Source: an uncultured Flavobacteriales bacterium (GTDB taxonomy: Bacteria > Bacteroidota > Bacteroidia > Flavobacteriales_G > Salibacteraceae). From it: a stretch of DNA of 64,000 nucleotides. The stretch lies in NCBI GenBank assembly GCA_913020435.1, contig CAJVZZ010000001.1, positions 108,105-172,104 on the forward strand. Direction: 5' to 3'. This document shows positions 1 to 64,000 of the stretch, one piece after another. The notes beneath the pieces are model-generated. The model was not told the DNA's origin and searched no databases. It was given only the letters and a program-made list of their open reading frames with translations. A program made the position numbers and the translations under genes. Numbering within the stretch: position 1 is the stretch's first letter; the number at the start of each line of letters is the position of its first letter.

Positions 1-247
1 CTTTATAATCACCTAATCGATATTTTGCCATTGCCCGGAGGAAATAGGCATCAATTAGATAGGGTTTAGATTTTATTGCAAAATTTAGACGCTGAATAGC
101 CAACGTATAGTTTTGGTTTTGCATATCCCCCCTAGCCATAGAGATATACTTTTCGGCATTAAGTTGCCCAAATGATTCAACATTTAGGAACAAAGCAAAG
201 AAAAGAATAAAGCAATATCGCACGCCCAAAATTAATGCTTTAGTCAT
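1..247 (-). CDS. TPR-like repeat protein, N-terminal fragment (gene continues beyond the window start)
   Basis: Own translation of the minus strand from ATG at 245-247 gives MTKALILGVRYCFILFFALFLNVESFGQ (signal-peptide-like). TPR-like helices follow (AIQRLNFAIKSKPYLIDAYFLRAMAKYRLGDY). The frame is open to the window edge, so it is missing from the ORF track. Confidence 0.4.
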   Translation of the reverse strand, partial: MTKALILGVRYCFILFFALFLNVESFGQLNAEKYISMARGDMQNQNYTLAIQRLNFAIKSKPYLIDAYFLRAMAKYRLGDYK

Positions 248-329
248 ATTTATGACTTTACGATTTTATTTTTTACAAAAAAATTATACCTTAGTTTTTG
301 TAAATTGTTTTGCAAAAGGCGCTGGAAGA

Positions 330-1337
330 ATGAAGGAGTATTTGGATGTATTTATCAATGGTTATACTGGTTATGCAGGTTATCTATGGTATGAAATTAC
401 GCACCCAACTTTGCATAATTATTTCTATTGGCTAATAGCCATCTCGGTATTTTTTATGGTCTTAGAATGGGTGAAGCCTTGGAGAAAAGGTCAACCAAAG
501 TTTCGTAAGGATTTTTGGATAGATGCATTTTATATGTTTTTTAATTTCTTTCTGTTCTCTCTGATTGTCTATAATGGAGTTTCAGATGTAATCGTCAAAT
601 TTCTGAATAACGCACTGCAAAGTTTAACGGGATTAAGCTCCTTCACTTTGGATCCATTGAATGGATTTCCATATTGGTCTATTTTACTAATTGGATTTTT
701 TGTCAGAGATTTTGTGCAGTGGAATACGCACAGATTATTGCATGCAACTCCAAGATTATGGGAATTTCACAAGGTGCATCATTCAGTAAAAGAAATGGGT
801 TTTGCAGCACATCTTCGATACCATTGGATGGAAACGATACTATACAGAACCATTGAATACTTGCCTCTCGCTTTATTAGGAATAGGGTTGTATGACTTCT
901 TTATTATTCATTTATTTAGTCTTGCTATTGGACATCATAATCATGCTAATTTTAAAGCAAAAGGAGCCTACAAAGCAGGTGTTTTGGGATTATTAGTTGC
1001 TTTATTTATAGTAGACCAAACTGGGATGGAGCTAATAAACTCTATTGCATGGATATTAGGGATGCCAATTGTTTTTGGATTTGCAGTTGGTCCTTGGATG
1101 AAGTACATCTTCAATAGTCCAGAAATGCACATATGGCATCATGTATCTGCTTTGCCTACAGGTCGAAATAAAGGAATCAATTTTGCTATTTCCTTATCAA
1201 TTTGGGATTATTTGTTTGGTACCGCTGTAATTCCTGAAGACGGCCGTGATATTGAACTAGGATTTCCTGGAATTGAAGAATTTCCAGAGTCATTTACTGG
1301 TCAATTTACTCATGGAGTAGTTTCTAAGAAGAAATAA
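330..1337 (+). CDS. Fatty acid hydroxylase / sterol desaturase superfamily membrane protein
   Basis: ORF 252..1337, with the start moved to the first ATG (330, MKEYLDV). It has three histidine boxes typical of the superfamily (HRLLH, HKVHH, HIWHH) and several hydrophobic segments. Confidence 0.75.
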   Translation: MKEYLDVFINGYTGYAGYLWYEITHPTLHNYFYWLIAISVFFMVLEWVKPWRKGQPKFRKDFWIDAFYMFFNFFLFSLIVYNGVSDVIVKFLNNALQSLTGLSSFTLDPLNGFPYWSILLIGFFVRDFVQWNTHRLLHATPRLWEFHKVHHSVKEMGFAAHLRYHWMETILYRTIEYLPLALLGIGLYDFFIIHLFSLAIGHHNHANFKAKGAYKAGVLGLLVALFIVDQTGMELINSIAWILGMPIVFGFAVGPWMKYIFNSPEMHIWHHVSALPTGRNKGINFAISLSIWDYLFGTAVIPEDGRDIELGFPGIEEFPESFTGQFTHGVVSKKK

Positions 1338-1340
1338 CTT

Positions 1341-1989
1341 TTAGGCATTTATTCTAAACTGCTTTCGATACTTTTTTCCAACATAAATTAAATATGCTGT
1401 ACCCAATACAGTAGGTAACATCCAATTAAATATTACAATTATTGTTATGTTTTGAATAGCAATAAATGCAATAAATGCAGTTAAAGCAGCAATAAATAAA
1501 ATTGTAAATCGGTTGTAATGTTCAAAAAACCAATATATTTTGTGTTTTACCAAAGGATGTTCATTGAGCCCAAAAAACAAGGCTCAAACATCTTTAAAAG
1601 AATTAATTTGGAATAACAAACCGAACACAATAAAAATAATTGAGAAGCTGTTGTTACCCTTATAGTAAAACCAGCCGGCAAAAAATAGAATAGCAAGCGA
1701 ACAGGTAAAGACTGAGATACTAATAATTTTATTTATAACGTTATTCGGCTGGTTTTTAACTGCTGAAAAACGAATTCCCGTTATTGCGTAATACAATCCA
1801 AATAGACTAGAAATGTAATCATAACTCCACCAATTGCAGCACCATTAATTACAAGAATAAACCAAGTCAAAAAGTAGATTTTTCCAATTGACCTGTCGCG
1901 TTTTCCACCTTTCTTAAGTATGTATTGGATAAGTCCAGTCACGAATATTATGTAACCAGTAAAACCATGTAAAGTGAAATTTCAATCAT
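1341..1989 (-). pseudogene. Polytopic membrane protein gene interrupted by an in-frame TGA and at least one frameshift
   Basis: ORFs 1584..1796 and 1341..1580 share one frame and are separated only by TGA (1584-1586) plus one codon. The downstream piece starts at TTG only. A further hydrophobic frame (HGFTGYIIFVTGLIQYILKKGG...VMITFLVYLDCITQ) continues upstream in another frame. An ATG at 1987-1989 lies 8 nt after the J-protein stop. Confidence 0.4.
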
Positions 1990-1997
1990 ATTTAAAT

Positions 1998-2555
1998 TTA
2001 TTGATCTGCGAAAACATTTTTAAAGTCCTTTTTCCATTCTAAAAAGAAGCCATGCGATTTCCACCAGATGAAAATAAAAAAAGACGCAATAAACCAAAGT
2101 AGAGGGTTGAATATGGATGAAATGGTAAAGCCAGAAATTCCGCAAAGTCCAATAAAGGAATAAATAGCATAAACAAAAATTTTGGAGAAGTAGAATAGGA
2201 GTCGATATTTCCAGAAGTTTTCCTTGTCTGTAAAAGCATTGCTTTCAGTACGATATTTTTTATAACGCATTCTAGCATAACGATTTGCATTATCAGCTGG
2301 ATGTCTGGCACCGCGTCTCTTTTTTTTGGCTTTATAGCTTTTTTTTGTGTGAACGTATTTGGTTAGTCGAGGTCGTTTTAGGCGTTCAATAAGCCGCTCA
2401 TAAGCTTGAGTAACTTCAATAAATCGTTCTCTATCGCTAGTTGGTAAGTTCAGGTCCGGATGGTAGGTTTTGGCAAGCTTTCTATAGGCTCTTTTAACTT
2501 CTTCAATTCCAGCATTAGAATCAATGCCTAGTAAACGATAATAGCGGTTATACAA
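1998..2555 (-). CDS. J-domain (DnaJ-like) protein with C-terminal membrane anchor
   Basis: N-terminal J domain with the HPD tripeptide (YYRLLGIDSNAGIEEVKRAYRKLAKTYHPDLN). A basic linker and two C-terminal hydrophobic helices follow. Confidence 0.8.
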   Translation of the reverse strand: MYNRYYRLLGIDSNAGIEEVKRAYRKLAKTYHPDLNLPTSDRERFIEVTQAYERLIERLKRPRLTKYVHTKKSYKAKKKRRGARHPADNANRYARMRYKKYRTESNAFTDKENFWKYRLLFYFSKIFVYAIYSFIGLCGISGFTISSIFNPLLWFIASFFIFIWWKSHGFFLEWKKDFKNVFADQ

Positions 2556-2743
2556 TTAGCTGTGCAGTTGGATTAATTGAATCAAGTTGAATAATTTACA
2601 CTCCATTTTTTTATTTAAAAAATTACAGTTAAAACAGGCGAAATGCAACAGAGAAAGATAATTATGCAGTCTGAAGGTTCCATTTTTTCAATAATTTATT
2701 TGAATTGGATTTTAGAAAGAGAAAAGTAAGCCAATTTTTGGGC

Positions 2744-2773
2744 AAAAAAAAGCGGGGTACTTTAATACCCCGC
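2744..2773 (-). terminator. Rho-independent terminator downstream of the 2799..4832 gene
   Basis: The minus strand reads GCGGGGTA-loop-TACCCCGC followed by a run of 8 T. It begins about 25 nt after the stop codon at 2799-2801. Confidence 0.6.
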
Positions 2774-2798
2774 TTTAAACATTTATGTGTATTTGTAA

Positions 2799-4832
2799 TT
2801 ACTGTTTTACAAATCGCTCTACTGAGCTATTGCCCTTTGCATCCAAAATACTAATGATATACATTCCGTTTTCAAAATTTGAAACTGGAACATTTAAATC
2901 ACTTTCATTAGGATTGATAGAATAAACTACGTTACCAATTATATCCATTATTACTAATTCTGAAATATCTCTAGGACCAGAAATATTTACAAAATCGTTA
3001 GAAGGGTTAGGATAAACCTTAAAGTTATTTGCATTAAAGTTATCGTCAATTCCTTCAGGAAAACAAGTTTCGCAAGATTCCCAGCAAACTGCAGGAAGTG
3101 TTGTGTCTCCAGCAAGACTTAGAATTCTGTTGATATTAGTCCCTGTTTGTTTGATACAACTTAGAGTTGAATCTAAGGTTTCCTGACCAGTCCAAGCGTC
3201 ATGTGCAAATTTATATTCAGTTTCTGATCCTGTAATAATAACAGTAAGTTCCCAAATATTGTCACCATCAACATCTGTCATGGCGCCACAAGAGCCACAC
3301 CAACCATTAAAGAGTCCGTTCACTTCTGGAGTTGTAAAAGATCCAGTAAACGTGTTCATGTCAACTTGGAAAGTTACACTAGATGTGTCTGGAGGTGTTA
3401 CAATAGAACCACCAGTACTCAAGTAAACATCATCCACATAATAAGTTTTTGCTGCAGCAGGATTGTTTTGGAAATCATAAAAAATAGTAACCTGATTGTA
3501 GGTTTTAGCGAAGTTTATAGTTGCTGTTCCTGCAGCTTGATTTGCAAAATCAAACGTCAATGTATCCCAACCATTAGCAATACTTGTAGTTGCCTCAGTT
3601 TCAACTGAAATTTGGGAGCTATCAGCATCTTCTACCTTAAGTCTTACTTTTATTCCAGCATCTGGAGAATACACGACAGCTTTAATGATAGTTGTTCCTG
3701 CCGCAAAAGGAATTGAATCAGCTAATCCTAAAGGAGTACTTAAAGTAGTTCCTTGCCAAGGCTGACCTGTTGGGCTTTTATCTGTTTTTATAACCAGGTT
3801 ACTTGCATTCATAGGGTCAGCGACTAACATTGAGCTAGTACCATTAAAATCGGTAACAGTATAATCTACATTAGCTGTATCATCCCAATTAATAGGAAGT
3901 TTTATTTGATCTTTAGTTACAGGAGGAGTGCTTCCACAACTGGCACAAGATTCCCAGCACACTGCTGATAAAATAGTATCACTTGAAACTGAAAGAATAC
4001 GATTAGTGTTGGCTCCTGTTGTGATTACACATGGCATTCCTGACATTAGTGATTCTTGAATAGTCCAACTATCAGCAGCGTATTTAAATTCATAATTTCC
4101 AGCAGCTAATTGTACTGTGACATCCCAAATTCCATCGTTATTAGCGTCAGTCATTGAGTTACAGTTTCCACACCATCCATTGAAAGTTCCATTTACCTCT
4201 GGAGTTGTGTAAGATGCCGTAACATCTTTCATATCAACTTGGAAAGTAACGTTATAGCTTGATGAAGCGGCAGGTTCAAAAAACACATTACCTAGGTAAT
4301 AAGTTTTGGCAGCTGCTGGGTTATTCATGAAATCATAGAAGATAGTGACTTTATCATAAATCTTTGCAAAGTTTAAAGCAGCTTTACCACTAGCTTGATT
4401 CGCAAAATTAAATTTTAGAGTGTCCCAACCCTTAACGGTAGTCATAGCTTCAGTTTCAGTTGAAATAGTTGCAGTATCCGAATTTTCTACTTTCAGTCTT
4501 ACCATTATTCCAGAATCTGGTGAATAAATTACAGCTTTAATAATTGTAGCACCGGCAGCAAATGGAATTAAGCTGTCTAGGCCAGTTGAAGTACTTAAAG
4601 TAGTCCCCTGCCATGGCTGTCCCGTTGGGCTTTTAGTTGTTTTTAAGACAAGGTTGGAAGCGTTCATTGGATCTGCCGATAGTGTTGAACTAGTACCATC
4701 AAAATCAGTTACTGTATAATCTACGTTAGCAGTATCGTTCCAAGTAATAGGAAGATTGATTTTACTTTTTTGCGCATTAGCAAAAGGTGCTATTAGCGCA
4801 GTGATTAAAATAATAAGTGCAATTTTTTTCAT
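2799..4832 (-). CDS. T9SS-exported protein with two tandem copies of a beta-sandwich plus CBM-like module (putative beta-glucan binding protein of the PUL)
   Basis: ORF 2799..4886, start moved to MKKIALIILITALIAPFANAQ (ATG 4830-4832, signal peptide). It holds two modules of about 285 aa each that align by eye. Each ends in a starch/glycan-binding-like segment (TFQVDM...TPEVNG.FNGWCG.C..MTD...W...YEFKY). The C-terminus is a T9SS sorting domain (KVYPNPSNDFVNISG...ISILDAKGNSSVERFVKQ). Confidence 0.6.
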   Translation of the reverse strand: MKKIALIILITALIAPFANAQKSKINLPITWNDTANVDYTVTDFDGTSSTLSADPMNASNLVLKTTKSPTGQPWQGTTLSTSTGLDSLIPFAAGATIIKAVIYSPDSGIMVRLKVENSDTATISTETEAMTTVKGWDTLKFNFANQASGKAALNFAKIYDKVTIFYDFMNNPAAAKTYYLGNVFFEPAASSSYNVTFQVDMKDVTASYTTPEVNGTFNGWCGNCNSMTDANNDGIWDVTVQLAAGNYEFKYAADSWTIQESLMSGMPCVITTGANTNRILSVSSDTILSAVCWESCASCGSTPPVTKDQIKLPINWDDTANVDYTVTDFNGTSSMLVADPMNASNLVIKTDKSPTGQPWQGTTLSTPLGLADSIPFAAGTTIIKAVVYSPDAGIKVRLKVEDADSSQISVETEATTSIANGWDTLTFDFANQAAGTATINFAKTYNQVTIFYDFQNNPAAAKTYYVDDVYLSTGGSIVTPPDTSSVTFQVDMNTFTGSFTTPEVNGLFNGWCGSCGAMTDVDGDNIWELTVIITGSETEYKFAHDAWTGQETLDSTLSCIKQTGTNINRILSLAGDTTLPAVCWESCETCFPEGIDDNFNANNFKVYPNPSNDFVNISGPRDISELVIMDIIGNVVYSINPNESDLNVPVSNFENGMYIISILDAKGNSSVERFVKQ

Positions 4833-4987
4833 ATCTATTTTTAGTTTAACATAATGTTGGGATAAAGATATAGTAATTTTTACCACAAGGTAATTTTACC
4901 TAAATTTTTTATTTGGAAAAACAGATTATTAATTAAGGTGATAATCAATAATACGAAAGGCGTTAAAAAAACTTCAGTTAAACTCTG

Positions 4988-6154
4988 CTATTTTTGAAAT
5001 ACTCTGACATAGTCAACATGCAGGTATTGAGGGAATGTAGTATTTGGATTTGGACTACCAGGCCATTTACCGCCTACAGCAACATTAAATATAAAAAAAT
5101 ATTTTTCCCGAAACTCATCAAATTGGCTGTCTTTGGTATCAATAGCATGAAACGACTGGTCATCTATATACCAAGTAATTCCGTTCATGTCCCATATTAT
5201 ACTAAAAACGTGAAAGTTATCGTACAATACGCCATTTGAAATTTTCTTATTACTACTGAATTCTGCATGGGTATTACTTGCATCAGCCCAATGCACGGTT
5301 CCATGAGTAACATTGTCACCTCTAACTGCAGTACTTTCGCCGCCAACCATTTCCATTATATCTATCTCACCACATTGTGGCCAACCAGTTGTAGGGAAAT
5401 TGTTACCGAGCAACCAGAGTGCTGGCCATATTCCTTGACCATATGGTGCAGCTGCACGAATATCAATTCTGCCGTATTTAAAACTTTGAAGTCCTTGAGA
5501 TGAAATTCGAGAAGAAGTGTAAGAGCTTGAATTAAAAATTTGCTTTTCAGCTGTTATGGTTAATACACCATTTTCGACTTTAGTATTTTCTTCTTTGTAA
5601 TACTGAAGTTCAGAATTTCCCCAACCATTATTTCCAGTTCCAATTTCATGTTTCCAATTGGTACCTAAAAGTGTTGTGCCTTCAAATTCGTCTTGCCAAA
5701 CCAATGTGTAGTTTGGATAAGAGAGTGGAGTAGAGTAACCAGCAGTAGGTGATTCGCCAATAACACGAGGTGGCACATTTGAAACGATAGCCACGTTTTC
5801 TATTTTTTCAATGTATTGATTATCCAAAACATGAGCACGAATAATGATAGAATATGAGCCCGCAGATTTGAATGTATAAGACGCTTCACCATTATTTGAT
5901 TGATCAATAATTTCATTGTCGTTTTCTGTGAACCTAATGGTATAGAAATTAGCGTTATTAGCATTAGCCTTTACACTAACAAAACCGAAGTTTGATGTAT
6001 CCTGAGTTACTGAAACAACTAGATTACTCGGTAAAGTTACAGCCTGATTTTCATCAGGCTCATCCTTTTTACAAGCATTAATCATTAGCGCTGTGCACAG
6101 AACTATAGCTACGAATTTTACATATTTATTGAAGCGTGGAATTTCTTTTTTCAT
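4988..6154 (-). CDS. GH16 family beta-1,3(4)-glucanase (laminarinase-type) lipoprotein
   Basis: GH16 ExDxxE catalytic motif GEIDIMEMVG plus WPALWLLG, a lipoprotein-type signal (ALMINACKKD) and an N-terminal Ig-like module. Confidence 0.85.
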   Translation of the reverse strand: MKKEIPRFNKYVKFVAIVLCTALMINACKKDEPDENQAVTLPSNLVVSVTQDTSNFGFVSVKANANNANFYTIRFTENDNEIIDQSNNGEASYTFKSAGSYSIIIRAHVLDNQYIEKIENVAIVSNVPPRVIGESPTAGYSTPLSYPNYTLVWQDEFEGTTLLGTNWKHEIGTGNNGWGNSELQYYKEENTKVENGVLTITAEKQIFNSSSYTSSRISSQGLQSFKYGRIDIRAAAPYGQGIWPALWLLGNNFPTTGWPQCGEIDIMEMVGGESTAVRGDNVTHGTVHWADASNTHAEFSSNKKISNGVLYDNFHVFSIIWDMNGITWYIDDQSFHAIDTKDSQFDEFREKYFFIFNVAVGGKWPGSPNPNTTFPQYLHVDYVRVFQK

Positions 6155-6196
6155 AAGAGGTAGATTAAATTCTATACAAATTAAGAAAAATCAACG

Positions 6197-7564
6197 CTAC
6201 TTTTGTTCAATATCGTCTATGTAGAATGTTCCAGCATTAGAGTCATTCCACGCAGGAATTAGAGTTATCCTATCATATAACCCTGGCGAAGTAGAAGAAA
6301 AATCTGCAGAAATTTCTACCCATTCATTGGCTTTAGTGATTGGAACAATCATTTCTTTAATAATTGTATTTTTACTTGCCTTGTCTTCCAATTTAATCAT
6401 AAAATCGCCAGTTTTTGGCGCATAAACTTTCAGTGAAATCGACTTTTTAGTAGTAAAGTCTAATTTGCCTTTGTGATTGATAAATAGTCCTGCCCATGTT
6501 TCAATCCCCTTTTTTGTTTCTAATACAAAATTACTACTATCAATTCCTGATTTAAAAGGATTAGTAATAATTGAATCAGTACTTTCTCCGAAAGGGGTTA
6601 CTATAGGTTTAATGATTTCAAAATCTATAGGAAGAGCAAAGGTGTTTGTATCTGCTGGCTCAACAGGTCCGCTACCATCACCTGTATCGACTATTCCGGC
6701 ATATCCTAAAGGAACTAAACGGAGATACCATAACAACGTAGCATTTGCATCAACATATACAAGTGAAAGTTCGTTCTCTGATAATTTTAAAATTTGATAG
6801 GTTCTTGTTCCTGCATAAAAACCAATAAAACTTTTACCAGTTGTACTCAAATATTTTATACCGTCTTCTTCAACGATATTCCAGTTTTCATTCAACTGAT
6901 CTTCTAGAGGTGCATTATAGTTATCTGCAGGTGACGGGTAAGAGCCTGGATAATCTCCAACAGCGAGATCATCGATAAATACGACTCCTTTGGTTGTCAT
7001 ATCAAAGCTAAAGCCTTCTAAGTAAAAGGTGTATCTGTCATTATACATATCAACTTCTCTTTGTTCAAACGCTTTAGCGAAATAATATTCTGGTACAAGA
7101 CCCGCTGCACTGGCTGGGTTTGGTCCAACACCAAAATGACCGTCCCGCGATGAATCTATAACCCATGTTTTAAAACCTAACCCAGAGATACCTCCAGTAA
7201 GGTTAACAATATCGGGGCTACCAAGAAGGGTCAAATCATCCTCTGCAATAGTGATTTCCTTATTCATAGTAACACTTCCGCCTTTTGTAAAAACAGTAAT
7301 TTTCACCAAATAGGATCCTTTTAGGGGATAAATTGCTCTAGCAGTTTTTCCTTTAGCTGCAGTTCCGTTTCCAAAATCCCATACGATAATAGATCCTGAT
7401 TTTGCCGCTGTAAATTGAATAATATTAGGGCTTTCCGCAGAAGGAGCATAAGTGAATTCTGCATCTTCAAATGCGGGAGCAACTCCTAATTCTGCCTTTT
7501 TTTTCTTACAGCTTACAGAAAATAATCCAATAAGTACAGCGATAGCTAAAACTTGAATTCTCAT
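6197..7564 (-). CDS. PKD-domain surface lipoprotein (candidate surface glycan-binding protein)
   Basis: Lipobox (LFSVSCKKK), a PKD-like segment (IVWDFGNGTAAKGKTARAIYPLKGSYLVKITVFTKGG) and a C-terminal beta-sandwich-like region. It sits directly downstream of susD, the usual SGBP slot. Confidence 0.6.
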   Translation of the reverse strand: MRIQVLAIAVLIGLFSVSCKKKKAELGVAPAFEDAEFTYAPSAESPNIIQFTAAKSGSIIVWDFGNGTAAKGKTARAIYPLKGSYLVKITVFTKGGSVTMNKEITIAEDDLTLLGSPDIVNLTGGISGLGFKTWVIDSSRDGHFGVGPNPASAAGLVPEYYFAKAFEQREVDMYNDRYTFYLEGFSFDMTTKGVVFIDDLAVGDYPGSYPSPADNYNAPLEDQLNENWNIVEEDGIKYLSTTGKSFIGFYAGTRTYQILKLSENELSLVYVDANATLLWYLRLVPLGYAGIVDTGDGSGPVEPADTNTFALPIDFEIIKPIVTPFGESTDSIITNPFKSGIDSSNFVLETKKGIETWAGLFINHKGKLDFTTKKSISLKVYAPKTGDFMIKLEDKASKNTIIKEMIVPITKANEWVEISADFSSTSPGLYDRITLIPAWNDSNAGTFYIDDIEQK

Positions 7565-7582
7565 AATAATTTTATCTTTTAA

Positions 7583-9052
7583 TTAATACCCAGAGTTTTG
7601 ACTCCACTTGCTTCCCGAAAGCACAATTTCTACTTGTGGGATTGGAAATAAGTTATGTTTTCCATCAATGAAACCTTCGATTTTATTCGCTGCCTCACCA
7701 GTCCTTACCAAGTCGAAAAATCGAAAACCTTCACCGCAGAGTTCAAGTCTTCTTTCATTATAAATGTCTTTAGTTAACTGTTCTCCTGAACTTGATAAAG
7801 CAGGAATTCCAGCTCTAATTCTCACTTCGTTAACATATTGCATTGCTTTGCCTGCACTTCCAATCTCACTATGAGCTTCAGCAGCCATTAATAAAACGTC
7901 AGCGTATCTTATAACACGATAGTTTACTGGACTCGTTAAGTCATTGTCTGGCAAACCAAATTCACCAATTCTTTTAATATATTTATTGTTATAATATCCT
8001 GTATGTCCACCTCCGCCTATTGCATAGGTAATTTCGGAGTTTGATTGTGCCGCAATAAAAGCGTCAATATCAAGTACGCTCGCATCCCTTCTTACATTAT
8101 CATTTGGACCAAATGCACCATATAAATCCTTAGTAGGTAGGTTGTAACTATTTCCATCGCCATATACAGGGCCAGAATATTGTCTTATACCTTGAAATCC
8201 TGGCGCAGCATTACCTTCTAAACAGATCAAACAACTATAGCTTCCACCTTCTAAACCCGAATATTGAACGTCAAAAACAGTTTCAGAGTTTCCTTCTGAA
8301 TTTTCAGCAAAAAGAGTACTGTAGTCCGCTGCTAATTCATATTGACCAGAGTTAATTACTTGATCTAAAACGTCAGCGCATTCAGCGAATTTACTCTGGT
8401 ATAAGTAAACTCTACCTAGAAGTGACTTTGCCGCTCCAGCCGTTGCTTTACCCTTTATAACTGCGATAGCAGGTAAAAGAGCTGAAGCATAAATAAGGTC
8501 CTTTTCAATTTGTTCATATACTAGAGCTTTAGGAGTTCTTTCCTTTTCTTTTAGTTCATCGATTCCAATTCGTTCATCAACTAATAGAGGAATATCGCCG
8601 AAGTATTTAACCAATTGAAAATAATAGTAAGCTCTTAGAAACCTAACCTCGGCAAGTAATTGTTTCTTACCAGTAAAAGAAATATTGTCCTTGTTTTGCA
8701 TTATGTAATTCGTTCTTGTAATTCCGGCATAATTCCACCTAAGAACGTTTCTTAGTTCAATATTTACACCGCCATGACTCATAGTTTCAATATCATGAAG
8801 GCCTTTTGAATCGACTACACTTTCACCACCAGCAATAGAGTTGTCTGAGGCGATTTCTCCAATCCAAAGATTCATAAATGAGCCTTGTAGAAGATCATAT
8901 GCTCCAACAAGGGCAGTGCGATAATGTTCCTCTTCAGTAAAGAAGTTTTCAGCATCTTGACTATAAAGTGGGTCTGTATCTAAATATTTCTTGCATCCTA
9001 CCGATACGATAGAGACTAAAATTACCAACGATAAAATCTTTAGTGTTTTCAT
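7583..9052 (-). CDS. susD: SusD/RagB family outer-membrane glycan-binding lipoprotein
   Basis: Lipobox (VSVGCKKYLDTDP) and typical SusD-like helical sequence. It lies 5 nt downstream of the SusC-like gene. Confidence 0.85.
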   Translation of the reverse strand: MKTLKILSLVILVSIVSVGCKKYLDTDPLYSQDAENFFTEEEHYRTALVGAYDLLQGSFMNLWIGEIASDNSIAGGESVVDSKGLHDIETMSHGGVNIELRNVLRWNYAGITRTNYIMQNKDNISFTGKKQLLAEVRFLRAYYYFQLVKYFGDIPLLVDERIGIDELKEKERTPKALVYEQIEKDLIYASALLPAIAVIKGKATAGAAKSLLGRVYLYQSKFAECADVLDQVINSGQYELAADYSTLFAENSEGNSETVFDVQYSGLEGGSYSCLICLEGNAAPGFQGIRQYSGPVYGDGNSYNLPTKDLYGAFGPNDNVRRDASVLDIDAFIAAQSNSEITYAIGGGGHTGYYNNKYIKRIGEFGLPDNDLTSPVNYRVIRYADVLLMAAEAHSEIGSAGKAMQYVNEVRIRAGIPALSSSGEQLTKDIYNERRLELCGEGFRFFDLVRTGEAANKIEGFIDGKHNLFPIPQVEIVLSGSKWSQNSGY

Positions 9053-9057
9053 TTCTA

Positions 9058-12000
9058 TTAAAATTTGAAATTAGTACCTAACATAAATGTTCTTGCTTGA
9101 GGATAAAAGCCATAATCAACTCCTGCTGATAAAGCTCCACCTGCTGAACCAAATTCCGGATCAAAACCTCTATAACCTGTTATTGTAAATACGTTGTTAA
9201 CAGATCCATAGACTCTAATTGATCTCATTTTTATTTTTTTGACAAATTTCGAGTTGAAGGTATAACCCACTTGAATATTTCTAAGTCTTACAAAGTTCCC
9301 TGATTCAACATAATAATCTGAAAATTCTGAATTTCTATTAGCTTCTGAGGTAACTCTAGGGACTTCGTCAGAAGTACCATCGCCAACCCAACGATCTATA
9401 ACATACGCTTGCTGATTTGCATAGGGTTGAAGCCTTTCATAATTTCGAATGATTTGTTGACCAATAGCAGAATATATGTTTGCAGAAGCGTCAAAGTTTT
9501 TATAGGTAGCATTTAAGCTTAAGCCAAACGTGAAATCTGGGATAGGTGATCCTAATTCTTTTTTATCAGTATCATCATTAAAGTTAATTACACCATCTCC
9601 ATTTTGATCGACATAAATCAAATCACCAGGTTTTGCATCTGGTTGAACTACTGCTGCATTGTCAATTTGTGCTTGATTCTGAAAAATACCATCTGTTTCT
9701 AGTCCGTGGAAGTACCCAATTGCAAATCCTTCTTGAAAACGAGTTGCTACGTTTCCTCCAACACCAAACTCGGCGCCAGGAATAAATTCAACACCATCGG
9801 GAACTTTAGTTACTTTATTACTGAGTAAGGTAGTGTTGAATTGTCCTCCTATTATAAAATCGTTCATTCTATCTGTAGTGTAACCAATTTCTAATTCAAT
9901 TCCTCTGTTAGAAACATCTCCAGCATTAATGAATGGAGGCTGACCGCCTGGACCGTATGAACCTAAAACAGCAGATACATCAGGTTGGAATAGTAAATCC
10001 TGAGTGTTTTTCATAAAGAAGTTTGTAGTAACATCCCACTTTTCCCATAGCTCTAAATCAAATCCAATATTCAACTGGCGAGTAGTTTCCCATCTTAAAT
10101 CTGGATTACCAGCTCTACCTATAGCCACTCCTTGGGTAATAATATCATCAAAGACGTAAACACCTTCTCCATTGAGATCAGCTCTATATGCAAAATTTTG
10201 AATTTGATCGTTTCCTGCAATACCAAAACTTGTTCTCATTTTTCCGAATGTAATAATGTTAGAACCAAAGAACGATTCATCTGAGAAAATCCAAGCACCA
10301 CTTACCGCAGGGAAGGTGCCGTATTTATTGTTGGGACCAAATTTTGTTGAACCATCCCTCCTTACTATAACAGAAACGAGATATCTATGATCATAACCGT
10401 ATTCTAATCTCAAGAAAGTTGATAGTAAACGTTCTTCATATTGAAAAGAACCCGTATTATTTAAAAGCCCCCCATCTGCTTGATTAGCAGAAATATCCGC
10501 AAAATCTAGAGAATTACCTGGAATATTAAATGCAGATCCGCTTAATTGATCTCCAGTTCTTTTGAAAATTGAAGCACCGGCTGTACCTTTAATTTGATGT
10601 TTCTTCTTAAATGTTCTGTCATAATTTAAAAAGGACTCTCCTGAGAGATCTACATAGGTAGTTTTTGCCTCATAAACACTTGCACCTCTTTCAATAAAAG
10701 TGCTGTCACCAATTTCGACCATCGTAGGATCTAAATTTGCATTAAGGGCCGTGTTCTGCGCTTTTCCAGGGCCATACCAAGTAAGTGGAGAGAAACTTTT
10801 TGCATCAACTAATGCGAAATTGTAATTGAATCTATTGGTAAACGTGAAGTGCTTATTGATTTTGAATGCAATTTCTTCTTTACCAACGAATTTGTTTACG
10901 ACAGCTTGATTGTATGTATTCTCCATTTGGGCAATTGGATTAATCACATCACTTACTTCTTCTAAATAGGAATAATTTCCGTTAGGAGTTTGAACAGGCT
11001 TTGTAGGCGAGGCATTGATAGTATTGTATAGCACAGAACCAATTCCGTTCTCAGGTAGAGTTTTTCTTTTTTCTTGGGTATATAGGAAAATGCTTGTAAG
11101 TTTAAACTTGTCATTGAGTTGAGTCACAAAATTTAAACGAGCATTGTAGCGTTCAAAATTTGATTTTTTACCTCCTATAATACCATCTTGGTTAAAGTAT
11201 GATCCCCCTACAGAAAAAGAGTTCTTTTTTGAGCCACCAGTGATAGAAATGTTGTGACTGTGCATCATGGCAGTTTGAAAAACTTCATCTTGCCAATTGG
11301 TCCCTCCACCAAGAGCGGTGTTATTAAAAGGAAGATCTTCACCTGCACTACCAAATATTTCGTTTTTGATTACGGCATATTCTTCAGCATTCAAAAGATT
11401 GAGTTTTCTTGCTGTTTGTTGAATTCCAGCATAAGAGTTAATTTCTATTTTGGTAGGGGAGTTGATTGTTCCTTTTTTGGTTTCGATAATTATTACACCA
11501 TTTGCTGCTCGAACTCCATATATACTAGCTGTTGCATCCTTTAAAATGTTTATTGACTCAATATCAGCTGGATTCAATGAATTTAATCCTTCCGAATCGT
11601 AAACAATACCGTCAACTAAAATTAGAGGATCGTTATCTCCAAAAGTAGAGAGTCCTCTGATTCTAATACTAGATGAGCCTCCCGGAGATCCTGAATTGGT
11701 ATTTATGTTAACTCCAGACACTTGACCTTGAAGAGCCTGGTCCATTCTAGGAATGTTTAATTTTTCCAGAGCGGCTCCTTCTACCTTAGCAGTAGCACCT
11801 GTAACTTCTTTTTTTGTTGTTGTGCCATATCCTACAACCACGACCTCTTCCAGAACACTGGCACTTGCTGCAAAATCAATATTAACTTCTAATCTCCCAG
11901 CAACTGGAACTTCTTGAGTCTCAAAACCAAGAAATGAAAACACAAGAACCGCTGTGTTGGCATCACTAACGGACATTTGAAAATTTCCATCTATATCTGT

Positions 12001-12186
12001 TGTTACTCCATTAGATGTACCTTTTTCTATCACTGTTGCACCAGGGACTGTTTCTCCTGTATCGTCTTTAACTTTTCCTTTAATTTTCGTATTTTGAGCT
12101 AGGGCTGGAATACTCATTAGTGCAACACTCAAGCATATTAGAGCGTATGATTTGAAAGCCTTCTTTAAAGATTTTGTTAACGACAT
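9058..12186 (-). CDS. susC: SusC/RagA family TonB-dependent outer-membrane transporter
   Basis: N-terminal carboxypeptidase-regulatory-like domain (KIKGKVKDDTGETVPGATVIEKGTSNGVTTDIDGNFQM). A VVVGYG TonB-box/plug region, a long beta-barrel and a C-terminal F follow. Start placed at ATG 12184-12186 (MSLTKSLKK). Confidence 0.9.
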   Translation of the reverse strand: MSLTKSLKKAFKSYALICLSVALMSIPALAQNTKIKGKVKDDTGETVPGATVIEKGTSNGVTTDIDGNFQMSVSDANTAVLVFSFLGFETQEVPVAGRLEVNIDFAASASVLEEVVVVGYGTTTKKEVTGATAKVEGAALEKLNIPRMDQALQGQVSGVNINTNSGSPGGSSSIRIRGLSTFGDNDPLILVDGIVYDSEGLNSLNPADIESINILKDATASIYGVRAANGVIIIETKKGTINSPTKIEINSYAGIQQTARKLNLLNAEEYAVIKNEIFGSAGEDLPFNNTALGGGTNWQDEVFQTAMMHSHNISITGGSKKNSFSVGGSYFNQDGIIGGKKSNFERYNARLNFVTQLNDKFKLTSIFLYTQEKRKTLPENGIGSVLYNTINASPTKPVQTPNGNYSYLEEVSDVINPIAQMENTYNQAVVNKFVGKEEIAFKINKHFTFTNRFNYNFALVDAKSFSPLTWYGPGKAQNTALNANLDPTMVEIGDSTFIERGASVYEAKTTYVDLSGESFLNYDRTFKKKHQIKGTAGASIFKRTGDQLSGSAFNIPGNSLDFADISANQADGGLLNNTGSFQYEERLLSTFLRLEYGYDHRYLVSVIVRRDGSTKFGPNNKYGTFPAVSGAWIFSDESFFGSNIITFGKMRTSFGIAGNDQIQNFAYRADLNGEGVYVFDDIITQGVAIGRAGNPDLRWETTRQLNIGFDLELWEKWDVTTNFFMKNTQDLLFQPDVSAVLGSYGPGGQPPFINAGDVSNRGIELEIGYTTDRMNDFIIGGQFNTTLLSNKVTKVPDGVEFIPGAEFGVGGNVATRFQEGFAIGYFHGLETDGIFQNQAQIDNAAVVQPDAKPGDLIYVDQNGDGVINFNDDTDKKELGSPIPDFTFGLSLNATYKNFDASANIYSAIGQQIIRNYERLQPYANQQAYVIDRWVGDGTSDEVPRVTSEANRNSEFSDYYVESGNFVRLRNIQVGYTFNSKFVKKIKMRSIRVYGSVNNVFTITGYRGFDPEFGSAGGALSAGVDYGFYPQARTFMLGTNFKF

Positions 12187-12402
12187 AGTTATAGTTATTT
12201 GTACCATTACTCTTGCAATGTTAATTTATTTTAACGGTTTTTCAAAAGAAAATAATCTTCAAATCATATAATAATGCTTTTTTTCAATATATATTCCTTG
12301 ATAAAAGGTTCAGAAAGCTCATGAATATCTTACTAATATTGAATTAATTTGCAAAAATATTTTAATATAAATTCTTTCTAACTTTTGAAAGATTCAGTTA
12401 TT

Positions 12403-13155
12403 ATGGCAGAAAAAAAAGAGAATTCTTTAGAAAAAGTTCTAGGACATCAGTTTAGTGCATTTTATAAAATTCCTCTCGACAAGTTTTTTCAGTTTGCTTT
12501 ATCTGTTGATTGCGTTATCCTAGGATATGTCGAAGATACTCTAAAACTGCTGGTCATTGAAAGGGGCGCTGAACCTCACAAGGGAAAAATGGCACTTCCC
12601 GGTGATTTAGTTTATCCAAGTGAAGACATGGATCTAGCTGCGAGTAGAGTTTTAAATGAACTAACTAACCTTGAGGAAGTTAATATGACCCAATTTCACA
12701 GCTACGGTCAAGTGGATAGGCACCCTGTAGGCAGAGTAATTACTGTTGGGTATTATTCGTTAATCAGTGTAGATCAATATGATCCATTGGCTAATTCATG
12801 GGCTGATAATGTTTCGTGGTTAGACGTGAAAAGCTTACCGAAATTGGCTTTTGATCATAATGAAATTGTAGATGAAGCTCTCCGAGCCTTAAAGCAAAGA
12901 GTTAGACTTCAACCAATTGGATTTAAGTTACTGCCTAAGGAATTTACATTGGGACAGATGCAAGATTTGTACGAAACAATTCTGGATGTAGCTTTTGATA
13001 AGGCAAATTTTCGGAAGAAAATTTTAGGAATGAATTTATTAAAAGACTCTGGTAAACTCCAGATTGATGTACCCCACAGGCCGGGTAGACTATATTCCTT
13101 TAATAAGTCTGCCTACGAGTCTTTACTGCAAACTGGTTACACCTTTGAGTTATAG
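12403..13155 (+). CDS. NrtR/AraR-like transcriptional regulator (degenerate Nudix domain plus C-terminal winged helix)
   Basis: The Nudix-box region GDLVYPSEDMDLAASRVLNELTNL keeps the G and R but lacks the catalytic REUxEE glutamates. The C-terminal half looks like a winged helix (FTLGQMQDLYETILDVAFDKANFRKKI). It lies between the two divergent PUL arms. Start at ATG 12403. Confidence 0.65.
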   Translation: MAEKKENSLEKVLGHQFSAFYKIPLDKFFQFALSVDCVILGYVEDTLKLLVIERGAEPHKGKMALPGDLVYPSEDMDLAASRVLNELTNLEEVNMTQFHSYGQVDRHPVGRVITVGYYSLISVDQYDPLANSWADNVSWLDVKSLPKLAFDHNEIVDEALRALKQRVRLQPIGFKLLPKEFTLGQMQDLYETILDVAFDKANFRKKILGMNLLKDSGKLQIDVPHRPGRLYSFNKSAYESLLQTGYTFEL

Positions 13156-13226
13156 TAGCTAGCGTTTTTTTAAAATCAGTTAAGTGTTTGGTATAGGTCG
13201 AGTTGTCAATTCAACCTAATTGTCTA

Positions 13227-13250
13227 TATTAGGATATCATTATCCTTATA
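13227..13250. promoter_or_regulatory. Imperfect palindrome, candidate operator upstream of zwf
   Basis: TATTAGGATA-TCAT-TATCCTTATA. The AGGATA (13231-13236) and TATCCT (13241-13246) half sites are perfect inverted repeats. The site lies 24 nt upstream of a -7-type promoter box. Confidence 0.3.
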
Positions 13251-13273
13251 GTAAAATAAACCATAAGTATTTT

Positions 13274-13281
13274 TATATTTG
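13274..13281 (+). promoter_or_regulatory. Bacteroidetes-type -7 promoter box (TAnnTTTG) for the zwf operon
   Basis: TATATTTG is an exact match to TAnnTTTG and ends 18 nt before the GTG start at 13300. Chance matches are common in AT-rich DNA. Confidence 0.3.
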
Positions 13282-13299
13282 ATTTTTTAAAAGCAAAAA

Positions 13300-14772
13300 G
13301 TGACTGAAGAATTTGAACTTATAATTTTTGGTGGAGACGGAGATTTATCATATCGAAAAATCTATCCAGCATTATATCACAGACTGAACGAAGGACAGAT
13401 TTCGAAAAATGTAAGAATTCTTGCTGTTTCTAGAAAACCTTACGAGATAGAAGATTTTCGTCAGAAAGTTAAGTCTGAGATATTGTCTTACGTGAAGGAT
13501 GCTAATATTAAAATTGTTGATCAATTGATTAGCTTGATTTCTAATGGGCGTATTGATACCAATAAGGGTGAAGAATGTGCAGTTACGAAAAGCTGGTTTT
13601 TAGAATCGACTGACTACGTAAGAGTGTTTTATCTAGCTACTCCTGCAGTGGTTTTTGGTTCAATATCAAAGTATCTGGATAAAATGCAGTATATAACTGC
13701 AAAGTCTAGGGTAGTATTGGAAAAACCTCTTGGAAAAAACTTAGAAAGTTCGGAGCAGATAAATGATGAGGTAGCAAAGTATTTTAAAGAAGAACAGATT
13801 TATAGAATTGATCATTATCTTGGAAAAGAGACTGTTCAAAATTTAATGGTCCTTCGATTTGCAAATAACATTTTTGAAAGTTCTTGGAACGCCAAGGATA
13901 TTGATAATGTGCAGATTACAGTGGCAGAATCAATTGGCGTAGGAACTAGGGGAGCTTTTTATGATCAATATGGCGCTTTGCGTGATATGGTTCAAAATCA
14001 TTTGTTGCAACTGCTTTGTTTGATTGCAATGGAGCCTCCAGTTAATTTGGAAGCTGACGAAGTTCGTGATGAAAAATTAAAAGTGCTGAAAGCACTCCGA
14101 TTTTATACTCCGGAAACAATTAATGAAAATACTGTCAGAGGTCAATACACCAGGGGTGGATCAGATACCGATCCATTGCCATCATACTTAGAAGATATTG
14201 AAAAGTTCAGTTCAAAGACTGAAACTTTCGTTGCTTTGAAGGCGAATATTGATAATTGGCGCTGGGGCGGTGTTCCTTTTTATTTGAGGACAGGTAAAAG
14301 AATGCCACATCGGTATTCGGAGATTATTATCAACTTCAAAAAAGTGCCGCATAATATTTTTCCAGATAAAAAAAATGTTGAAAGTAACCGGTTAACAGTG
14401 CGTCTTCAGCCTGATGAGAAAATCGAATTGCTTCAGATGGTTAAAGTTCCAGGTCCAGGAGGGTATCGTTATAAGCCATATGCGCTTGAACTGGATTATG
14501 CGGATCATTTTGAACATAGGTTTCCAGAGGCTTATGAGCGCCTACTTATGGATGTAGTGCGGGGAAATCAAACCTTATTTATGAGACGGGATGAAGTAAA
14601 GGCATCTTGGGAATGGATTGAATCCATTACTAAAAACTGGGAAACCAATAACGTATCTAATGTATTGTATGAAGCTGACTCTTGGGGGCCAGGCGGTGAT
14701 ATATTAGAGGAAGACCATAAGTGGGCAAAATCGCATCATGTAAAGAGGCTAGAAGAAAAACAAAAAGGATAA
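13300..14772 (+). CDS. zwf: Glucose-6-phosphate 1-dehydrogenase
   Basis: Signature RIDHYLGKE, an N-terminal dinucleotide-binding region (IIFGGDGDLSYRKIYPAL) and typical length (490 aa). GTG start. Confidence 0.9.
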   Translation: MTEEFELIIFGGDGDLSYRKIYPALYHRLNEGQISKNVRILAVSRKPYEIEDFRQKVKSEILSYVKDANIKIVDQLISLISNGRIDTNKGEECAVTKSWFLESTDYVRVFYLATPAVVFGSISKYLDKMQYITAKSRVVLEKPLGKNLESSEQINDEVAKYFKEEQIYRIDHYLGKETVQNLMVLRFANNIFESSWNAKDIDNVQITVAESIGVGTRGAFYDQYGALRDMVQNHLLQLLCLIAMEPPVNLEADEVRDEKLKVLKALRFYTPETINENTVRGQYTRGGSDTDPLPSYLEDIEKFSSKTETFVALKANIDNWRWGGVPFYLRTGKRMPHRYSEIIINFKKVPHNIFPDKKNVESNRLTVRLQPDEKIELLQMVKVPGPGGYRYKPYALELDYADHFEHRFPEAYERLLMDVVRGNQTLFMRRDEVKASWEWIESITKNWETNNVSNVLYEADSWGPGGDILEEDHKWAKSHHVKRLEEKQKG

Positions 14773-15464
14773 TGTTAGATAGCGCTAATTACAATAGAGA
14801 AATAGTTGATTCTGAATTACAAGTCTCAATAATTGCGGCTTTGAAGGATGAAATTCGTGCATTTGGTTCGGCTTCTTTATTGGTCTCAGGTGGTTCAACT
14901 CCAAAAAGATTATTTGACCTTTTATCCAACGAGAAATTAGAGTGGGATAAGGTTACACTTTCGCTAGTAGACGAACGATTTCTTCCAAATGGACATACAG
15001 ATCAAAATGGAGAGCTGATAAAGGAACACCTGTTGAAAAATGAAGCGATTAAAGCTAATTTTATCCCTCTCGTATTTGACCCGGCTGATGCAGAAAACAA
15101 CTTAAAGATGGCTGTTAAAGCTTTTGAAAATGTAAGTAGGCCTTTTACTGTTGTAGTTTTAGGGCTGGGTAAAGATGGTCATACAGCATCTCTTTTCCCA
15201 GATTCGCCGATGCTAGATAAGGCTATGGATAAAAACTCTTCAGAAATTCTACTAAACGTAACAACACCGAGTTCACCATATTCTAGAATTACTTTTAGCC
15301 GAAAAGTATTATTAGATGCGAAGAATTTATTTCTGCACTATTATGGCGTAGAGAAAAAAGAAATATTGGACAGTGTTTTAGATTGTACTAATCAAGAAAA
15401 ATACCCAATTTCAGGTTTTGTAAATCAACAAGAAAATATCCTGAAAGTTTATTGGGCAATGTAA
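14772..15464 (+). CDS. pgl: 6-phosphogluconolactonase
   Basis: SGGSTP and GLGKDGHTASLFP motifs. The ATG overlaps the zwf stop (TAATG). Confidence 0.85.
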   Translation: MLDSANYNREIVDSELQVSIIAALKDEIRAFGSASLLVSGGSTPKRLFDLLSNEKLEWDKVTLSLVDERFLPNGHTDQNGELIKEHLLKNEAIKANFIPLVFDPADAENNLKMAVKAFENVSRPFTVVVLGLGKDGHTASLFPDSPMLDKAMDKNSSEILLNVTTPSSPYSRITFSRKVLLDAKNLFLHYYGVEKKEILDSVLDCTNQEKYPISGFVNQQENILKVYWAM

Positions 15465-15467
15465 ATT

Positions 15468-17270
15468 ATGAACGAAACTATAAAGCAAATTACCGAGCGA
15501 ATTAGAGAACGTTCAGCGAAATCAAGAGCAGAATATATGAACTTGATGGAGAATAGCGCGCAAAATTCTGTTACTAGAAGTGGATTGGCATGTGGCAATC
15601 TTGCTCATGCATTTGCGGCTTGTAATGATGATGATAAAATGGATTTGAGTGAAAATATCTCTTGCAATTTTGCTATTATCACTTCCTATAATGATATGCT
15701 AAGTGCGCACAAGACTTATGAGGATTACCCGATCAAATTAAAGGCCTATGCTAATAAATATGGTTCTGTTGCTCAAGTAGCATCAGGAGTTCCTGCCATG
15801 TGTGATGGTGTTACACAAGGACAGGCTGGAATGGAGTTGTCATTATTTAGTAGAGATATAATTGCTTTGTCAACTGCAATAGGACTTTCCCACCAAATGT
15901 TCGACGGAGGCATGTGCTTAGGTATCTGCGATAAAATAGTTCCTGGAATGCTAATAGGGTCTTTAAGGTTTGGTCATTTGCCATTTGCATTTATACCCGG
16001 TGGTCCAATGGAATCTGGAATAACCAATGAAGAAAAAGCTCTTGCAAGAACAGAATATGCTGAAGGTAAAATTGGAAGAAAAGAGCTGTTAGCATCAGAA
16101 TCAGCATCTTATCACTCTGCTGGAACGTGCACATTCTATGGAACTGCTAACAGCAATCAAATGCTAATGGAAATTATGGGCATTCATTTGCCAGGTTCTT
16201 CATTCGTTAATCCAGGAACTCCTCTTCGAGACGCATTGAATGAATTTGCGGTAAAGCGACTTTCCCAAATAACTCATCAATCAAAAGAATATACTCCCCT
16301 TCACAAAGTTGTATCAGAGGAATGTATTGTTAATGCATTAGTCGGATTGGTTGCAACTGGAGGTTCAACGAATCATACGATACATCTTGTTGCAATTGCT
16401 AGAGCTGCAGGAATCATTATAGACTGGAATGATTTTAATGACGTTTCTGAGGTTGTACCCTCCATAACAAGAGTTTATCCAAATGGTTCTGCAGATATCA
16501 ATCATTTTCAAGCATGTGGAGGAATGGGATTCCTTATGAAAACACTTATAGATGGTGGGTATTTAAATGAAAATGTGAGTACTCTGATGGGACGCGGACT
16601 GGACCATTACACTAAGGAACCATTTTTAAATAACGGAAAGTTGGAATGGAGAGCTGCACCTGCTGAGTCGCTTGATGAAACAGTTTTAAGAGGTACTTCA
16701 AATCCATTTGCACCTAATGGTGGAATGAGATTACTAGAAGGGAATTTAGGAAGAGCAGTAATAAAAATTTCTGCAGTAAAAGAACAGCATCAAATTGTGC
16801 AAGCAGAAGCGGAGGTTTTCGAAGATCAAGATGATGTTCTTGTCGCTTTTACTGAGAAAAAACTAAATAAGGATGTTGTGGTCGTTGTGCGAAATCAGTC
16901 TGCTACTGAAAATGGAATGCCTGAACTTCATAAGCTGACTCCAACTCTGAGTATACTGCAACAAAATGGATTTAAAGTTGCTTTGGTGACAGACGGAAGA
17001 ATGTCTGGAGCGTCAGGTAAAGTTCCTGCAGCAATTCATCTTTCTTCAAAGAATGGCAGTAATGCCTTAATTAATAAGTTACAATCTGGTGATCCTATTC
17101 TTCTAAACGCTAAGACCGGTGTTTTGAGTTGTTTGAATGCCGATGAAGTTATTTTAAGAGAAAATTCGGCACAACCTCCAGGTGATGGTCAAGGTGTTGG
17201 TCGTGAGTTGTTCGAACGTCTAAGGCCGCTAGTTTCGGAAAGTGAAAATGGAGCTTCATTTATTATTTAA
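15468..17270 (+). CDS. edd: Phosphogluconate dehydratase (Entner-Doudoroff dehydratase)
   Basis: Collinear by eye with E. coli Edd as I remember it ([81 protein letters not shown]). 600 aa. Confidence 0.92.
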
Positions 17271-17857
17271 TGGATAAAATGAAGAATAATATTAGAGAAA
17301 TATTAGTACTGAATCCGTTGGTTCCTGTAGTCACATTTCATGAGAATGATGACCCTCTTGCATTCATGGAGTTCTTGCTCAAGCAAAATGTTAATTGTAT
17401 TGAAATTACACTAAGAACTAACAGTGGATTATCTGCAATTGAAAGTATAAAAAAGGAATTTGACACCGTAAAAGTTGGAGCAGGAACAGTTATAAATGGG
17501 GATCAAGTAAAAATATTGCGTGATTTAGGCGCAGACTTTATGGTTAGTCCAGGTACTACTAAAAAGTTGATAAAAGAATTTATTAATTCAGAGGTTCCAT
17601 TTATAAATGGAGTTAGTACTGCAAGCGAAATCATTTTAGCAAAAGAGTTAGGCCTAAATACGCTAAAGTTTTTCCCAGCTCATTTATATGGTGGGATAGA
17701 CGCAATAAAAATGTTTGGGCAACTATTTCCTGACGTGAAATTTTGTCCAACAGGTGGAATTAATGAACAAAGCAGCAAAGAATATCTGGAGCAATCCAAC
17801 GTCATTGCTGTTGGTGGGTCATGGTTTCAAAAAGAGTACAAGAATCTAAGAAAATAA
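17270..17857 (+). CDS. eda: 2-keto-3-deoxy-6-phosphogluconate (KDPG) aldolase
   Basis: IEITLRT and LKFFPA (Schiff-base lysine region) motifs. The ATG overlaps the edd stop. Confidence 0.85.
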   Translation: MDKMKNNIREILVLNPLVPVVTFHENDDPLAFMEFLLKQNVNCIEITLRTNSGLSAIESIKKEFDTVKVGAGTVINGDQVKILRDLGADFMVSPGTTKKLIKEFINSEVPFINGVSTASEIILAKELGLNTLKFFPAHLYGGIDAIKMFGQLFPDVKFCPTGGINEQSSKEYLEQSNVIAVGGSWFQKEYKNLRK

Positions 17858-17870
17858 AAAGAATAAAATT

Positions 17871-18764
17871 ATGATTGCAATCGCTGAAAGCGGATCTACT
17901 AAATGCGAATGGGTAATAATTGATGAAAGTTCAATTGAAGTTGCCAGAATTCGCACACAAGGTTTTAACCCTTACTTTCATTCAAGTGAGTTAGTCAAAA
18001 CCAAACTTTTAGGAACTGATGAATTTTCATCGTTTCTTTCTAAAATGAAAGAAGTATATTTTTATGGTGCAGGTTGTTCTAGTTCAGAATTGAATGAAAT
18101 TATTAAAGTAGGATTAAAGGGAGCTTTTCCCAATGCCAAAATATATGTAGATCATGATCTACTAGCTAGTGCATATTCTCTTTATGAAGGTAAGCCTCTG
18201 GTATCTTGTATTTTAGGCACAGGTTCTAATTCATGTTATTACAATGGAGTTGAACTGAAGCAAGTAAATCCTGCTCTTGGGTTTATTTTGGGAGATGAAG
18301 GTGGTGGGGCTTATTTTGGAAAAAAATTACTCAATGATTTCTTCTACAAAAAATTGCCCTTAGAGATTTACGAAGACTTTAATAAGACCTTCAATCTAGA
18401 TTGGGAGGCGGCTAGAAAAAACATCTATTCAAACATTTTTGCGAATGTTTATCTCGCTTCTTTTATGCCATTTATTGCCAAGCACAAGGATAATTACTAC
18501 GTTAAGGAGATGATTAAGCAGGGCTTTGCAAGGTTTATTGATGTACACGTAATGAGTTACCCTGTTTCTAAAGATGTTCAAATAGGTTTCGTAGGTTCAA
18601 TAGCTTCAATTTTTCAAGATATTCTCGAAAAAGAATTGGTGAAAAGAGAACTTGAATTGTATAAAATTGTTCGAAGTCCCATCGATGAATTAGTTAATTA
18701 TCATGTTAAACAATTTAAGTCGAAAATTAGTTCGAATAAAAATAATTCAGTACAGGTTAACTAA
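17871..18764 (+). CDS. BadF/BadG/BcrA/BcrD-type sugar kinase (putative glucokinase / N-acetylglucosamine-kinase-like)
   Basis: N-terminal IAESGSTKCEW and GTGSNS motifs of the ASKHA/BadF-type kinases that are usually annotated as N-acetylglucosamine kinase in Bacteroidetes. The context suggests glucose phosphorylation. Confidence 0.6.
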   Translation: MIAIAESGSTKCEWVIIDESSIEVARIRTQGFNPYFHSSELVKTKLLGTDEFSSFLSKMKEVYFYGAGCSSSELNEIIKVGLKGAFPNAKIYVDHDLLASAYSLYEGKPLVSCILGTGSNSCYYNGVELKQVNPALGFILGDEGGGAYFGKKLLNDFFYKKLPLEIYEDFNKTFNLDWEAARKNIYSNIFANVYLASFMPFIAKHKDNYYVKEMIKQGFARFIDVHVMSYPVSKDVQIGFVGSIASIFQDILEKELVKRELELYKIVRSPIDELVNYHVKQFKSKISSNKNNSVQVN

Positions 18765-20062
18765 TGGCACAATTAGCAAAATGGAAACATCGAATGCTTA
18801 ACCTTGGGTTAAACTTTTTGGTATGCTCTATTTTGTATTGTAGCTTATTTTCTTGCTCTGCTCCTGAAGTTAAAAATCTTGCAGCTTCTGAAATATTAGG
18901 TAATCTGAATTATCCAGCACTTTGCTATGGGGGTTATCGTTCAAATTCACGCAAAATTGAACCTTCTAAGGAGGAGTTAAAAGAAGATTTAATAATCCTT
19001 TCAGCACTCGGAATCAAAATTTTGAGAACTTATCATGCAGCTGAATTTGGGCAAGCAGAAAATCTTTTAAAAGTTATTTCAGAATTAAAAGAGGATAATC
19101 CAAATTTTGAAATGTATGTCATGCTTGGTGCCTGGATTGAGTGCAAGAATGCTTGGACCGATTTACCCGATCATACTTTAGAAAATTTTGAGAAGAATAA
19201 AAATGAGGTTAGAACTGCTATTCGACTCGCAACTTCATATCCCGACATTGTAAAAGTAATTGCTGTTGGTAACGAATCTATGGTGCATTGGGCAGCAAGT
19301 TACTTTGTTCATCCTGAGGTAGTATTACGTTGGGTTAACCTTGTGCAATCACTAAAAAGTAAAGGCAAATTATCTAAAGACTTGTGGGTTACTAGTTCCG
19401 ATAATTTTGCTTCTTGGGGTGGAGTAGATAGCTCTTACCACAATGCAAGTCTGTTAGAATTGATTGATGCCGTGGATTATGTTTCCATACACACTTATCC
19501 ATTTCATGACACTCATTATGATGGTGAATTTTGGATTCAACCAGACAGCAATGATGTATTAATTAAGAAATCTCAAATAGACTTTGGAATGGCTAAGGCA
19601 GTAGAACATGCTCAAAGTCAATTCAGTTCGGTTAAGAGTTTCATGCAGGAAAATGGAATTAAAAAACCAATTCACATTGGAGAAACTGGTTGGGCAACTA
19701 TTTCTACGGATAATTATGGCCATAATGGAACTAATGCAGCCGACGAATACAAGCAAAGAGCTTACTATTTGGGAATGAAAAACTGGATAGATTCCATAGG
19801 TGTAAGTTGCTTCTTTTTCGAAGCATTTGATGAGCCGTGGAAAGATGCCAGAAATACTAGCGGTTCAGAAAATCATTTTGGTTGGATTGATATTGAAGGT
19901 AAGGCCAAATGTATTTTGTGGGATCAAATTGATCAAGGAAAGCTAAACGGTCTAAAACGAAATAATATAGAAATTACTAAAAGCTACAATGGAAATTTAG
20001 ACTCAATGCTGCTTTATAGCTCAGCTCCTCCTATAAAAGTTTTAGAAAACGATACATTATGA
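18764..20062 (+). CDS. GH17 family beta-1,3-glucanase lipoprotein
   Basis: GH17-like acid/base (AVGNESMVHW) and nucleophile (IHIGETGWAT) regions, with a lipoprotein-like signal (SLFSCSAPE). Confidence 0.75.
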   Translation: MAQLAKWKHRMLNLGLNFLVCSILYCSLFSCSAPEVKNLAASEILGNLNYPALCYGGYRSNSRKIEPSKEELKEDLIILSALGIKILRTYHAAEFGQAENLLKVISELKEDNPNFEMYVMLGAWIECKNAWTDLPDHTLENFEKNKNEVRTAIRLATSYPDIVKVIAVGNESMVHWAASYFVHPEVVLRWVNLVQSLKSKGKLSKDLWVTSSDNFASWGGVDSSYHNASLLELIDAVDYVSIHTYPFHDTHYDGEFWIQPDSNDVLIKKSQIDFGMAKAVEHAQSQFSSVKSFMQENGIKKPIHIGETGWATISTDNYGHNGTNAADEYKQRAYYLGMKNWIDSIGVSCFFFEAFDEPWKDARNTSGSENHFGWIDIEGKAKCILWDQIDQGKLNGLKRNNIEITKSYNGNLDSMLLYSSAPPIKVLENDTL

Positions 20063-21618
20063 AACAAAAAAACAGAATTCTAGTTCAAATCGCATTAATT
20101 GTTGCCTTAGGTGGGCTTTTAATGGGTTTTGACGCCTCAGTAATATCAGGTGTGATTCAGTTTATTGAGGTGGAATTTGCGCTTACAAAACTAGAATTAG
20201 GCTGGGCCGTAGCTTCACTTACTCTTACTGCAACTTTAGCGATGATGGTCGCTGGACCTTTGAGTGATCGATTTGGAAGAAGGACTATACTGCGATATGC
20301 CGCCATTTTATACACTCTTTCGGCAATTGGGTCCGCTTTTGCACCTTCATTTATTTGGCTAGTTGTAGCTCGAATGGTTGGCGGTTTTGGTGTTGGAGCT
20401 TCGCTCATATTGGCCCCCATGTATATTGCTGAAATGGCACCGCCTAGAATTAGAGGTAGACTAGTATCATTTAACCAATTGAATATCGTAATTGGAATAT
20501 CCTTGGCATTTTTTACCAATTATCTTATTCTTCAATTTGCAAAATCAGATGCTAGTTGGGCTCAATCTCTTGGTTTTAATCAATACAATTGGCGTTGGAT
20601 GCTTGGCCTTGAAGCTTTACCTGCTATTCTCTATTACTTAGGTTTATTTTTCGTTCCAAAGAGTCCGCGTTGGTTAATTCTTAAAGGAGAATTTGAAAAA
20701 GCGAAAGAAGTAATGTCACGCTTTAATTCTGAAAAAGACACTGAAGAGGTTATTGCTCAAATGATTGAAAAGAACAATAATCCTGGAGTAAAAAAGGAAG
20801 GTAAAATTTCAGATTTATTTAAACCGGCAATGCGGCTTGTTCTTACTATTGGCATTGTGGTGGCAGTGCTCCAGCAAATAACGGGAATCAATTCCGTGTT
20901 TTTCTATGCTCCAATGATTTTTGAGCAATCAGGAATAGGAACAGATGCTTCTTTTATGCAGGCTATATTAGTTGGTATTGTAAACTTAGTTTTTACATTA
21001 TTGGCGATGTACTTTATTGACAGGCTGGGACGTAAACCCTTGTTAAGTGTTGGAGTTGCAGGAATTGCACTTTCTATGTTTTTATTGGCGTTCGAATTTA
21101 ATTCGGCAACCTACCAACTTACTCCAGAAAAAATGAATCAATTATCTTTAAAAATGGAAATTGGTGCATTAGGATCATTGAACAATATTACTTATGAATC
21201 TGAAAGTGAATTCAAAGTTGCGCTTATTGCTAATCTAGGTAAAGAAGAGTTTGAAGCAAATAAAGAGGTGTTATTGAAAACGGCAGTTTCCATGAATTCG
21301 ATGCTAATATTATTTGCGATTTTAGGATTTGTAGCCTCCTTTGCATTTTCAATAGGGCCTGTTATGTGGGTGCTATTTTCAGAATTATTTCCAAATTACA
21401 TACGAGGTATCGCTATTTCGTTTGTTGGTTTAATTAATTCTGGAATTAGCTTCGTTGTTCAGTGGGTTTTCCCTTGGGAATTAGAAGTTCTTGGAAGTGA
21501 TGTGACTTTTTTAATCTATGGAATATTTGCAGCCATCGGATTTGTGTTTATCATCAAGGTAATCCCTGAAACAAAAGGTAAGTCACTAGAAGAAATTGAA
21601 GCTCAACTGGTAAAATAG
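20059..21618 (+). CDS. MFS sugar-porter family transporter with an enlarged loop between TM9 and TM10
   Basis: Sugar-porter motifs (GRR, PKSPRWL, PETKG) and 12 predicted TM segments. An extra hydrophilic segment of about 68 aa is encoded at 21097-21300. The ATGA overlaps the GH17 stop. Confidence 0.85.
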   Translation: MKQKNRILVQIALIVALGGLLMGFDASVISGVIQFIEVEFALTKLELGWAVASLTLTATLAMMVAGPLSDRFGRRTILRYAAILYTLSAIGSAFAPSFIWLVVARMVGGFGVGASLILAPMYIAEMAPPRIRGRLVSFNQLNIVIGISLAFFTNYLILQFAKSDASWAQSLGFNQYNWRWMLGLEALPAILYYLGLFFVPKSPRWLILKGEFEKAKEVMSRFNSEKDTEEVIAQMIEKNNNPGVKKEGKISDLFKPAMRLVLTIGIVVAVLQQITGINSVFFYAPMIFEQSGIGTDASFMQAILVGIVNLVFTLLAMYFIDRLGRKPLLSVGVAGIALSMFLLAFEFNSATYQLTPEKMNQLSLKMEIGALGSLNNITYESESEFKVALIANLGKEEFEANKEVLLKTAVSMNSMLILFAILGFVASFAFSIGPVMWVLFSELFPNYIRGIAISFVGLINSGISFVVQWVFPWELEVLGSDVTFLIYGIFAAIGFVFIIKVIPETKGKSLEEIEAQLVK

Positions 21619-21624
21619 ATAATT

Positions 21625-22821
21625 ATGAAAGAAATAATCTTTGGGTCAATTCTTTGTCTTGCCATGGTCGGATGCAATACGAACCGAGCTATTGAGGCTG
21701 CAGGTCAAGCTGAATCTCTTTCCGAGAAAAGAATAGTGGTGCCCTTTGATAGTTCCAATTTTGAAAGTGAAACGCAAAATTTCACTACAATTATCCAAAC
21801 TACCGGAAGATACAAGATTTCCGTTTTTGGCTCTAAAGGTAGCGGTGAAGTTTGGATCGAAGATTACGTTGAAAATCAAGATCAACGAGAGTACAATATT
21901 ACTGGGAGCCTGAAAATAGCCCAAAATTCAACTGCAAGTATTGAAGGTTCGCCTCTTGCTTCTGGAGAGCACAGCATGCAAGTGCATAAATCAATTAATT
22001 TTCAAGTTGACAGTTTGGTGTTAGAATTAATCCAGAATAACCAAGATACAAAAGACACTTTAGTTCAAAACACTGAAGGGGAGAAATGGGAATTGGTATG
22101 GTCTGATGAATTTGAAAATGCGGGTCTCCCAGATAGTACAAAATGGAGCTATAATATTGGAAATTGGGGATGGGGAAATAATGAACTGCAGTATTATACT
22201 TCCGATAAATTAGAAAATGCTAAAATTGAAGATGGAAACCTTGTAATAACGGCAATCAAAGATCTTAAAGATTCAACATGGACTTCTGCAAGATTGACCA
22301 CACAGGGTAAGGTTGCATTTAAATATGGGAAAATAGAGTTTAGAGCAAAAGTTCCTGCAGTTCGTGGCACTTGGGCAGCTGGTTGGTTGCTTGGAGATGC
22401 ATATCGAGATGAAATCTCTTGGCCATATTGTGGTGAAATTGATGTTCTGGAGTGTGTCGGTTATGAAATAAATGATACTACAGAAAAAGGAATAAATCAT
22501 GCAACTTGTCACACTAGAGCTTATTACTTCAAGCAGAACAATCAAATTGGAAGTGAGATAGAGTTGGATAGTATGCACTCAAAATTTCATACTTATTCTG
22601 TAGAATGGTATCCAAATGAAATCAAAGGTTTTGTAGATGGAATTCATTATTACACGTATGATAAAAACGCAAATGATCAAGAATGGCCATTTCACCAGTC
22701 ACAGAATATTATTCTAAACTTAGCTATTGGTGGTGGTTGGGGAGGATTAAAAGGTGTTGATCAATCTATGATTAGCCAGCAGTACACGATTGATTACGTA
22801 AGAGTTTTTGAAAAAAGATAA
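21625..22821 (+). CDS. GH16 family beta-1,3(4)-glucanase (laminarinase-type) lipoprotein
   Basis: Catalytic motif GEIDVLECVG plus WAAGWLLG, a lipobox (LAMVGCNTN) and an N-terminal module of about 150 aa of unknown type. Confidence 0.85.
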   Translation: MKEIIFGSILCLAMVGCNTNRAIEAAGQAESLSEKRIVVPFDSSNFESETQNFTTIIQTTGRYKISVFGSKGSGEVWIEDYVENQDQREYNITGSLKIAQNSTASIEGSPLASGEHSMQVHKSINFQVDSLVLELIQNNQDTKDTLVQNTEGEKWELVWSDEFENAGLPDSTKWSYNIGNWGWGNNELQYYTSDKLENAKIEDGNLVITAIKDLKDSTWTSARLTTQGKVAFKYGKIEFRAKVPAVRGTWAAGWLLGDAYRDEISWPYCGEIDVLECVGYEINDTTEKGINHATCHTRAYYFKQNNQIGSEIELDSMHSKFHTYSVEWYPNEIKGFVDGIHYYTYDKNANDQEWPFHQSQNIILNLAIGGGWGGLKGVDQSMISQQYTIDYVRVFEKR

Positions 22822-22823
22822 GC

Positions 22824-24332
22824 TTGAACTTTAGATTATTACTCATATTTTTCGTATTTATTGCATGCAATTCAAAGCGCGAACAGCATCTAAGTGTTCG
22901 AGTTTTTCAGACGAGTGCTAGTGGTGACAAACTGACTGAGAAAAGTTTGTCTGAATCGCAAAAATCTCCGGAACATACAGTTCAAATAAATCCAAATAAA
23001 AAATTTCAAGTCATAACAGGTATAGGTGGAGCTTTTACTGAATCTTCAGCATCTATTCTAAATCAATTGAGCAAATCCAATAGGGTTAAAATAATGAAGG
23101 CCTATTTTTCAGATAGCGGGGCTAATTATTCCTTGACTAGAACTCACATAAATTCCTGCGATTTTTCTTTAGGCACCTACTCTTATGATTCCGTCGTAAA
23201 TGATACTCAACTGCAATATTTTGATATTTCACCAGATAAGAACGATCTTATTCCAATGATAAAAGAAGCCCAAGCTATTTCTAACGAGGGGTTTAAAATC
23301 ATTGCTTCTCCTTGGACTGCTCCACCGTGGATGAAGGATAATAATAGCTGGAAAGGAGGGAAGTTACTTCCTAAATATTATACAACTTGGGCAAATTACT
23401 TGGTGAAGTATATTGATGAATACAAAAAAGAAGGAATACCAATTTGGGCATTAACTATAGAAAACGAACCGCTTGGAAATGGGGAGAACTGGGAAAGCAT
23501 GCACTATACACCTCAAGAAATGGCCAGTTTTATAAAAAGTCATTTGGGTCCGACCTTAGACAAGAATAACCTAGAAACTGAATTGTTGGTTTATGATCAA
23601 AATAGAGGAGAAGATTTAAATGCGTGGTCTTCAATTTTACTCACTGATAGTATGTTGGAACCTTACATATATGGAACAGCAGTTCATTGGTATTCTAGCA
23701 CAGTGGATTGGTTTCCGCAGTCTCTGCAGCAAACGCATGCATACGCCCCTCAAAAACATATCATTCAAACAGAGGGCTGTATTGATGCAGAAATTCCTAA
23801 GTGGAAAGACGATGCGTGGTATTGGAAAAAAGAAGCGACTGATTGGGGTTGGGATTGGGCAATTGAAGAAGACAAACCAAATCACCCAAAATATGTTCCT
23901 ACCTATAGGTATGCCCGTGATATAATAGGTTGTATGAATAACTGGGTAGAAGGTTGGATAGATTGGAATATGGTTTTGGATAAGAAAGGGGGCCCCAATT
24001 GGGCAAATAATTGGTGTATTGCTCCAGTAATAGCCGATCCAGAAAAAGATGAAGTTTATTTTACGCCATTGTATTATGTAATGGCTCATTTTAGTAAGTA
24101 TTTTCGGCCCAATTCAAGGAGAATAGAATGTATTTCAACTTCAGATGGTCTGCTAGTTACAGCTGTTGAAAATACTACTGGAAGTATAGCTGTTGCTGTT
24201 TTAAATGAACAGAATGACCCACTTACTTTCAATTTAAAAATAGGGTCACAATCTCAGATAGTAGAAATTGAAGGTAAGGCATTGCAAACTATCATAGTTA
24301 ACGGAAAATCAATACTGAAAAAAGCAAATTAG
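22824..24332 (+). CDS. GH30 family glycosidase (beta-1,6-glucosidase-type) lipoprotein
   Basis: GH30-like acid/base TIENEPLG and nucleophile-region IIQTEGC, with a lipobox (FVFIACNSK). TTG start 2 nt after the GH16 stop. Confidence 0.8.
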   Translation: MNFRLLLIFFVFIACNSKREQHLSVRVFQTSASGDKLTEKSLSESQKSPEHTVQINPNKKFQVITGIGGAFTESSASILNQLSKSNRVKIMKAYFSDSGANYSLTRTHINSCDFSLGTYSYDSVVNDTQLQYFDISPDKNDLIPMIKEAQAISNEGFKIIASPWTAPPWMKDNNSWKGGKLLPKYYTTWANYLVKYIDEYKKEGIPIWALTIENEPLGNGENWESMHYTPQEMASFIKSHLGPTLDKNNLETELLVYDQNRGEDLNAWSSILLTDSMLEPYIYGTAVHWYSSTVDWFPQSLQQTHAYAPQKHIIQTEGCIDAEIPKWKDDAWYWKKEATDWGWDWAIEEDKPNHPKYVPTYRYARDIIGCMNNWVEGWIDWNMVLDKKGGPNWANNWCIAPVIADPEKDEVYFTPLYYVMAHFSKYFRPNSRRIECISTSDGLLVTAVENTTGSIAVAVLNEQNDPLTFNLKIGSQSQIVEIEGKALQTIIVNGKSILKKAN

Positions 24333-24333
24333 A

Positions 24334-27300
24334 ATGGAGGAGTTAAACCCAGAAATAGTAGGTGAATACACTACACTGAGTGACGGAGATTACTTTGTAA
24401 TCAGAAACTTTAATAAAATGCGTGCGTTTTTCATGACGGTTGTAAGCGCAAATAATCATTGGATGTTTATATCGAGCAATGGTGCTCTAACGGCTGGAAG
24501 AATTAACCCCGATAGCGCATTTTTCCCATACTACACAGACGATAAAATAACGGATTCCGCTGGAATTACAGGCTCAAAAACTATCATTCGCGTGCAAACA
24601 GAAGCCGGTATTAAAGTATGGCAGCCCTTTAATGATCAACTAGAGGGTTTTTATAATACAACCAGCAACATATACAAAAACAGAGAAGGTAATAAACTAG
24701 TTTTCGAAGAAGTGAATCACGATTTGGATTTAATTTTTCGATATTCTTGGTCTTTTTCGGAGAAGTATGGAATCGTAAAAAAGTCCGAATTAATCAATAT
24801 TGGAAAAAATGACCAAAATATAAACCTATTGGATGGAATTCAAAATATTCTTCCATTTGGTATAATGCAGGCATTACAAAATGAACGAAGTACACTTGCT
24901 GATGCTTATAAAACAGCAGTTTGGGATGATTCTAAAAAGCTAGGAATTTATTCTTTGAGTTCAATGGTTGTAGATAAAGCGGAGCCAAGTGAGGCTCTGA
25001 AAGCAACGACGGTTTGGACAAATGGAATTGACTGCAAAAATATTTTGCTTTCATCGGTTCAAGTAGCTGAATTTAATAGATCAGGAAAAATTGAGTTTGA
25101 GCATATAGTAAAGGCTGAGAAAGGTGCATTTTTTGTTAATTCTGAATTCATTTTGAAATCAAAAGGAAATAAAGAATGGTCTTTAATTGGAGAGGTAAAC
25201 CAGTCTTCAAGTGATTTGGCTAAGCTTTCGAATGTAATTTCTAATAGGTCAAAAATTCAGCTCGAATTAGAAGCTGATATATGGAAAAACAAACAAGATC
25301 TTAGAAAAAAAATAGGACTAAGTGATGGTATTCAGTTATCAAAAGATAGATTAGGAACAGGCAGACATTTTTCTAACGTGTTATTTAACATCATGCGTGG
25401 TGGAACTTATGAGGATGAATATCAGATAGATACTCAAGACTTATCAGAGCATATTGCTGTAATGAATAAGGCAGCCCATGCTGAGCTTCAGCCAATATTA
25501 ACTGAGCTACCAAATTTTATTTCCTATCACCAGTTGCGTTATTTTTTACAGGCTTCTAAGCATAAGGGAATAATGCGTTATTACTTGGAATACCTTCCAC
25601 TTTCCTTTAGCAGAAGACACGGTGACCCTAGCAGACCATGGAACTACTTTAGTATTAAGCTAAAGAATGAAAAAGGAAAAGGAGTGAAAAATTACGAAGG
25701 GAATTGGCGTGATATTTTTCAGAATTGGGAAGCGCTTGCATACAGTTATCCAGAATATGCACTTGGTATGATTTCCAAATTTGTAAATGCCTCTAGCATA
25801 GATGGCTATAATCCTTATCGAATTACAAAAGATGGAATAGATTGGGAGGTTGTAGATCCTGCTGATCCTTGGTCGCACATTGGATATTGGGGAGATCATC
25901 AGGTTATATACTTAACCAAGCTTTTAGAGTTTTCAGATAATTTCCACCCTATTAGATTAAGGAAACTATTAAATCAACCCATTTTCTCTTATGCTAATGT
26001 ACCGTATCGAATTAAAGGATATGATGCGATAGTAAACGACGCTAAGCACACTATAAATTTCGATTTTGGAGTGGAGAAGTCCATCAAAAAGCAAGTCGAA
26101 AAATTAGGTTCAGATGGTAAATTGGTTCATAGTTCTGCAGGAAATATCGTTCTGGTAAATTTGACTGAGAAATTATTGGTAATGATACTTACCAAGCTTT
26201 ACAACTTTGTTCCGGAAGGTGGAATATGGTTGAATACACAACGTCCTGAATGGAATGATGCCAATAATGCTTTAGTTGGTAATGGAGTTTCAATGGTTAC
26301 ACTGTATTACTTACATCGTCTTCTGAAATTTTCAGAGACATTATTTAGCAATTTAGAAAAAAGCAGTGTTTCTATTAATAAACCTGTTATTGATTTAATG
26401 GATGCAATATCTAGGTCATTTAGTGATTATAATGAGTCTCTTATTAATGGATTTAATGATGTGGATCGAAGAAGCTTTATGGATAGTGTTGGTGTTGCAG
26501 GTGAGCATTATAGAACTACGGCTTATAGCGGTTTTACTGGTGAAAAACGTGAATTGACCTATTCTAAACTCAAAGACTTTTTAGCAACTGCACGGAAATA
26601 TTTGAGTCATTCGATTGCAATTAACAAACGAAAAGATGGATTATTTCATTCTTATAATCTTTTAGATTTTTCCAGTAATAAGGCTAGAATTAGTCATTTG
26701 TATAAAATGTTAGAAGGTCAAGTGTCTGTTCTAAGTGCGAACTACTTATCTCCAAAAGAATCCGTTCACATTCTAGATGCTTTAAAGTCAAGCGACATGT
26801 TTCGAGTAGATCAGTATAGCTATATGCTTTATCCAGATCGTGACTTGTCCTCTTTTGTGAATAAGAACAACATAAATGCTGAAGACTTGGCAAACTCAAG
26901 ATTAGCTGATGCCTTGCTTTCAAATAATAATACTTCAATTATTGAAAAAGACATTAATGGGGTAGCTCATTTCAACGGCGAGTTTCACAATTCGGAAGAT
27001 TTAGAAAATGCATTGGATAAATTGACTGGACCGATTTGGACGCGTCTAGTTAGAAGCGAAAAAAAGAAGTTTATTGCTCTTTTTGAGAAAGTATTTAATC
27101 ACAAATCGTTCACTGGACGTTCGGGTGCATTTTATGGCTATGAAGGACTAGGAAGTATTTATTGGCACATGGTTTCTAAGTTATTGTTGGCAATTCAAGA
27201 AAACATTTATAAGCTCAATGACTCAGACAAAGGAACTGAAACGTATGGAAAACTAGTCGAACATTATTTTGAGGTTAGAGCTGGAATTGGGATCAATAAG

Positions 27301-27765
27301 TCTCCAAAATTGTATGGAGCATTTCCGACAGATGCATATTCGCATACTCCTAAACATGCAGGAGTAAAGCAGCCTGGAATGACAGGACAGGTAAAGGAAG
27401 ACATCATAAACCGTTGGGCAGAATTGGGAGTACAAGCTCATCAAGGAAGACTCTCTTACAAACCGAAATTCTTAAGGAAATCTGAGTTTATCGATCAAGA
27501 AGATTCACTTTCTTGTTACTCATACCTAGGAGAAGTAATTAAGGTTATTGTTCCTAAAAATGGATTAGGATTTACTTACTGCCAAACACCTGTTGTCTAC
27601 AAAATTGAAGATAACAATGATCTCAACATTTTTTATACCGATGGTAGTTCCAAAAAAGTTGAAGGCTGCACGTTGGATCTTGAAGATTCGAAAAGTGTTT
27701 TTAAGAGAAAAGGGAAAATCTTAAGAATTGAATTATCCATTAAGGAAGAAAATCTTTTGCCTTAA
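24334..27765 (+). CDS. Large cytoplasmic protein, putative GH149/GH161-type (GH94-clan) beta-1,3-glucan phosphorylase
   Basis: 1143 aa with no signal peptide. It carries an RPEWNDANNALVGNG motif (WND at 26251-26259) that resembles the catalytic-acid DWND-type motif of GH94-clan phosphorylases. Conserved-looking RRHGDPSRPWN and GYWGDHQVIYL blocks are also present. Size and GH16/GH17/GH30/MFS neighbourhood match what I recall for bacterial GH149. Confidence 0.5.
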   Translation: MEELNPEIVGEYTTLSDGDYFVIRNFNKMRAFFMTVVSANNHWMFISSNGALTAGRINPDSAFFPYYTDDKITDSAGITGSKTIIRVQTEAGIKVWQPFNDQLEGFYNTTSNIYKNREGNKLVFEEVNHDLDLIFRYSWSFSEKYGIVKKSELINIGKNDQNINLLDGIQNILPFGIMQALQNERSTLADAYKTAVWDDSKKLGIYSLSSMVVDKAEPSEALKATTVWTNGIDCKNILLSSVQVAEFNRSGKIEFEHIVKAEKGAFFVNSEFILKSKGNKEWSLIGEVNQSSSDLAKLSNVISNRSKIQLELEADIWKNKQDLRKKIGLSDGIQLSKDRLGTGRHFSNVLFNIMRGGTYEDEYQIDTQDLSEHIAVMNKAAHAELQPILTELPNFISYHQLRYFLQASKHKGIMRYYLEYLPLSFSRRHGDPSRPWNYFSIKLKNEKGKGVKNYEGNWRDIFQNWEALAYSYPEYALGMISKFVNASSIDGYNPYRITKDGIDWEVVDPADPWSHIGYWGDHQVIYLTKLLEFSDNFHPIRLRKLLNQPIFSYANVPYRIKGYDAIVNDAKHTINFDFGVEKSIKKQVEKLGSDGKLVHSSAGNIVLVNLTEKLLVMILTKLYNFVPEGGIWLNTQRPEWNDANNALVGNGVSMVTLYYLHRLLKFSETLFSNLEKSSVSINKPVIDLMDAISRSFSDYNESLINGFNDVDRRSFMDSVGVAGEHYRTTAYSGFTGEKRELTYSKLKDFLATARKYLSHSIAINKRKDGLFHSYNLLDFSSNKARISHLYKMLEGQVSVLSANYLSPKESVHILDALKSSDMFRVDQYSYMLYPDRDLSSFVNKNNINAEDLANSRLADALLSNNNTSIIEKDINGVAHFNGEFHNSEDLENALDKLTGPIWTRLVRSEKKKFIALFEKVFNHKSFTGRSGAFYGYEGLGSIYWHMVSKLLLAIQENIYKLNDSDKGTETYGKLVEHYFEVRAGIGINKSPKLYGAFPTDAYSHTPKHAGVKQPGMTGQVKEDIINRWAELGVQAHQGRLSYKPKFLRKSEFIDQEDSLSCYSYLGEVIKVIVPKNGLGFTYCQTPVVYKIEDNNDLNIFYTDGSSKKVEGCTLDLEDSKSVFKRKGKILRIELSIKEENLLP

Positions 27766-27776
27766 TCAGAGTTATA

Positions 27777-29090
27777 ATGGCACTTTCTAAAAATTACAGA
27801 ATATCCTTTGCGCTCATAACTGTTCTATTCTTTTTTTTAGGATTTATTACTGTGTTGGTTGACTCGTTAATCCCACGATTACGAGAGCTTTTTGATTTAA
27901 GTTATTTTGAAGCTGGGACTGTGCAATTTGCTTTTTTCAGTGCTTATTTTGCCTTATCGATTCCGTCAAGTTATTTTTTGACAAAAATTGGATACAAGGG
28001 AGGAATTATTACTGGATTGCTCGTAATGGCTTTAGGATGTGCTTTGTTCTATCCTGCTGCAGAATATCGGTCATTTGGAATATTTATTTCTGGTTATTTT
28101 ATTCTAGCAGGAGGTATGACGTTATTGCAAGTAGCCATAAATCCTTTTGTAGCTGTTTTAGGAGATGAAAAATCTTCATCAAGTAGATTGACGTTAGCAC
28201 AAGCATTCAACTCATTGGGGACGGCCATAGCGCCTGCTGTTGGAGCTTTTTTTATTCTGTCTGATACCATTAAAACTAAAGCTCAAATAGAGGATTTAAC
28301 CCATTCTATGAAAGAATCATACTTGGCTGCAGAAGCTGCAGCGGTGCAACTTCCATTTGTAACAATTGCTGCTGTTATTGCTTTGGTGGCAGTTGTTTTT
28401 CTTTTTGCAAAACTTCCTAAGCTCATTGAGTCGAATGAAAGAACTTCTTATTGGGATTTATTACAGCATAAAAATTTATTGTATGGAGTTCTAGGTATCT
28501 TCTTTTATGTGGGAGCAGAAGTTGCAATTGGCAGTTATTTGGTCAACTACTTATTAGATATGGACCTAGTGCCCATAATAAAGAATAATGCATACATGAA
28601 ATCCATAGCTGAGGGCATATTGAATGCTGATTTGCTGCAAAAAGATCAAAAAGCTATAGTTGGAGTTTTCGTTACATTTTATTGGTCAGGAGCTATGATT
28701 GGCAGATTTGTAGGAGCTTACCTTACCAAAAGATATAGCCCTGGCAAAGTAATCGGAATATTCGCTTTCTGTGCGATCGTCTTGTCTCTTATTTCAATTT
28801 CAACGACTGGTTTAACAGCCATGTGGAGTGTAATTACAATAGGGTTATTCAATTCTATTATGTTCCCAACAATCTTCAGTCTAGCAATTGGAGGTTTGGG
28901 AGTGCTTAAACCTAAAGCATCTGGCTTACTGTGTATGGCAATTGTTGGAGGTGCGCTAGTCCCGCCAATGTTTGGCTTTTTAGCAGACACGGGTGGATTT
29001 AAAATTGCTCTGTTGCTGGTTGTCTTTTGCTATGCCTATATAGCCTTCTTCGGCTTTAGGAATTATAGAATGAAAAATTCAATACTCTAG
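27777..29090 (+). CDS. MFS transporter of the glucose/galactose (GluP/FucP-like) family
   Basis: 12-TM protein of 437 aa whose N-terminal pattern (FALITVLFFFLGFITVLVDSLIPRLRELF) is typical of GluP/FucP-type importers. Last gene of the operon. Confidence 0.75.
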   Translation: MALSKNYRISFALITVLFFFLGFITVLVDSLIPRLRELFDLSYFEAGTVQFAFFSAYFALSIPSSYFLTKIGYKGGIITGLLVMALGCALFYPAAEYRSFGIFISGYFILAGGMTLLQVAINPFVAVLGDEKSSSSRLTLAQAFNSLGTAIAPAVGAFFILSDTIKTKAQIEDLTHSMKESYLAAEAAAVQLPFVTIAAVIALVAVVFLFAKLPKLIESNERTSYWDLLQHKNLLYGVLGIFFYVGAEVAIGSYLVNYLLDMDLVPIIKNNAYMKSIAEGILNADLLQKDQKAIVGVFVTFYWSGAMIGRFVGAYLTKRYSPGKVIGIFAFCAIVLSLISISTTGLTAMWSVITIGLFNSIMFPTIFSLAIGGLGVLKPKASGLLCMAIVGGALVPPMFGFLADTGGFKIALLLVVFCYAYIAFFGFRNYRMKNSIL

Positions 29091-29293
29091 TTCAACAAGT
29101 TTTTTAATCTTCAGCGATTTTTCAAAGTGATCTAATTTATCGGTATTAATCCTCCATCTGGCTAATTCCAGCAGTAGCTCTGGATTATCGTTTTTATTAG
29201 CGAAAAAGGCATAAAACAAGAGGCCTATGTTAGCGCCTTTTCTGGCGATTTTTTCGTCACAGATTTGAGTGATTTTTAGTTATAGATCTTTCT

Positions 29294-30700
29294 TCATAAG
29301 ATTTGGTAGTGGCAATTCTCTAATATTTCCTTTGCCCTTTCCTCAGTTCTTCCCTCAGCATATGTCCTCAGAACAGGCTCGGTTCCAGAAGGTCGAATCA
29401 TTAACCATTCGTCTGCATTGAAGTAATATTTCCAGCCGTCTAAGTCTTCAATGCGCTCAACTTTCCAATTGCCAAATGAGCTGTATTTCCCTGCTTTGCA
29501 ATTAGATACAACTTCTTGTTTTTTGGCTTGAGAAAGCTTTAAATCAATACGCTGAAATGCAAAGCTGCCAACTAAATCAGTCACTTCCTTCAATAATTCT
29601 GGAAGCGTTTTTTTAGTTTCCATCATGGCTTGAATCAATACCAACCCATTCCATATACCATCACGCTCCGGAATATGTCCCTTCACTGCAATACCACCGG
29701 ACTCTTCGCCGCCAACTAAAATGTCCTCGTTCACCATTAGACTGCAAATATGTTTGAATCCAATAGGTACAACCTCTAATTCTAGATTATGCATTTTGCA
29801 GAATTGAGTAATTTTTACTGTGGAGCTAAAGCCCGTGGCTACTTTTCCTTTCCAGCCTTTGTAATTGCACAAATAGTGGAGTAGCAGTAATATAATATTG
29901 TGTGAATCGATGTAATTGCCTTCTCCGTCAAATAAGCCAATTCGATCGGCGTCGCCATCATTTACCAATCCAAAATCAAGATTTGGAGTATCTTGAAGGT
30001 GATTTTGATAAGCACCTAAATTCTTGAGAACAGGTTCTGGATTTATGCCGAAAAAAGTAGGGTTCCATTCGCAACGAAAAAGGTCAGCATTTGGAAACAG
30101 TTCTTGCATAATGAATTGGCCACTACCATACATAGCGTCGTAGGAAAGGTTTAGTCCAGAGTTTCGGATAGCCTCAATATCGAAGGACATATGAATTTTA
30201 TCCAAGTACAATTTCTTTAAGTCTACTTCTTGAGCTGAATTATTGTCGAATGCTTCAAATTCATAAGAAATATTGTCTGGAATAAGTTCTTCGATTTCTG
30301 AAATAGCCTCGGCCAATAGTGGGCCTCCAAAAGCTCCCTTTAGTTTGTAACCATTGTAGTTTGCCGGATTGTGTGAAGCTGTTAGAATTATTCCTAAATC
30401 ACAATCCAACTCCTTAGCCGCAAGACTAATTGCTGGCGTTGTAATCGGTTGATTGTAGATTATTGTTTCAATACCCTCATGCAATAACACTTTAGAAACC
30501 ACATCCATAAACTGTTTACCGGCAAAGCGACAATCGAAACCGATAACCACTTTGGATTTGGAATTAGTGTTGAGGACAGAGTTCGGCTTGGTCTGCTTTA
30601 ACCAATTAGCTACTCCGTAAGTTATTCGGGCAACATTGTAATTGGTAAATTCTTTTGCAATTATGGCTCTCCAACCATCTGTTCCAAATTTTATTTTCAT
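29294..30700 (-). CDS. Phosphoglucomutase/phosphomannomutase (alpha-D-phosphohexomutase superfamily)
   Basis: Active-site serine loop TASHNPANYNGYK, metal loop NDGDADRIG and sugar-binding GGEESGG. Confidence 0.85.
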   Translation of the reverse strand: MKIKFGTDGWRAIIAKEFTNYNVARITYGVANWLKQTKPNSVLNTNSKSKVVIGFDCRFAGKQFMDVVSKVLLHEGIETIIYNQPITTPAISLAAKELDCDLGIILTASHNPANYNGYKLKGAFGGPLLAEAISEIEELIPDNISYEFEAFDNNSAQEVDLKKLYLDKIHMSFDIEAIRNSGLNLSYDAMYGSGQFIMQELFPNADLFRCEWNPTFFGINPEPVLKNLGAYQNHLQDTPNLDFGLVNDGDADRIGLFDGEGNYIDSHNIILLLLHYLCNYKGWKGKVATGFSSTVKITQFCKMHNLELEVVPIGFKHICSLMVNEDILVGGEESGGIAVKGHIPERDGIWNGLVLIQAMMETKKTLPELLKEVTDLVGSFAFQRIDLKLSQAKKQEVVSNCKAGKYSSFGNWKVERIEDLDGWKYYFNADEWLMIRPSGTEPVLRTYAEGRTEERAKEILENCHYQIL

Positions 30701-30701
30701 C

Positions 30702-31727
30702 TTAATTGTAGATTTTTCGCTGGTTCAAAGCCTTTTGATATCGCCTTGCATTATTAATATGATCTCTATAGTTTGTGGCAAAATTGTGGTATCCTGAAAA
30801 ATCTTCCTTAGCACAGAAATACAAGAACATGTGATTTTGTGGATTTAGAACAGCATCAACAGAGGAAATTTCAGGAATTCTGATAGGGCCAGGAGGCAGG
30901 CCTTTGTACAAATAGGTGTTGTATGGGGAATTGATTTTTTTATGAATGTTCAGGACTCTTCTAATGGAAAAATCACCAATTCCAAAAATTAGAGTAGGGT
31001 CGGCCTGTAGCAGCATGTTTTTTCGCAATCGATTTAAATATACTCCGGCAACTCGCGGTTTTTCATCATTCATTTTAGTTTCTTCCTCAACGATGCTAGC
31101 AAGTGTAACCACCTCACTTTGAGTGAGATTAAGTTTAGTTGCTTTTGCTTTTCGCTTATTATTCCAAAAACTCTTAAATTCTTGAGCCATACGATTTACG
31201 AATTTTTCTGGACTAGTATTCCAGAAAAACTGATAGGTATTAGGAATAAACAAAGCTGGAAATGTTGCCTTGTTAAATCCATATTTGCCAACTGTTTTAT
31301 TATCGATGAAATAGTTGAGAAATTCTGTAGAATCTGGTTCTAAGTATTTAGAAACTGCTCCAGCTAGTTGTGCAATGGTTCTTTGATTATTGAAGGTAAC
31401 TTTTACAGGGATTTGCTCTCCAGATCTAAGTCTATCTATTATTTGAGCATTATTCCAATCGGCTTCAATCTTATATTTACCAGGTTTTACACGGTTTGGA
31501 TAGTTTTTTTGTCGGGCAACCCAATCAAAGTTACTTGCACTCTCTAACCAAACGGAGTCTTTAAGAGCCACTAATAGTTTTTTGTAATCCCAGTTACTAC
31601 TTATATATAGGACCTTAGATTCGGAGCCTATAACTGCAGGTGCATAAATTTTTTGATAATAGTTGTAGCCAATATAGGCTCCAATAGCGATAAATAGAAC
31701 GAGTAGAAATAGTATTGTTTTTTTCAA
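30702..31727 (-). CDS. mltG: Endolytic murein transglycosylase MltG (YceG family)
   Basis: N-terminal TM anchor, a YceG-like sequence with LASIVEEE (catalytic Glu region) and LQADPT. Confidence 0.85.
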   Translation of the reverse strand: MKKTILFLLVLFIAIGAYIGYNYYQKIYAPAVIGSESKVLYISSNWDYKKLLVALKDSVWLESASNFDWVARQKNYPNRVKPGKYKIEADWNNAQIIDRLRSGEQIPVKVTFNNQRTIAQLAGAVSKYLEPDSTEFLNYFIDNKTVGKYGFNKATFPALFIPNTYQFFWNTSPEKFVNRMAQEFKSFWNNKRKAKATKLNLTQSEVVTLASIVEEETKMNDEKPRVAGVYLNRLRKNMLLQADPTLIFGIGDFSIRRVLNIHKKINSPYNTYLYKGLPPGPIRIPEISSVDAVLNPQNHMFLYFCAKEDFSGYHNFATNYRDHINNARRYQKALNQRKIYN

Positions 31728-32246
31728 TTATTCAAATATTTTCTGAAGTAAAACTTCATCATGGATTTCCTTACCAATTCTTATCCAATCTTTTTTAACT
31801 CCAATTGCATGAAATCCAAAATGCTCGAATAGATTCAGACTAATCTCATTGGTAGTGAGCACATTACAATATACTTGGTGACATTCTAAAATGTCTCTAC
31901 AATATTCAAGAATGAGTTCAATAGACTCTTTTCCAAATCCTCGTTTACGCTGTTCAACTTCACTAATCAAAATTCCAACACCAACTCTACGATGATTTGG
32001 TTCAAAATCAAAAAGATCAACACAACCAAGGGCTTTTTGCGTTCCAAGTTCCTCAATAATAAAACGAATTTGCTTTTGAGCATATATATCTTGAACACTA
32101 TTTACGTACTGTTCAAGTGAAAATCGACTATAGGGTTGAATCGTATCTGAGATTTGCCAAATCTCACTGTTATTTTCCCATTCAAATAATAGATCAATAT
32201 CAGATGGTTCTAGGGCGCGAAGTTTTATATGTTTACCATTGAGCAT
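31728..32246 (-). CDS. GNAT family N-acetyltransferase
   Basis: Acetyl-CoA binding motif region RRVGVGILISEVEQRKRGFGKE. 172 aa. Confidence 0.75.
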   Translation of the reverse strand: MLNGKHIKLRALEPSDIDLLFEWENNSEIWQISDTIQPYSRFSLEQYVNSVQDIYAQKQIRFIIEELGTQKALGCVDLFDFEPNHRRVGVGILISEVEQRKRGFGKESIELILEYCRDILECHQVYCNVLTTNEISLNLFEHFGFHAIGVKKDWIRIGKEIHDEVLLQKIFE

Positions 32247-32329
32247 AAAACAAATTTGAAATAAAATATGGATTAATTGTTCTTAAAACTGAATAATACT
32301 AATTTGGCTGATATAAGATTTGAATAATT

Positions 32330-33226
32330 ATGAATACTACTCCAAATAGACAGAGTGAAACTCTTCAAGAAAGCGAATTAGTTTTAAATGATGATGGCAG
32401 CGTTTATCATTTGCATTTGAAACCAGAACATATAGCAGATACAGTGCTATTAGTTGGAGATCAAGGAAGGGTAGAGCAGATTTGCGCGAAATTTGACACT
32501 ATTGAATTCTCTATTCAAAATCGTGAGTTTTATACCCAAACAGGAAGCTTTAATGGAAAACGAATTACCGTTATGTCAACCGGTATTGGAACAGACAACA
32601 TAGATATTGCCATAAATGAATTAGATGCGGCGGTTAATATTGATTTAGTAAACAGGTCAATTAAACCTGAAATAACCTCTTTAAACCTTATTAGAATTGG
32701 AACTTGTGGAGCTTTGCAGCCTGATGTTCCTGTGGATTCCTTTGCAATTTCTTCCTATGGGATAGGTTTTGATGGATTACTGAATTTTTATGAGCATTCA
32801 AAAACAGAGAATGAATCTCAAATACAAACTGATTTTATTGATTTCTATAAAAATAATGGGCACGAAATAGATGTCTATGTTAGCGAAGGAAATAAAGAAC
32901 TAATAGCAATGTTGGAGCCAGGGATGATTAAGGGGATTACTGCAACTGCCAATGGATTCTATGGTCCCCAAGGCAGAGTTTTGCGTTTAAAGGCTCAAAT
33001 TCCAGATCAAAATGAGTTGCTCAGAGATTTCAGATCCGGTGAAAGTCGAATTATCAATTTTGAAATGGAAACTTCGGGTTTATATGGAATTGGGAGTTTA
33101 TTAGGTCACAATTGTTGTACGGTTTGCGCTGTTATTGCTAATCGGTTTAGTAAAACCTATTCAGAAGATTATAAGTTGACAGTAGATAAATTGATTGATA
33201 CAGTTTTAGATAAACTAACAGTTTAG
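32330..33226 (+). CDS. Nucleoside phosphorylase family protein (PNP/UDP type 1)
   Basis: Motifs MSTGIGTDNIDI, RIGTCGAL and FEMETSGLY, typical of uridine/purine nucleoside phosphorylases. Confidence 0.65.
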   Translation: MNTTPNRQSETLQESELVLNDDGSVYHLHLKPEHIADTVLLVGDQGRVEQICAKFDTIEFSIQNREFYTQTGSFNGKRITVMSTGIGTDNIDIAINELDAAVNIDLVNRSIKPEITSLNLIRIGTCGALQPDVPVDSFAISSYGIGFDGLLNFYEHSKTENESQIQTDFIDFYKNNGHEIDVYVSEGNKELIAMLEPGMIKGITATANGFYGPQGRVLRLKAQIPDQNELLRDFRSGESRIINFEMETSGLYGIGSLLGHNCCTVCAVIANRFSKTYSEDYKLTVDKLIDTVLDKLTV

Positions 33227-33286
33227 TATTTATAACTAAAGAAACCACGAAGTTAAGAACGCAATGATGCCTCTACATTTGTTGTA

Positions 33287-34162
33287 ATGGCAACTGTGAA
33301 CGACGAAATTAAAGCCTTAATCTCTTTATTAGATGATCCCGATGAATTGATTTTTGATCAAATTCGATTAAAAATTCAATCTTTAGGAGAAGAAATAATT
33401 CCGGTGCTGGAAGATGCATGGGAACATGAAGCCTATGGGATTTTATTTCAAAGTAGGGTAGAGAACATTATTCATAATATCCAATTTGATAATGTAAAAG
33501 CAGATTTGGGTGCTTGGGCAGCCACTGAAGAAAAAGATTTGTTAGATGGAATGCTGGCACTTGCAAAGTATCAATATCCTGAAATTAATGAGGCTGAAAT
33601 TCGAATTCATATAAATAAGCTTGAAAAAGATATTTGGTTGGAATTTCATGATGGATTAACTGCACTAGAGAAGCTGAAAGTATTCAATCATATAATGTTT
33701 GACGTACATGGTTTTGAGGCAAATAAAAAGCACTATCATTCCCCTGACAACTCATTTATTAATAGAGTTTTAGAGAGTAAAAGAGGCAATCCTATATCGT
33801 TAGCTATCTTATATTTAATTTTATCCGATCGATTAGATTTACCTGTTTATGGAGTTAATCTTCCGCGTCATTTTATCTTAGCTTGGGGTGACTTAATGGA
33901 TATTTCTGTCAATGAAGGGGATGATGCTAAAATCTTGTTTTATATCAATCCTTTTTCAGGCGGAAGTGTTTTCGGTAAAAGCGATATAGATGCTTTTTTG
34001 AAAGAACTGAAGTTAAAGCCCAATCCTATTTTCTTTTTGCCATGCTCTAATTACGATATTATGGTGCGTTCTATGAATAATCTTATTCATTCTTATGATC
34101 AAGAAGGGCATGGGCATAAAGCCGAAGAAATTCGCGAATTACAAAGAATCATTAAGCTATAA
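33287..34162 (+). CDS. SirB1-like transglutaminase-fold protein
   Basis: Segment VLESKRGNPISLAILYLILSDRLDLPVYGVNLPRHFILAW matches the SirB1/YchA-type transglutaminase-like core as I remember it. Confidence 0.55.
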   Translation: MATVNDEIKALISLLDDPDELIFDQIRLKIQSLGEEIIPVLEDAWEHEAYGILFQSRVENIIHNIQFDNVKADLGAWAATEEKDLLDGMLALAKYQYPEINEAEIRIHINKLEKDIWLEFHDGLTALEKLKVFNHIMFDVHGFEANKKHYHSPDNSFINRVLESKRGNPISLAILYLILSDRLDLPVYGVNLPRHFILAWGDLMDISVNEGDDAKILFYINPFSGGSVFGKSDIDAFLKELKLKPNPIFFLPCSNYDIMVRSMNNLIHSYDQEGHGHKAEEIRELQRIIKL

Positions 34163-34195
34163 TAAAGCTTAATATTCAATTATCGAAACGACTAA

Positions 34196-35410
34196 TTACT
34201 GGTAAAAGAAACTATTGAAGAAGTGGAGTATTGCTCTAAGGAATTCTGCTATTGCACTTGATATAGGATCGTTATAGCTTCGTCCAACCACATAAAATAG
34301 AAAGAGAACGTAAAGGCCTAATAGGATGAAAGACTTGATTTTTCCAACGGTTTTTCCAAGATAGAAAATAAAGAACACTACAATAGTTAGTAGGAATAAT
34401 AGAACCCGAAGTTCACCACTCAGCTCATTAATTTCAGGCGTCATTTGAATTGGCCCATGCAACAATGTAAATAGGAACAATGGGAACCCCAGAGCAAAAC
34501 ATATGTCGAACATGTTACTGCCCATTGCATTAGAAACGGCATCATCATAGTTACCCTTTTGGGCATCCTTCATACTAATAATTGTATCAGGAATTGAAGA
34601 GGCCATTGATGCAATTATTAAAGCTACAAATAGAATTGGTATATCTAATCCTTCAAAAGTCCCTATAAGTGGAACGGTGTAAGATTTTGCACCAATCCAT
34701 TCACATGCTAACACTAATAAATAGCAACTTACAGCTATGGTTAGAGTGCTTGTGATAAGCAAAGGCCAAGCATTTGCATTTGTCATTTTCTGACCACCAA
34801 TAAAAATGCCTTCGAAATCTAATGTTATACCTTGTTGAAGTCTAGAGCTGTCTTTTTCTTCACTTTCAACTACTCCTAAAGATTCCGATTGTTTTTGTTC
34901 GTGATAAGTATCGTCGTCAACCTTGTCACCTTTTGTCATTGTAGTGAGCATGTAAGTAATGTATATTACATATATGCCCATTAAGATTGCTCCATGCCAC
35001 CAGTGTAAACTGTTGCCTGAAATAAGAACGATTAATATAGCTTCTGTTAGAATAAGAGCAATACCATCTCTTCGAATAACTTTTTTAGAAACGGTCACCA
35101 CTTTAGTCATCCCAGCATAAATAACAGCTAGAATAGCAATTGCAGGAATTATCATGGCATTAAATATGGCCGATCCAGCAGTAGTTCCGATTCCTCCACT
35201 AAAACCGTCAACGTCATTTAGAAAGAATAAAAAGAAAATGGTAGTGAACAATTCTGGCATTGAACTGGCAATTGCGTTGATTGTAGCACCCTTTACACCA
35301 TCGCTTAAATTACGTCCTAAATAGTCAGACGCAATAGTAAAACCATCAACACTTCTCCAAATAACGATGGAACAAAATGCAACAAGAATAATTGGAATTA
35401 ATAGCCCCAT
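34196..35410 (-). CDS. Ca2+/cation antiporter (CaCA, YrbG-like sodium/calcium exchanger family)
   Basis: Two alpha-repeat signatures (GTTAGSAIFNAMIIPA and SNAMGSNMFDICFALG) separated by an acidic cytoplasmic loop. About 10 TM segments. Confidence 0.75.
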   Translation of the reverse strand: MGLLIPIILVAFCSIVIWRSVDGFTIASDYLGRNLSDGVKGATINAIASSMPELFTTIFFLFFLNDVDGFSGGIGTTAGSAIFNAMIIPAIAILAVIYAGMTKVVTVSKKVIRRDGIALILTEAILIVLISGNSLHWWHGAILMGIYVIYITYMLTTMTKGDKVDDDTYHEQKQSESLGVVESEEKDSSRLQQGITLDFEGIFIGGQKMTNANAWPLLITSTLTIAVSCYLLVLACEWIGAKSYTVPLIGTFEGLDIPILFVALIIASMASSIPDTIISMKDAQKGNYDDAVSNAMGSNMFDICFALGFPLFLFTLLHGPIQMTPEINELSGELRVLLFLLTIVVFFIFYLGKTVGKIKSFILLGLYVLFLFYVVGRSYNDPISSAIAEFLRAILHFFNSFFYQ

Positions 35411-35421
35411 AAAATTAGCGG

Positions 35422-36498
35422 TTAAAATCCGCCCTCCTCAGTTTTAAACATTTCTTCAATTTTTACAGAGGCAGCGCCATTCATAATCATAATTAAATAA
35501 TCACCAGATTCAATAGTAATGTCATAACTCGGGTTTTTGATTAAAGTCCGTTCACCGTCTTTGACTTTGGATAAACCAATTAAAATTACATTAGTGGCCT
35601 TTTTTAGTTGCAAGAATACATCGTTATATGCCATTCCCGTAAGCGGGTTTTCAGAACTAACACGGTATTCTTTTATATCATAATCATCATCACTTTCTGC
35701 AAAGGAGAGAATGTCCTCGCTATAACGCGCTACATCTGGTTCAAAAATGTAGCTAGCCAATAGTTTAGATGAAATTTCATTTTTTGATATAGTGTAAGTG
35801 ACACCGGCACTTAGGAAGGTATTTTTTAAGTTGGAATTGTCTAGTGTAACGATAAATTTAAGATCGTTATAATGTTTCTTGATATTTAAAATTTGAACTA
35901 ATTTCTCTGTATCATTCTCAAAGTTCACGTAAACAACCGCTGAATTAGAAATATTGACTTTTTCCAACATTTCCATTTTGTTATAATCAGCAAGTAAAGT
36001 GAAAACTTGTTTGTCGGAATAACTTTCTCGTATTAAATCGATGTCATCTCTTTTGTTAGTAACTATAGCTGTTTTCTTTCCTACACCTATGAGTTGCTCC
36101 AGCACCTCATAACCAATATTGTTCCAGCCAATAATTACAGCGTGGTTAGTAAAATTTGTACCTTGAAAACCCAGTTTTCGCTCTTCTAAACGTTCTGCCA
36201 TATAGTTGGAAATCTGTCCAATGAGAAAGCCAAAAATACTAAAACTACCCAGTATAAAAATAGCCCCAATTAATTTACCTCCAATAGTATGTGGGTACAT
36301 GTCTCCATATCCAACGGTAGTAAGGGTTACTATTGAATACCATAGTCCATCATAAAAATCTCGGATAGCACTTTCTTGACTTGCACTTTCAAAAAACACA
36401 AGTATAAACAAGAGGACCACATATAATACAACTATGGTTGTTAAGATGAGAATTTTACGTTGCTTGCTGGAGAGTGATTTTAGTTTAGAGAATGCCAC
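35422..36498 (-). CDS. Two-TM potassium channel with C-terminal RCK/TrkA-N domain
   Basis: Selectivity filter TTVGYGD, followed by a Rossmann-like HAVIIGWNNIGYEV region. GTG start. Confidence 0.8.
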   Translation of the reverse strand: MAFSKLKSLSSKQRKILILTTIVVLYVVLLFILVFFESASQESAIRDFYDGLWYSIVTLTTVGYGDMYPHTIGGKLIGAIFILGSFSIFGFLIGQISNYMAERLEERKLGFQGTNFTNHAVIIGWNNIGYEVLEQLIGVGKKTAIVTNKRDDIDLIRESYSDKQVFTLLADYNKMEMLEKVNISNSAVVYVNFENDTEKLVQILNIKKHYNDLKFIVTLDNSNLKNTFLSAGVTYTISKNEISSKLLASYIFEPDVARYSEDILSFAESDDDYDIKEYRVSSENPLTGMAYNDVFLQLKKATNVILIGLSKVKDGERTLIKNPSYDITIESGDYLIMIMNGAASVKIEEMFKTEEGGF

Positions 36499-36577
36499 TA
36501 ATAGTAATTAAATTTTGAGTGTATTCAAAAATATTAAAATTCCAATACAAGAAGTAATTGTAGTAGGAACGAATTTT

Positions 36578-36585
36578 TATATTTG
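36578..36585 (+). promoter_or_regulatory. Candidate -7 promoter box (TAnnTTTG) upstream of tRNA-Arg
   Basis: TATATTTG is an exact consensus match, with a TTG 17 nt upstream. It lies about 120 nt before the tRNA. Confidence 0.25.
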
Positions 36586-36706
36586 CAGCCCGAAACTGAT
36601 TTGGCATTTTTCGAAATTACTTTATCAATTTCATGTTAGCAAGGATTGGAAAATAGAATGAAGTGAAAAGAACTCTTTATTGTATAAAGATTCAAATTCA
36701 AAAAAA

Positions 36707-36780
36707 GGTCGCGTAGCTCAGCTGGATAGAGCATCTGCCTTCTAAGCAGACGGTCCCAGGTTCGAATCCTGGCGCGATCA
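36707..36780 (+). tRNA. tRNA-Arg (anticodon TCT)
   Basis: Cloverleaf folded by hand, 74 nt in total. Acceptor GGTCGCG/CGCGATC, D arm GCTC-AGCTGGATA-GAGC, anticodon arm TCTGC-CTTCTAA-GCAGA, variable CGGTC, T arm CCAGG-TTCGAAT-CCTGG, discriminator A. No encoded CCA. Confidence 0.95.
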
Positions 36781-36784
36781 CTAG

Positions 36785-36815
36785 AAAGCCTCTCACGACA
36801 GTGGGAGGCTTTTTT
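36785..36815 (+). terminator. Rho-independent terminator after tRNA-Arg
   Basis: AAAGCCTCTCAC-GACA-GTGGGAGGCTTT forms a 12-bp stem with one G-U pair and runs into TTTTTT. Confidence 0.7.
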
Positions 36816-37171
36816 ATTTATATAAACCCTGATTTGGATTAAATGTTAATGGTCTAAAAAAGATTTTTATAAGTCACTAAAGTTAATGTGGTTTTGGTTG
36901 TATGAAGCTTTTTATTAGTCTAGGATAACATTTCTGTCGGTTACGAGATTAAAAAATTGAGCTTTTTGATACTTTAAAAGCTTTGAAAAACAAAAACTAA
37001 TACTTATCAGCATTCAAAATAAGAAAATGATATTCTATTTGAGTTAGTTTATCTGCTAATTATTCTATTAATATTCTAGGTTTATTTGTTTTTTTTGAAA
37101 TATTTTTTGAATGCATTTCGTTACGGTTATTTAATTTCAATTAAATAGTTCTCGATATTTATTAAACGTAT

Positions 37172-37179
37172 TAACTTTG
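37172..37179 (+). promoter_or_regulatory. Candidate -7 promoter box (TAnnTTTG) for the 37205 two-gene module
   Basis: TAACTTTG is an exact consensus match ending 25 nt before the ATG at 37205. Confidence 0.3.
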
Positions 37180-37204
37180 GGGTCGTACAATTTCAATTGA
37201 TAAT

Positions 37205-37690
37205 ATGATCAATAAATTTTCTCTATTTTGTTTTACAATCTATTTTGTTTGTAGTATCGATGTATTTGCTCAAAGCGACTTCGTTGTAATGGGCTCAAAT
37301 CAAACTAGTGCAACAGGTTCGGTTTCGCTGACTGTTGGTCAGGTTTCTTACAGCAATGAAGATTCAGCGTCTGGCTCGATAAGTAGTGGTGTTCAACAGG
37401 TTTATAATATTGAAATAATTGATGGTGTCGAACAGAATAATATTAAGCTCAATTTAACGGCGTATCCGAATCCTACAACAGAAAATGTATGGCTTAGAAT
37501 TGATTCTGAGTTCAACGGACCTCTGTCTTGTGTTCTCATAGAAAATTCAGGAAAGATAGTTTCGGAATCTGAAATTTCCGAAATAGAAACAGAAATTATT
37601 ATGGGGGATTTGGCAAGCGGTTCATATTATCTCATTGTAAAAGAGGGACAAATCAATATCAAAACATTTAAAATTCAAAAATCAAATTAA
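37205..37690 (+). CDS. Small secreted protein consisting of a short Ser/Gly-rich module plus a T9SS C-terminal sorting domain
   Basis: Signal peptide (FVCSIDVFAQ) and a module of about 50 aa (GSVSLTVGQVSYSNEDSASGSISSGVQQVYNIEI). A T9SS CTD follows (LTAYPNPTTENVWLRID...GSYYLIVKEGQINIKTFKIQ). Confidence 0.6.
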   Translation: MINKFSLFCFTIYFVCSIDVFAQSDFVVMGSNQTSATGSVSLTVGQVSYSNEDSASGSISSGVQQVYNIEIIDGVEQNNIKLNLTAYPNPTTENVWLRIDSEFNGPLSCVLIENSGKIVSESEISEIETEIIMGDLASGSYYLIVKEGQINIKTFKIQKSN

Positions 37691-37692
37691 GC

Positions 37693-40011
37693 ATGAAAAA
37701 AATTCATCTAATCTTAGGAATGTTTTTGATGGTTGCGACATCGTTTGCGCAAGCGCCAAATAAAATGAGTTATCAAGCTGTTGTTAGAAATGCCTCTGAC
37801 GCACTTTTAATAAGCAAATCAATTAGTGTTCAAATTAGTATCCTCCAAGGGAGTGCTCAGGGGACATCAGTTTATACAGAGACTTTTGCAGCAACTACCA
37901 ATGCTAATGGATTGGTAACATTAGAAATTGGCACTGGAATAGTTTTGTCAGGAGATATCACAACTATTGATTGGAATGATGGACCTTATTTCATGAAAAC
38001 CGAAACTGACCCAGCAGGGGGCATAGCGTATTCTATTTCTGGTACATCTCAATTAATGAGTGTCCCTTATTCTATGCAAGCGCAAAGAGCTGTATTGGCT
38101 GATAGTATAGTAGGTGGGACTGCTGAAAATGATCCGATTTTTATTGCATCACCTGCAGGAAGTATCACAGTAGTTGATAAAACCAATTGGAACAATAAAT
38201 TAGATTCAGAAGTGGATGGATCTGTAACCAATGAAATTCAAATATTGAGTATTTCAAATGATACGGTATATCTTAATAATGGTGGTGGATTCGTAACACT
38301 TACAAATCTTAATACCTGGATAAAAAATTCGAGTGATATCTATTTTGAAACTGGGAATGTTGCAATTGGACATGATACACCAGCGCAGCCACTTCATATA
38401 TATGATAGTATAACGCATGGAAATACAAGTAGCTATGAAAATGGATTGCTGGTCCAATCTAGAGTAATCAATTCAAATGCGAACAGTCATTATTCTGGTA
38501 TATTTTCAGAAGTAAAAGGAACAAATGCAAACAATAAATCTGTAGATGGTACTTCTGATGGAGTATCGACAGGAAATAACTATGGTTTGGGAGGATATGC
38601 AAGAAATGCGGCCACCAATGTTGGCGTTGAAGCATTTGCCGATGGAACAAATCAAAAGAACTCTGGCTTAGATGGATATGCTTGGAACGGCTCTGAAAAT
38701 TATGGTGTAAAAGGATTTGCAAAAGCGAATTCGGATACAGCAAACAAACATGTTGGGGTCCATGCTAGTATTGAAGCGAAGAATGGTCTAGGAACAGCAC
38801 TTTGGGCGAAATCTACAGGAACAAGACCTGGGAATGCAATTTACGCTGAGGCAATCAATGACAGTTCGAATGTTGGAGTTGATGGTTTTGCACGATCGAG
38901 TAGTACAAATAATTCTGATCAATATGGTATTAAAGGAACTGCAGAAGGATCACCTTCTAATGGAACGGGAACGGGTTTGCACTATGGAGTTTATGGTAAT
39001 GCTGCCGGTGGAGGATTTCAAAATTATGGTCTTTATGGTGAAGGAAATGGAATTAGTACTGCGGTTGGTTCCATAAATCGAGGGGTTATGGGACTTGGAA
39101 GTTCAACTTCTGCAACATTTAATCAGGGAGTGTTTGGTTATGCAAACGCAACAGTTAATTCTGCATCAGGACACAATACAGGTGTCTATGGAGAGGCAAT
39201 AGGGCGTAGTAGTACTAATGTTGGCATAATTGGCGTAACTGCAGGAACGGGAACTTCGAATTACGGAATTGCAGCTTACTCTTATGGAAATGTTTCTGGA
39301 AACAAAAAAAACAGTGCTGTTTATACTTACGTTGCAGGGTCTGATACAAATATAGCTGTGCATGCAAATGCACCTGATGGAGCAGCTGTAAACTATGGGA
39401 TTTACTCAGAAACTAGGGGAATAACAGGTTCTTTGGCAGGTCGCTTTTTAGGTAATGTAAGAGTAGAAGGAAATCTTGATGTTACGGGTTCAATTAGTAA
39501 AGGTTCAGGTACCTTTAAAATTGATCATCCAGATGATCCAGAAAATAAATTTCTAGTACATAGTTTTGTTGAGAGTCCTGATATGATGAACATTTATAAT
39601 GGAAATGCTACAACAGATGCTAATGGATTTGTTACCGTTAAATTACCAGACTATGCAAAGAATACTAATAAAGATTATAGATATCAGTTGACTCCAATTG
39701 GCCAGTTTGCTCAATGTATTATTAAGGAAAAAGTAAGTGGAAATAAGTTTGTGATTCAAACTGACAAGCCCAATGTTGAGGTGAGTTGGATGATTACTGG
39801 TATTAGAAATGATCCTTATGCTAATCAAAACAGAATAGTGCCAGTTGTAGACAAAGATCAAAACGAAAAAGGAAAGTATTTACACCCTGAAGCTTATGGA
39901 AAAGACGGTTCTTATAATATGTACAAGCCACTTGACCGCGGAGATACAAAAGAAGAATTGGAAATGCTGAAGAAATCCTCTGCAGCTAGAAAGGTCACAG
40001 GCAGAAAGTAA
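37693..40011 (+). CDS. Secreted fibre/adhesin-like protein with a Gly-rich repeat (beta-solenoid-like) core and a conserved uncharacterised C-terminal domain
   Basis: Signal peptide (MVATSFAQA) and an N-terminal domain (KMSYQAVVRN...QLMSVPYSMQA). About fifteen degenerate N-[YV]-G-[VIL]-x-G-x-A repeats come next. The C-terminus is TFKIDHPDDPENKFLVHSFVESPDMMNIYNG...YRYQLTPIGQFAQ. No T9SS CTD. The ATG lies 2 nt after the previous stop. Confidence 0.55.
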   Translation: MKKIHLILGMFLMVATSFAQAPNKMSYQAVVRNASDALLISKSISVQISILQGSAQGTSVYTETFAATTNANGLVTLEIGTGIVLSGDITTIDWNDGPYFMKTETDPAGGIAYSISGTSQLMSVPYSMQAQRAVLADSIVGGTAENDPIFIASPAGSITVVDKTNWNNKLDSEVDGSVTNEIQILSISNDTVYLNNGGGFVTLTNLNTWIKNSSDIYFETGNVAIGHDTPAQPLHIYDSITHGNTSSYENGLLVQSRVINSNANSHYSGIFSEVKGTNANNKSVDGTSDGVSTGNNYGLGGYARNAATNVGVEAFADGTNQKNSGLDGYAWNGSENYGVKGFAKANSDTANKHVGVHASIEAKNGLGTALWAKSTGTRPGNAIYAEAINDSSNVGVDGFARSSSTNNSDQYGIKGTAEGSPSNGTGTGLHYGVYGNAAGGGFQNYGLYGEGNGISTAVGSINRGVMGLGSSTSATFNQGVFGYANATVNSASGHNTGVYGEAIGRSSTNVGIIGVTAGTGTSNYGIAAYSYGNVSGNKKNSAVYTYVAGSDTNIAVHANAPDGAAVNYGIYSETRGITGSLAGRFLGNVRVEGNLDVTGSISKGSGTFKIDHPDDPENKFLVHSFVESPDMMNIYNGNATTDANGFVTVKLPDYAKNTNKDYRYQLTPIGQFAQCIIKEKVSGNKFVIQTDKPNVEVSWMITGIRNDPYANQNRIVPVVDKDQNEKGKYLHPEAYGKDGSYNMYKPLDRGDTKEELEMLKKSSAARKVTGRK

Positions 40012-40031
40012 ACGCGAGATATGTTAATTTC

Positions 40032-40070
40032 AAAAGTCCCAATTATTATTAATAATTGGGACTTTTTTTT
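40032..40070 (+). terminator. Rho-independent terminator after the fibre-like gene
   Basis: GTCCCAATTATT / AATAATTGGGAC forms a 12-bp stem (40036-40047 and 40051-40062) followed by T8. Confidence 0.75.
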
Positions 40071-40402
40071 ATGATAATTGTGATTAGTGTTTTCATTATT
40101 AAATTGCCGAAAATCCGGTTTATTCCCTCCAGCAGTGACAGCGTCTTCCAGCAATAATTCATTAACTTGCTGAAAATTAATGGTGTTATTTGATTAGTCA
40201 GTGCTTTATCCAGCTTCTCAGTTCTCTTCGTTACATTATTAAGAGGTCTTTAGTATTTATAGTTCACAATAATTTTAATGCTAGGATCCTCTGCCAATAA
40301 AGATTAGCTAGTTTTTTTCTTGTTCGAATAGTTCCGTAGAAGTCGAAAAAGGCTCTATTTATCTGGGCAATCGAGATTTTTCTAAAACTTCTTTTTTGTC
40401 TA

Positions 40403-40891
40403 ATGAATTTCCCCAATTTTTCAATTATTTCATTAAGATATAGAAAGAGTACTCGTATTGGATTACCGGCGTATGTAGGCTCTTATTCTGGGTATAACCT
40501 TGTTCTAATACTGTCGAAGAATCACGTTACACCGCCTGCTACTGGTCAGCCTAATCAGGGTAATGCTAATTTTTCTGACATATTATTGCCTTATGACGTG
40601 AAAGAAAAATATATTGGAATTGAATATGTGGCGGGAAATGCATGGGTTGTTTCCCAAAACATACAGATTGATTTCAGTATGATTTTTGGGTTAAATTACC
40701 GATTTAATGCTAAATCCAGTGCAGCAAGTTCTGACTTAAGTAATCAAATAGACTATGGTGTTCCTTATATGTCGGGTCCTAAGTTTATGCCCGTTAGTTC
40801 TAAAGATTATACCACCACAAATGAAAATGAAATTTTTGATAGAGTATCAGCAACGGTGATGCCTAAATTGAAAGTTAGTTATCTCTTTTAA
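40403..40891 (+). CDS. Beta-barrel-like protein fragment, possibly a 5'-truncated outer-membrane protein gene
   Basis: The C-terminal half has alternating-hydrophobic strands and ends in KLKVSYLF (OMP-type terminal Phe). There is no signal peptide at the annotated N-terminus, and the 5' end overlaps decayed antisense frames. Confidence 0.35.
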   Translation: MNFPNFSIISLRYRKSTRIGLPAYVGSYSGYNLVLILSKNHVTPPATGQPNQGNANFSDILLPYDVKEKYIGIEYVAGNAWVVSQNIQIDFSMIFGLNYRFNAKSSAASSDLSNQIDYGVPYMSGPKFMPVSSKDYTTTNENEIFDRVSATVMPKLKVSYLF

Positions 40892-40931
40892 GTAGCTTAA
40901 TCTAAGCTAGAAATCAATGGGTAGAGTTAGA

Positions 40932-41501
40932 TTACTTACTCTTCTTGCCTTTTGATTTTGATTTAGACTTTGCTTTAACAGGAGATACTTTTTCATTCAA
41001 TTCCGTATTTCCGTATCTAAAACCAATTGACTTATTCTTCTTGGCTACAGCTTCTTCAATTTCTTCGGTCTTTTTTGTCAAATTTTTAAGAGGCTCACAA
41101 TGGTCATCAATCGTTACTATATTAATACCCATTGTTTTGGCTAGCTCATCGTGCAATACTTTTTCGCTTTGCTCGAATATTCCTGTAGAAACTGAGATAT
41201 CTCTTATTTCAGAAAGGATTTTTTTCACCACAATTTCATCAATGGTATCTGTAGTCGCAATTTGATTCGCAATTATTAGCAAATGTTCTTTTTGTTTATT
41301 CTCTTCAATAGTATTGAACCATTGCAAGGATTCGCGCATTATCATTTCGTATTGATCCACATTGCGATAACTCAAATCCAGCCATTCAGCAATTTTCCGT
41401 TTGATAGACATTTCTTGTGCCAGCGGAATTTCATTATTCGATAGCTTAGCAAAGCCTATATATAAGAAGGTGAGAAGGTGAAAGAATGAAGGATTTTCCA
41501 T
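40932..41501 (-). CDS. Hypothetical protein with lysine-rich C-terminal tail
   Basis: 189-aa ORF with a helical-looking N-terminal domain, possibly TerB-like (weak guess). The tail is KAKSKSKSKGKKSK. No motif that I can name confidently. Confidence 0.45.
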   Translation of the reverse strand: MENPSFFHLLTFLYIGFAKLSNNEIPLAQEMSIKRKIAEWLDLSYRNVDQYEMIMRESLQWFNTIEENKQKEHLLIIANQIATTDTIDEIVVKKILSEIRDISVSTGIFEQSEKVLHDELAKTMGINIVTIDDHCEPLKNLTKKTEEIEEAVAKKNKSIGFRYGNTELNEKVSPVKAKSKSKSKGKKSK

Positions 41502-41589
41502 TTTTTGATATTTTCGTCTAGTTGAGATGCAATGTTAATATGATTTACTAAAGTGGTTCACTTTAATATTGATCAATAGAAACTTAATC

Positions 41590-41979
41590 ATGCATAAACT
41601 GACTTTAGGAATACTAGTAATTTGTTCAGGATTGATTAGCTGTAAAAAAGAAGGATGTACAGATTTTGATGCATCGAATTATGAAGCTGGAGTAGTTTTA
41701 TGGTACAATGCCAAAACGAGTAAAAGCATGCAATCTATTGGTATAGATGAACTAACGTATGTTGTTAATGGAATAGATTTTGGCAAGTTTCCAACTACAA
41801 CGTTTTGGCCCAATAATCCAGGATGTAGTTTGTCTAATACAATTAGTGCCAGTCTTGAATTAGGAAGTGAAAAAAGCGGAATAGGGAAAATAGATTACTA
41901 TTTCAAAGGAAATTTTCAAGGAACACAGGATATAAGTTTAAATGCTAATGAATGCACTTCACTTGATATTGGAAGGTAA
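41590..41979 (+). CDS. Hypothetical lipoprotein
   Basis: Start moved to ATG 41590 (MHKLTLGILVICSGLISCKKEGC, lipobox). About 129 aa with no recognisable domain. Confidence 0.5.
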   Translation: MHKLTLGILVICSGLISCKKEGCTDFDASNYEAGVVLWYNAKTSKSMQSIGIDELTYVVNGIDFGKFPTTTFWPNNPGCSLSNTISASLELGSEKSGIGKIDYYFKGNFQGTQDISLNANECTSLDIGR

Positions 41980-42119
41980 ATGAACTTTGAAGGCAATTTT
42001 AAAAACGTTATTTATCGAGTCTCACACTAGGCTATTATTAGTTTGATATTAAAATTTCGTATCAACCAAGAATAATTGAGATGTTGAACTAAATTCAGCA
42101 GGACTCAATTTACTTTATA

Positions 42120-42488
42120 TCACGTCCTCTTTTTTCGCTCCAGCTTTTTACCTTTTTCACCAGCAAATGGTTTACGTTTTGGCTTAAATACAGGCTTTTG
42201 TTCAACAGGGGGAGCTTTAGGCTTTATTGTTCTTCCTGCAGAATTTTCCTCCGGCTTTTTACGTTCCATTATGCCACGTTTTTCAATGACAAGGCCATTC
42301 AAGAAATTCCGTAGAATTTGATCTTGCAGTTCCATGTATTTGGCGTGATCTTCTGAACGAAAAAAGGCACCTAATTCACCTTTGGTAATCTCGTAATCGA
42401 CGTGTCCTAAGATTCGCACGATATCGTCATCTCTTAGTTTAAGAGCAACTCGAATCTTCTTTAGTATATCGTTGTTTGTTAATCCCAT
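42120..42488 (-). CDS. DUF1456 (YehS-like) family protein
   Basis: N-terminus MGLTNNDILKKIRVALKLRDDDIVRIL and a repeat of the same helix pattern, as in YehS/DUF1456. Basic C-terminal tail. Confidence 0.65.
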   Translation of the reverse strand: MGLTNNDILKKIRVALKLRDDDIVRILGHVDYEITKGELGAFFRSEDHAKYMELQDQILRNFLNGLVIEKRGIMERKKPEENSAGRTIKPKAPPVEQKPVFKPKRKPFAGEKGKKLERKKRT

Positions 42489-42489
42489 A

Positions 42490-43782
42490 TTAGTAACCGT
42501 ATTTCGATTTCCATTTTTCCCGCAGGTCTAATTGTATTCCTTGTTCTCTTTTGTTAGTTCCTGGAATGTAAAATGCTTTTCCAGAAATTTCTTCAGGCAA
42601 AAACTCATGTTCTACAAAGTTACCTTCATAATTATGAGCATATTCATAATCTTTTCCATAATCCAATTCCTGCATCAGTTTGGTTGGTGCATTTCTTATG
42701 TTCAAAGGAATGGAAAGATTTCCAGTATCACGCACAAATTTCCGTGTTTCGCGGATAGCTTTATAGGTTGAGTTACTTTTTGGTGAGGTTGCTAAATACA
42801 CGACAGTTTGACTCAGAATAATATCACATTCTGGATAGCCAATTTTTGCAACTGCATCGAAACACGTATTTGCCATAACTAGAGCAGTAGGATTTGCCAT
42901 TCCAATATCTTCAGAAGCAAAAATGAGCATGCGTCTAGCAATGAACTTCGGATCTTCGCCGCCTTCAACCATTCGTGCTAAGTAGTACACCGCAGCATTT
43001 GGGTCAGAACCTCGCATTGATTTTATAAAGGCAGAGATAACATCGTAATGCATTTCTCCGGTCTTATCGTACAACACAGTGTTTTGCTGAATGATTTTAA
43101 TGACCTTTTCGTTATCTATTGTAATTTTCTTCTTGCCATCAGCCAAACTGTTCACCACAATTTCCAAGGTATTCAGCATTTTTCTAGCATCTCCACCGCT
43201 CAACCTGTACAAAGCCTCTTCTTCCTTAACTTCAATTTTCATTGAGCTCAAACGCTCGTCTGTAGTTAAAGCTGATTTCAATAAATCTTGCAGGTCAGAT
43301 TTTTCAAAAGATTTTAAAACATATACCTGACAACGAGAGAGCAGGGCAGAAATCACTTCGAATGAAGGATTCTCAGTAGTAGCTCCAATTAATGTAACCG
43401 TTCCTTTTTCAACAGCTCCAAGCAAGGAGTCTTGTTGCGATTTTGAGAATCGATGAATTTCATCAATAAATAGAATCGGATTATTGGTTCCGAAGAATTG
43501 AGATTTTTCAGCTTTCTGAATAGCCTCACGAACATCTTTAACGCCAGAGTTAATAGCCGATAGAATGTAAAACGGTCGTTTTAAAGTTTGGCTTATAATC
43601 GATGCTAAGGTTGTTTTTCCAACTCCCGGAGGACCCCAAAGAATAATGGAGGGAATGAGTCCCGAATCAATCGAATTGCGCAAAACGGCACCCTTACCAA
43701 CCAGGTGTTGCTGGCCAATATAGGTGTCCAATGATTTTGGGCGCAGCCTTTCAGCTAGAGGAGTTGCAGCTGTTGTAGACAC
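42490..43782 (-). CDS. rarA: Replication-associated recombination protein A (AAA+ ATPase RarA/MgsA)
   Basis: Walker A GPPGVGKTTLA, Walker B LFIDEIHRF, and MgsA C-terminal blocks (HYDVISAFIKSMRGSDPNAAVYYLARM, YEYAHNY). Confidence 0.9.
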   Translation of the reverse strand: MSTTAATPLAERLRPKSLDTYIGQQHLVGKGAVLRNSIDSGLIPSIILWGPPGVGKTTLASIISQTLKRPFYILSAINSGVKDVREAIQKAEKSQFFGTNNPILFIDEIHRFSKSQQDSLLGAVEKGTVTLIGATTENPSFEVISALLSRCQVYVLKSFEKSDLQDLLKSALTTDERLSSMKIEVKEEEALYRLSGGDARKMLNTLEIVVNSLADGKKKITIDNEKVIKIIQQNTVLYDKTGEMHYDVISAFIKSMRGSDPNAAVYYLARMVEGGEDPKFIARRMLIFASEDIGMANPTALVMANTCFDAVAKIGYPECDIILSQTVVYLATSPKSNSTYKAIRETRKFVRDTGNLSIPLNIRNAPTKLMQELDYGKDYEYAHNYEGNFVEHEFLPEEISGKAFYIPGTNKREQGIQLDLREKWKSKYGY

Positions 43783-44882
43783 TAAAACTTTGCTTGAACG
43801 CTAAACAACATATTTGTGTTGCTTGCTATGTAAGAAACTCCGCCAAGATTAGCTTGATTAACACCTTGATCGTATCTGAAAATAGGAGAGGTATTGCTAA
43901 AAGCACGTCCTTCCAATTTGAACTTAATATTATCATTAGCAAAGTATTCCAATCCACCAGAATAGCTCAAGGTTTCAAACTTGCCTACGATTGGAGAAAA
44001 GTAAATGCCATCAGGATCGTTGTATGCTTCAAAACGGCCAGCAATAGCCAACTTGTCAAACACATAATAACGTGCTAAAAAGCTTCCGACAAATAATTCT
44101 GACTGATTGCCGCTTATGCGATTATCAGCGATAGCATAATCAAATCCTGCAACTAAATCCAACTTTTTGAAAGGGCTATACGTTGCGTACAAGTTATTGT
44201 ACAACACAAATAATGATGTGCTATCTGGCGCATCATTACTGTAGAAATTACTGTAGTTAATCGTTAGTTTATCATTTGGGGTAAAGGTGATTTGGGCTCC
44301 AAGTGCTTTGTTGGTATTTGCTTCAGATTCAGTAATGTTTTGATTTCCATTGGCTATAGTTAAGGAGAAATACCATTTTTCGAAGGGCTTGTAACCCAGC
44401 TTAGCTCCAGCTAAGTAGTATGGGGTCCATTCGCTAGACAATGAATGTGAGGTCAATAAATTATCGAATGACAATGCTGATTCAAATCCCATATGAGAAG
44501 AAAACATACCTACAGTAAGTTCCAAATCTTCGGTAAATCTATAATTGATGTTTGCTTCGTACAATGCATTTAAGAGGTCCCGTTCATGTGCCATGTTAGC
44601 CGAAGGGAAATCGCCAAAATTGAATCCGATATTTGCAGACATTTTTCCTTTTACGTAAGAGAAATCTGCCATAGCCATATTGATGCTCATTTGGTTGTGT
44701 TTGTTGTATTGATACAAAAACCATGGACGAGCATGATTGAAAGGCTGATTCAAATCGTAGCTATAGTAGAAGTCTAATGCAAATTGTTTTGAGAACCCTT
44801 CTTTTAAAGAATCGAGTTGTGCAAAACCAGCGAATGAGCAGGTTGAAACTACAATGGCTATGAGTATTGTTTTCATATTCAA
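43782..44882 (-). CDS. Outer-membrane beta-barrel porin-like protein
   Basis: Signal peptide, an alternating beta-strand pattern throughout and a C-terminal F (LFSVQAKF). Confidence 0.55.
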   Translation of the reverse strand: MNMKTILIAIVVSTCSFAGFAQLDSLKEGFSKQFALDFYYSYDLNQPFNHARPWFLYQYNKHNQMSINMAMADFSYVKGKMSANIGFNFGDFPSANMAHERDLLNALYEANINYRFTEDLELTVGMFSSHMGFESALSFDNLLTSHSLSSEWTPYYLAGAKLGYKPFEKWYFSLTIANGNQNITESEANTNKALGAQITFTPNDKLTINYSNFYSNDAPDSTSLFVLYNNLYATYSPFKKLDLVAGFDYAIADNRISGNQSELFVGSFLARYYVFDKLAIAGRFEAYNDPDGIYFSPIVGKFETLSYSGGLEYFANDNIKFKLEGRAFSNTSPIFRYDQGVNQANLGGVSYIASNTNMLFSVQAKF

Positions 44883-44886
44883 TAAT

Positions 44887-46326
44887 TTAAGTCTTTTCGG
44901 CTTTACGTTTTATCTTGATATCAAATGCCGCATAAATGATGGACATAATAGGACTAAGGTAGTTGAAAAAGCAAAAAGGGAGATAGACAAAAGTAGCGAC
45001 TCCGAGCACTGCACTTTGTGTCGCACCACAGGTATTCCAAGGAATTAAAACAGACGTTACAGTTCCACTGTCCTCTAATGTTCTACTTAAGTTAACGGGT
45101 GCTAACCCTTTTGCGTCAAATGCATCTTTGTACATTCTTCCCGGAACAACAATCGCCAAGTATTGATCGCTTGCAGTTAAGTTGATAAACAAACACGAGC
45201 CTACGGTAGTTGCAACCAATCCACCTACAGACTTAACACCAGATATTAACCAACCGGCAATCCGCTGCAGCGCTCCAATTGCTTCCATAGCACCACCAAA
45301 TACCATTGCACAGATAATGAGCCAAACGGTATTCAACATACCAGCCATTCCTCCCGAACTCAGTAAATCAGTTAAGGCTGTATTTCCTGTTTCAATACTA
45401 GTTTCAGATCCAGCTGCTGAAAGCAATACGTAATAACTATTTTGGAAGTAGTCTGGTTTGCCTCCGAGTCTTTCCAGTAATTCGGGTTGAAAGATGACTG
45501 CACAGACCCCTGCGCTTAAAATTCCCACAAACAGAGCAGGAATAGGATCTACTTTTTTGATGATTAGAAACACTACTAATGCCGGAACTAAAAAGAGAAA
45601 TGGAGTGATATTAAAATTTGAAACTAACGCAGTGTTCAATTCCTCTAGTCCAATTGCGCTAGACTCTGGAGTGTAATTAAGTCCGATAATAAAAAAGAGA
45701 ATTAGATTGATAATGTAGGATGGAACTGTAGTTAGGAACATGTAACGAATGTGATCGAACAGTTGTGCGCCACTCACAGCAGCAGCAAGGTTGGTAGTAT
45801 CGCTCAACGGGCTCATTTTATCACCGAAATAAGCGCCAGTAATGATTGCTCCACCAACAACTGCTTCACTAAACCCAAGTGCTTTTCCAATGCCAAGTAA
45901 GGCAATTCCAATAGTAGCTATTGTACTCCATGAGCTTCCTGAAGCAACTGAAATAATGGCGCAAACAACGGATGCCGCTACTAAAAAGTAGGAGGGGTGC
46001 GCTATTTTAAGTCCGTAATAAATCAATGCTGGAATTACTCCAGATATTAGCCAAGTACCCGCCAAAGCGCCAATGAGCAATAGAATAATGATGGCTCCAA
46101 GGGTGGAATTAATTGCGTTTTTTATGTGTTCTAAAATTGCATCAAAAGAGAGCTTTTGACTAAAACCAATCAGTGTTGCAACTGCTGCGGCTAATAAAAG
46201 CGCCAATTGATTTGAGCCTCCTAAACTGTTGTCACCAAAGAAAAAAACATTGGCTGCAAGCAAAGGAATTAGAACGATTATAGGCAGGAAGGACTGGATT
46301 AAACTAATGGGTTTCTTTTGCTGCAT
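44887..46326 (-). CDS. nhaC: Na+/H+ antiporter, NhaC family
   Basis: 479-aa polytopic protein with the length and Gly/Ala-rich helices typical of NhaC (GGSNQLALLLAAAVATLIG, GDKMSPLSDTTNLAA). Confidence 0.7.
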   Translation of the reverse strand: MQQKKPISLIQSFLPIIVLIPLLAANVFFFGDNSLGGSNQLALLLAAAVATLIGFSQKLSFDAILEHIKNAINSTLGAIIILLLIGALAGTWLISGVIPALIYYGLKIAHPSYFLVAASVVCAIISVASGSSWSTIATIGIALLGIGKALGFSEAVVGGAIITGAYFGDKMSPLSDTTNLAAAVSGAQLFDHIRYMFLTTVPSYIINLILFFIIGLNYTPESSAIGLEELNTALVSNFNITPFLFLVPALVVFLIIKKVDPIPALFVGILSAGVCAVIFQPELLERLGGKPDYFQNSYYVLLSAAGSETSIETGNTALTDLLSSGGMAGMLNTVWLIICAMVFGGAMEAIGALQRIAGWLISGVKSVGGLVATTVGSCLFINLTASDQYLAIVVPGRMYKDAFDAKGLAPVNLSRTLEDSGTVTSVLIPWNTCGATQSAVLGVATFVYLPFCFFNYLSPIMSIIYAAFDIKIKRKAEKT

Positions 46327-46344
46327 ACTGACTTCAAATATAGT

Positions 46345-47682
46345 TTAATGAGTTGCAACAGCCTGTTTCTTCCTGCTTCTAAAAAAGTCGATTAATCCCC
46401 ATGTAATTACTACCACATACTCTAAGGCAATTATAAAACTACTCTCTTCATAAGGCAGCGTCCGGTAAGTGAAATAGGTAAGCCCTATGAGGTAGCTCCA
46501 AACTAAAATATACTTGAATTCTTGAAAAATATTTAAGGCTAATAACGTCACCAAGTACCAAGGATGCACAACCGCTGAAAATAAGTAATACAAGGAATGC
46601 ACCCAAAAACTGCGTTGCATTAGGTTTTCGAAATTCGAGTTTTTGAAAGCTAAGCGCAATACTGCAAGTGCAGGGACAAATGCTAAAAGAAAGGCAATCC
46701 ATTTTTTGCTTTGATCGCCTGAAATATCGATTAAAATACTGTAAAAAAATGAGTTAAATCTGAAACTTTGAAAGTATAAATCAACGCTATTGAGCATGTT
46801 TAATGCCAATTCAAGATTCATGAAGGGAATGAATAACAGAGCAGAAACAATTCCAACAATGCTGATATATTTGGTGGTTTTTATAAAACCAAGAAAGGGA
46901 AGGAGTAGCGGTAAGTATAGCAACGGAATCAGCTTGGTGCAAACGCCAAATGCCATGAAAACTGCCGATACGGCCCATCGTTCTGTTTTGAGATAATAGA
47001 AGGCCATAATGAGAAAAGTCGCCATCAGTCCTTCGAAATGCAAGTTGCCTGTTACTTCAATGATTACCAAGGGATTCAAGAAATACAGAGCAATCAGGCC
47101 GGGTTTCTTGTTCAAATGTTTCAATAACTTAACTGCATACTGAAACAATAAAACTTCTCCAATAATAAGGATTAACTTGATGATAAATTGAGCCTTAAAG
47201 AAACCCACCGGAGCTATTAAAGCAGCAATTCCAAAAATGAATTGATTGATAGGCGGATAGATTGCAAAGTATTGCTTTGAATTCAGTTTTGGGTACAGTT
47301 CTTCCAATCCAATGAGATTGCCCGGATGTTCAATGAAAAATTGCGGTATGTGCTGGAAGGGATTTTCTCCCTGAATCCACAATCGGCCGTCCCACAAAAA
47401 CCGATAAATATCATCGCTCAATACTGGTGTAGAAAAAAGAAAGATTACTCGGGCAGTTATGCCAATTATAAAGATAGATTGGATACTCAGTCTGCTTTTG
47501 ACAAGGTAAAAGTATCCAACAAAAAGAGCAGAGTATACTGCAACAAACGATGTGAAATCTATTCTAGGTATAGCTAATGCTATCAATGAATAACTGATTA
47601 TCAATAAGCCAATTTGTAGAATAGACTTTGTTTCGAGTACCTCTTTTATCACTTTGCAAACGTAATGTTTAGGATTGTTCAA
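46345..47682 (-). CDS. Integral-membrane glycosyltransferase-like protein (DUF2029 / GT87-like)
   Basis: An early periplasmic-loop motif SDDIYRFLWDGRLWIQGENPF typical of DUF2029/PMT-fold enzymes. About 11 TM segments. TTG start, so the start is uncertain. Confidence 0.5.
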   Translation of the reverse strand: MNNPKHYVCKVIKEVLETKSILQIGLLIISYSLIALAIPRIDFTSFVAVYSALFVGYFYLVKSRLSIQSIFIIGITARVIFLFSTPVLSDDIYRFLWDGRLWIQGENPFQHIPQFFIEHPGNLIGLEELYPKLNSKQYFAIYPPINQFIFGIAALIAPVGFFKAQFIIKLILIIGEVLLFQYAVKLLKHLNKKPGLIALYFLNPLVIIEVTGNLHFEGLMATFLIMAFYYLKTERWAVSAVFMAFGVCTKLIPLLYLPLLLPFLGFIKTTKYISIVGIVSALLFIPFMNLELALNMLNSVDLYFQSFRFNSFFYSILIDISGDQSKKWIAFLLAFVPALAVLRLAFKNSNFENLMQRSFWVHSLYYLFSAVVHPWYLVTLLALNIFQEFKYILVWSYLIGLTYFTYRTLPYEESSFIIALEYVVVITWGLIDFFRSRKKQAVATH

Positions 47683-47801
47683 AAAATGAAAGGAAAATTA
47701 CTTTTTGTTGTTTTGCTTTTATGCTAGAGCCTCTGGGCTTTCTACCTTGGTAAGACTAGGTAAGTATCACTAATCGCAGAATGCATTGATAGTAGGCTTA
47801 A

Positions 47802-47827
47802 GAGATTCCCATTTTCACGGGAATGAC
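47802..47827. repeat. REP-like palindromic element (GAGATTC ... GAATGAC flanks)
   Basis: GAGATTCCC-ATTTTCAC-GGGAATGAC. The stem is ATTCCC/GGGAAT with an 8-nt loop. The flanks are identical to those of the element at 50156-50182. Confidence 0.5.
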
Positions 47828-47844
47828 GTTACTGATATTATGGA

Positions 47845-48141
47845 CTACTTAACCTTCACCACCTCTTCGGCACTCCAAGCCTCAGGCTTTTCAGAAAATA
47901 GTGTCTTGGTAGCAGGCCAAACAACTCCAAAGGTACCGGAATGACGGTAATTATTGAGGTCTTCTTGGCTATCCCACCAACTGTAGGTCATGAAGATATT
48001 GGTGTTGGTTATGTCGCGAAGTAGCGATAACTTGCTACACCCCGGTTGATCTGCAATTTCCGATTTGTATTTTTCGAATAAAGCTTGAAAATCCTTCACC
48101 GATTCTGGTTTGAAGGTCATTTTTACGATACGTATAATCAT
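47845..48141 (-). CDS. Antibiotic biosynthesis monooxygenase (ABM) domain protein
   Basis: 98-aa ferredoxin-like fold pattern (IVKMTFKPESVKDFQALFEKYKSEIADQPGC...YSWWDSQEDLNNY). Confidence 0.65.
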   Translation of the reverse strand: MIIRIVKMTFKPESVKDFQALFEKYKSEIADQPGCSKLSLLRDITNTNIFMTYSWWDSQEDLNNYRHSGTFGVVWPATKTLFSEKPEAWSAEEVVKVK

Positions 48142-48953
48142 TGTAAGGAAAATTCTACGCGGACAACGTCGTTTACTTTAAGCCCCATAAGATTTGAGGA
48201 ATGACCAAGGTTCATAGCGATTTCTAGATATCCCGAAGAATTAAATAATGCCAATCGTTCGCCTTCTTTGGTAGAGTGGTAGTTGTCACTCAATCGTCGA
48301 ATGTTGTACCCTCGGAGTTTGGTAGAAATTGTAAAATCTCGGCCGCTACTCATTTGGTTGAAATACGATTCGGTAATGTTGGTGATTGCGTTTCCAAATG
48401 CATCTACGTAAATCACTTCGCCGCGAATATTTTCACCCTCAGATCTTGCCTGAACAATATCGCCTTGATTCAAGGAATCTCTAGAAGATCCTAAGACTTC
48501 TAAAGTTCCACCACGAGCTAGATGAGCGGCAGCTTTTGCAAATACATCTTTGGTGGGAAAGGACTCTTTAGCAGTATCTTTTTGAACCGAAAGTGTGAAG
48601 ACTTTATCGGGAGCAAAATCTAGCAAATAGCTAAAAATACCATTGTCTGCACCTATGAAATAGTGACCGTCGTATTTAAGCGCAACGTGATCTACCGCCT
48701 CTAAATTTTTCTCTGTTTCTCTAATTGCATTGCGAGTATGCGTCATTACGCCAACAATATGAATACTGCCTTTGGGGAAATGTCGATAAGCGTTTTTGAG
48801 CACAAAGGCTGCTTCTAGAATGTTATATTTACTAATACCGTGGCTGATGTCTTCGATTTTGATTTCGGGAAACAAAGAATATAAGGTGCCTTTTACGGCA
48901 GCTGCGTAGTAGTCTTTGTATCCAAAATCAGTAGTTAGCGTAACGATTGCCAT
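48138..48953 (-). CDS. SAM hydrolase / SAM-dependent halogenase family protein (DUF62)
   Basis: N-terminal IVTLTTDFGYKDYYAAAVKG and DNG motifs characteristic of the S-adenosyl-L-methionine hydroxide adenosyltransferase family. Its stop overlaps the ABM start (ATGA). Confidence 0.8.
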   Translation of the reverse strand: MAIVTLTTDFGYKDYYAAAVKGTLYSLFPEIKIEDISHGISKYNILEAAFVLKNAYRHFPKGSIHIVGVMTHTRNAIRETEKNLEAVDHVALKYDGHYFIGADNGIFSYLLDFAPDKVFTLSVQKDTAKESFPTKDVFAKAAAHLARGGTLEVLGSSRDSLNQGDIVQARSEGENIRGEVIYVDAFGNAITNITESYFNQMSSGRDFTISTKLRGYNIRRLSDNYHSTKEGERLALFNSSGYLEIAMNLGHSSNLMGLKVNDVVRVEFSLQ

Positions 48954-49095
48954 GAGTAAAAACTAGTAAATGCCTTAAGTTTAAATATCTTTGCTAAGAT
49001 GCAAAAATAAACAAATGCTTCGCCATATATTGTCCTTTTAAAGGCTTTGATTTATGGTTGAAGTAAATTACATAAAATACATATAATCAGGATAT

Positions 49096-50064
49096 TTGCA
49101 AGAAAGAGTAATTGAATTCGAGGCTGTTAATCCAGTAGAAATATTTGGAACAGAAAACAGCAATATAGATTTACTAAAATCGTATTTTCCTAAGCTGAGA
49201 ATAATTGCTCGGGGTAATACGATTAAGATAATGGGTAGCGATGTAGAAATGGATCGTCTGGAATTAATTGTACACAGTATGTACAAGTTTTACCAGAAGT
49301 ACAATCAACTGCATCCCAAAGATATTGAAGCAATGATTGCCGAAGACGGCGGCCAAAAACCCGATGAATTGGACAATGCAGTAATTTTGCATGGCGTTCA
49401 AGGTGAGCAGATAAAAGCACGTACTCCAAACCAATTGGAAATGGTGAAACAAATCGCTACCAATGATATGATGTTTGCGCTAGGACCTGCCGGAACAGGA
49501 AAGACCTATACTGCCGTTGCTTTGGCCGTAAGAGCTTTAAAAGATCGAGAAGTAAAAAAGATAATTCTAACTAGACCTGCAGTTGAAGCTGGAGAGAATT
49601 TAGGTTTCCTTCCAGGAGACTTAAAAGAGAAGTTAGATCCTTATTTACAACCCCTTTACGATGCACTAAGAGACATGGTTCCTTCGGAAAAGCTTGCTGA
49701 ATATGTAGATAAGGGAATTATACAAATTGCGCCACTTGCGTTCATGCGTGGGCGTACATTAGACAAAGCTTTTGTGATACTTGACGAAGCTCAAAATGCT
49801 ACTGAAAGTCAGTTGAAAATGTTCCTTACGCGGATGGGAAAGTCGGCTAAGTTTATCATTACAGGTGACCGTACCCAAATTGATTTACCGCCCAAACAAA
49901 AGAGCGGATTGATCCAAGCTGCCGAGTATTTGGAAGGAGTAGAAGGCATTGCATTTATCCACATGAAAGGAACGGATGTATTGCGTCATCGGTTGGTCCG
50001 AAAAATTATCGATCGCTACCAAAAATTTGAAGAGGATTCTCCGGCTAAGTCAACTAAAAAGTAA
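49096..50064 (+). CDS. phoH: PhoH-like ATPase
   Basis: Walker A GPAGTGKTYTAVA, Walker B FVILDEAQN and ITGDRTQIDLP. TTG start (no nearby ATG). Confidence 0.9.
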   Translation: MQERVIEFEAVNPVEIFGTENSNIDLLKSYFPKLRIIARGNTIKIMGSDVEMDRLELIVHSMYKFYQKYNQLHPKDIEAMIAEDGGQKPDELDNAVILHGVQGEQIKARTPNQLEMVKQIATNDMMFALGPAGTGKTYTAVALAVRALKDREVKKIILTRPAVEAGENLGFLPGDLKEKLDPYLQPLYDALRDMVPSEKLAEYVDKGIIQIAPLAFMRGRTLDKAFVILDEAQNATESQLKMFLTRMGKSAKFIITGDRTQIDLPPKQKSGLIQAAEYLEGVEGIAFIHMKGTDVLRHRLVRKIIDRYQKFEEDSPAKSTKK

Positions 50065-50109
50065 ATGGAAACGGTTAGAACAATTCAGAGTAATGTAAAA
50101 TAGTAGAGT

Positions 50110-50136
50110 GTTACGCTGAATTTATTTCAGCATCTC
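50110..50136. repeat. REP-like palindromic element, copy 1 of an inverted pair
   Basis: GTTACGCTGAATTTATTTCAGCATCTC, with a local hairpin GCTGAA-TTTAT-TTCAGC. Confidence 0.55.
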
Positions 50137-50155
50137 AAACGAGTAGTTCAATAGT

Positions 50156-50182
50156 GAGATTCTGAAATAAATTCAGAATGAC
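50156..50182. repeat. REP-like palindromic element, copy 2 (inverted orientation)
   Basis: GAGATTCTGAAATAAATTCAGAATGAC. Its reverse complement matches copy 1 at 23 of 27 positions. One G-C stem pair is replaced by T-A, a compensatory change. Confidence 0.55.
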
Positions 50183-50245
50183 CTGATTAACAATGAGAAA
50201 AAGAAGCTCCACAATATTTTATAACAACACATAAAACAAAACACA

Positions 50246-51193
50246 ATGAGTAACACACTCGGAACAACCAATTTCAAATTTCCTAGCCAGCTCAATCATT
50301 ATAAAGGTAAGGTGCGGGAAGTGTATACCTTGGAAAATGATTTGGTAGTAATGATAGCCAGCGATCGTATTTCGGCTTTCGATTACATTTTGCCAAAAGG
50401 TATTCCTTACAAGGGGCAAGTGCTAAATCAGATCGCAGAATTGATGTTGAATGCTACTTCTGATATTGTTCCAAATTGGAAAATGGCTACTCCAGACCCA
50501 AGTGTTACCGTAGGTAAAACCTGCAAGGTATTCCCAATTGAAATGGTGATACGTGGTTATTTGGCGGGGCATGCTTGGCGCGAATACAAAGCTGGAAGAC
50601 GCATGCTGTGTGGAGTTACAATGCCGGAAGGCATGCAAGAAAATGATGAATTTCCTGAGCCTATAATTACTCCAGCTACCAAAGCTGAGGAAGGACACGA
50701 TGAGGATATTGCTCGTGAAGAAATAATCAAACAAGGCATTATTTCAGAATCCGATTATTTGATGTTGGAAGATTACACCCGCAAACTGTTCCAACGTGGA
50801 ACGGAGCTAGTCGAAGACCGAGGATTGATTTTGGTGGATACCAAGTACGAATTTGGACGCGCTGAAAATGGCGAGATTTTGTTGATTGACGAGATTCATA
50901 CTCCAGACTCTAGCCGCTTTTTTTATGCAGACGGTTATGCCGAACGACAATCCAACGGTGAAAAGCAAAAGCAACTCTCCAAGGAATTTGTGCGTGAGTG
51001 GCTCATGGAGAACGATTTTCAAGGCCTAGAAGGACAAACAATGCCAGATATGACAGATGCTTTCGTAGAGCTGGTTTCTGAGCGTTATATTGAGTTATTC
51101 GAAAATATTACCGGTAAAGCTTTTGTAAAAGGAGATATTTCTACGATTGAAAGTAGAGTGGAAGCAAATGTTTTGGATTGGTTGCAGAAGTAG
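50246..51193 (+). CDS. purC: Phosphoribosylaminoimidazole-succinocarboxamide (SAICAR) synthase
   Basis: Long-form PurC with motifs [16 protein letters not shown] and LVDTKYEFG. Confidence 0.9.
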
Positions 51194-51315
51194 TTTGAAT
51201 TAGTTCGATACGAACGCGATGCAATCCCTCACGAGCTGTTATACATTAGTGTGTTGGAAAGGGTAAACTGCTCTGAAGCACTGTTTATAGAAGCTTTAAT
51301 TGCTGCTGGGGCATG

Positions 51316-51750
51316 TTATGAAGGAGTTAATATTTGAGAAAGTAGTAGCGCTAATATTACTATTCTAATTGTCCAGCTAATTGTGCGTATCCAATTTGTC
51401 AATATTAGTTTATCGATTAATTGTACACTAGTATTTTTCAATAGTTTTAAATGAATAGGTACTTGAATAAAAGCAGTGCTTGATGCTATAACCCCTAATA
51501 GACCAACATTTAGTGAATGATATAAATTGGGGTTGTGATAAATTAAGTAGAGCCCAGTTGCAAGTTCAATCATCATTGCGGGAGCAGTTATAAATCCTGT
51601 CCGGTAGTTTTTCCTTTCATAATTTGGAAAATCTTCCAGTTTTATTTGGTGAAAAAGTGGGTAATGTACAATTTGAACAAACCAGCATAATCCAGCCATA
51701 AAAATGCTAGAGAATAAGTGAATAATAAAGATAGTGTTCATATAAGTCAT
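51316..51750 (-). CDS. Hypothetical 4-TM membrane protein
   Basis: 144-aa ORF with four hydrophobic helices (VQIVHYPLF motif). Family not recognised. Confidence 0.45.
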   Translation of the reverse strand: MTYMNTIFIIHLFSSIFMAGLCWFVQIVHYPLFHQIKLEDFPNYERKNYRTGFITAPAMMIELATGLYLIYHNPNLYHSLNVGLLGVIASSTAFIQVPIHLKLLKNTSVQLIDKLILTNWIRTISWTIRIVILALLLSQILTPS

Positions 51751-51795
51751 ACACCTTTTAATTGGTTGATTCCTATTATTTTTAAACTAATATGA

Positions 51796-52452
51796 CTAAA
51801 TGCTTATTGGTTGAGGGGATAAAACTAAGGCGGTTTTGTTTTTATTGATTACAATGAGGCACGACCAGACTACCCACCAAGCATCTATTCCAAAAGTAAT
51901 TTTCTGAAGAAATGGAAGGTAGTAGAATCCGATTTTAGTCTCAAAAATAAAGAAGACGATTATACTCAGTGTATAGCATGTGTACACTAGTTTTTTCAGT
52001 CCCTTTATTTTGTAATGTCTAAGTTCTATAAAAAGTGGGATAAGAGCAATTGTACCCAGAATGCCTGTGATAGTTACTATTAGATCATGATACTCGGTAT
52101 ACATGAAAATGAACACCGACATAGTAGCTATTCCGAAAAAGGCAATCAACATCGTATTGCGATTTTTTACATGGAATATTTTAGGAAGGACGCAGAAGAA
52201 GGAGATCATAGTAAAGCTCAGAATTAAGTGTGAAATGATCGCCATGAATCGAGCGTTATTTATGCTTCCACTTTGCGTAGTAGAATGCATGACATCACAC
52301 AAAAAATTGTGAGAAAAACTATAACCAATCGCGTTAGGATAATTAATGGACCCTCCTGGATAATATGAGGCAGCAAAGATGAATACTATGACGTACAGGC
52401 CTAAGCCGACTATTGGGAAATAGGGTAAGTATTTTATTTCAAACTTTTTCAT
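51796..52452 (-). CDS. Hypothetical polytopic membrane protein
   Basis: 218-aa ORF with about 6 TM segments. Family not recognised. Confidence 0.45.
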   Translation of the reverse strand: MKKFEIKYLPYFPIVGLGLYVIVFIFAASYYPGGSINYPNAIGYSFSHNFLCDVMHSTTQSGSINNARFMAIISHLILSFTMISFFCVLPKIFHVKNRNTMLIAFFGIATMSVFIFMYTEYHDLIVTITGILGTIALIPLFIELRHYKIKGLKKLVYTCYTLSIIVFFIFETKIGFYYLPFLQKITFGIDAWWVVWSCLIVINKNKTALVLSPQPISI

Positions 52453-52566
52453 CTATCTCGTTTTAGACATAATGAGACGCATTTGGTTTTAAAAAAGTGC
52501 AAGTTATTATTATTCTTCTAAGGCATAAAGTGCATTCTTAAGAATTGGACTCTATAGTTCTTGCAA

Positions 52567-53472
52567 TTAATTCAAGTTCCGATATTCATTTGGGCTAATA
52601 CCTATTTTTGTTTTGAAGAGTTTGCTAAAATGTTGCGGATATTCAAATCCGAGGCTGTAAGCCATTTGATTAACTGGGCTATTAGAGCTAATAAGCAATT
52701 TTTTAGCTGCATTGATGATATATTTGTGAATATGATCTTTGGCGCTACTTCCGGTCTCTAGGCACAATAAATCGCTTAAATAACCACCAGACATATTCGT
52801 GGTTTCACCACAAGAAGAGATAGTGGGTAAACCATTTTTTTTCAATTTGTCCGAAGTAAAATATTCTTTCATATAAGTCTCGAAACGCGAAATGGTATCT
52901 TTGCTTTGATTGCTACGAGTATAACATTGCCGCTCATAATAGCGCTGGCAATACTTTAATAGTGCATCAATATTTGCAAGGATTAAATTTTGTGAATGTT
53001 TGTCTACGCTGTTTTCCAACTCCAATTCGATATGGTTGACCAAGTTACCCAGCATAATCTTTTCTTTTTCAGAAATATGCAATGCTTCGTTTGAATCATA
53101 ATCAAAAAATGAATAATTCTTGATCGTTTTTGCAAATTCCGATTTACGAATCAAATCGGGATGGAAAAATATATTCCAGCCTCCAATATCATCATTCGGA
53201 TCTGAATTTTCGCAGGAGGTAACATGATTTGGAGCAAGAAAGGCGATACTACCTTCTTTGTAATCATAGGTATTTTGACCACATTTAAACTTTCCTCTTA
53301 TGTTTCCTTTGAGACCAATTACATACAAATCACCCTTCATTTTTAGATTACTGAAATCGACATCAGTTTCGGGCCATTTTCGAATTATAGTAACTAAAGG
53401 GTGCAATGGTTTTTCTAAACCAAAGAGTTGGTGCAATTCGGCAACGCTGTTTAAATGAAAAATACCATTCAT
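52567..53472 (-). CDS. AraC/XylS family transcriptional regulator
   Basis: C-terminal double HTH (YLSDLLCLETGSSAKDHIHKYIINAAKKLL...NQMAYSLGFEYPQHFSKLFKTKIGISPNEYR) and an N-terminal cupin-like sensor. Confidence 0.8.
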   Translation of the reverse strand: MNGIFHLNSVAELHQLFGLEKPLHPLVTIIRKWPETDVDFSNLKMKGDLYVIGLKGNIRGKFKCGQNTYDYKEGSIAFLAPNHVTSCENSDPNDDIGGWNIFFHPDLIRKSEFAKTIKNYSFFDYDSNEALHISEKEKIMLGNLVNHIELELENSVDKHSQNLILANIDALLKYCQRYYERQCYTRSNQSKDTISRFETYMKEYFTSDKLKKNGLPTISSCGETTNMSGGYLSDLLCLETGSSAKDHIHKYIINAAKKLLISSNSPVNQMAYSLGFEYPQHFSKLFKTKIGISPNEYRNLN

Positions 53473-53490
53473 AAGATTTCAATCTTTTTG

Positions 53491-54390
53491 TCAGTATTTT
53501 ATTCCAGTCAATTCTTCAGACACATCCCAAAGCTTTTTTGCTTTTCCAGTATCCTTTGATAATTTGTTCGATGGAACAATAACTGGAAAACCTTTTATTT
53601 CTTGCCAGCCTGATGGGCCATAGTAGTCACCTGCGTTGGCACTTTCGTCAGTTGCAGCTCTTAAAGTAGGTAAAGTACCATTCTCAACTCCTTGACCAAG
53701 TAATGGACTTAAGAAGCTAAATACTAGAGAATGTTGCCCCAAATCTGTATTCGTCCAACCTGGGTGAGCTGCAGTTACTTTAATGTTGTTTCCTTCGACT
53801 TTGCATTTTCTTGCTAATTCATAGGCGAAGTAAAGGTTTGCCAATTTACTATCGCCGTATGCTTTAGTAGTGCTATAGTTTCTATTGGCCCAATTAATAT
53901 CGTCGAAATTGATATTACCTTGTTTGTGTGCCATACTGGAAGTGGCAACTACGCGACCTGCTTTCGATTTTCTGAGCATTGGCATTAGTAAGCCTGTAAG
54001 TGCAAAATGTCCCATGTGATTTACACCCATTTGAATCTCTAAGCCATCTTTGGTTTTAGAAAAAGGACAGGCCATTACACCGGCGTTATTGATTAGGATA
54101 TCAAGTTTTTCAAAGGATTTAGAAAATTCGGTTACAAAAGACGTTACAGATGCTATACTGTTGAGGTCTAATTCCATTACTTCAATTTGAGCATCGGATT
54201 GAGTACTTTTTATTTCTTGAGCAACTTGTTCGCCTTTGATAATATTTCTAACAGCCATGATTACCGTCGCATTTTTGTAGGCCAATACTTTTGTCGCTTG
54301 TTTGCCTAAACCACTGCTAGCACCAGTAATGATGATTACTTTATTCTTTTGATTAGCAATGTTTTTATTGCTCCATTTTGACTTTGCCAT
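53491..54390 (-). CDS. Short-chain dehydrogenase/reductase (SDR)
   Basis: Cofactor motif TGASSGLG, NNAG, and catalytic YGDSK (YxxxK). Confidence 0.85.
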   Translation of the reverse strand: MAKSKWSNKNIANQKNKVIIITGASSGLGKQATKVLAYKNATVIMAVRNIIKGEQVAQEIKSTQSDAQIEVMELDLNSIASVTSFVTEFSKSFEKLDILINNAGVMACPFSKTKDGLEIQMGVNHMGHFALTGLLMPMLRKSKAGRVVATSSMAHKQGNINFDDINWANRNYSTTKAYGDSKLANLYFAYELARKCKVEGNNIKVTAAHPGWTNTDLGQHSLVFSFLSPLLGQGVENGTLPTLRAATDESANAGDYYGPSGWQEIKGFPVIVPSNKLSKDTGKAKKLWDVSEELTGIKY

Positions 54391-54455
54391 AATTCTATTT
54401 TTTAAGTTCTTTAGCAGCCATGAAGACCAATAAAATGGTGATTACACCTCTAATA

Positions 54456-54716
54456 CTATCTCCAAGAAGGGCTTGCAAATCTCCAAATTTGCAGAAATGT
54501 AAGTACTCCGAAAATAGAAAGAAAAGCGCCAATGATAATTCCAAGAGTAAAGCCGGCTTTATTTCTGTTCAATATCCAAATTATACGCAATACCATAAGT
54601 AGAATTAGCAGTAATAAGTACATACCTAGAGCAACTCCTAGAATTTCTATTTCGGGGATAAACGTAACTCCAAAATCTGCTTCTAAAGTAGCGGTTAAGC
54701 TCGTTAACAAGGCCAC
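54456..54716 (-). CDS. Small membrane protein, probably part of a disrupted larger gene
   Basis: 86-aa GTG-initiated ORF with 2-3 TM helices. The hydrophobic frame stays open upstream without a start. A plausible C-terminal continuation (FGDLQALLGDSIRGVITILLVFMAAKELKK) lies in another frame. Confidence 0.3.
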   Translation of the reverse strand: MALLTSLTATLEADFGVTFIPEIEILGVALGMYLLLLILLMVLRIIWILNRNKAGFTLGIIIGAFLSIFGVLTFLQIWRFASPSWR

Positions 54717-54932
54717 ACCAATTCCTAATTCAACTGCTGCTTGAATTCCTGAAAAGACAGAGAAAACTAGTATCTAAGTTATCTTTTACTTCCGATATTA
54801 GTTACTTTTTTTTTCATTTTGAGTGTTTTAAATTTTGATAACTCAGAGGTAGATAAGTGTTTAGAAATGTTCTTTAATCATTTCGCCGAAGATTGAATCT
54901 ATTTCGCAGATGCTGCTTTGGTTATAAGGCAG

Positions 54933-56162
54933 TTAATAACGCATTATGTTGTCTCCCAGTTTAATGAAATACAACGCTTGATTTTGTTGACTCATATAAA
55001 TATTCAATACATACAATCCAGGTGAAAGGTATTCCAGGGTTAATTCATCAATAGAGACATTATCATAAATTTTTTCTCCAATAGAGTTTATTAAAGTGAA
55101 CCGTTCAGTGCCAACAGCACCTTCAATATTCAATTGACCATGAGTTGGATTTGGGTAAATTCTATAGTTTAATGTATGTTGTTCTTTTATGCCTAAAATA
55201 TTTGAACATGAAGCATGAATGGAGTCTTTTGAGAAGAAGTCAGTGCAATTATCACAAATAATACTTCTGAAAAAGCAGCTTGCACGTGAGGCTCGGAATA
55301 CCGTTCCAGAAGTGCTAAAGTAGATCCCATGTCCTCCTTGATTGTCAACTGTAAAGTCAGTACAAATTGTATTCTGTGATAGTAGGTAATGAATCGATCG
55401 TGATCCTAATAACAATGTTGCTGAGTCTATTGTAACGATAGAGTCTAACAACCCATGAAAAGCTATTTGTGGAAGTAATTCATCGATTTTAATCGATTGT
55501 TTTGGAACAGCACCCCAGTTGTTGAAAATAGCTTGAATAGTGAAGGAATTGGTCAATTTATTCGAAGAAGTATCTAAACTACCAAGTGCTCCCTCAATTC
55601 CAGGGTAAATGGATTCCCATGCTCTATGGTCAGAATATGCAACATTATTGGCTGTAACGGCACCTGCACTAGTTCCACCAATAAATATCCAGTTAGGATC
55701 TACCTGATAAATACTTTGATTATTGATAAGATACCTAAGAGCAGCATTTGCATCTTGCTGTGCGCGGTACATCGCCAATAATTGACCATTGGTATTTATA
55801 CTGCTCCAACCTAATCGATAACTGATACTTACGGCTATAAAACCACGTTTTGCAAAAGCAATACATTCTCCCCTTCGTTGTATTTTATTTCCAGAATGGA
55901 ATCCACCACCATGAATCATTAAAACCAATGGCTTTTTTGTCAAGGAATCAACTAGAGGATTGGGATAATACACATCAAAAAGCAAGGTTTCTTTATTTCC
56001 TTGATAATTGAAAGCCGACCCGTAGGTAACATCTTTCAGTATACTAATTTCAGAATTACTAAAATATTCAACTTCAGTAAATCGATCTCCGAGATTACAA
56101 TATTGAGCAGAAACTATACTGTTTAAAAGTAGAAAAAGAAACGTTGATATTGACTTGATCAT
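54933..56162 (-). CDS. Alpha/beta-hydrolase (carboxylesterase/lipase-type) with T9SS C-terminal sorting domain
   Basis: Oxyanion HGGGF, nucleophile elbow GGTSAGA (GxSxG), a signal peptide and a CTD (YRIYPNPTHGQLNIEG...GLYVLNIYM). Confidence 0.7.
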   Translation of the reverse strand: MIKSISTFLFLLLNSIVSAQYCNLGDRFTEVEYFSNSEISILKDVTYGSAFNYQGNKETLLFDVYYPNPLVDSLTKKPLVLMIHGGGFHSGNKIQRRGECIAFAKRGFIAVSISYRLGWSSINTNGQLLAMYRAQQDANAALRYLINNQSIYQVDPNWIFIGGTSAGAVTANNVAYSDHRAWESIYPGIEGALGSLDTSSNKLTNSFTIQAIFNNWGAVPKQSIKIDELLPQIAFHGLLDSIVTIDSATLLLGSRSIHYLLSQNTICTDFTVDNQGGHGIYFSTSGTVFRASRASCFFRSIICDNCTDFFSKDSIHASCSNILGIKEQHTLNYRIYPNPTHGQLNIEGAVGTERFTLINSIGEKIYDNVSIDELTLEYLSPGLYVLNIYMSQQNQALYFIKLGDNIMRY

Positions 56163-56192
56163 TTTTACTTAGATAAAGCTAGAGAAAGGAGA

Positions 56193-57224
56193 TTACTCTT
56201 GCACTATCCTAAATCCGAAATGATTGTTTCCTCTATTTTCAAAATCAGACGCTCTCGCATAAGTTAATAAAGTGGCAGAATGGTAGTTCCAAGAACCTCC
56301 ACGTCTTACTCTTTTAGAATCTGTTCCAGAAGCAGTATTAAGCGGGTCAGAACTAACAGAATAGAATGAAGCATCGTAATAGTCTAGACACCATTCCCAT
56401 ACATTTCCCCCCATATCATATAAACCGTATGGATTCGCAGCATAAGAACCAACTTTAACTGAATGCCCGTCTGCATCATGAACTCCTGGAGTATCTCCAT
56501 TATAGTTTGCTTTGGTATCCGATATAGTTCCGTCGTCTGTAGGATATTCAAATTTTTCCCCACCTCTTGCAGCATATTCCCACTGTGCTTCTGTAGGTAG
56601 TTTTACAGCATAATATTCAGTAAATGCAAAGGCACCATACCATTTTACCCAGTTCACTGGCCAATCTGATTTTTCTGAGTCAAGTAACTCAAAAGTACTA
56701 TTGGAGCTGTTAAATGAAATCCAGCTTTTATTGTCAATATGTTCTGCAGATCCGTCACTGGTGCAACCTCCTGTTTCTCCCAATTGTAAGAATACTTGTC
56801 CTGAATTTGGTGCATCACCAGCTCCTATAACCATGTTTTCGGTAGATGTTCCACAAGGATCTGTTGCTGACTGCGCTGAGACAGTAATCCAGCCATCAGC
56901 ATATGCCTTATTTAAGAAGTCAATATATTCCTGATTGGTAATTTCCTTTACCGATATTTTAAATGCTTTAAGTGTTACTTCAACAGTTGGCGCATCTGAG
57001 GCTTGAGTAGAGCCTCCCATAGCGAAAGTTCCTGCTGGAATATCTTTTAAAATAATTCTTGTCGGGAGTTCGGAGTCTCCAGTTGTTGCTTCAGTAGTGG
57101 TAACTGTGGTAACTGTAGTTGCAGCTTCAGGCTCAACTTCTTCTTCCTTTTTACAAGAAACGAAAATTAGTAATGCACAGATTGTAATAGTGATAGGTGA
57201 GAATGTTTTCATAATCTTAAACAT
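56193..57224 (-). CDS. FGE-sulfatase (SUMF1) fold lipoprotein lacking the FGE catalytic cysteine pair
   Basis: Lipobox (IFVSCKKEEE), a Thr-rich linker, and FGE-fold blocks (GGNVWEWCLDYY, RVRRGGSWNY). The segment after GGSW reads NYHSATLLTYARAS and has no Cys, so it is probably not a true formylglycine-generating enzyme. Confidence 0.7.
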   Translation of the reverse strand: MFKIMKTFSPITITICALLIFVSCKKEEEVEPEAATTVTTVTTTEATTGDSELPTRIILKDIPAGTFAMGGSTQASDAPTVEVTLKAFKISVKEITNQEYIDFLNKAYADGWITVSAQSATDPCGTSTENMVIGAGDAPNSGQVFLQLGETGGCTSDGSAEHIDNKSWISFNSSNSTFELLDSEKSDWPVNWVKWYGAFAFTEYYAVKLPTEAQWEYAARGGEKFEYPTDDGTISDTKANYNGDTPGVHDADGHSVKVGSYAANPYGLYDMGGNVWEWCLDYYDASFYSVSSDPLNTASGTDSKRVRRGGSWNYHSATLLTYARASDFENRGNNHFGFRIVQE

Positions 57225-57572
57225 AGTTTAAACTTCGATTTTGTGTTTTGTTGTGTTTAAGCTTGCTGTGTTTGCATAGAAAATAGGAGTGCTTCTTTTT
57301 CAATAATAGCTGAAGGTATCGATTCATGAAATTAACATTATTTTTATAGTGCTGTACCTGACAAATAACCCAATATTATTTTGGATAAATGAGCCTCTTT
57401 TCAAAAAATTCTATTGAGGGAGTCACTAATAATTATTGTTTTTTTAGCACTGTTCAATTTTATTATCCAATGCTTGCCTTAATTCTTGATGAATCAATTT
57501 CCTATCTTGGAAAAATCTAAAGTACGTCACAAACGAAAATCTGAGATTGCGTTTCCTTAAAAAGGTGCAGAG

Positions 57573-57920
57573 CTATTTTTTCGCCAATGTATAGAAAGTC
57601 ATTCTTTTCCTCGACTTAATCATCTTTCCATCTTTCGATATTTTCCATTTGGAATGAAAAGAAAGCTCAGAATTGTAATCCTTAAGAATTACTTGACCAT
57701 TTTGTAATTCCCAATTGCCTCTAACATTAATCGGTTTATTAGAGTTCGAAAAATCTTGATAACTAAAGGTGCTATCAACATTTAAAACCAATTCAATTTG
57801 TGTTGGATCATTATCCGAAACCCCATAGGTTCCGATAACGTTTACTTCTTGTTTATCGGAGAAGGAGGAAAGTATTAACACTAAACTTAAGATCCATAAA
57901 GTTTGAAGAGTTTTTGTCAT
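57573..57920 (-). CDS. Hypothetical small secreted protein
   Basis: 115-aa ORF with an N-terminal signal-like helix (LWILSLVLILSSFS). No recognisable domain. Confidence 0.4.
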   Translation of the reverse strand: MTKTLQTLWILSLVLILSSFSDKQEVNVIGTYGVSDNDPTQIELVLNVDSTFSYQDFSNSNKPINVRGNWELQNGQVILKDYNSELSFHSKWKISKDGKMIKSRKRMTFYTLAKK

Positions 57921-58400
57921 AATCGTTTGTTTTTATCGTGGTTAATTCTAGTTCATAAAAGTAACCAATACAAATGTCTCAATTATTATTTCTTCACGAA
58001 TTACTTCTTAGCTTTGAGTGATAAATTCGATAAAGAATATTCAATGGAAGTGTTTTCTAAATTCAAATCAAGGGCATTGATGTTAAGATCAATAATTTTT
58101 AAGGTTGGAGACTTACAGTCGATTTATAGGATCAGTTGATTTTGCCATGGCTAGGATTTAATGGAATAGTGAGTTCGTTTCTAAGGTTATTTTCATTAAC
58201 TAAATATTTATAAGTCACTTTTGCTTTCTGTGATAGAAACCTAAATTATAATCCTCACAACAACTTAAACCACAAACTGGATATCCAACACACCCAAAAT
58301 CATCTACTAATTTTCATGGAAATATAAATTTTTCACATTCGATATTTTCAATTACTAAATATTTGTGGTCATTGCAAGCAAATATCTCGTTGCTAGAATT

Positions 58401-58440
58401 GGCAAAAAAAAGCCCTTTAAGGTTTCTCTAAAAGGGCTTT
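58401..58440 (-). terminator. Rho-independent terminator downstream of the YHYH gene
   Basis: The minus strand reads AAAGCCCTTT-12 nt loop-AAAGGGCTTT followed by T8. It begins about 24 nt after the stop at 58464. Confidence 0.7.
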
Positions 58441-58463
58441 TACATTTATGTTGTGGAAGGCTA

Positions 58464-59837
58464 TTACTTCTGAATAACGACTTTTTGAGTGGTTACAGCT
58501 GTGCCAGAATTAATACGCAATACGTAAGTTCCGTTGTACAGGGTTTGTGTGTCTATATACCAAATGGTAGATCCTTGTTTTATTTGAGAAGAACGTACAA
58601 CCGAACCCTCCATATCAATCAAGTCAATATTTATATTTGATTTTACTAGTCCTCCAGCTTGAATAGCAATAAAATTTTGAGCAGGATTTGGAAATACACT
58701 AAAGCTTGGAATTACTGAATTAATATTAATCGAAGTAGTGGTGTCTGTATTATCAGTTACCTCTGTCGAATAAACGTCAGTAGTTTCTGTCACAGCATTC
58801 ACTTTAGAGGCAGTTACATTGCCATAAAAGGTGGGTCCAACAGCATATGGATATGAAGAGTTCCAATTAGCATCAACGGTTGCGAAATAAGCATAAATGC
58901 CATTAGGATATTCTGGAGTAACAGAAAACCGTCCGTTATGCTGATCTAAATCTCCGTTTGCTGAGTTGTATTCGTAATCTTCGCGGTAGTGACCAATTGG
59001 ATATCTAACATTTACGGCAGGACCATCAGTTACATTAGAACCATCTGAATAATGGGTTCGGACGGCAATACTTCTCAATTTATAAGAAGATTCTATTCTT
59101 GCAACTCCACCAGTACCGTCAACATTTGCATAGCCATATGCACCATATATGGGAAAGCCGTCGTATGCAAAACCAATAAGTGGAGAATGACTATTTGCAT
59201 CGATAGCGTATAAACCATCGGCGTCATAAAGGTTACAAATATTAGATATTACGTTTTTATCCAATTTAAATGCTGAAGGGTTTTGGTGATGGTGATAGTT
59301 ACCTCTTGCAGGGTGACCTTTTGAGCAATCAAAACCATCCATTTCTGCTGGTACGGCATCTCTGTTCCAAACACCATCGCCTCGACCGCCAACGGGTCCA
59401 CCTTGATCTGTTGCAGCGCTTAGGCTATACGACACCCCATCTCTGTAGTCAAAAAGAGCAACACCATTAATGAAAACACCTATGTTACCTCCATTTGTTG
59501 AAGTAGATGTACCCATATTCTGAGCTGGGTTCAATGGGAATTTGAAAATTGCATTTTGAGCAGTTGCAAAAGATGGGTTTCTATCTAAAAATGGACCTGT
59601 AGCATATGCTGGAATTCCATTAGTATGGACATAAACACTACTAGCGGAGTATTCTACCTTTTGAACGTTGGCTAAATCATTATCTTGAATTACTGTAGAA
59701 TTCCCAGACACGTAATGGCTACCTTTTATACTGTCATTTTGTAACCATTCAAGGATTGCAGGGTTTGTTTGAGCAAAAAGAAGATTGCCCATTAAAGTGA
59801 TTGTGGTAAAGAATAGTATTTTTTTCATGGTGTTCAT
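58464..59837 (-). CDS. YHYH-domain secreted protein with T9SS C-terminal sorting domain
   Basis: Signal peptide, a YHYH-type motif region (DCSKGHPARGNYHHHQNP) and a T9SS CTD (FSVFPNPAQNFIAIQ...GTYVLRINSGTAVTTQKVVIQK). Confidence 0.65.
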   Translation of the reverse strand: MNTMKKILFFTTITLMGNLLFAQTNPAILEWLQNDSIKGSHYVSGNSTVIQDNDLANVQKVEYSASSVYVHTNGIPAYATGPFLDRNPSFATAQNAIFKFPLNPAQNMGTSTSTNGGNIGVFINGVALFDYRDGVSYSLSAATDQGGPVGGRGDGVWNRDAVPAEMDGFDCSKGHPARGNYHHHQNPSAFKLDKNVISNICNLYDADGLYAIDANSHSPLIGFAYDGFPIYGAYGYANVDGTGGVARIESSYKLRSIAVRTHYSDGSNVTDGPAVNVRYPIGHYREDYEYNSANGDLDQHNGRFSVTPEYPNGIYAYFATVDANWNSSYPYAVGPTFYGNVTASKVNAVTETTDVYSTEVTDNTDTTTSININSVIPSFSVFPNPAQNFIAIQAGGLVKSNINIDLIDMEGSVVRSSQIKQGSTIWYIDTQTLYNGTYVLRINSGTAVTTQKVVIQK

Positions 59838-59888
59838 TGTTTTCCTAATAGACGCTTTGTATTTTTAATTCCTTCTGTCCTTATCAAA

Positions 59889-60905
59889 TTAGTTTCTTGG
59901 GAATCCATAGTCTGGGTTAAACAGAAATTCCCTGTCGGATAAAGTGAGTAGAAATGCAATTAGATCCACCTTTTCATGTTCAGTGATTTGAATAACGGGT
60001 TTGTTCTGCTGGTTTATAACATTTAATTCCTGATCAGCTCGGTAATGATTGAGCACTTCGTTCAAATTGTTGTAGCGACCATCGTGCATATATGGAAAGG
60101 AATATTGAATGTTTCTTAGTGTTGGAACTTTAAATTTGAATAAATCTTTACTCATTCGAGTAACCTGATATCTTCCTGAATCTCTGAGATTTGCATCTGG
60201 TTGCAGTCCGTTGTTCTCGAATTCAGTAGTTGTAAATAAAGGCTCTTTATGGCAGCCGTTGCAATTTTGCTGAAACAACTTATAGCCATTTGCTTCTTGT
60301 TCAGTAAACTTCAAAACACCCGCTTTTACTTTATCGTATTTAGAGTTTGCAGAAACTAGCGTTAATTGAAACTGGGCAAGGGCTAATAATAGTTGTTTCG
60401 AAGTTATTTTTTCTTCACCAAAAGCAGTTTTAAAAAGTGCAGGATAGACATCATGTTCATTAAGCTTTGGAAGCAAAGTAACTAAGTCGTTTCCCATTTC
60501 GGAAGCATGAGAAATAGGAGCAAGGGCCTGAACTTCAATATTATTTACTGCGCCATCCCACATAAATAGTTTGTTCCAAGCTAAATTTATAAGTACCGGA
60601 GCGTTTCGAGTTCCAATACTATCGTTGATTCCATGACTCAGCGCATGATCAACATGGGTAAATGCAGTAAAAGAAAGATGACAACTGGCACACGATACCA
60701 TATCATTTCGTGATAAAATAGGGTCGTAGAAAAGCTTCCGCCCTAACTTTACACGCTCTTTGTACAAAGGTTTTTTCTCAAAATCGTAATTCGGTTTTGG
60801 CCAATTTGATGGATACTTTATCTCGATTTTAGTTTGGCTCAATTCGGCTGCTCCAAATCCAAATAGAAAAATTGAAGGCAAGAGAATGAGTATCCATCTA
60901 TTCAT
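59889..60905 (-). CDS. Di-haem cytochrome c peroxidase (MauG/MbnH-like)
   Basis: Two CxxCH haem-binding motifs (CASCH, CNGCH) at the spacing typical of bacterial CCP/MauG enzymes. Signal peptide. The start overlaps the upstream gene by 8 nt. Confidence 0.8.
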   Translation of the reverse strand: MNRWILILLPSIFLFGFGAAELSQTKIEIKYPSNWPKPNYDFEKKPLYKERVKLGRKLFYDPILSRNDMVSCASCHLSFTAFTHVDHALSHGINDSIGTRNAPVLINLAWNKLFMWDGAVNNIEVQALAPISHASEMGNDLVTLLPKLNEHDVYPALFKTAFGEEKITSKQLLLALAQFQLTLVSANSKYDKVKAGVLKFTEQEANGYKLFQQNCNGCHKEPLFTTTEFENNGLQPDANLRDSGRYQVTRMSKDLFKFKVPTLRNIQYSFPYMHDGRYNNLNEVLNHYRADQELNVINQQNKPVIQITEHEKVDLIAFLLTLSDREFLFNPDYGFPRN

Positions 60906-61578
60906 TTTCTAAGGAGAAAATAGGAACAAGTAATTCGGAAAGTAGTTTAGCATTTTTTCCTGGAGACATTATGTTGTCTGGTAATTCTGCCGGTATACTT
61001 TTTAGGAACTTCTCAAGGTCAATTAAAACTACAATTTTTTTGGAAGTCAAAATATCTAATCGAATTTCTTGAACGGTTTCAAAAGGGTTTAAATAGCCGC
61101 CTAAATGATATTGAAATTCTCGATTCCCATTTTCAGTAGCATAAAAACCTTCCAGTTTAAAATTTATGTACCCACTTTGCCATGTCCAATACATGCCGAG
61201 AGTAGGGTCTAAGTCACCGCCATATGCTCCTGAAACATTAGTAATACTGTCAACTCCAAGTTTAAATCGAAAATCGTTTACTAATAATTCCTCTTGAAAT
61301 TCTAGCTGCAATTTTGTTGATTCGGGCTTAGCCAAGTCTATAAGATGATAGCTGCTGTCGGTTTTAACTTTTTGTTTTTTGTGATTAACTAGATGCAATG
61401 CTCCTGCATAGAATTTGAGATTAGAAATAACAACTTCGTTGCTATTAACAGTATACAAATCCGCTGAATCTAAAAACAGTTTTTGACCATTTAGAATTGG
61501 TTTGAATTCTATTGTATACTGGCAATTGGCTGAGCAGTGCAACAGGCATAAACCGATAGTAATTAGGAAATTATTCAA
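60898..61578 (-). CDS. MbnP-like periplasmic partner protein (tentative)
   Basis: 226-aa secreted beta-rich protein translationally coupled to the di-haem peroxidase. Blocks LKFYAGALHL, YHLIDLA and LGMYWTWQSGYINFKLEG resemble MbnP family proteins as I recall them. It lacks the four-Cys pattern of the originally described family. TTG start. Confidence 0.45.
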   Translation of the reverse strand: MNNFLITIGLCLLHCSANCQYTIEFKPILNGQKLFLDSADLYTVNSNEVVISNLKFYAGALHLVNHKKQKVKTDSSYHLIDLAKPESTKLQLEFQEELLVNDFRFKLGVDSITNVSGAYGGDLDPTLGMYWTWQSGYINFKLEGFYATENGNREFQYHLGGYLNPFETVQEIRLDILTSKKIVVLIDLEKFLKSIPAELPDNIMSPGKNAKLLSELLVPIFSLENE

Positions 61579-61780
61579 GACTTTAAAATTAGGATATTTA
61601 AGTTTGAAAATAGAAGACCAATAATTACTTCAGTTAATTAACGTCCAAATTTGAAAACTTCCTTTTCATTAAGATATCACTTCCAAATTGAATAGGGTAA
61701 ACTCTAAAGGTGAGGTATGGCTTCTTATACGAGCGAAAAGGATCTATATGCTTGAACGAATTAAAACAAATGAACTTACC

Positions 61781-62320
61781 TTATCCAATCATATAATTAT
61801 TCAACTCATCAATCATTCCTGCTAATAAATCTTTATTCTCTGGATCGTCCATTATTGCATCCTTAAGTTGAGTATTTACCTCTACAATTTCCTCATCTGT
61901 GGGTGCATTTTTAAAGGACTCTACAATAGTCAAACACTCTAGGGTTACCATGTAATCTGACTTGATTGCTAGGTTCACAATTTCATCTAAATATGGAAGT
62001 GCATCTAACCTAGATTGCCAGAATGTCTGCAGAATAAAAACACGAATTCCTTCATACTTTTCATCGTTTAAAGCATCTATCAGTGGCCTAGCAGCATCTT
62101 GGTCCTTAAGGTCGTTAAGTAAGCTAACTACTGTACTAAAAACAGTGTCGTTTTCAGTGGCGGATAACAAATCCAATAAAGGAACGATTAACTGAGGGTG
62201 ACCGTTTTCGCGTAGTTTTTTTATGGCTTTAACTGTTTTTTCCTCGTCGTTCGAAGCGAACACTTTTCTTAATGTTTCTTCCTGTTTTGCTAATTGCACC
62301 TTTGATTTTACCACTTTCAT
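61781..62320 (-). CDS. HEAT-repeat-like hypothetical protein
   Basis: 179-aa all-helical ORF with repeated A..AL..L...D.. patterns (AIKKLRENGHPQLIVPLLDLL, AARPLIDALND). Confidence 0.45.
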   Translation of the reverse strand: MKVVKSKVQLAKQEETLRKVFASNDEEKTVKAIKKLRENGHPQLIVPLLDLLSATENDTVFSTVVSLLNDLKDQDAARPLIDALNDEKYEGIRVFILQTFWQSRLDALPYLDEIVNLAIKSDYMVTLECLTIVESFKNAPTDEEIVEVNTQLKDAIMDDPENKDLLAGMIDELNNYMIG

Positions 62321-62979
62321 TAATTATAATTTCTTGAACCAAAAATTGCACTTCCTATACGCACCATATTACTGCCACAAACCATGGCCATAGGATAATC
62401 TCCACTCATACCCATACTTAGTTGTATGAGATTCGAGTTCAATGCTTTTTGTTCGTCAAAAAAGGTTTTGAGTATTGTGAATTCTTCTCTAATTTGTTCT
62501 TGATCTTCTGTGTTAGAGGCCATTCCCATAAGGCCAACAACTCTTACGTTTGGAAATTCGTCAGCTTTCAATGCTGCGAGTAAATCCGTTGCTTCAGGAT
62601 AGGGCAGACCAAATTTGGTTTCTTCCTTTGCTATTCGCAATTGAACCAAAATGTTTATTGTTCTTTCGCATTGGCCTGCTCTTTTCTGAATTTCTTTTGT
62701 CAGTTTTCGACTGTCAACAGCATGAATCAGATTTACAAATGGAGCGATGTATTTTACTTTGTTGGTTTGGAGATGTCCGATTAAATGCCAGTTGATATCT
62801 TGCGGAAGAGCTTCGTATTTATCGCAAAGTTCTTGAACTTTATTTTCACCGAAATCACGATGTCCAATTTCATAAGCTTCTTGAATTGATTCAATAGGCT
62901 TAGTTTTAGAAACTGCTACTAGGGTTACTCGCGTGCTAAGGCTCTTCTGTATTTTTTTGAGGTTATCTGAAATGCTCAT
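62320..62979 (-). CDS. yggS: YggS family pyridoxal-phosphate homeostasis protein
   Basis: LVAVSKTKP (PLP lysine) and RDFGENKVQE motifs. 219 aa. Confidence 0.85.
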   Translation of the reverse strand: MSISDNLKKIQKSLSTRVTLVAVSKTKPIESIQEAYEIGHRDFGENKVQELCDKYEALPQDINWHLIGHLQTNKVKYIAPFVNLIHAVDSRKLTKEIQKRAGQCERTINILVQLRIAKEETKFGLPYPEATDLLAALKADEFPNVRVVGLMGMASNTEDQEQIREEFTILKTFFDEQKALNSNLIQLSMGMSGDYPMAMVCGSNMVRIGSAIFGSRNYN

Positions 62980-62993
62980 ACTACTTTTTATGC

Positions 62994-63467
62994 TTATCGG
63001 ATTCTATTCAAACTTTTAATCAGTTTTTCGTCTTTTTTTATTCCTCGAAGTGCTAATACCAAGAAAACAACTGCAGCTATTGGCAGAAAGCTAGCAAACG
63101 TATAGTTCACCTGTGGTAGAGTTCCCTCAAGAATGCCAGCGGGTAAGGTTGAAATAGCAAAGAATACCAAACCTACACTCGCTAATTGAGCAATTATGGC
63201 TAAGGTTACGAGTTGTATTTGAACACTTCTTTTTTTGAAGTTAAATACTGCGGAAATGGAAAGTAGAATACTAAAGAAGACGACAGCGCTCAAACTCATA
63301 TTCGGTGCTTCAAAAAGTACTTCGCTGGTGTCCTGATAATACAGTCCCATTACCTTCATGAGATAGACATTGTCATTCACCTCAAAATTTGCAAAGCTTA
63401 AAAAAGCAAATAGAAAGGTTAGGATTACGGAAACAAGCAAATAAGCGGATTGAATTCGTTGAATCAT
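62994..63467 (-). CDS. DUF4293-like membrane protein
   Basis: Start moved to ATG 63465-63467 (MIQRIQSAYLLVSVILTFLF), which matches the N-terminus typical of DUF4293 as I remember it. Four TM helices. Confidence 0.55.
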   Translation of the reverse strand: MIQRIQSAYLLVSVILTFLFAFLSFANFEVNDNVYLMKVMGLYYQDTSEVLFEAPNMSLSAVVFFSILLSISAVFNFKKRSVQIQLVTLAIIAQLASVGLVFFAISTLPAGILEGTLPQVNYTFASFLPIAAVVFLVLALRGIKKDEKLIKSLNRIR

Positions 63468-63610
63468 AATAAAATTTTGCTGCAAAAATATACTTCTCGA
63501 TACATTTAGACTTCTTTACTATTCTTAAAACAATAGAAGTGACAGACTATTTTCTCAATTTGAGTGATTCGACTCAAAGAAATGGAAACGAATTTTAGAG
63601 AGAAACTTTG

Positions 63611-63997
63611 TTAAGCTCTTACCTTGCTTGAACGAAAACGATTTTTAACCATTTTAAACCAGCCTAATCGGTCGGAGTTTCTGTAGAATAACCAAACTAT
63701 AATAGGAAGGTAAAACTCATTAAGATTTTGAGGCAGTACCACCCAAAAAAGTAGGCATAAGAGTAAAGTTAAATTAACACCATGCATTATCAAATTCAAA
63801 AACTTGACTTTGGGCGCAATGAGATAGGCAATTCCAAAAGGGAAGTATAATGGCATAGCCCAAAGAATATTCCAGTTTGGACGTGTTCCATTATGATCGG
63901 TAATGAACCATAAAAAGAAAATTAGGCATCCAGTCAGACCAACTATAGTGTAAAGCAAGCCATCAAAAGTACCAATCAAGAAACGAACTTTAGTCAT
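63611..63997 (-). CDS. Hypothetical membrane protein (start at or beyond the window edge)
   Basis: 128-aa ORF with 3-4 TM helices. The ATG at 63995-63997 is 3 nt from the window end, so the true N-terminus cannot be judged. Confidence 0.35.
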   Translation of the reverse strand: MTKVRFLIGTFDGLLYTIVGLTGCLIFFLWFITDHNGTRPNWNILWAMPLYFPFGIAYLIAPKVKFLNLIMHGVNLTLLLCLLFWVVLPQNLNEFYLPIIVWLFYRNSDRLGWFKMVKNRFRSSKVRA

Positions 63998-64000
63998 TAG

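Follow-up and report, generated by a model that had tools for sequence, protein, structure and literature searches.

GH149 in the laminarin PULs of Bacteroidota was described in 2018 (PMC5827456, PMC6246565), and the 'variant 1' laminarin PUL has been defined as a GH149-GH30_1-GH17(-GH16_3) locus (PMC10108472). The alternation of GH149 with GH3 has also been noted, and laminarin was described as the most abundant marine energy and nutrient source (PMC13188888). The models of laminarin turnover are based on few cultured Flavobacteriaceae. Here, we analyzed a locus within a 64,000-nucleotide stretch of DNA from an uncultured Flavobacteriales bacterium (the window), and we consider it quite likely that this locus is a laminarin (β-1,3/1,6-glucan) system of the GH149 variant 1 type, with an operon fused to Entner–Doudoroff (ED) genes and one AraR-like regulon. 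GH149, GH17, GH30, and a laminarinase-type GH16, the enzyme set of variant 1, are encoded in one locus. The initial annotation had read it as a laminarin-type PUL, and this reading is supported by GH149, GH17, GH30, two GH16 proteins, SusC/SusD, and the PKD protein. The replacement of GH3 by a phosphorylase, which had been singled out as unusual, is the already known GH149 variant 1 layout (PMC5827456, PMC6246565, PMC10108472, PMC13188888) and is no surprise to a specialist. The new parts appear to be the full ED pathway in the same operon and a single AraR-like repressor that apparently controls the whole locus.

Gene content and packing of the locus

The features are listed in Table 1. In the minus arm, domain search identified an adjacent SusC/SusD pair with a GH16 gene nearby, the hallmark of a PUL. 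The best PDB match of this GH16 is an endo-1,3-β-glucanase; its lipobox reads ...NAC/KKDE, and the protein is likely exposed at the cell surface. PDB 7KV5, matched by the PKD/CBM lipoprotein, is a PKD domain protein from a Bacteroides β-glucan binding-protein study (PMC7974029). The C terminus of this lipoprotein also matches PDB 8QX6, whose deposition title reads only 'PKD domain-containing protein', and residues 329–487 of the T9SS protein match the same entry weakly. Homologues of the T9SS protein adjoin ED or GH16 genes in other lineages. Its ORF reaches GTG 4886 (2799–4886), but the start is most likely ATG 4832 because a signal peptide (MKKIALIIL...) is found after M19. The longest susC ORF begins at 12207 (9058–12207); the initially annotated start at 12186 is preferred from the alignment with relatives, since ATG 12207 falls within a conserved operator-like box and is missing in L088, the closest relative in this comparison.

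Table 1 Features of the locus, with window positions and supporting matches
Feature	Position	Strand	Evidence
T9SS-secreted multi-CBM protein	2799..4832	-	Por_Secre_tail; weak CBM48/X25/CBM35-like matches
Operator-like box 3, GATATAGTAATTTTTACCACAAG	4867..4889		19.3 bits, relatives-only PWM; 35 nt 5' of ATG 4832
GH16 laminarinase-type endo-β-1,3-glucanase, lipoprotein	4988..6154	-	Pfam GH16 8e-24; PDB 4CRQ 4e-70
PKD/CBM surface glycan-binding lipoprotein	6197..7564	-	PKD + CBM_4_9 domains; PDB 7KV5 9e-37
SusD-like protein	7583..9052	-	SusD_RagB 2e-33; SusD-like_3
SusC-like TonB-dependent transporter	9058..12186	-	CarboxypepD_reg, Plug, β-barrel domains
Operator-like box 2, susC-sense strand GTAATGGTACAAATAACTATAAC	12188..12210		19.2 bits, relatives-only PWM; directly 5' of susC ATG
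AraR-like NrtR-family regulator (Nudix-like ligand domain + winged HTH)	12403..13155	+	NrtR_WHD 2e-22, AraR_C, NUDIX
Operator-like box 1, CTTATAGTAAAATAAACCATAAG	13245..13267		26.5 bits, relatives-only PWM; overlaps plus-operon promoter
TATATTTG, promoter -7 element match	13274..13281	+	invariant in alignment A2
zwf, glucose-6-phosphate dehydrogenase	13300..14772	+	TIGR00871: 534.8 bits (cutoff 400.6)
pgl, 6-phosphogluconolactonase	14772..15464	+	TIGR01198: 172.8 bits (cutoff 124.45)
edd, 6-phosphogluconate dehydratase	15468..17270	+	TIGR01196: 900.2 bits (cutoff 708.25)
eda, KDPG aldolase	17270..17857	+	TIGR01182: 190.1 bits (cutoff 156.05)
BadF/ASKHA-type sugar kinase, 297 aa	17871..18764	+	PDB 1ZXO 1e-55; 8OQK/8OW7 ~1e-48
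GH17 endo-β-1,3-glucanase (FbGH17A-like), lipoprotein	18764..20062	+	PDB 6FCG 1.4e-145; lipobox LFSC
MFS1, sugar-porter family	20059..21618	+	Sugar_tr 2e-104
Second GH16, laminarinase-type, lipoprotein	21625..22821	+	Pfam GH16 3e-18; PDB 3ILN laminarinase 8e-65
GH30 (glucosylceramidase-like, GH30_1-type), candidate β-1,6-glucosidase, lipoprotein	22824..24332	+	Glyco_hydro_30 4e-79 + GH30C; PDB matches
GH149 β-1,3-(oligo)glucan phosphorylase, predicted cytoplasmic, 1143 aa	24334..27765	+	NF058639 1594.1 bits; PDB 6HQ6 E=0
MFS2, GluP/FucP-type glucose/galactose importer	27777..29090	+	TIGR01272 gluP 276.3 bits (cutoff 202.55)

The plus block (13300–29090) consists of 11 genes: zwf, pgl, edd, eda, the 297-aa kinase, GH17, MFS, GH16, GH30, GH149, and MFS. 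Its ten junctions, calculated from the ORF coordinates, are -1, +3, -1, +13, -1, -4, +6, +2, +1, and +11 nt, all of them 13 nt or less. These values and the gene calls of the initial annotation were all reproduced; the match at ten junctions requires ATG 14772 as the pgl start, which is also the choice in gene calls from other assemblies. Its view of the block as almost certainly one transcript is supported by this tight packing, which is kept in relatives: the junctions range from -35 to +34 nt in approximate gene models of L002, L087, L088, L093, L094, L097, L119, and L165, whose proteins are only ~45–70% identical to those of the window. The 11 genes are thus packed like a single transcript, and promoters inside the coding sequence may be possible. 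A weak terminator-like hairpin is present at 29167–29184, 3' of MFS2. A scan for σ70 promoters gave 57 promoter-like sites (64 expected from shuffles) and that for intrinsic terminators gave 19 sites (11.8 expected, sd 3.8; a weak excess), and both were set aside because Bacteroidota promoters are outside the model. No rRNA is present within the 64-kb window.

The GH16, GH17, and GH30 assignments of the initial annotation hold in profile or PDB searches. The Pfam GH17 score (21.5 bits) is below the threshold of 28.2, and the assignment is settled by the FbGH17A match instead. GH30 falls below the cutoff of the NCBIfam endo-1,6-β-glucanase model. The CAZy subfamilies GH16_3 and GH30_1 were deduced via the nearest solved structures, not dbCAN. 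The 1143-aa protein, annotated initially as a phosphorylase candidate, can be identified as GH149, because it matches the NCBIfam equivalog over its full length and above the cutoff of 1150 bits, resembles 6HQ6, and keeps the active-site residues. In the alignment to Pro_7066, W640-N641-D642, R459-D460, and H945 correspond to W651-N652-D653 (WND loop), R470-D471 (RD motif), and H959 (phosphate-site His), respectively (PMC6771811). Among solved GH149 proteins, Pro_7066 is the closest, and it breaks laminaritriose down to glucose (PMC6484121). No signal peptide was found in the window protein, and a cytoplasmic β-1,3-glucan phosphorylase is supported. The reported lack of GH3 was checked as a possible refutation, and it is borne out at the scale of the window, not of the genome: profile search of the ORFs found no GH3 domain in the 64 kb. 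Only the T9SS protein, SusC, Edd, GH149, and an ORF of 772 aa (37693–40011) reach 600 aa in the window; the last was considered as an overlooked GH3 and rejected since, like the others, it has no such domain.

The products of zwf, pgl, edd, and eda each exceed the curated cutoff, giving a complete ED set. The first five genes of the operon are these ED genes and the kinase, shared with the glycan enzymes, and this heading of the operon by central-carbon genes, already pointed out in the initial annotation, is the most distinctive feature of the locus. The kinase is predicted to be a glucokinase, and in many lineages it is found together with ED operons. Its closest solved relatives are GlcNAc/MurNAc kinases (8OQK/8OW7 are N-acetylglucosamine kinases), which counts against this role. 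The two MFS proteins had been proposed to be oligosaccharide importers. This is plausible for MFS1 as a candidate importer of laminari-oligosaccharides, and in other lineages its homologues adjoin GH149 or GH94-type phosphorylases, whereas MFS2 is a GluP-type glucose importer. Sugar-porter MFS proteins are typically monosaccharide carriers, which counts against oligosaccharide import by MFS1. No phosphoglucomutase could be assigned within the locus using the curated PGM models. The neighboring PGM/PMM-family protein (29294–30700) was rejected as the missing glucose-1-phosphate mutase: it scores below all curated cutoffs, best as GlmM-like, and its gene is not adjacent in L002 or any other GH149 locus. 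It is probably GlmM and therefore probably outside the laminarin system.

The regulator and operator-like boxes

The regulator matches BtAraR (PDB 5BS6) at 6e-51. It has the composition of the NrtR/AraR family, a degenerate Nudix-like domain and a C-terminal wHTH; its Nudix box (RVLNELTN versus REUxEExG) retains one of the three catalytic Glu residues. This AraR-like protein is the sole regulator among the window ORFs scanned, and no BguR/LuxR-type regulator, with a GerE/LuxR domain or Y_Y_Y sensor, was found among them. The AraR-type identity of the regulator and the operator was beyond what the initial annotation could see.

A conserved 23-bp palindrome, CTTAtnGTA-N5-TACnnTAAG, is present upstream of zwf, susC, and the T9SS gene. 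When the window was searched with a PWM built from relatives alone (nine sites chosen from alignments), the top three matches in 64 kb were exactly those upstream of the three genes, and the chance of any match of 19 or higher in shuffled 64 kb was P = 0.016. The boxes are conserved islands inside otherwise divergent intergenic regions, as seen for box 2 in alignment A1, and the core columns of box 1 are invariant in alignment A2. In many Bacteroidota loci, the box is located 56–85 nt 5' of zwf. Computationally, the motif is palindromic, operator-like, and conserved across genomes at the target promoters, and in the pairing that we infer, the AraR-like repressor probably binds it at the zwf, susC, and T9SS promoters. 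TATATTTG matches the Bacteroidota -7 promoter element (consensus TAnnTTTG). Another perfect palindrome, AGGATAtcatTATCCT (13231–13246), is unique in the window; since it is missing in the closest relatives, the adjacent conserved box was preferred as the operator.

The three boxes suggest one regulon with three transcription units, and the sequence supports co-regulation of both arms. An arrangement of two abutting independent units seems unlikely to us, i.e., a glucose module (regulator, zwf-pgl-edd-eda, and kinase) and a laminarin operon from GH17 to MFS2 with an internal promoter, the susC arm being under separate control. Such modularity agrees with other lineages, where the set of regulator, box, ED genes, and kinase is found apart from laminarin genes, accompanied by a T9SS amylase in L090–L092 and by an MFS plus a GH94-type phosphorylase in L096–L107; hence, the role of the regulator may be to control glucose or ED metabolism in general and not to sense laminarin. 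BguR/LuxR-type regulators are also typical of laminarin PULs (10.64898/2026.01.10.698779). However, the kinase and GH17 genes share 1 nt at their junction in the window and are about -35 to +16 nt apart across seven relatives, leaving no room for an intergenic promoter, and the boxes before susC and the T9SS gene tie the capture arm to the same motif. We prefer the single regulon.

Proposed pathway and distribution

Here, we propose a pathway for laminarin. Its fragments would be captured and imported by the surface GH16, the PKD/CBM protein, the T9SS CBM protein, and SusC/SusD, and the periplasmic lipoproteins GH30, GH17, and the second GH16 would debranch and shorten them. Glucose would be taken up via MFS2, and laminaribiose or short oligosaccharides probably enter via MFS1. 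In the cytoplasm, GH149 would convert the oligosaccharides to glucose-1-phosphate and glucose by phosphorolysis, the BadF-type kinase would phosphorylate glucose, and glucose-6-phosphate would be converted to pyruvate and glyceraldehyde-3-phosphate through zwf, pgl, edd, and eda. The Nudix/wHTH repressor encoded between the arms would respond to a cytoplasmic sugar signal. The energy conservation by phosphorolysis suggested in the initial annotation is a real gain, but a small one for an aerobe. This scheme starts from the demonstrated family identities, catalytic residues, packing, layout, and box conservation, and adds by inference the localizations, transporter substrates, kinase specificity, regulator–box pairing, effector, and flux.

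Another β-glucan, such as fungal or yeast β-1,3/1,6-glucan, a curdlan-like bacterial glucan, or mixed-linkage glucan, is a slightly less likely candidate than the two-unit arrangement. Several β-glucans are substrates of GH16, GH17, and GH30, and the solved relative of the PKD protein comes from a study on gut Bacteroides and β-glucan (PMC7974029). Nevertheless, GH149, FbGH17A-like GH17, GH30, and laminarinase-type GH16 degrade laminarin in Formosa and are expressed in diatom blooms (PMC6246565, PMC10108472), and the organism is found in metagenomes of the open ocean, where laminarin is the dominant β-glucan (PMC13188888). A mainly synthetic GH149, which would use glucose-1-phosphate to form cytoplasmic β-1,3-oligosaccharides for storage or as an osmolyte, is very improbable even though GH149 can run in both directions in vitro (PMC5827456), because its gene is surrounded, within a single operon, by genes for importers, degradative enzymes, and a catabolic pathway and no glucan synthase or storage genes were found nearby.

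The layout with ED genes, kinase, and laminarin genes recurs across diverged marine lineages, at least six of them, but just 1 of the 80 GH149 loci from other species shows it. The fused layout makes up most branches of one clade in the NJ tree of edd. The closest species-representative GH149 loci (54–60% identity) are from Flavobacteriales MAGs, and the organism is present in open-ocean metagenomes; we assign the locus to a marine Flavobacteriales population that is uncultured and widespread. A full-text search of a limited set of papers found no description of a laminarin/ED gene fusion in Flavobacteria. We tentatively suggest, with the balance tilting slightly against it, that a family-level clade of abundant uncultured oceanic Flavobacteriales has a 'polymer-to-pyruvate' laminarin regulon, in which everything from capture to the full ED pathway is co-transcribed or co-regulated and carbon flows via ED, not EMP. 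Cytoplasmic AraR-type sensing of an intracellular sugar or sugar phosphate would replace periplasmic BguR/HTCS-type sensing, and the same core would serve other glucan modules (GH94-type phosphorylase; α-amylase) in sister lineages.

The locus suggests that laminarin use is wired differently in this uncultured and widely distributed lineage, with cytoplasmic AraR-like sensing in place of periplasmic sensing, and the hard link to the ED pathway would alter the ATP/NADPH yield expected per glucose. The 23-bp operator may be used for regulon prediction in metagenomes, and MFS1 is a concrete target as a candidate laminaribiose/oligosaccharide importer.

Comparison with known systems

The window locus shares SusC/SusD, a PKD binding protein, GH16, FbGH17A-like GH17, GH30, GH149, MFS, and the absence of GH3 from the locus with the variant 1 PULs of Formosa sp. 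Hel1_33_131, Polaribacter, Aurantivirga, and Cd. Prosiliicoccus (PMC6246565, PMC10108472). Its gene order differs from GH16-GH149-GH17-GH30, which is common in 80 species, and no MFS-GH17 fusion was seen in this locus. Unlike variant 1, the operon is headed by five ED and kinase genes, has an extra, second MFS of GluP type, and is accompanied by an AraR-like regulator instead of the BguR/LuxR type; a membrane-spanning regulator of the latter type near susC/susD is common in variant 1, not strictly defining. The window GH149 is homologous over its full length (1170 bits) to Pro_7066 (PDB 6HQ6; PMC5827456, PMC6771811), with the WND, RD, and His residues shared and no signal peptide in either.

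The regulator resembles the BtAraR/XylR branch of the NrtR family in Bacteroidota (PMC4666351) in the degenerate Nudix-like domain with wHTH and in the GT-N7-AC palindromic operator at a sugar-catabolic operon and SusC/SusD promoters; the crystallized BtAraR operator, AAAGTGTTACTTTTACAC, has the same GT-N7-AC geometry as the box core (PMC4666351). In contrast to BtAraR/XylR, the regulator is linked to glucose/ED and β-glucan genes, not to arabinose or xylose, and its operator binding is predicted. The alginate PULs of Flavobacteriia with kdgK/kdgA likewise carry cytoplasmic steps to KDPG aldolase (PMC4069401). In those PULs, the entry is limited to the lower, non-oxidative part (KDG kinase and aldolase), whereas the window encodes the complete oxidative ED pathway from glucose-6-phosphate.

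Gene map and glycan-degrading enzymes

The ORF listing reproduced the gene map of the initial annotation (Table). The junctions in the plus-strand block were exactly −1, +3, −1, +13, −1, −4, +6, +2, +1, and +11 nt as described there, given the pgl start at ATG 14772, which was the choice of the gene callers in six other assemblies. The GC content is even throughout the locus (0.34–0.38), and thus there is no sign of recent foreign insertion. The ATG of the longest susC ORF (12205–12207) falls within a conserved operator-like box, and the closest relative has ATA there; therefore, automatic annotation probably over-extends SusC by seven codons.

Table. Features of the locus and of the rest of the window (window coordinates)
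Feature	Position	Strand	Evidence or remark
T9SS-tailed CBM protein	2799–4886	minus	Pfam + NCBIfam
Box 3	4867–4889		35 nt before likely T9SS-gene ATG; 19.3 bits
GH16a	4988–6154	minus	Pfam + NCBIfam
PKD/CBM lipoprotein	6197–7564	minus	Pfam + NCBIfam
SusD	7583–9052	minus	Pfam + NCBIfam
SusC (longest ORF)	9058–12207	minus	Pfam + NCBIfam; susC ATG at 12186
Box 2	12188–12210		directly before susC ATG; 19.2 bits
Nudix + winged-helix regulator	12403–13155		between minus arm and eleven plus-strand genes
Box 1	13245–13267		33 nt before zwf; 26.5 bits
BadF/ASKHA kinase	17871–18764	plus	297 aa
MFS1	20059–21618	plus
GH16b	21625–22821	plus
MFS2	27777–29090	plus
46-aa ORF	29079–29219	minus	DUF6500 match; overlaps MFS2 3′ end; annotated in two of the six assemblies carrying this sequence
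Hairpin	29167–29184		weak, terminator-like
tRNA gene	36707–36780	plus	single; only Rfam match within the window
161-aa protein and 772-aa ORF	37205–40011	plus
445-aa ORF	46345–47682	minus	no Pfam match; first in minus-strand run
Secreted-protein run	54933–59837	minus	unrelated to the PUL

The GH16, GH17, and GH30 calls hold. The closest solved structures of both GH16 proteins are laminarinases (4CRQ at 4e-70 and 3ILN at 8e-65), and the GH30 protein is of the glucosylceramidase-like type. GH17 was sub-threshold in Pfam alone, yet it matched FbGH17A of Formosa (6FCG) at 1e-145. The PKD protein matched the PKD domain protein 7KV5 (9e-37), a structure from a study of Bacteroides beta-glucan-binding proteins (PMC7974029). 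Lipoprotein signals were found at the N-termini of GH16a, the PKD protein, SusD, GH17, GH16b, and GH30.

Elsewhere in the window, the 161-aa protein carries a T9SS sorting tail and is followed 2 nt later by the 772-aa ORF, whose start varies by assembly (772 versus 763 aa). This ORF has no Pfam match, and its NCBIfam similarity to the N-terminal part of "mosaic adhesive trimer" fibre proteins is weak and below threshold. The 445-aa ORF is followed by a Na+/H+ antiporter, an OmpL-like porin (BBP2), and MgsA. The secreted-protein run comprises a T9SS-tailed esterase (BD-FAE/COesterase), an FGE-sulfatase (SUMF1-like) protein, and a T9SS-tailed YHYH protein. No rRNA was detected in the window with Rfam.

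GH149 phosphorylase, central-carbon genes, and transporters

The 1143-aa protein has no Pfam match, but it scored 1594 bits with the NCBIfam equivalog model for GH149, whose cutoff is 1150, and aligns over its full length with Pro_7066, a GH149 phosphorylase of solved structure (6HQ6, E = 0). The active site of Pro_7066 is defined by a WND loop with the catalytic Asp, an RD motif, and a phosphate-site His (PMC6771811), and all these residues are kept here (W640-N641-D642, R459-D460, and H945). The N-terminus (MEELNPEIVGEY...) is without a signal peptide, which suggests a cytoplasmic enzyme. The cytoplasmic phosphorylase candidate of the initial annotation is a member of GH149. By phosphorolysis, one ATP is spared for each glucosyl unit, which doubles the substrate-level yield of the Entner–Doudoroff (ED) pathway for those units; the gain in ATP is small for an aerobe.

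The zwf, pgl, edd, and eda products each scored above their curated NCBIfam cutoffs. The kinase falls within the BadF/ASKHA sugar kinases of Bacteroidota (1ZXO at 1e-55) and matched the N-acetylglucosamine kinases 8OQK and 8OW7 at ~1e-48; its predicted specificity is drawn from the gene context. MFS2 exceeds the NCBIfam gluP glucose/galactose cutoff, and MFS1 is a member of the sugar-porter family. MFS1-type porters are repeatedly paired with cytoplasmic beta-glucan phosphorylases across loci, and this pairing makes the strongest case so far that MFS1 may import the substrate of the phosphorylase. No phosphoglucomutase was assignable in the locus; the convergent neighbour (29294–30700) was rejected as a confident candidate, as it fell under all curated cutoffs, scored best as GlmM-like, and its adjacency is not conserved.

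AraR-like regulator and operator-like boxes

BtAraR (5BS6, 6e-51), a repressor that responds to L-arabinose and belongs to the Bacteroidota branch of the NrtR family (PMC4666351), is the nearest match of the regulator, whose Nudix box (RVLNELTN) is degenerate as in AraR. When the upstream regions of susC and zwf from the window and its relatives were aligned, the sole conserved islands were a 23-bp palindrome (CTTAtnGTA-N5-TACnnTAAG) and, before zwf, an adjoining TAnnTTTG element. The geometry of the box core (GT-N7-AC) is identical to that of the crystallised BtAraR operator. With a weight matrix built from nine sites of the relatives only, boxes 1–3 were the three best scores in the window, and only 1.6% of the shuffled windows contained any match of at least 19 bits. 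Many other Bacteroidota loci likewise have this box ahead of zwf, and some have it ahead of the regulator gene. One AraR-like repressor may govern three transcription units, which would support the bipartite view of the initial annotation and bring in the T9SS protein.

Fused and known loci in other Bacteroidota

Among 80 GH149 loci from different species, the usual order was GH16-GH149-GH17-GH30; the order ED-kinase-GH17-MFS-GH16-GH30-GH149-MFS was shared by a single MAG (L002). When metagenome contigs were scanned with Edd, the full bipartite layout was recovered in L087/L088 (Edd 95% identical), L093 (a 2.24 Mb contig), L097, and L119, with protein identities to the window mostly of 45–73%; its plus-strand part is also present on the shorter contigs L094 and L165. 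Junctions in these relatives range from −35 to +34 nt by approximate gene models. In a rough NJ tree of Edd, the fused-layout loci fall in one clade, with the layout on most of its branches and one nested, rearranged lineage (L090–L092). Identical copies of the GH149 protein are encoded on at least 23 contigs of marine assemblies, Tara Oceans samples among them, indicating a widespread population.

The partners of the ED genes vary in sister lineages. In the sister clade L096–L102 and L107, genes for an MFS1 homologue, a GH94-superfamily phosphorylase, and a T9SS protein lie opposite the same regulator and ED operon. In L099 (898–7607; also L096, L098, L102, and L107), the MFS1 homologue (~50% identity), 917-aa phosphorylase, and T9SS-tailed protein are divergent from zwf-pgl-edd-eda, and the AraR-like regulator lies downstream of eda. 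Here ED genes, a porter, and a beta-glucan phosphorylase are combined in a second design. In L090 (2841–13646; also L091, L092, and L154), the ED operon precedes a 930-aa T9SS-tailed alpha-amylase and then the AraR-like regulator, GAPDH, a BadF-type kinase, and a HAD hydrolase, with operator-like boxes ahead of zwf and the regulator gene; here, the ED core seems to be linked to alpha-glucan use. L156 (5324–17500), in which zwf-pgl-edd-eda precede same-strand homologues of SusC (61%), SusD (68%), PKD (41%), and GH16 (47%), is yet another way of coupling ED to a beta-glucan capture module. Given these varied partners, the regulator together with the ED genes and the kinase seems to form a core of glucose catabolism joined to different glucan-harvesting modules.

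ORF domain searches found no GH3 in the 64 kb window, and "phosphorylase in place of GH3" is correct as annotation, but it is a known PUL variant rather than the unusual feature initially proposed. Bacteroidota GH149 genes were placed in PULs with GH16, GH17, and GH30 at the founding of the family (PMC5827456), and Formosa laminarin PULs include them (PMC6246565). GH149-GH30_1-GH17(-GH16_3) loci constitute the laminarin PUL termed "variant 1", whose expression is high in North Sea blooms (PMC10108472), and GH3 replaces GH149 in some clusters (PMC13188888). Within the literature covered, full-text searches yielded no description of an ED–laminarin PUL fusion. The laminarin PUL itself is known; what sets this locus apart is the ED fusion, together with the AraR-type regulator and three putative operators of that regulator.

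Follow-up and report, generated by a model that had tools for sequence, protein, structure and literature searches.

Entner-Doudoroff genes probably head a single laminarin operon in an uncultured marine Salibacteraceae species

Introduction

Can a marine bacterium carry, on a single transcript, both the enzymes that degrade laminarin and a pathway that consumes the glucose released from it? The question is raised by a 64-kb stretch of DNA (the window, whose coordinates are used throughout) in which zwf, pgl, edd, eda and a BadF-type kinase gene run directly into a series of laminarin CAZyme genes (Table 1). The host is an abundant uncultured marine flavobacterium of the Salibacteraceae. We propose that positions 13300-29090 form a single 15.8-kb operon leading from laminarin fragments to pyruvate and glyceraldehyde-3-phosphate (GAP), an explanation which, taken as a whole with the control and origin set out below, we consider probable.

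Table 1. Genes and candidate regulatory elements of the locus, in window coordinates
Feature	Position	Strand	Remarks
T9SS surface-protein gene	2799-4832	-	ATG at 4832
Third operator-like site, GATATAGT-N7-ACCACAAG	4867..4889	+	About 35 nt before ATG (4832) of T9SS gene
Divergent susC-susD-PKD protein-GH16 unit	4988..12186	-	Pfam SusC, SusD; PKD and GH16 annotated on same-species contigs
Second operator-like site, GTTATAGT-N7-ACCATTAC	12188..12210	+	1 nt before probable susC start codon (12186)
AraR/NrtR-family regulator	12403..13155	+	Pfam NrtR_WHD, AraR_C, NUDIX (PF00293, PF19368, PF21906); Nudix-like domain and winged helix
Candidate operator, CTTATAGT-N7-ACCATAAG	13245..13267	+	Before zwf; best-scoring site of the whole window
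-7 box, Bacteroidetes-type, TATATTTG	13274..13281	+	19 nt before zwf GTG start
zwf, glucose-6-phosphate dehydrogenase	13300..14772	+	TIGR00871 534.8 bits (cut-off 400.6); Pfam G6PD_N, G6PD_C; GTG start
pgl, 6-phosphogluconolactonase	14772..15464	+	TIGR01198 172.5 bits (cut-off 124.45); ATG at 14772 overlaps zwf stop
edd, phosphogluconate dehydratase	15468..17270	+	TIGR01196 900.2 bits (cut-off 708.25)
eda, KDPG aldolase	17270..17857	+	TIGR01182 190.1 bits (cut-off 156.05); E. coli 1EUA 3e-40
BadF/ASKHA-type sugar kinase	17871..18764	+	1ZXO 1e-55; T. forsythia GlcNAc/MurNAc kinases 1e-45 to 1e-49
GH17 beta-1,3-glucanase	18764..20062	+	Formosa GH17 structure 6FCG, 1e-145; start overlaps kinase stop (TAATG)
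Sugar-porter MFS transporter	20059..21618	+	Pfam Sugar_tr 1.7e-104; TIGR00879 348.6 bits; ATGA overlap with GH17
GH16 laminarinase-type glucanase	21625..22821	+	Pfam Glyco_hydro_16 2.8e-18
GH30 (beta-1,6-glucanase type)	22824..24332	+	Pfam GH30 4.3e-79
GH149 beta-1,3-oligoglucan phosphorylase	24334..27765	+	6HQ6, 1170 bits over residues 14-1141
Second MFS transporter	27777..29090	+	Final gene of string; Pfam MFS_1 2.6e-21
Phosphoglucomutase (pgm)	29294..30700	-	Pfam PGM_PMM domains I-IV; convergent with operon, outside operon

Results

Gene content and packing of the operon

The eleven co-directional genes from zwf to the second MFS gene are separated by gaps of only -4 to +13 nt at their ten junctions (3 nt for pgl/edd, 13 nt for eda/kinase), leaving no room for promoters or terminators, and no terminator-like hairpin is present at any of these junctions. 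TAATG stop/start overlaps occur at zwf/pgl, edd/eda and kinase/GH17, bearing out the initial annotation, which had described three such overlaps and a direct run into GH17. The same gene order is found on six independent metagenome contigs and so is not an assembly artefact. A sister species has the identical 11-gene order with equally tight junctions, although its Pgl, Eda and GH17 proteins are only 68-74% identical to those of the window (74% for GH17).

All components of the phosphorylative Entner-Doudoroff (ED) pathway, Zwf, Pgl, Edd and Eda, are present, and all four exceed the NCBIfam curated cut-offs used for equivalog assignment. The product of pgl is 230 residues long according to the gene callers on six contigs. 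All Bacteroidota Edd sequences form one clade in the Edd tree, and the window Edd falls inside this Bacteroidota-only clade with 100% support. Alignment of Eda with the E. coli KDPG aldolase 1EUA shows that the IEITLRT (Glu45) and LKFFPA (Lys133) segments are retained, and thus that both the catalytic glutamate and the Schiff-base lysine of a class I KDPG aldolase are present. The initial annotation, which had placed these four genes and a BadF-type kinase at the head of a PUL operon and had rated edd and eda as strong identities on the basis of collinear blocks and the KFFPA region, is upheld on all five identities by the cut-offs and the structure matches.

The kinase ORF itself has no Pfam match. 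Its orthologues, however, carry PF01869 and it matches the Bacteroidetes BadF-type kinases 8OQK (9e-49), 8OW7 and 8OW9 in addition to 1ZXO, which places it among the BadF/BcrAD-type ASKHA sugar kinases. The orthologues in related genomes adjoin zwf, gapA or GH13 genes, and this conserved association with zwf, gapA and glucan genes suggests a putative glucokinase. As a counter-point, the closest characterised relatives phosphorylate GlcNAc or MurNAc, not glucose.

Downstream of the kinase, the N-terminus of GH17 appears lipoprotein-like when read by eye, GH30 resembles the BT3312 endo-1,6-beta-glucanase model (1.3e-73, under the cut-off of that model), and GH149 has no signal peptide. Pfam matches to SusC (Plug, CarboxypepD_reg and barrel) and SusD at 7583-12207 establish an adjoining susC/susD pair, with GH17, GH16, GH30 and GH149 genes within 1-15 kb, as expected of a PUL.

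Promoter and candidate operator

On the forward strand between 13100 and 29100 there are three TAnnTTTG boxes against 10.6 expected, and only the box at 13274, which is invariant in the sister species, precedes a start codon. The 600 nt upstream of each internal start codon contain no such box. The RNA data are assembled contigs of marine metatranscriptome runs, which resolve neither transcription start sites nor strand nor the true local depth; in three runs contigs begin at 13294, 13299 and 13304. Contigs in two runs begin upstream of the -7 box, at 13234 and 13262, and transcription may therefore in part continue from the regulator gene or start at another site.

Immediately upstream lies the regulator gene, whose product is 250 residues long according to most gene callers (the longest ORF starts at 12385). 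An N-terminal Nudix-like domain followed by a C-terminal winged helix assigns it to the NrtR/AraR family, and residues 37-245 match BtAraR (5BS6, 6.6e-51), a repressor released by sugar, under which catabolic genes and SusCD loci are jointly controlled (PMC4666351). A palindrome, CTTAnnGT-N7-ACnnTAAG, is found before zwf in 17 relatives, next to an AraR/NrtR-family regulator gene and whether or not CAZyme genes follow, with a -7 box 6-8 nt downstream (12 nt in one case) in 11 of the 17. A matrix built only from these zwf-upstream sites gives the site before zwf in the window a score of 14.8, lower than that of the relatives' own operators, with the next best site in the window at 10.7. In a comparison with the sister species the site stands out as a conserved block, and the sister species' copy is perfectly palindromic. 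The motif TATAGT-N7-ACCA occurs three times in the window against 0.11 expected, each time just 5' of a PUL transcription unit, and the copy before susC sits in a conserved 50-nt block common to the sister species. Additional sites in relatives lie upstream of a gapA-kinase unit, of the regulator gene and of susC in an alpha-glucan PUL.

These palindromes might instead be promoter (-33 region) elements or the sites of a different factor, with the adjacent Nudix-type regulator controlling something else: the window site stands at the position of a -33 element, and in Algibacter a 41%-identical NrtR-type gene is found close to a laminarin PUL in which these sites are missing. We consider this unlikely. 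The distance to the -7 box differs among the three window promoters, which fits poorly with a -33 element, the two-fold symmetric 8-N7-8 arrangement is what a winged-helix protein that binds as a dimer, such as AraR, would be expected to require (PMC4666351), and the sites go together with the regulator gene, in many cases lying upstream of it.

The initial annotation had the ED genes wired to a glycan-specific promoter. The presence of the same promoter and operator before zwf in 17 related genomes, regardless of CAZymes, speaks against this and suggests that the CAZyme genes joined an ED operon, the promoter of which appears to be an ancestral feature of the Salibacteraceae/Crocinitomicaceae lineage and not glycan-specific. 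Relatives have the same ED module close to alpha- or beta-glucan genes but more loosely arranged, in separate units, again as if CAZyme genes had been appended to it. As to the claim that the design is unusual, at least 11 of 25 related loci place the ED module next to glucan genes; such linkage is recurrent in the lineage, and only the full ED-CAZyme fusion is special to this genus.

Transcription across the ED-CAZyme boundary

RNA is continuous from zwf to GH149. In metatranscriptome X1 a single 6009-nt contig covers 13368-19373, crossing eda and the kinase gene and reaching 600 nt into GH17. The junctions GH17/MFS, MFS/GH16, GH16/GH30 and GH30/GH149 are bridged by further contigs; among the X1 contigs listed, none bridges GH149 and the second MFS gene. 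In X1 the ED part is covered at a depth of 36 and the CAZyme part at 14-44 per bin (contig depths 16-28), with about 5 at the second MFS gene and 1-3 over the pgm and mltG genes next to the operon. Elsewhere in the window depth ranges from 0 to 62 with shifts at gene borders, indicating that the signal is RNA and not contaminating DNA. The susC-susD-PKD-GH16 unit has an X1 depth of 15-33, with the susC contig ending at 12212, the T9SS gene is covered by a contig (2767-4836) of depth 38.7 compared to 0-1.4 for the neighbouring 1162-2709, and the regulator gene forms a separate contig (12397-13157). The low transcript level of pgm is a poor fit with a large flux through a phosphorolytic branch.

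The tight or overlapping junctions, the lack of a -7 box before internal starts, the junction-spanning RNA contigs and the conservation in the sister species together support the view that the ED genes, the kinase and the laminarin CAZymes share one transcription unit. We weighed against this the possibility that an unrecognised internal promoter, before the kinase, GH17 or MFS gene, drives the laminarin genes separately, the ED genes being a housekeeping operon with incidental read-through. The ED operon does stand alone in relatives, in all runs the zwf-kinase part has about twice the RNA depth of the CAZymes, and the first position of one X3 contig is 18764, exactly where GH17 starts. The X3 contigs are, however, short, low-coverage pieces, and the overlaps at kinase/GH17 and GH17/MFS leave no promoter room outside coding sequence. 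Moreover, the internal starts lack the box described above, a single RNA contig crosses from eda into GH17, and the fused order and its overlaps are kept in the sister species despite 26-32% protein divergence. Separate transcription is thus improbable, and the check for an internal promoter or terminator splitting eda or the kinase from GH17, proposed with the initial annotation, favours the single operon. Non-canonical internal promoters within that operon are possible. RNA depth drops about two-fold within GH17 and once more at the second MFS gene, so the transcript must be partly terminated, be processed or differ in stability along its length.

It is likewise improbable that the genes form primarily a glucose/NADPH supply module, with Zwf and Pgl feeding the oxidative pentose-phosphate route, the kinase acting in amino-sugar or peptidoglycan recycling and most laminarin carbon passing through an EMP pathway encoded elsewhere. 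Most cultured Flavobacteriia are assumed to use EMP and the characterised kinase relatives act on GlcNAc and MurNAc, but Edd and Eda have no pentose-phosphate role, and their genes are inserted after pgl and ahead of the kinase gene, are coupled in translation and show equal expression. Throughout the lineage, moreover, the kinase orthologue accompanies zwf, gapA and alpha- or beta-glucan genes, and none of the loci examined has it beside nag or mur genes. EMP use has been assumed for Gramella (PMC4069401).

Discussion

A model for laminarin use

The preferred reading, a single laminarin-to-ED operon, suggests the following scheme. The susC/susD-PKD-GH16 unit and the T9SS surface protein would capture and import laminarin oligosaccharides, which the lipoprotein-type GH17, GH16 and GH30 enzymes, predicted to be periplasmic, would trim. 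The two MFS transporters may then import glucose and short oligosaccharides. In the cytoplasm GH149 would convert beta-1,3-oligosaccharides to glucose-1-phosphate by phosphorolysis, the neighbouring Pgm would convert this to glucose-6-phosphate, and the BadF-type kinase may phosphorylate free glucose. Zwf, Pgl, Edd and Eda would carry glucose-6-phosphate on to pyruvate and GAP. We envisage transcription of the operon from the one Bacteroidetes-type promoter at 13274, probably repressed by the adjacent AraR/NrtR-family regulator through the 23-bp palindrome, with glucose or a glucose derivative as the likely effector. The similar sites before susC and the T9SS gene would make the whole locus one regulon. 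In this genus the CAZyme block would have been appended to the ED operon; the relatives keep the parts close but separate.

PULs are typically under BguR or hybrid two-component control. A tentative extension of the model, possible but doubtful, is that Salibacteraceae and Crocinitomicaceae share a lineage-wide glucan-to-ED regulon, in which a new glucose- or sugar-phosphate-responsive NrtR member of the AraR/XylR branch replaces these systems, with condensation into one transcript in this genus and dependence on ED without Pfk. If true, ATP-saving phosphorolysis by GH149 would be paired with the lower-yield, NADPH-producing ED route, a distinct physiological strategy among bloom-associated Bacteroidota.

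Comparison with known systems

Among the nearest known counterparts is the 'Variant 1' laminarin PUL of marine Flavobacteriaceae (Formosa, Polaribacter, Ca. Prosiliicoccus; PMC6246565, PMC10108472), defined by clustering of GH149, GH30 and GH17, with or without GH16_3, with MFS (PMC10108472). The window contains the same GH149, GH17, GH30, GH16, MFS, susC/susD and PKD protein genes, and its GH17 is 53-59% identical to the Flavobacteriaceae enzymes; two control loci (L093, L094) have the standard layout with the same CAZyme set. The standard PULs lack zwf, pgl, edd, eda and the kinase, whereas the window CAZymes follow the ED genes on one transcript. Standard laminarin PULs are controlled by the membrane-spanning BguR regulator (bioRxiv 10.64898/2026.01.10.698779); the gene next to susC in the window instead encodes a soluble AraR/NrtR-type protein, not one of BguR type, and there is no LuxR-type gene between 2.8 and 32 kb. 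We found no description in the literature of ED genes and laminarin CAZymes as one operon in Bacteroidota.

Proteobacterial glucose/ED regulons such as that of Pseudomonas HexR also have a single repressor connecting the uptake and hydrolysis of beta-glucosides with a zwf-pgl-edd-(glk)-eda operon, but differ in using RpiR or LacI regulators, in lacking SusCD and in keeping hydrolases off the ED transcript. The alginate PULs of Gramella forsetii and Zobellia, with kdgK, kdgA (eda) and sdr (PMC4069401, PMC7641319), likewise encode cytoplasmic catabolism to pyruvate and GAP via KDPG aldolase, but share only this lower ED step, lack zwf, pgl and edd, and act on a uronate polymer, not on glucose. 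The Bacteroides AraR and XylR regulons (PMC4666351, PMC3878776) have sugar-released repressors of the same NrtR fold and family, palindromic operators and a single regulator in charge of both an operon for monosaccharide catabolism and loci with SusCD and glycosidase genes; they differ in operator sequence and in directing pentoses into pentose pathways, as opposed to a glucan polymer into the central glycolytic ED route. The view in the initial annotation that PULs normally encode uptake and depolymerisation only is countered by the kdgK and kdgA of alginate PULs (PMC4069401) and by the joining of arabinose catabolism to SusCD loci in the Bacteroides AraR regulon (PMC4666351). The ED-laminarin arrangement builds on known principles.

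Gene content of the operon

Genes for the complete Entner-Doudoroff (ED) route and for laminarin breakdown form one string of 11 co-directional open reading frames in the window, a feature that is real and well supported. The identification of zwf, pgl, edd, eda and a BadF-type kinase in the initial annotation is borne out by the curated NCBIfam cut-offs and by matches to 1EUA and 1ZXO. Aligned with the E. coli KDPG aldolase 1EUA, Eda retains the Glu45 and Lys133 (KFFPA) segments, whilst the kinase (ORF 5) had no match in a Pfam search and resembles the Bacteroidetes BadF-type kinase 1ZXO (1e-55) and Tannerella GlcNAc/MurNAc kinases. The threefold TAATG overlap reported earlier was found exactly so in the junction sequences. 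Beyond the upstream regulator gene, and running in the opposite direction to the string, lies a susC-susD-PKD-GH16 unit. The gene order of the window recurs on 6 metagenome contigs that are independent of one another. Sample blocks that index an identical Edd number 69 and include ocean samples of Tara and JGI; near-identical proteins are labelled 'Salibacteraceae bacterium' at NCBI.

Features of the window discussed in the text. Gap is the distance to the next gene of the string in nt, negative values being overlaps.
Feature	Position	Strand	Gap	Observation
11-gene string	13300-29090	+		zwf to second MFS
zwf		+	-1	NCBIfam curated equivalog, 534.8 bits (cut-off 400.6)
pgl		+	3	NCBIfam curated equivalog, 172.5 bits (cut-off 124.45)
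edd		+	-1	NCBIfam curated equivalog, 900.2 bits (cut-off 708.25)
eda		+	13	NCBIfam curated equivalog, 190.1 bits (cut-off 156.05)
BadF-type kinase		+	-1	ORF 5
GH17		+	-4	Formosa enzyme 6FCG, 1e-145
Sugar-porter MFS		+	6	follows GH17
GH16		+	2	
GH30		+	1	
GH149		+	11	beta-1,3-oligoglucan phosphorylase; 6HQ6, 1170 bits
Second MFS	27777-29090	+		last gene of string
AraR/NrtR-type regulator gene				144 nt upstream of string
-7 box, zwf	13274-13281	+		TATATTTG, 19 nt before zwf start
-7 box, susC	12223-12216	-		TAACATTG
Core site 1	13245-13267			CTTATAGTAAAATAAACCATAAG, before zwf; 8 nt before -7 box
Core site 2	12188-12210			within conserved block, 1 nt before probable susC start codon (12186); susC RNA contig ends 12212
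Core site 3	4867-4889			~35 nt before start of T9SS surface-protein gene
pgm	29294-30700			convergent with operon
Fibre-like surface-protein gene pair	37205-40011			

Evidence for a single transcription unit

No terminator-like hairpin is present in any junction of the string and the kinase and GH17 genes overlap, in agreement with the earlier reading that the ED genes run into GH17 without terminator or gap. On the + strand of 13100-29100, where 10.6 matches to the Bacteroidetes -7 consensus TAnnTTTG would be expected, there are only three. Of these, the box upstream of zwf alone stands ahead of a start codon, the remaining two being 650 and 1614 nt inside genes. A sigma-70 promoter scan, which gave 52 sites against 61 in shuffled sequence and is unsuited to Bacteroidota, was dropped in favor of the TAnnTTTG scan.

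Metatranscriptomes, used as assembled contigs that carry no strand information, place the genes from zwf to GH149 on shared RNA. In the marine run X1 a single 6009-nt contig (13368-19373) covers zwf-pgl-edd-eda-kinase and 600 nt of GH17, and more contigs span the GH17/MFS, MFS/GH16, GH16/GH30 and GH30/GH149 junctions. Depth in this run is 36 over the ED part, 14-44 per bin over the CAZyme genes (contig depths 16-28), 5 over the last MFS gene and 1-3 over the adjoining pgm-mltG string. Across the rest of the window RNA depth ranges from 0 to 62 and shifts at gene borders, which marks the signal as RNA and not DNA contamination. In runs from other studies the pattern is the same at lower coverage, with contigs starting at 13294, 13299 and 13304, a short way past the -7 box; two RNA contigs begin upstream of the box.

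Depth declines from 5' to 3' along the operon. In X1 it halves inside GH17 (19373-19481) and drops to about 5 in 27675-29090, across the last MFS gene, and the decay is similar in other runs; it could reflect polarity, processing or attenuation. The fold of 29080-29230, considered as a terminator beyond the last gene, was rejected, being no stabler than shuffled sequence (z = +1.1). Elsewhere in the window, the fibre-like surface-protein gene pair is among the highest-expressed parts in several metatranscriptomes, with 37188-39437 at a depth of 49 in X1 and 36-45 in X3, another of the metatranscriptomes.

Promoter, candidate operator and regulator

A palindrome of consensus CTTAGTGT-N7-ACACTAAG lies upstream of zwf in 17 of 25 Bacteroidota loci with Edd, and in 11 of these 17 a TAnnTTTG box follows 6-8 nt downstream (12 nt in one). 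We built a 23-nt weight matrix solely from the zwf-upstream sites of relatives, and the top site that it recovers in the 64-kb window is the one before zwf (score 14.8; next 10.7). An earlier 19-nt matrix missed this site and was dropped. In the sister species, the relative described below, the zwf-upstream site is a perfect palindrome within an otherwise diverged spacer. The AGGATA-N4-TATCCT palindrome (13231-13246, in the region 13227-13250) was rejected as operator, being unique in the window but not conserved in the sister species. The site adjoining it, CTTATRGT-N7-ACCATAAG before zwf, is conserved there.

Where 0.11 copies of the core TATAGT-N7-ACCA would be expected, the window has three, a number reached in 0 of 100 shuffles. 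The RNA contig of the T9SS surface-protein gene (2767-4836) has a depth of 38.7, with neighboring genes at 0-1.4. The longest susC reading frame begins at 12207, within the operator-like site (12188-12210); of the two, the conserved ATG at 12186, which most gene callers chose (1042 aa), is more likely as the start, and the site thus lies in the 5' leader, after the susC -7 box. Relatives have further sites before gapA-kinase, the regulator gene and the susC gene of an alpha-glucan PUL.

Compared with Bacteroides AraR (5BS6), the regulator gives a match of 6.6e-51. AraR represses the arabinose operon, and with it SusCD and glycosidase loci, until arabinose releases it (PMC4666351). We infer regulator binding to the sites in the window, and an effector. 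In Algibacter (L093, a standard laminarin PUL) a Nudix/AraR-type regulator gene, 41% identical, lies at 18648-19367, ~2.5 kb downstream of the last CAZyme gene. That PUL has no matching operator sites, and with this identity we discarded the gene as evidence of a shared system.

Conservation and origin of the arrangement

Outside the species, a search with GH17 turned up a single close relative (74% identity). The gene order of this sister species is identical (susD-susC / regulator-zwf-pgl-edd-eda-kinase-GH17-MFS-GH16-GH30-GH149-MFS2 / pgm), with junctions of -4 to +11 nt. That the junctions stay tight, even though their sequences differ and identity is as low as 68-74% for Pgl, Eda and GH17, argues that the fusion of ED and laminarin genes is kept by selection.

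Third-codon-position identity between window 9058-29090 and sister-species contig L090 (298-20327) is mosaic: 52-57% for susC, regulator, pgl and GH17, 73% for edd and 74-88% for MFS, GH16, GH30, GH149 and MFS2. On this pattern, edd and the distal CAZyme block seem to have been swapped between the two species later than the other genes.

The 25 Bacteroidota loci, drawn from species-representative genomes, all belong to Salibacteraceae, Crocinitomicaceae or related Flavobacteriales. All 25 have the order zwf-pgl-edd, usually with eda next. In the Edd tree the Bacteroidota sequences form one clade with 100% support, in which the window clusters with four marine Salibacteraceae-type MAGs. On this ground a recent acquisition of Edd from Proteobacteria was rejected, and the ED module is taken to be ancestral to the lineage. 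The Edd of L032, a locus labelled as a Sphingomonadales MAG, falls deep within the clade beside Flavobacteriales loci L019 and L042, and its contig was probably binned wrongly; a similar Edd placement casts doubt on the 'Chitinophaga' labels of L013 and L021.

At least 11 of the 25 loci have the ED module next to glucan genes, in varied layouts: SSF-GH3 ... zwf-eda / regulator / gapA-kinase; T9SS protein-GH16-GH?-kinase-zwf-pgl-edd-eda; an alpha-glucan PUL split around regulator-zwf-pgl-edd-eda; GH94-MFS divergent from zwf; and GH30-GH149-mfd-VTT / zwf-eda / regulator / gapA-kinase. The initial annotation had the ED pathway wired to a glycan-specific promoter. The palindrome before zwf in 17 loci points instead to the lineage's own ED-operon promoter. 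Conservation of module and promoter in relatives, together with standard PULs that have no ED genes, suggests that the lineage had a regulated ED operon to which laminarin genes were added, rather than ED being captured by a glycan promoter. Among the related genomes are graded steps in the gain of glycan genes by a central-metabolism operon.

A proposed route from laminarin to pyruvate

Laminarin would be captured at the surface and imported by SusCD, PKD, GH16 and T9SS proteins, and its oligosaccharides trimmed in the periplasm by GH17, GH16 and GH30, whose N-termini are lipoprotein-like as judged by eye. The two MFS transporters would mediate uptake. GH149 phosphorolysis would yield G1P, for conversion to G6P by the adjoining Pgm, and the BadF-type kinase would phosphorylate free glucose; Zwf, Pgl, Edd and Eda would then give pyruvate and GAP. 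The ATP that phosphorolysis saves may make up for the lower ATP yield of ED. The depth of pgm in X1 is 1-3 versus 14-36 for the convergent PUL operon, and this low pgm RNA does not fit comfortably with the GH149/Pgm branch: if phosphorolysis is a main route, Pgm is not induced along with GH149.

Significance and relation to known systems

Few marine glycans are as abundant as laminarin. The standard model of how it is turned over is the Bacteroidota PUL, and in that model glucose simply passes into glycolysis. In the clade seen here, which is uncultured, abundant and cosmopolitan, one transcription unit covers polymer breakdown and a complete ED route, and its expression at sea is high. ED yields NADPH and has a lower protein cost, and it is the glycolytic route reported for many marine Proteobacteria; it may likewise be that of some bloom-responding Bacteroidota. 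PUL catalogues that end at CAZymes and SusCD overlook catabolic modules on a shared transcript.

In a full-text literature search, no Bacteroidota glucan PUL was described as containing zwf-pgl-edd-eda. Precedents include proteobacterial ED regulons linked to glucoside uptake. Others are kdgK and kdgA in alginate PULs (PMC4069401) and the AraR and XylR regulons (PMC4666351). The standard 'variant 1' laminarin PULs of Flavobacteriaceae (control loci L093 and L094; PMC10108472) have the same CAZymes as the window but lack the ED genes. They are regulated by BguR (bioRxiv 10.64898/2026.01.10.698779), whereas the regulator near the PUL in the window is of the AraR/NrtR type, which would represent a third type of laminarin-PUL control, with a defined candidate operator.

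Follow-up and report, generated by a model that had tools for sequence, protein, structure and literature searches.

Two GH149 enzymes are characterized in the papers cited here, EgP1 and Pro_7066, and both have been shown biochemically to be beta-1,3-glucan phosphorylases that convert G3 and G2 to glucose (PMC5827456, PMC6484121). They are 45% identical and differ in their chain-length kinetics, and the Pro_7066 reaction is freely reversible in vitro, with products of up to DP 11 (PMC5827456). Pro_7066 also tolerates disaccharide acceptors whose beta linkage has a different regiochemistry (PMC6484121). In GH149 crystals, G6 is bound solely at a remote surface site and the acceptor subsites have never been seen occupied (PMC6771811), and chain-length and branch tolerance is therefore not readable from sequence. 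GH149 genes have already been described in marine Bacteroidota laminarin PULs (PMC5827456, PMC6246565, PMC13188888). Pro_7066 comes from a proprietary metagenome, and its flavobacterial origin is inferred only (PMC5827456); the first-pass annotation had assigned the bacterial founder to a Bacteroidetes PUL, and Pro_7066 has no known genomic context.

The window analyzed here is a 64,000-nucleotide stretch of contig CAJVZZ010000001.1 (assembly GCA_913020435.1) from an uncultured Flavobacteriales bacterium. It contains an ATG-initiated ORF for a 1143-aa protein, labeled "hypothetical" in public records, which clearly belongs to the known family GH149 and is unexceptional within it. With a probability of about 0.9, its product is a GH149 (clan GH-Q) enzyme of the cytoplasm with predicted inverting phosphorylase activity, encoded in a typical laminarin utilization cluster.

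Gene neighborhood of the GH149 ORF

The GH149 gene is part of a string of 11 genes on one strand, namely, zwf, pgl, edd, eda, a sugar kinase gene, GH17, MFS, GH16, GH30, GH149, and a GluP-type MFS gene, which diverges from a SusC/SusD/GH16 arm (Table 1). The locus thus combines a SusC/SusD pair with GH16 (twice), GH17, and GH30, the set by which Bacteroidota laminarin PULs are recognized. Only 1 nt separates GH149 from the upstream GH30 gene, and the GluP/FucP-type gene begins 11 nt downstream of the GH149 stop codon. The GH17 product has no Pfam or NCBIfam match and is identified by its PDB match. The GH30 enzyme, which is related to beta-1,6-glucanases, likely debranches laminarin, and the sugar kinase is presumed to be a glucokinase. 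The scanned ORFs of the window include no GH3 or GH1 beta-glucosidase. A sigma-70 promoter and terminator scan of positions 12000 to 31000, whose model does not cover Bacteroidota promoters, gave 57 promoter-like sites, compared with 64 expected from shuffles.

Table 1. Features of the laminarin locus, by position in the window or by residue of the GH149 protein
Feature	Position	Strand	Evidence or remark
Surface arm of locus	2799..12207	-	
CBM-rich protein, T9SS sorting tail	2799-4886	-	
GH16 of surface arm	4988-6154	-	
PKD/CBM protein	6197-7564	-	
SusD-like	7583-9052	-	
SusC-like TonB-dependent transporter	9058-12207	-	
Nudix/NrtR-AraR-type winged-helix regulator	12385..13155	+	Between divergent arms
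zwf to eda	13300..17857	+	Oxidative entry steps and Entner-Doudoroff pathway
zwf	13300-14772	+	
pgl	14721-15464	+	
edd	15468-17270	+	
eda	17270-17857	+	
BadF/GlcNAc-kinase-type sugar kinase	17871..18764	+	
GH17 beta-1,3-glucanase, lipoprotein-type signal	18764..20062	+	PDB 6FCG, E=1.4e-145
MFS sugar-porter family transporter, 519 aa	20059..21618	+	
GH16 glucanase, lipoprotein-type signal	21625..22821	+	
GH30 glycosidase, lipoprotein-type signal	22824..24332	+	Pfam PF02055, E=4e-79
GH149 beta-1,3-glucan (laminari-oligosaccharide) phosphorylase gene	24334..27765	+	NCBIfam, phmmer, AlphaFold2/Foldseek
Beta-sandwich at the N terminus	residues ~1-291		Mapped from Pro_7066, limits PMC6771811
Helical linker	residues ~292-329		Mapped from Pro_7066, limits PMC6771811
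(alpha/alpha)6 catalytic domain	aa ~330-1031		Mapped from Pro_7066, PMC6771811
Insert Dom1	residues ~358-417		Mapped from Pro_7066, PMC6771811
Insert Dom2	residues ~839-924		Mapped from Pro_7066, PMC6771811
C-terminal jelly roll	residues ~1032-1143		Mapped from Pro_7066, PMC6771811
Conserved block RRHGDPSRPWNYF, residues 427-439	25612..25650	+	
RD motif codons R459-D460, sugar 1-phosphate recognition	25708..25713	+	R470-D471 of Pro_7066
Conserved block GYWGDHQVIYL, residues 517-527	25882..25914	+	
WND catalytic-loop codons W640-N641-D642	26251..26259	+	D642 = predicted catalytic Asp D653 of Pro_7066 (PMC6771811)
EGLGSIYWH codons E937 to H945	27142..27168	+	Alignment to Pro_7066
GluP/FucP-type MFS transporter	27777..29090	+	TIGR01272, 276 bits vs cutoff 203
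Phosphoglucomutase/phosphomannomutase (PGM/PMM)-superfamily protein	29294..30700	-	Convergent to cluster, next to mltG

The glycoside hydrolase neighbors recur in other genomes. Among 80 other genomes, 64 have a GH17 homolog, 52 a GH30 homolog, and 49 a GH16 homolog within 10 kb of GH149; the first-pass annotation had ascribed GH16/GH17/GH30 neighborhoods to the family. The sugar porter co-occurs with GH149 in 22 of the 80 loci. The zwf-pgl-edd-eda genes and the kinase gene directly ahead of the hydrolase and phosphorylase genes are found in a single other locus (L002) among the 80.

Family, fold, and active site

The NCBIfam equivalog model NF058639 (GH149 1,3-beta-D-glucan phosphorylase) matches the protein over residues 7 to 1137, corresponding to profile positions 4 to 1134 of 1134, and scores 1594 bits (cutoff, 1150), and it is the sole NCBIfam model that does so. 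In a phmmer search, the protein aligned collinearly and at full length with Pro_7066 (PDB 6HQ6/6HQ8; PMC5827456, PMC6771811), with residues 14 to 1141 matching 45 to 1174 (E=0, 1170 bits) at 48% identity. The AlphaFold2 monomer model (pLDDT of 83.8 and pTM of 0.84, with pLDDT of <50 in the active-site loops 431 to 442, 639 to 642, and 923 to 942) superposes on 6HQ6 in Foldseek with TM scores of 0.95/0.96 over 1141 columns, and the matching fold includes the (alpha/alpha)6 catalytic domain. Both GH149-specific inserts, Dom1 and Dom2, are present, the alignment being unbroken through Pro_7066 residues 370 to 428 and 852 to 938 apart from one 2-residue gap. The first-pass annotation had called the protein a candidate GH149/GH161-type beta-1,3-glucan phosphorylase, suggesting as checks family models, a structural search for the (alpha/alpha)6 barrel, and a search for the phosphate site. 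The three checks that can be made computationally all favor the call, and the equivalog model, 6HQ6, and the fold place it in GH149 specifically.

The same annotation had described a large ORF that lacks a signal peptide and lies between a GH30 gene and a GluP-type transporter gene, and the ORF, its charge and hydropathy, and the families of its neighbors agree with this. The protein has no signal peptide, with an acidic N terminus containing no K/R and four D/E among the first 15 residues, and 19-residue Kyte-Doolittle means reach 0.75 at most among the first 40 windows. The maximum over the whole protein is 1.52, and there is therefore no membrane-span-like segment.

The predicted WND, RD, Glu, and His active-site residues are identical to those of Pro_7066. 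R459, D460, W640, N641, D642, E937, and H945 correspond to R470, D471, W651, N652, D653, E951 (donor-site contact), and H959 (phosphate recognition) of Pro_7066 (PMC6771811), the 6HQ6 PDB chain sequence being numbered with a uniform offset of 19 relative to that paper. None of these seven positions, among them the catalytic Asp and those of the sugar-phosphate and phosphate sites, varies across 31 aligned homologs that share 50 to 63% identity with the query. The motif at W640-N641-D642, within RPEWNDANNALVGNG (residues 637 to 651), had been likened to a DWND-type catalytic-acid motif; the position and the WND core are correct, but this protein reads E-W-N-D rather than D-W-N-D, and the name used in the literature is "WND motif" (PMC6771811). 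Invariant runs extend from R427 to N437, G517 to Q523, and N634 to G649, and the two blocks previously singled out as conserved looking, RRHGDPSRPWNYF and GYWGDHQVIYL, both carry such runs. At the surface-binding site, Y841 and E994 of Pro_7066 correspond to the invariant Y828 and E980, and Y993 is replaced by F979, which keeps the aromatic ring at a position occupied by Tyr in 29 of the 31 homologs.

There is a small chance that the protein is a true GH149 enzyme with another substrate or chain-length window, such as beta-1,6-branched laminari-oligosaccharides, mixed-linkage beta-1,3/1,4-oligosaccharides, or laminaribiose only. A shift of this kind would be in keeping with a family of only two characterized members whose kinetics diverge, with the acceptor tolerance of Pro_7066, and with F979 at the surface site, but the equivalog score is well over its cutoff, the known donor-site residues are all invariant, the GH16, GH17, and GH30 neighbors form the canonical laminarin set, and GH30 could remove beta-1,6 branches ahead of import.

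Proposed role in laminarin utilization

The likely role of the GH149 enzyme is the cytoplasmic phosphorolysis of laminari-oligosaccharides to alpha-glucose-1-phosphate (Glc1P) and glucose. Phosphate would remove the nonreducing-end glucose from linear beta-1,3-gluco-oligosaccharides, yielding Glc1P and a chain one unit shorter, and, by analogy with Pro_7066 and EgP1, shortening would continue down to laminaribiose, which would give Glc1P and glucose. The general acid would be D642 of the WND loop; the glucosyl or Glc1P moiety would be held by R459/D460 and E937, with H945 contributing to the phosphate site. In the pathway proposed here, the SusC/SusD, PKD-CBM, and GH16 arm would capture and nick laminarin at the cell surface, the GH16, GH17, and GH30 lipoproteins would shorten it and remove its branches in the periplasm, and short oligosaccharides and glucose would be imported by an inner-membrane MFS transporter. 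The cytoplasmic GH149 enzyme would then complete the depolymerization, saving one ATP per glucose released as Glc1P, and a phosphoglucomutase and the kinase would turn Glc1P and glucose into Glc6P for the co-encoded Zwf-Pgl-Edd-Eda route. We infer the activity of the enzyme, the range of chain lengths that it accepts, joint transcription of the genes, which transporter imports oligosaccharides, and what the kinase and mutase act on.

Both flanking MFS transporters fall in monosaccharide-named families (sugar porter for one, glucose/galactose or fucose permease for the other), which do not account for how oligosaccharides would reach a cytoplasmic enzyme. To our knowledge, laminaribiose or laminari-oligosaccharide specificity has not been described for either family. 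With GH149 in the cytoplasm and no beta-glucosidase encoded close by, one of these transporters may bring such compounds in; the likeliest candidate is the sugar porter, which co-occurs with GH149 in 22 of 80 loci. We tentatively suggest that the 11 genes form a co-regulated unit combining periplasmic trimming, phosphorolysis, and the complete Entner-Doudoroff pathway under the Nudix/NrtR-type regulator, with a flanking MFS transporter as the importer; as a whole, this is possible rather than probable.

The first-pass annotation had also pointed out that, if its call was correct, the products are what the adjacent phosphoglucomutase, kinase, and Entner-Doudoroff genes consume. The kinase, edd, eda, zwf, and pgl genes do lie upstream on the same strand, whereas the PGM-family gene runs the other way, beside mltG, and no homolog of it is near GH149 in any of the 80 other loci; its adjacency was downgraded as functional linkage. 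Its product scores below all equivalog cutoffs and could convert Glc1P to Glc6P, a link that is biochemically sound and has no support from comparative genomics across those loci.

It is very unlikely that the enzyme works mainly in the synthetic direction, forming intracellular beta-1,3-glucan or oligosaccharides from Glc1P, as the reaction's reversibility, the DP 11 products of Pro_7066, and the nearby PGM-family gene might suggest. Cellular phosphate levels normally favor phosphorolysis, which counts against synthesis. In addition, the genes around it, in a string linked to SusC/SusD, encode degradative enzymes, transporters, and the glycolytic Entner-Doudoroff steps, there was no sign of a glucan synthase or of genes related to storage, and bacterial GH149 enzymes have been assigned a degradative role (PMC5827456, PMC6246565, PMC13188888).

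Comparison with related phosphorylases and loci

The protein is almost certainly not a GH161 or GH94 enzyme: it shares a clan-level fold with both and has weak phmmer matches to GH161 chains, but these are partial (three short stretches, E~4e-14), and its identities of 15% to GH161 structures (TM 0.65) and 9 to 13% to GH94 structures (TM 0.42 to 0.56) compare with 48% and a TM of 0.95 for GH149. A Pfam scan of the protein returned no family at E<=1, GH94 models included, and GH94 domain membership is therefore excluded; Pfam contains no GH149 model, and the empty scan is thus not counterevidence to GH149. GH161 (PapP; PDB 9GY9 and 9QQK) shares the clan GH-Q fold, the reaction type, and the aligned catalytic Asp, but GH161 enzymes do not cleave laminaribiose (PMC6484121) and occur mainly in Gram-positive hosts with ABC transporters. 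The GH94 laminaribiose phosphorylase PsLBP (PDB 6GGY/6GH3; 12% identity, TM 0.56) has the clan fold, the WND and RD motifs, and the beta-1,3 linkage in common with the query, but it is disaccharide specific and lacks Dom1 and Dom2.

Pro_7066 resembles the protein in its four-domain layout with two inserts, its active-site residues, its lack of a signal peptide, and its inferred flavobacterial origin. It differs in 52% of residues, in a 2-residue deletion in Dom1 of the query, and in Tyr993, which is Phe979 here; its activity has been demonstrated, whereas that of the 1143-aa protein is predicted, and the query gene has a defined locus. The assignment gives a function to a protein of an abundant, uncultured marine flavobacterium that is seen among the marine contigs of Tara Oceans and JGI, and it adds a further example of the phosphorolytic, ATP-saving use of laminarin, a major marine carbon pool, while leaving knowledge of GH149, its mechanism, and its genomic context unchanged.

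Only two points are mildly unusual, the Entner-Doudoroff genes joined directly to the GH149 string and the question of the oligosaccharide importer. The GH149 PULs of Formosa, Polaribacter, and Muricauda (PMC6246565, PMC13188888, PMC5827456) likewise have SusC/SusD, GH16, GH17, and GH30 co-located. Unlike in those marine Flavobacteriia, the hydrolase and phosphorylase genes here directly follow zwf-pgl-edd-eda and the kinase gene, the candidate regulator is of the Nudix/NrtR type, and the host is an uncultured open-ocean member of the Salibacteraceae.

Family assignment and predicted fold

The 1143-aa protein belongs to family GH149, and we put the probability that it acts as a GH149 β-1,3-glucan phosphorylase in cytoplasmic laminarin catabolism at roughly 90%; the residual doubt concerns its exact substrate range rather than its family. 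Its sole match in NCBIfam is NF058639 ("1,3-beta-D-glucan phosphorylase, GH149 family"), an equivalog-level model with a curated cutoff of 1150 bits, which it matches at 1594 bits (residues 7-1137 against positions 4-1134 of 1134), and a Pfam search of the protein returned zero matching models. The top match among all PDB sequences is Pro_7066 (6HQ6/6HQ8), a characterised bacterial GH149 enzyme (E=0, 1170 bits, residues 14-1141 against 45-1174), with 48% identity (429 of the 894 positions counted in the printed alignment; Foldseek likewise gave 48%). The AlphaFold2 monomer model, built with 31 homologues, has a mean pLDDT of 83.8 and a pTM of 0.84. In the Foldseek comparison with a GH149 structure that the first-pass annotation had proposed as a check, the model matched 6HQ6 at TM scores of 0.95/0.96 across 1141 columns. 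It is beta-rich to about residue 290, followed by two long linker helices (292-329), a mainly helical part to about residue 1030, and a beta-rich C terminus, and this order agrees with the published domain description of Pro_7066, including its two GH149-specific inserts (PMC6771811).

The first-pass annotation had called the protein a candidate of GH149/GH161 type; GH149 proved to be the right family, and the GH161 part of the call is not borne out. GH161 chains rank second among the PDB matches, with three short stretches only (E~4e-14), and GH161 structures reach TM scores of 0.63-0.65 at 15% identity; that family is a clan relative only. GH94 is likewise only a clan relative, with a TM score of 0.56 and 12% identity for laminaribiose phosphorylase and TM scores of 0.42-0.49 for other GH94 enzymes. 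All the testable marks of GH149 membership are present in the protein, and those of GH161 and GH94 are absent.

Active site, surface site, and localisation

The published active-site features of Pro_7066 are W651/N652/D653 of the WND loop, of which D653 is predicted to be catalytic, R470/D471 of the RD motif, E951, and H959 (PMC6771811). The equivalent residues here, W640/N641/D642, R459/D460, E937, and H945, are invariant across an alignment of 31 homologues with 50-63% identity to the protein. The three sequence blocks quoted in the first-pass annotation all lie where it had placed them. It had also located the WND motif correctly and likened it to the DWND type; the sequence itself is E-W-N-D, the "WND" of the literature. 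At the remote surface glucan-binding site, Y841 and E994 of Pro_7066 correspond to the invariant Y828 and E980, and E990 corresponds to E976, where the homologues have E or D. Y993 is replaced by F979; 29 of the 31 sequences have Tyr at this position and the other 2 have Phe, so that the aromatic platform is preserved. The least confident parts of the monomer model (pLDDT <50) are the loops 431-442, 639-642, and 923-942, which are also the most sequence-invariant active-site loops; their order might require a dimer partner or a ligand.

The N terminus (MEELNPEIVGEYTTLSDGDY...) has 0 basic and 4 acidic residues in positions 1-15. The highest 19-residue hydropathy means are 0.75 in the first 40 sliding windows and 1.52 in the whole protein, which accordingly has neither a signal peptide nor a membrane span. 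This agrees with the earlier description of a large ORF lacking a signal peptide between GH30 and a GluP-type transporter, as do the coordinates and both neighbours. Lipoprotein-type signals are found at the start of GH16, GH17, and GH30 but not of GH149.

Gene neighbourhood and proposed pathway

GH149 is the tenth of 11 codirectional genes separated by gaps of at most 13 nt or by slight overlaps, in the order zwf, pgl, edd, eda, sugar kinase, GH17, MFS sugar porter, GH16, GH30, GH149, and GluP/FucP-type MFS. The string is divergent from a surface arm that encodes SusC-like and SusD-like proteins, a PKD/CBM protein, another GH16, and a CBM-rich protein bearing a T9SS sorting tail.

Features of the GH149 locus and further ORFs of the window
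Feature	Coordinates	Strand	Remarks
Winged-helix regulator, Nudix/NrtR-AraR type (candidate)	12385-13155	+	Between SusC/SusD arm and ED/laminarin arm
11-gene string	13300-29090	+	
pgl	14721-15464	+	Longest ORF; GTG start; 52-nt overlap with zwf end
Sugar kinase	17871-18764	+	297 aa; BadF/GlcNAc-kinase type
GH17	18764-20062	+	432 aa; PDB 6FCG (Formosa GH17), E=1.4e-145; lipoprotein-type signal
MFS sugar porter	20059-21618	+	519 aa (long); Pfam profile matched in two stretches
GH30		+	Directly upstream of GH149, gap 1 nt; lipoprotein-type signal
GH149	24334-27765	+	1143 aa; ATG start
W640-N641-D642 codons	26251-26259	+	
GluP/FucP-type MFS	27777-29090	+	Downstream of GH149, gap 11 nt
DUF6500 ORF	~29079-29219	-	46 aa; overlaps MFS gene end
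PGM/PMM-superfamily protein	29294-30700	-	Downstream, convergent with cluster, beside mltG
ORF	37693-40011	+	772 aa; directly after small protein with T9SS sorting tail
ORF	46345-47682	-	444 aa

The real start of pgl is probably further downstream. The GH17 gene has zero matches in Pfam or NCBIfam, and annotation from HMM libraries alone would overlook it. The kinase has no Pfam match at E<=1e-5; among solved structures it is closest to BadF-type GlcNAc/MurNAc kinases of Bacteroidota (1ZXO, 8OQK; E down to 1e-55), and only its genomic context suggests a glucokinase. The PGM/PMM protein scores highest against an archaeal-type GlmM model, below all equivalog cutoffs. The DUF6500 ORF, lying between the GluP-type MFS and PGM genes, appears in some public gene calls, on contigs of identical sequence (L081, L084). 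The 772-aa and 444-aa ORFs both have zero Pfam matches at E<=1e-4. No GH3 or GH1 β-glucosidase was found among the window ORFs scanned.

Pro_7066 and EgP1, a second characterised GH149 enzyme, are proven β-1,3-glucan phosphorylases, degrading G3 and G2 to glucose (PMC5827456; PMC6484121). By homology, the present enzyme would phosphorolyse linear β-1,3-gluco-oligosaccharides from the non-reducing end to α-Glc1P and finally glucose. In the proposed pathway, SusC/SusD and GH16 would capture and endo-cleave the glucan at the surface, GH17, GH16, and GH30 would trim it and remove β-1,6 branches in the periplasm, an MFS protein would offer a candidate import route, and GH149 would act in the cytoplasm. 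A phosphoglucomutase and the kinase would then convert Glc1P and glucose to Glc6P, which would enter Zwf-Pgl-Edd-Eda. The family, fold, residues, localisation signals, and gene order behind this scheme are established; the activity and chain-length range of GH149, the co-transcription of the genes, and what the transporter, kinase, and mutase are specific for are putative. Both MFS proteins flanking GH149 belong to families named for monosaccharide transport (sugar porter; GluP/FucP), and oligosaccharide import is not known for either family.

Comparison with other laminarin loci

Within 10 kb of GH149 at 80 other loci of GTDB species representatives, homologues of GH17 are the most frequent neighbours (64/80), followed by GH30 (52/80), GH16 (49/80), the sugar porter (22/80), and SusC/SusD (15-17/80). 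The GluP-type MFS occurs at only 2 loci and the ED genes at only one, that of an uncultured Flavobacteriales MAG (L002) with the identical 11-gene order and a GH149 58% identical to ours. PGM lies within 10 kb at none of the 80. Of the phosphoglucomutase, kinase, and ED genes that the first-pass annotation set beside GH149, the kinase and ED genes do share its string, but the PGM gene is convergent and its proximity is not conserved.

Marine metagenome contigs from Tara Oceans and JGI, up to 365 kb long, encode the exact protein. NCBI members of its 90%-identity cluster, from Salibacteraceae MAGs, are labelled "hypothetical protein," and the nearest other cluster is just 64% identical. GH149 genes in marine Bacteroidota laminarin PULs have been on record since the founding of the family (PMC5827456) and were also noted in Formosa (PMC6246565) and Muricauda (PMC13188888), and the protein therefore adds a new, hitherto unnamed member to a known family, in a context known for that family. 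Current annotation models already recognise it, and its biology is well precedented. Less common here are the direct joining to ED genes and the candidate regulator of the locus, which is of Nudix/NrtR-AraR type, whereas LuxR- and BguR-type regulators are mentioned for other laminarin PULs.
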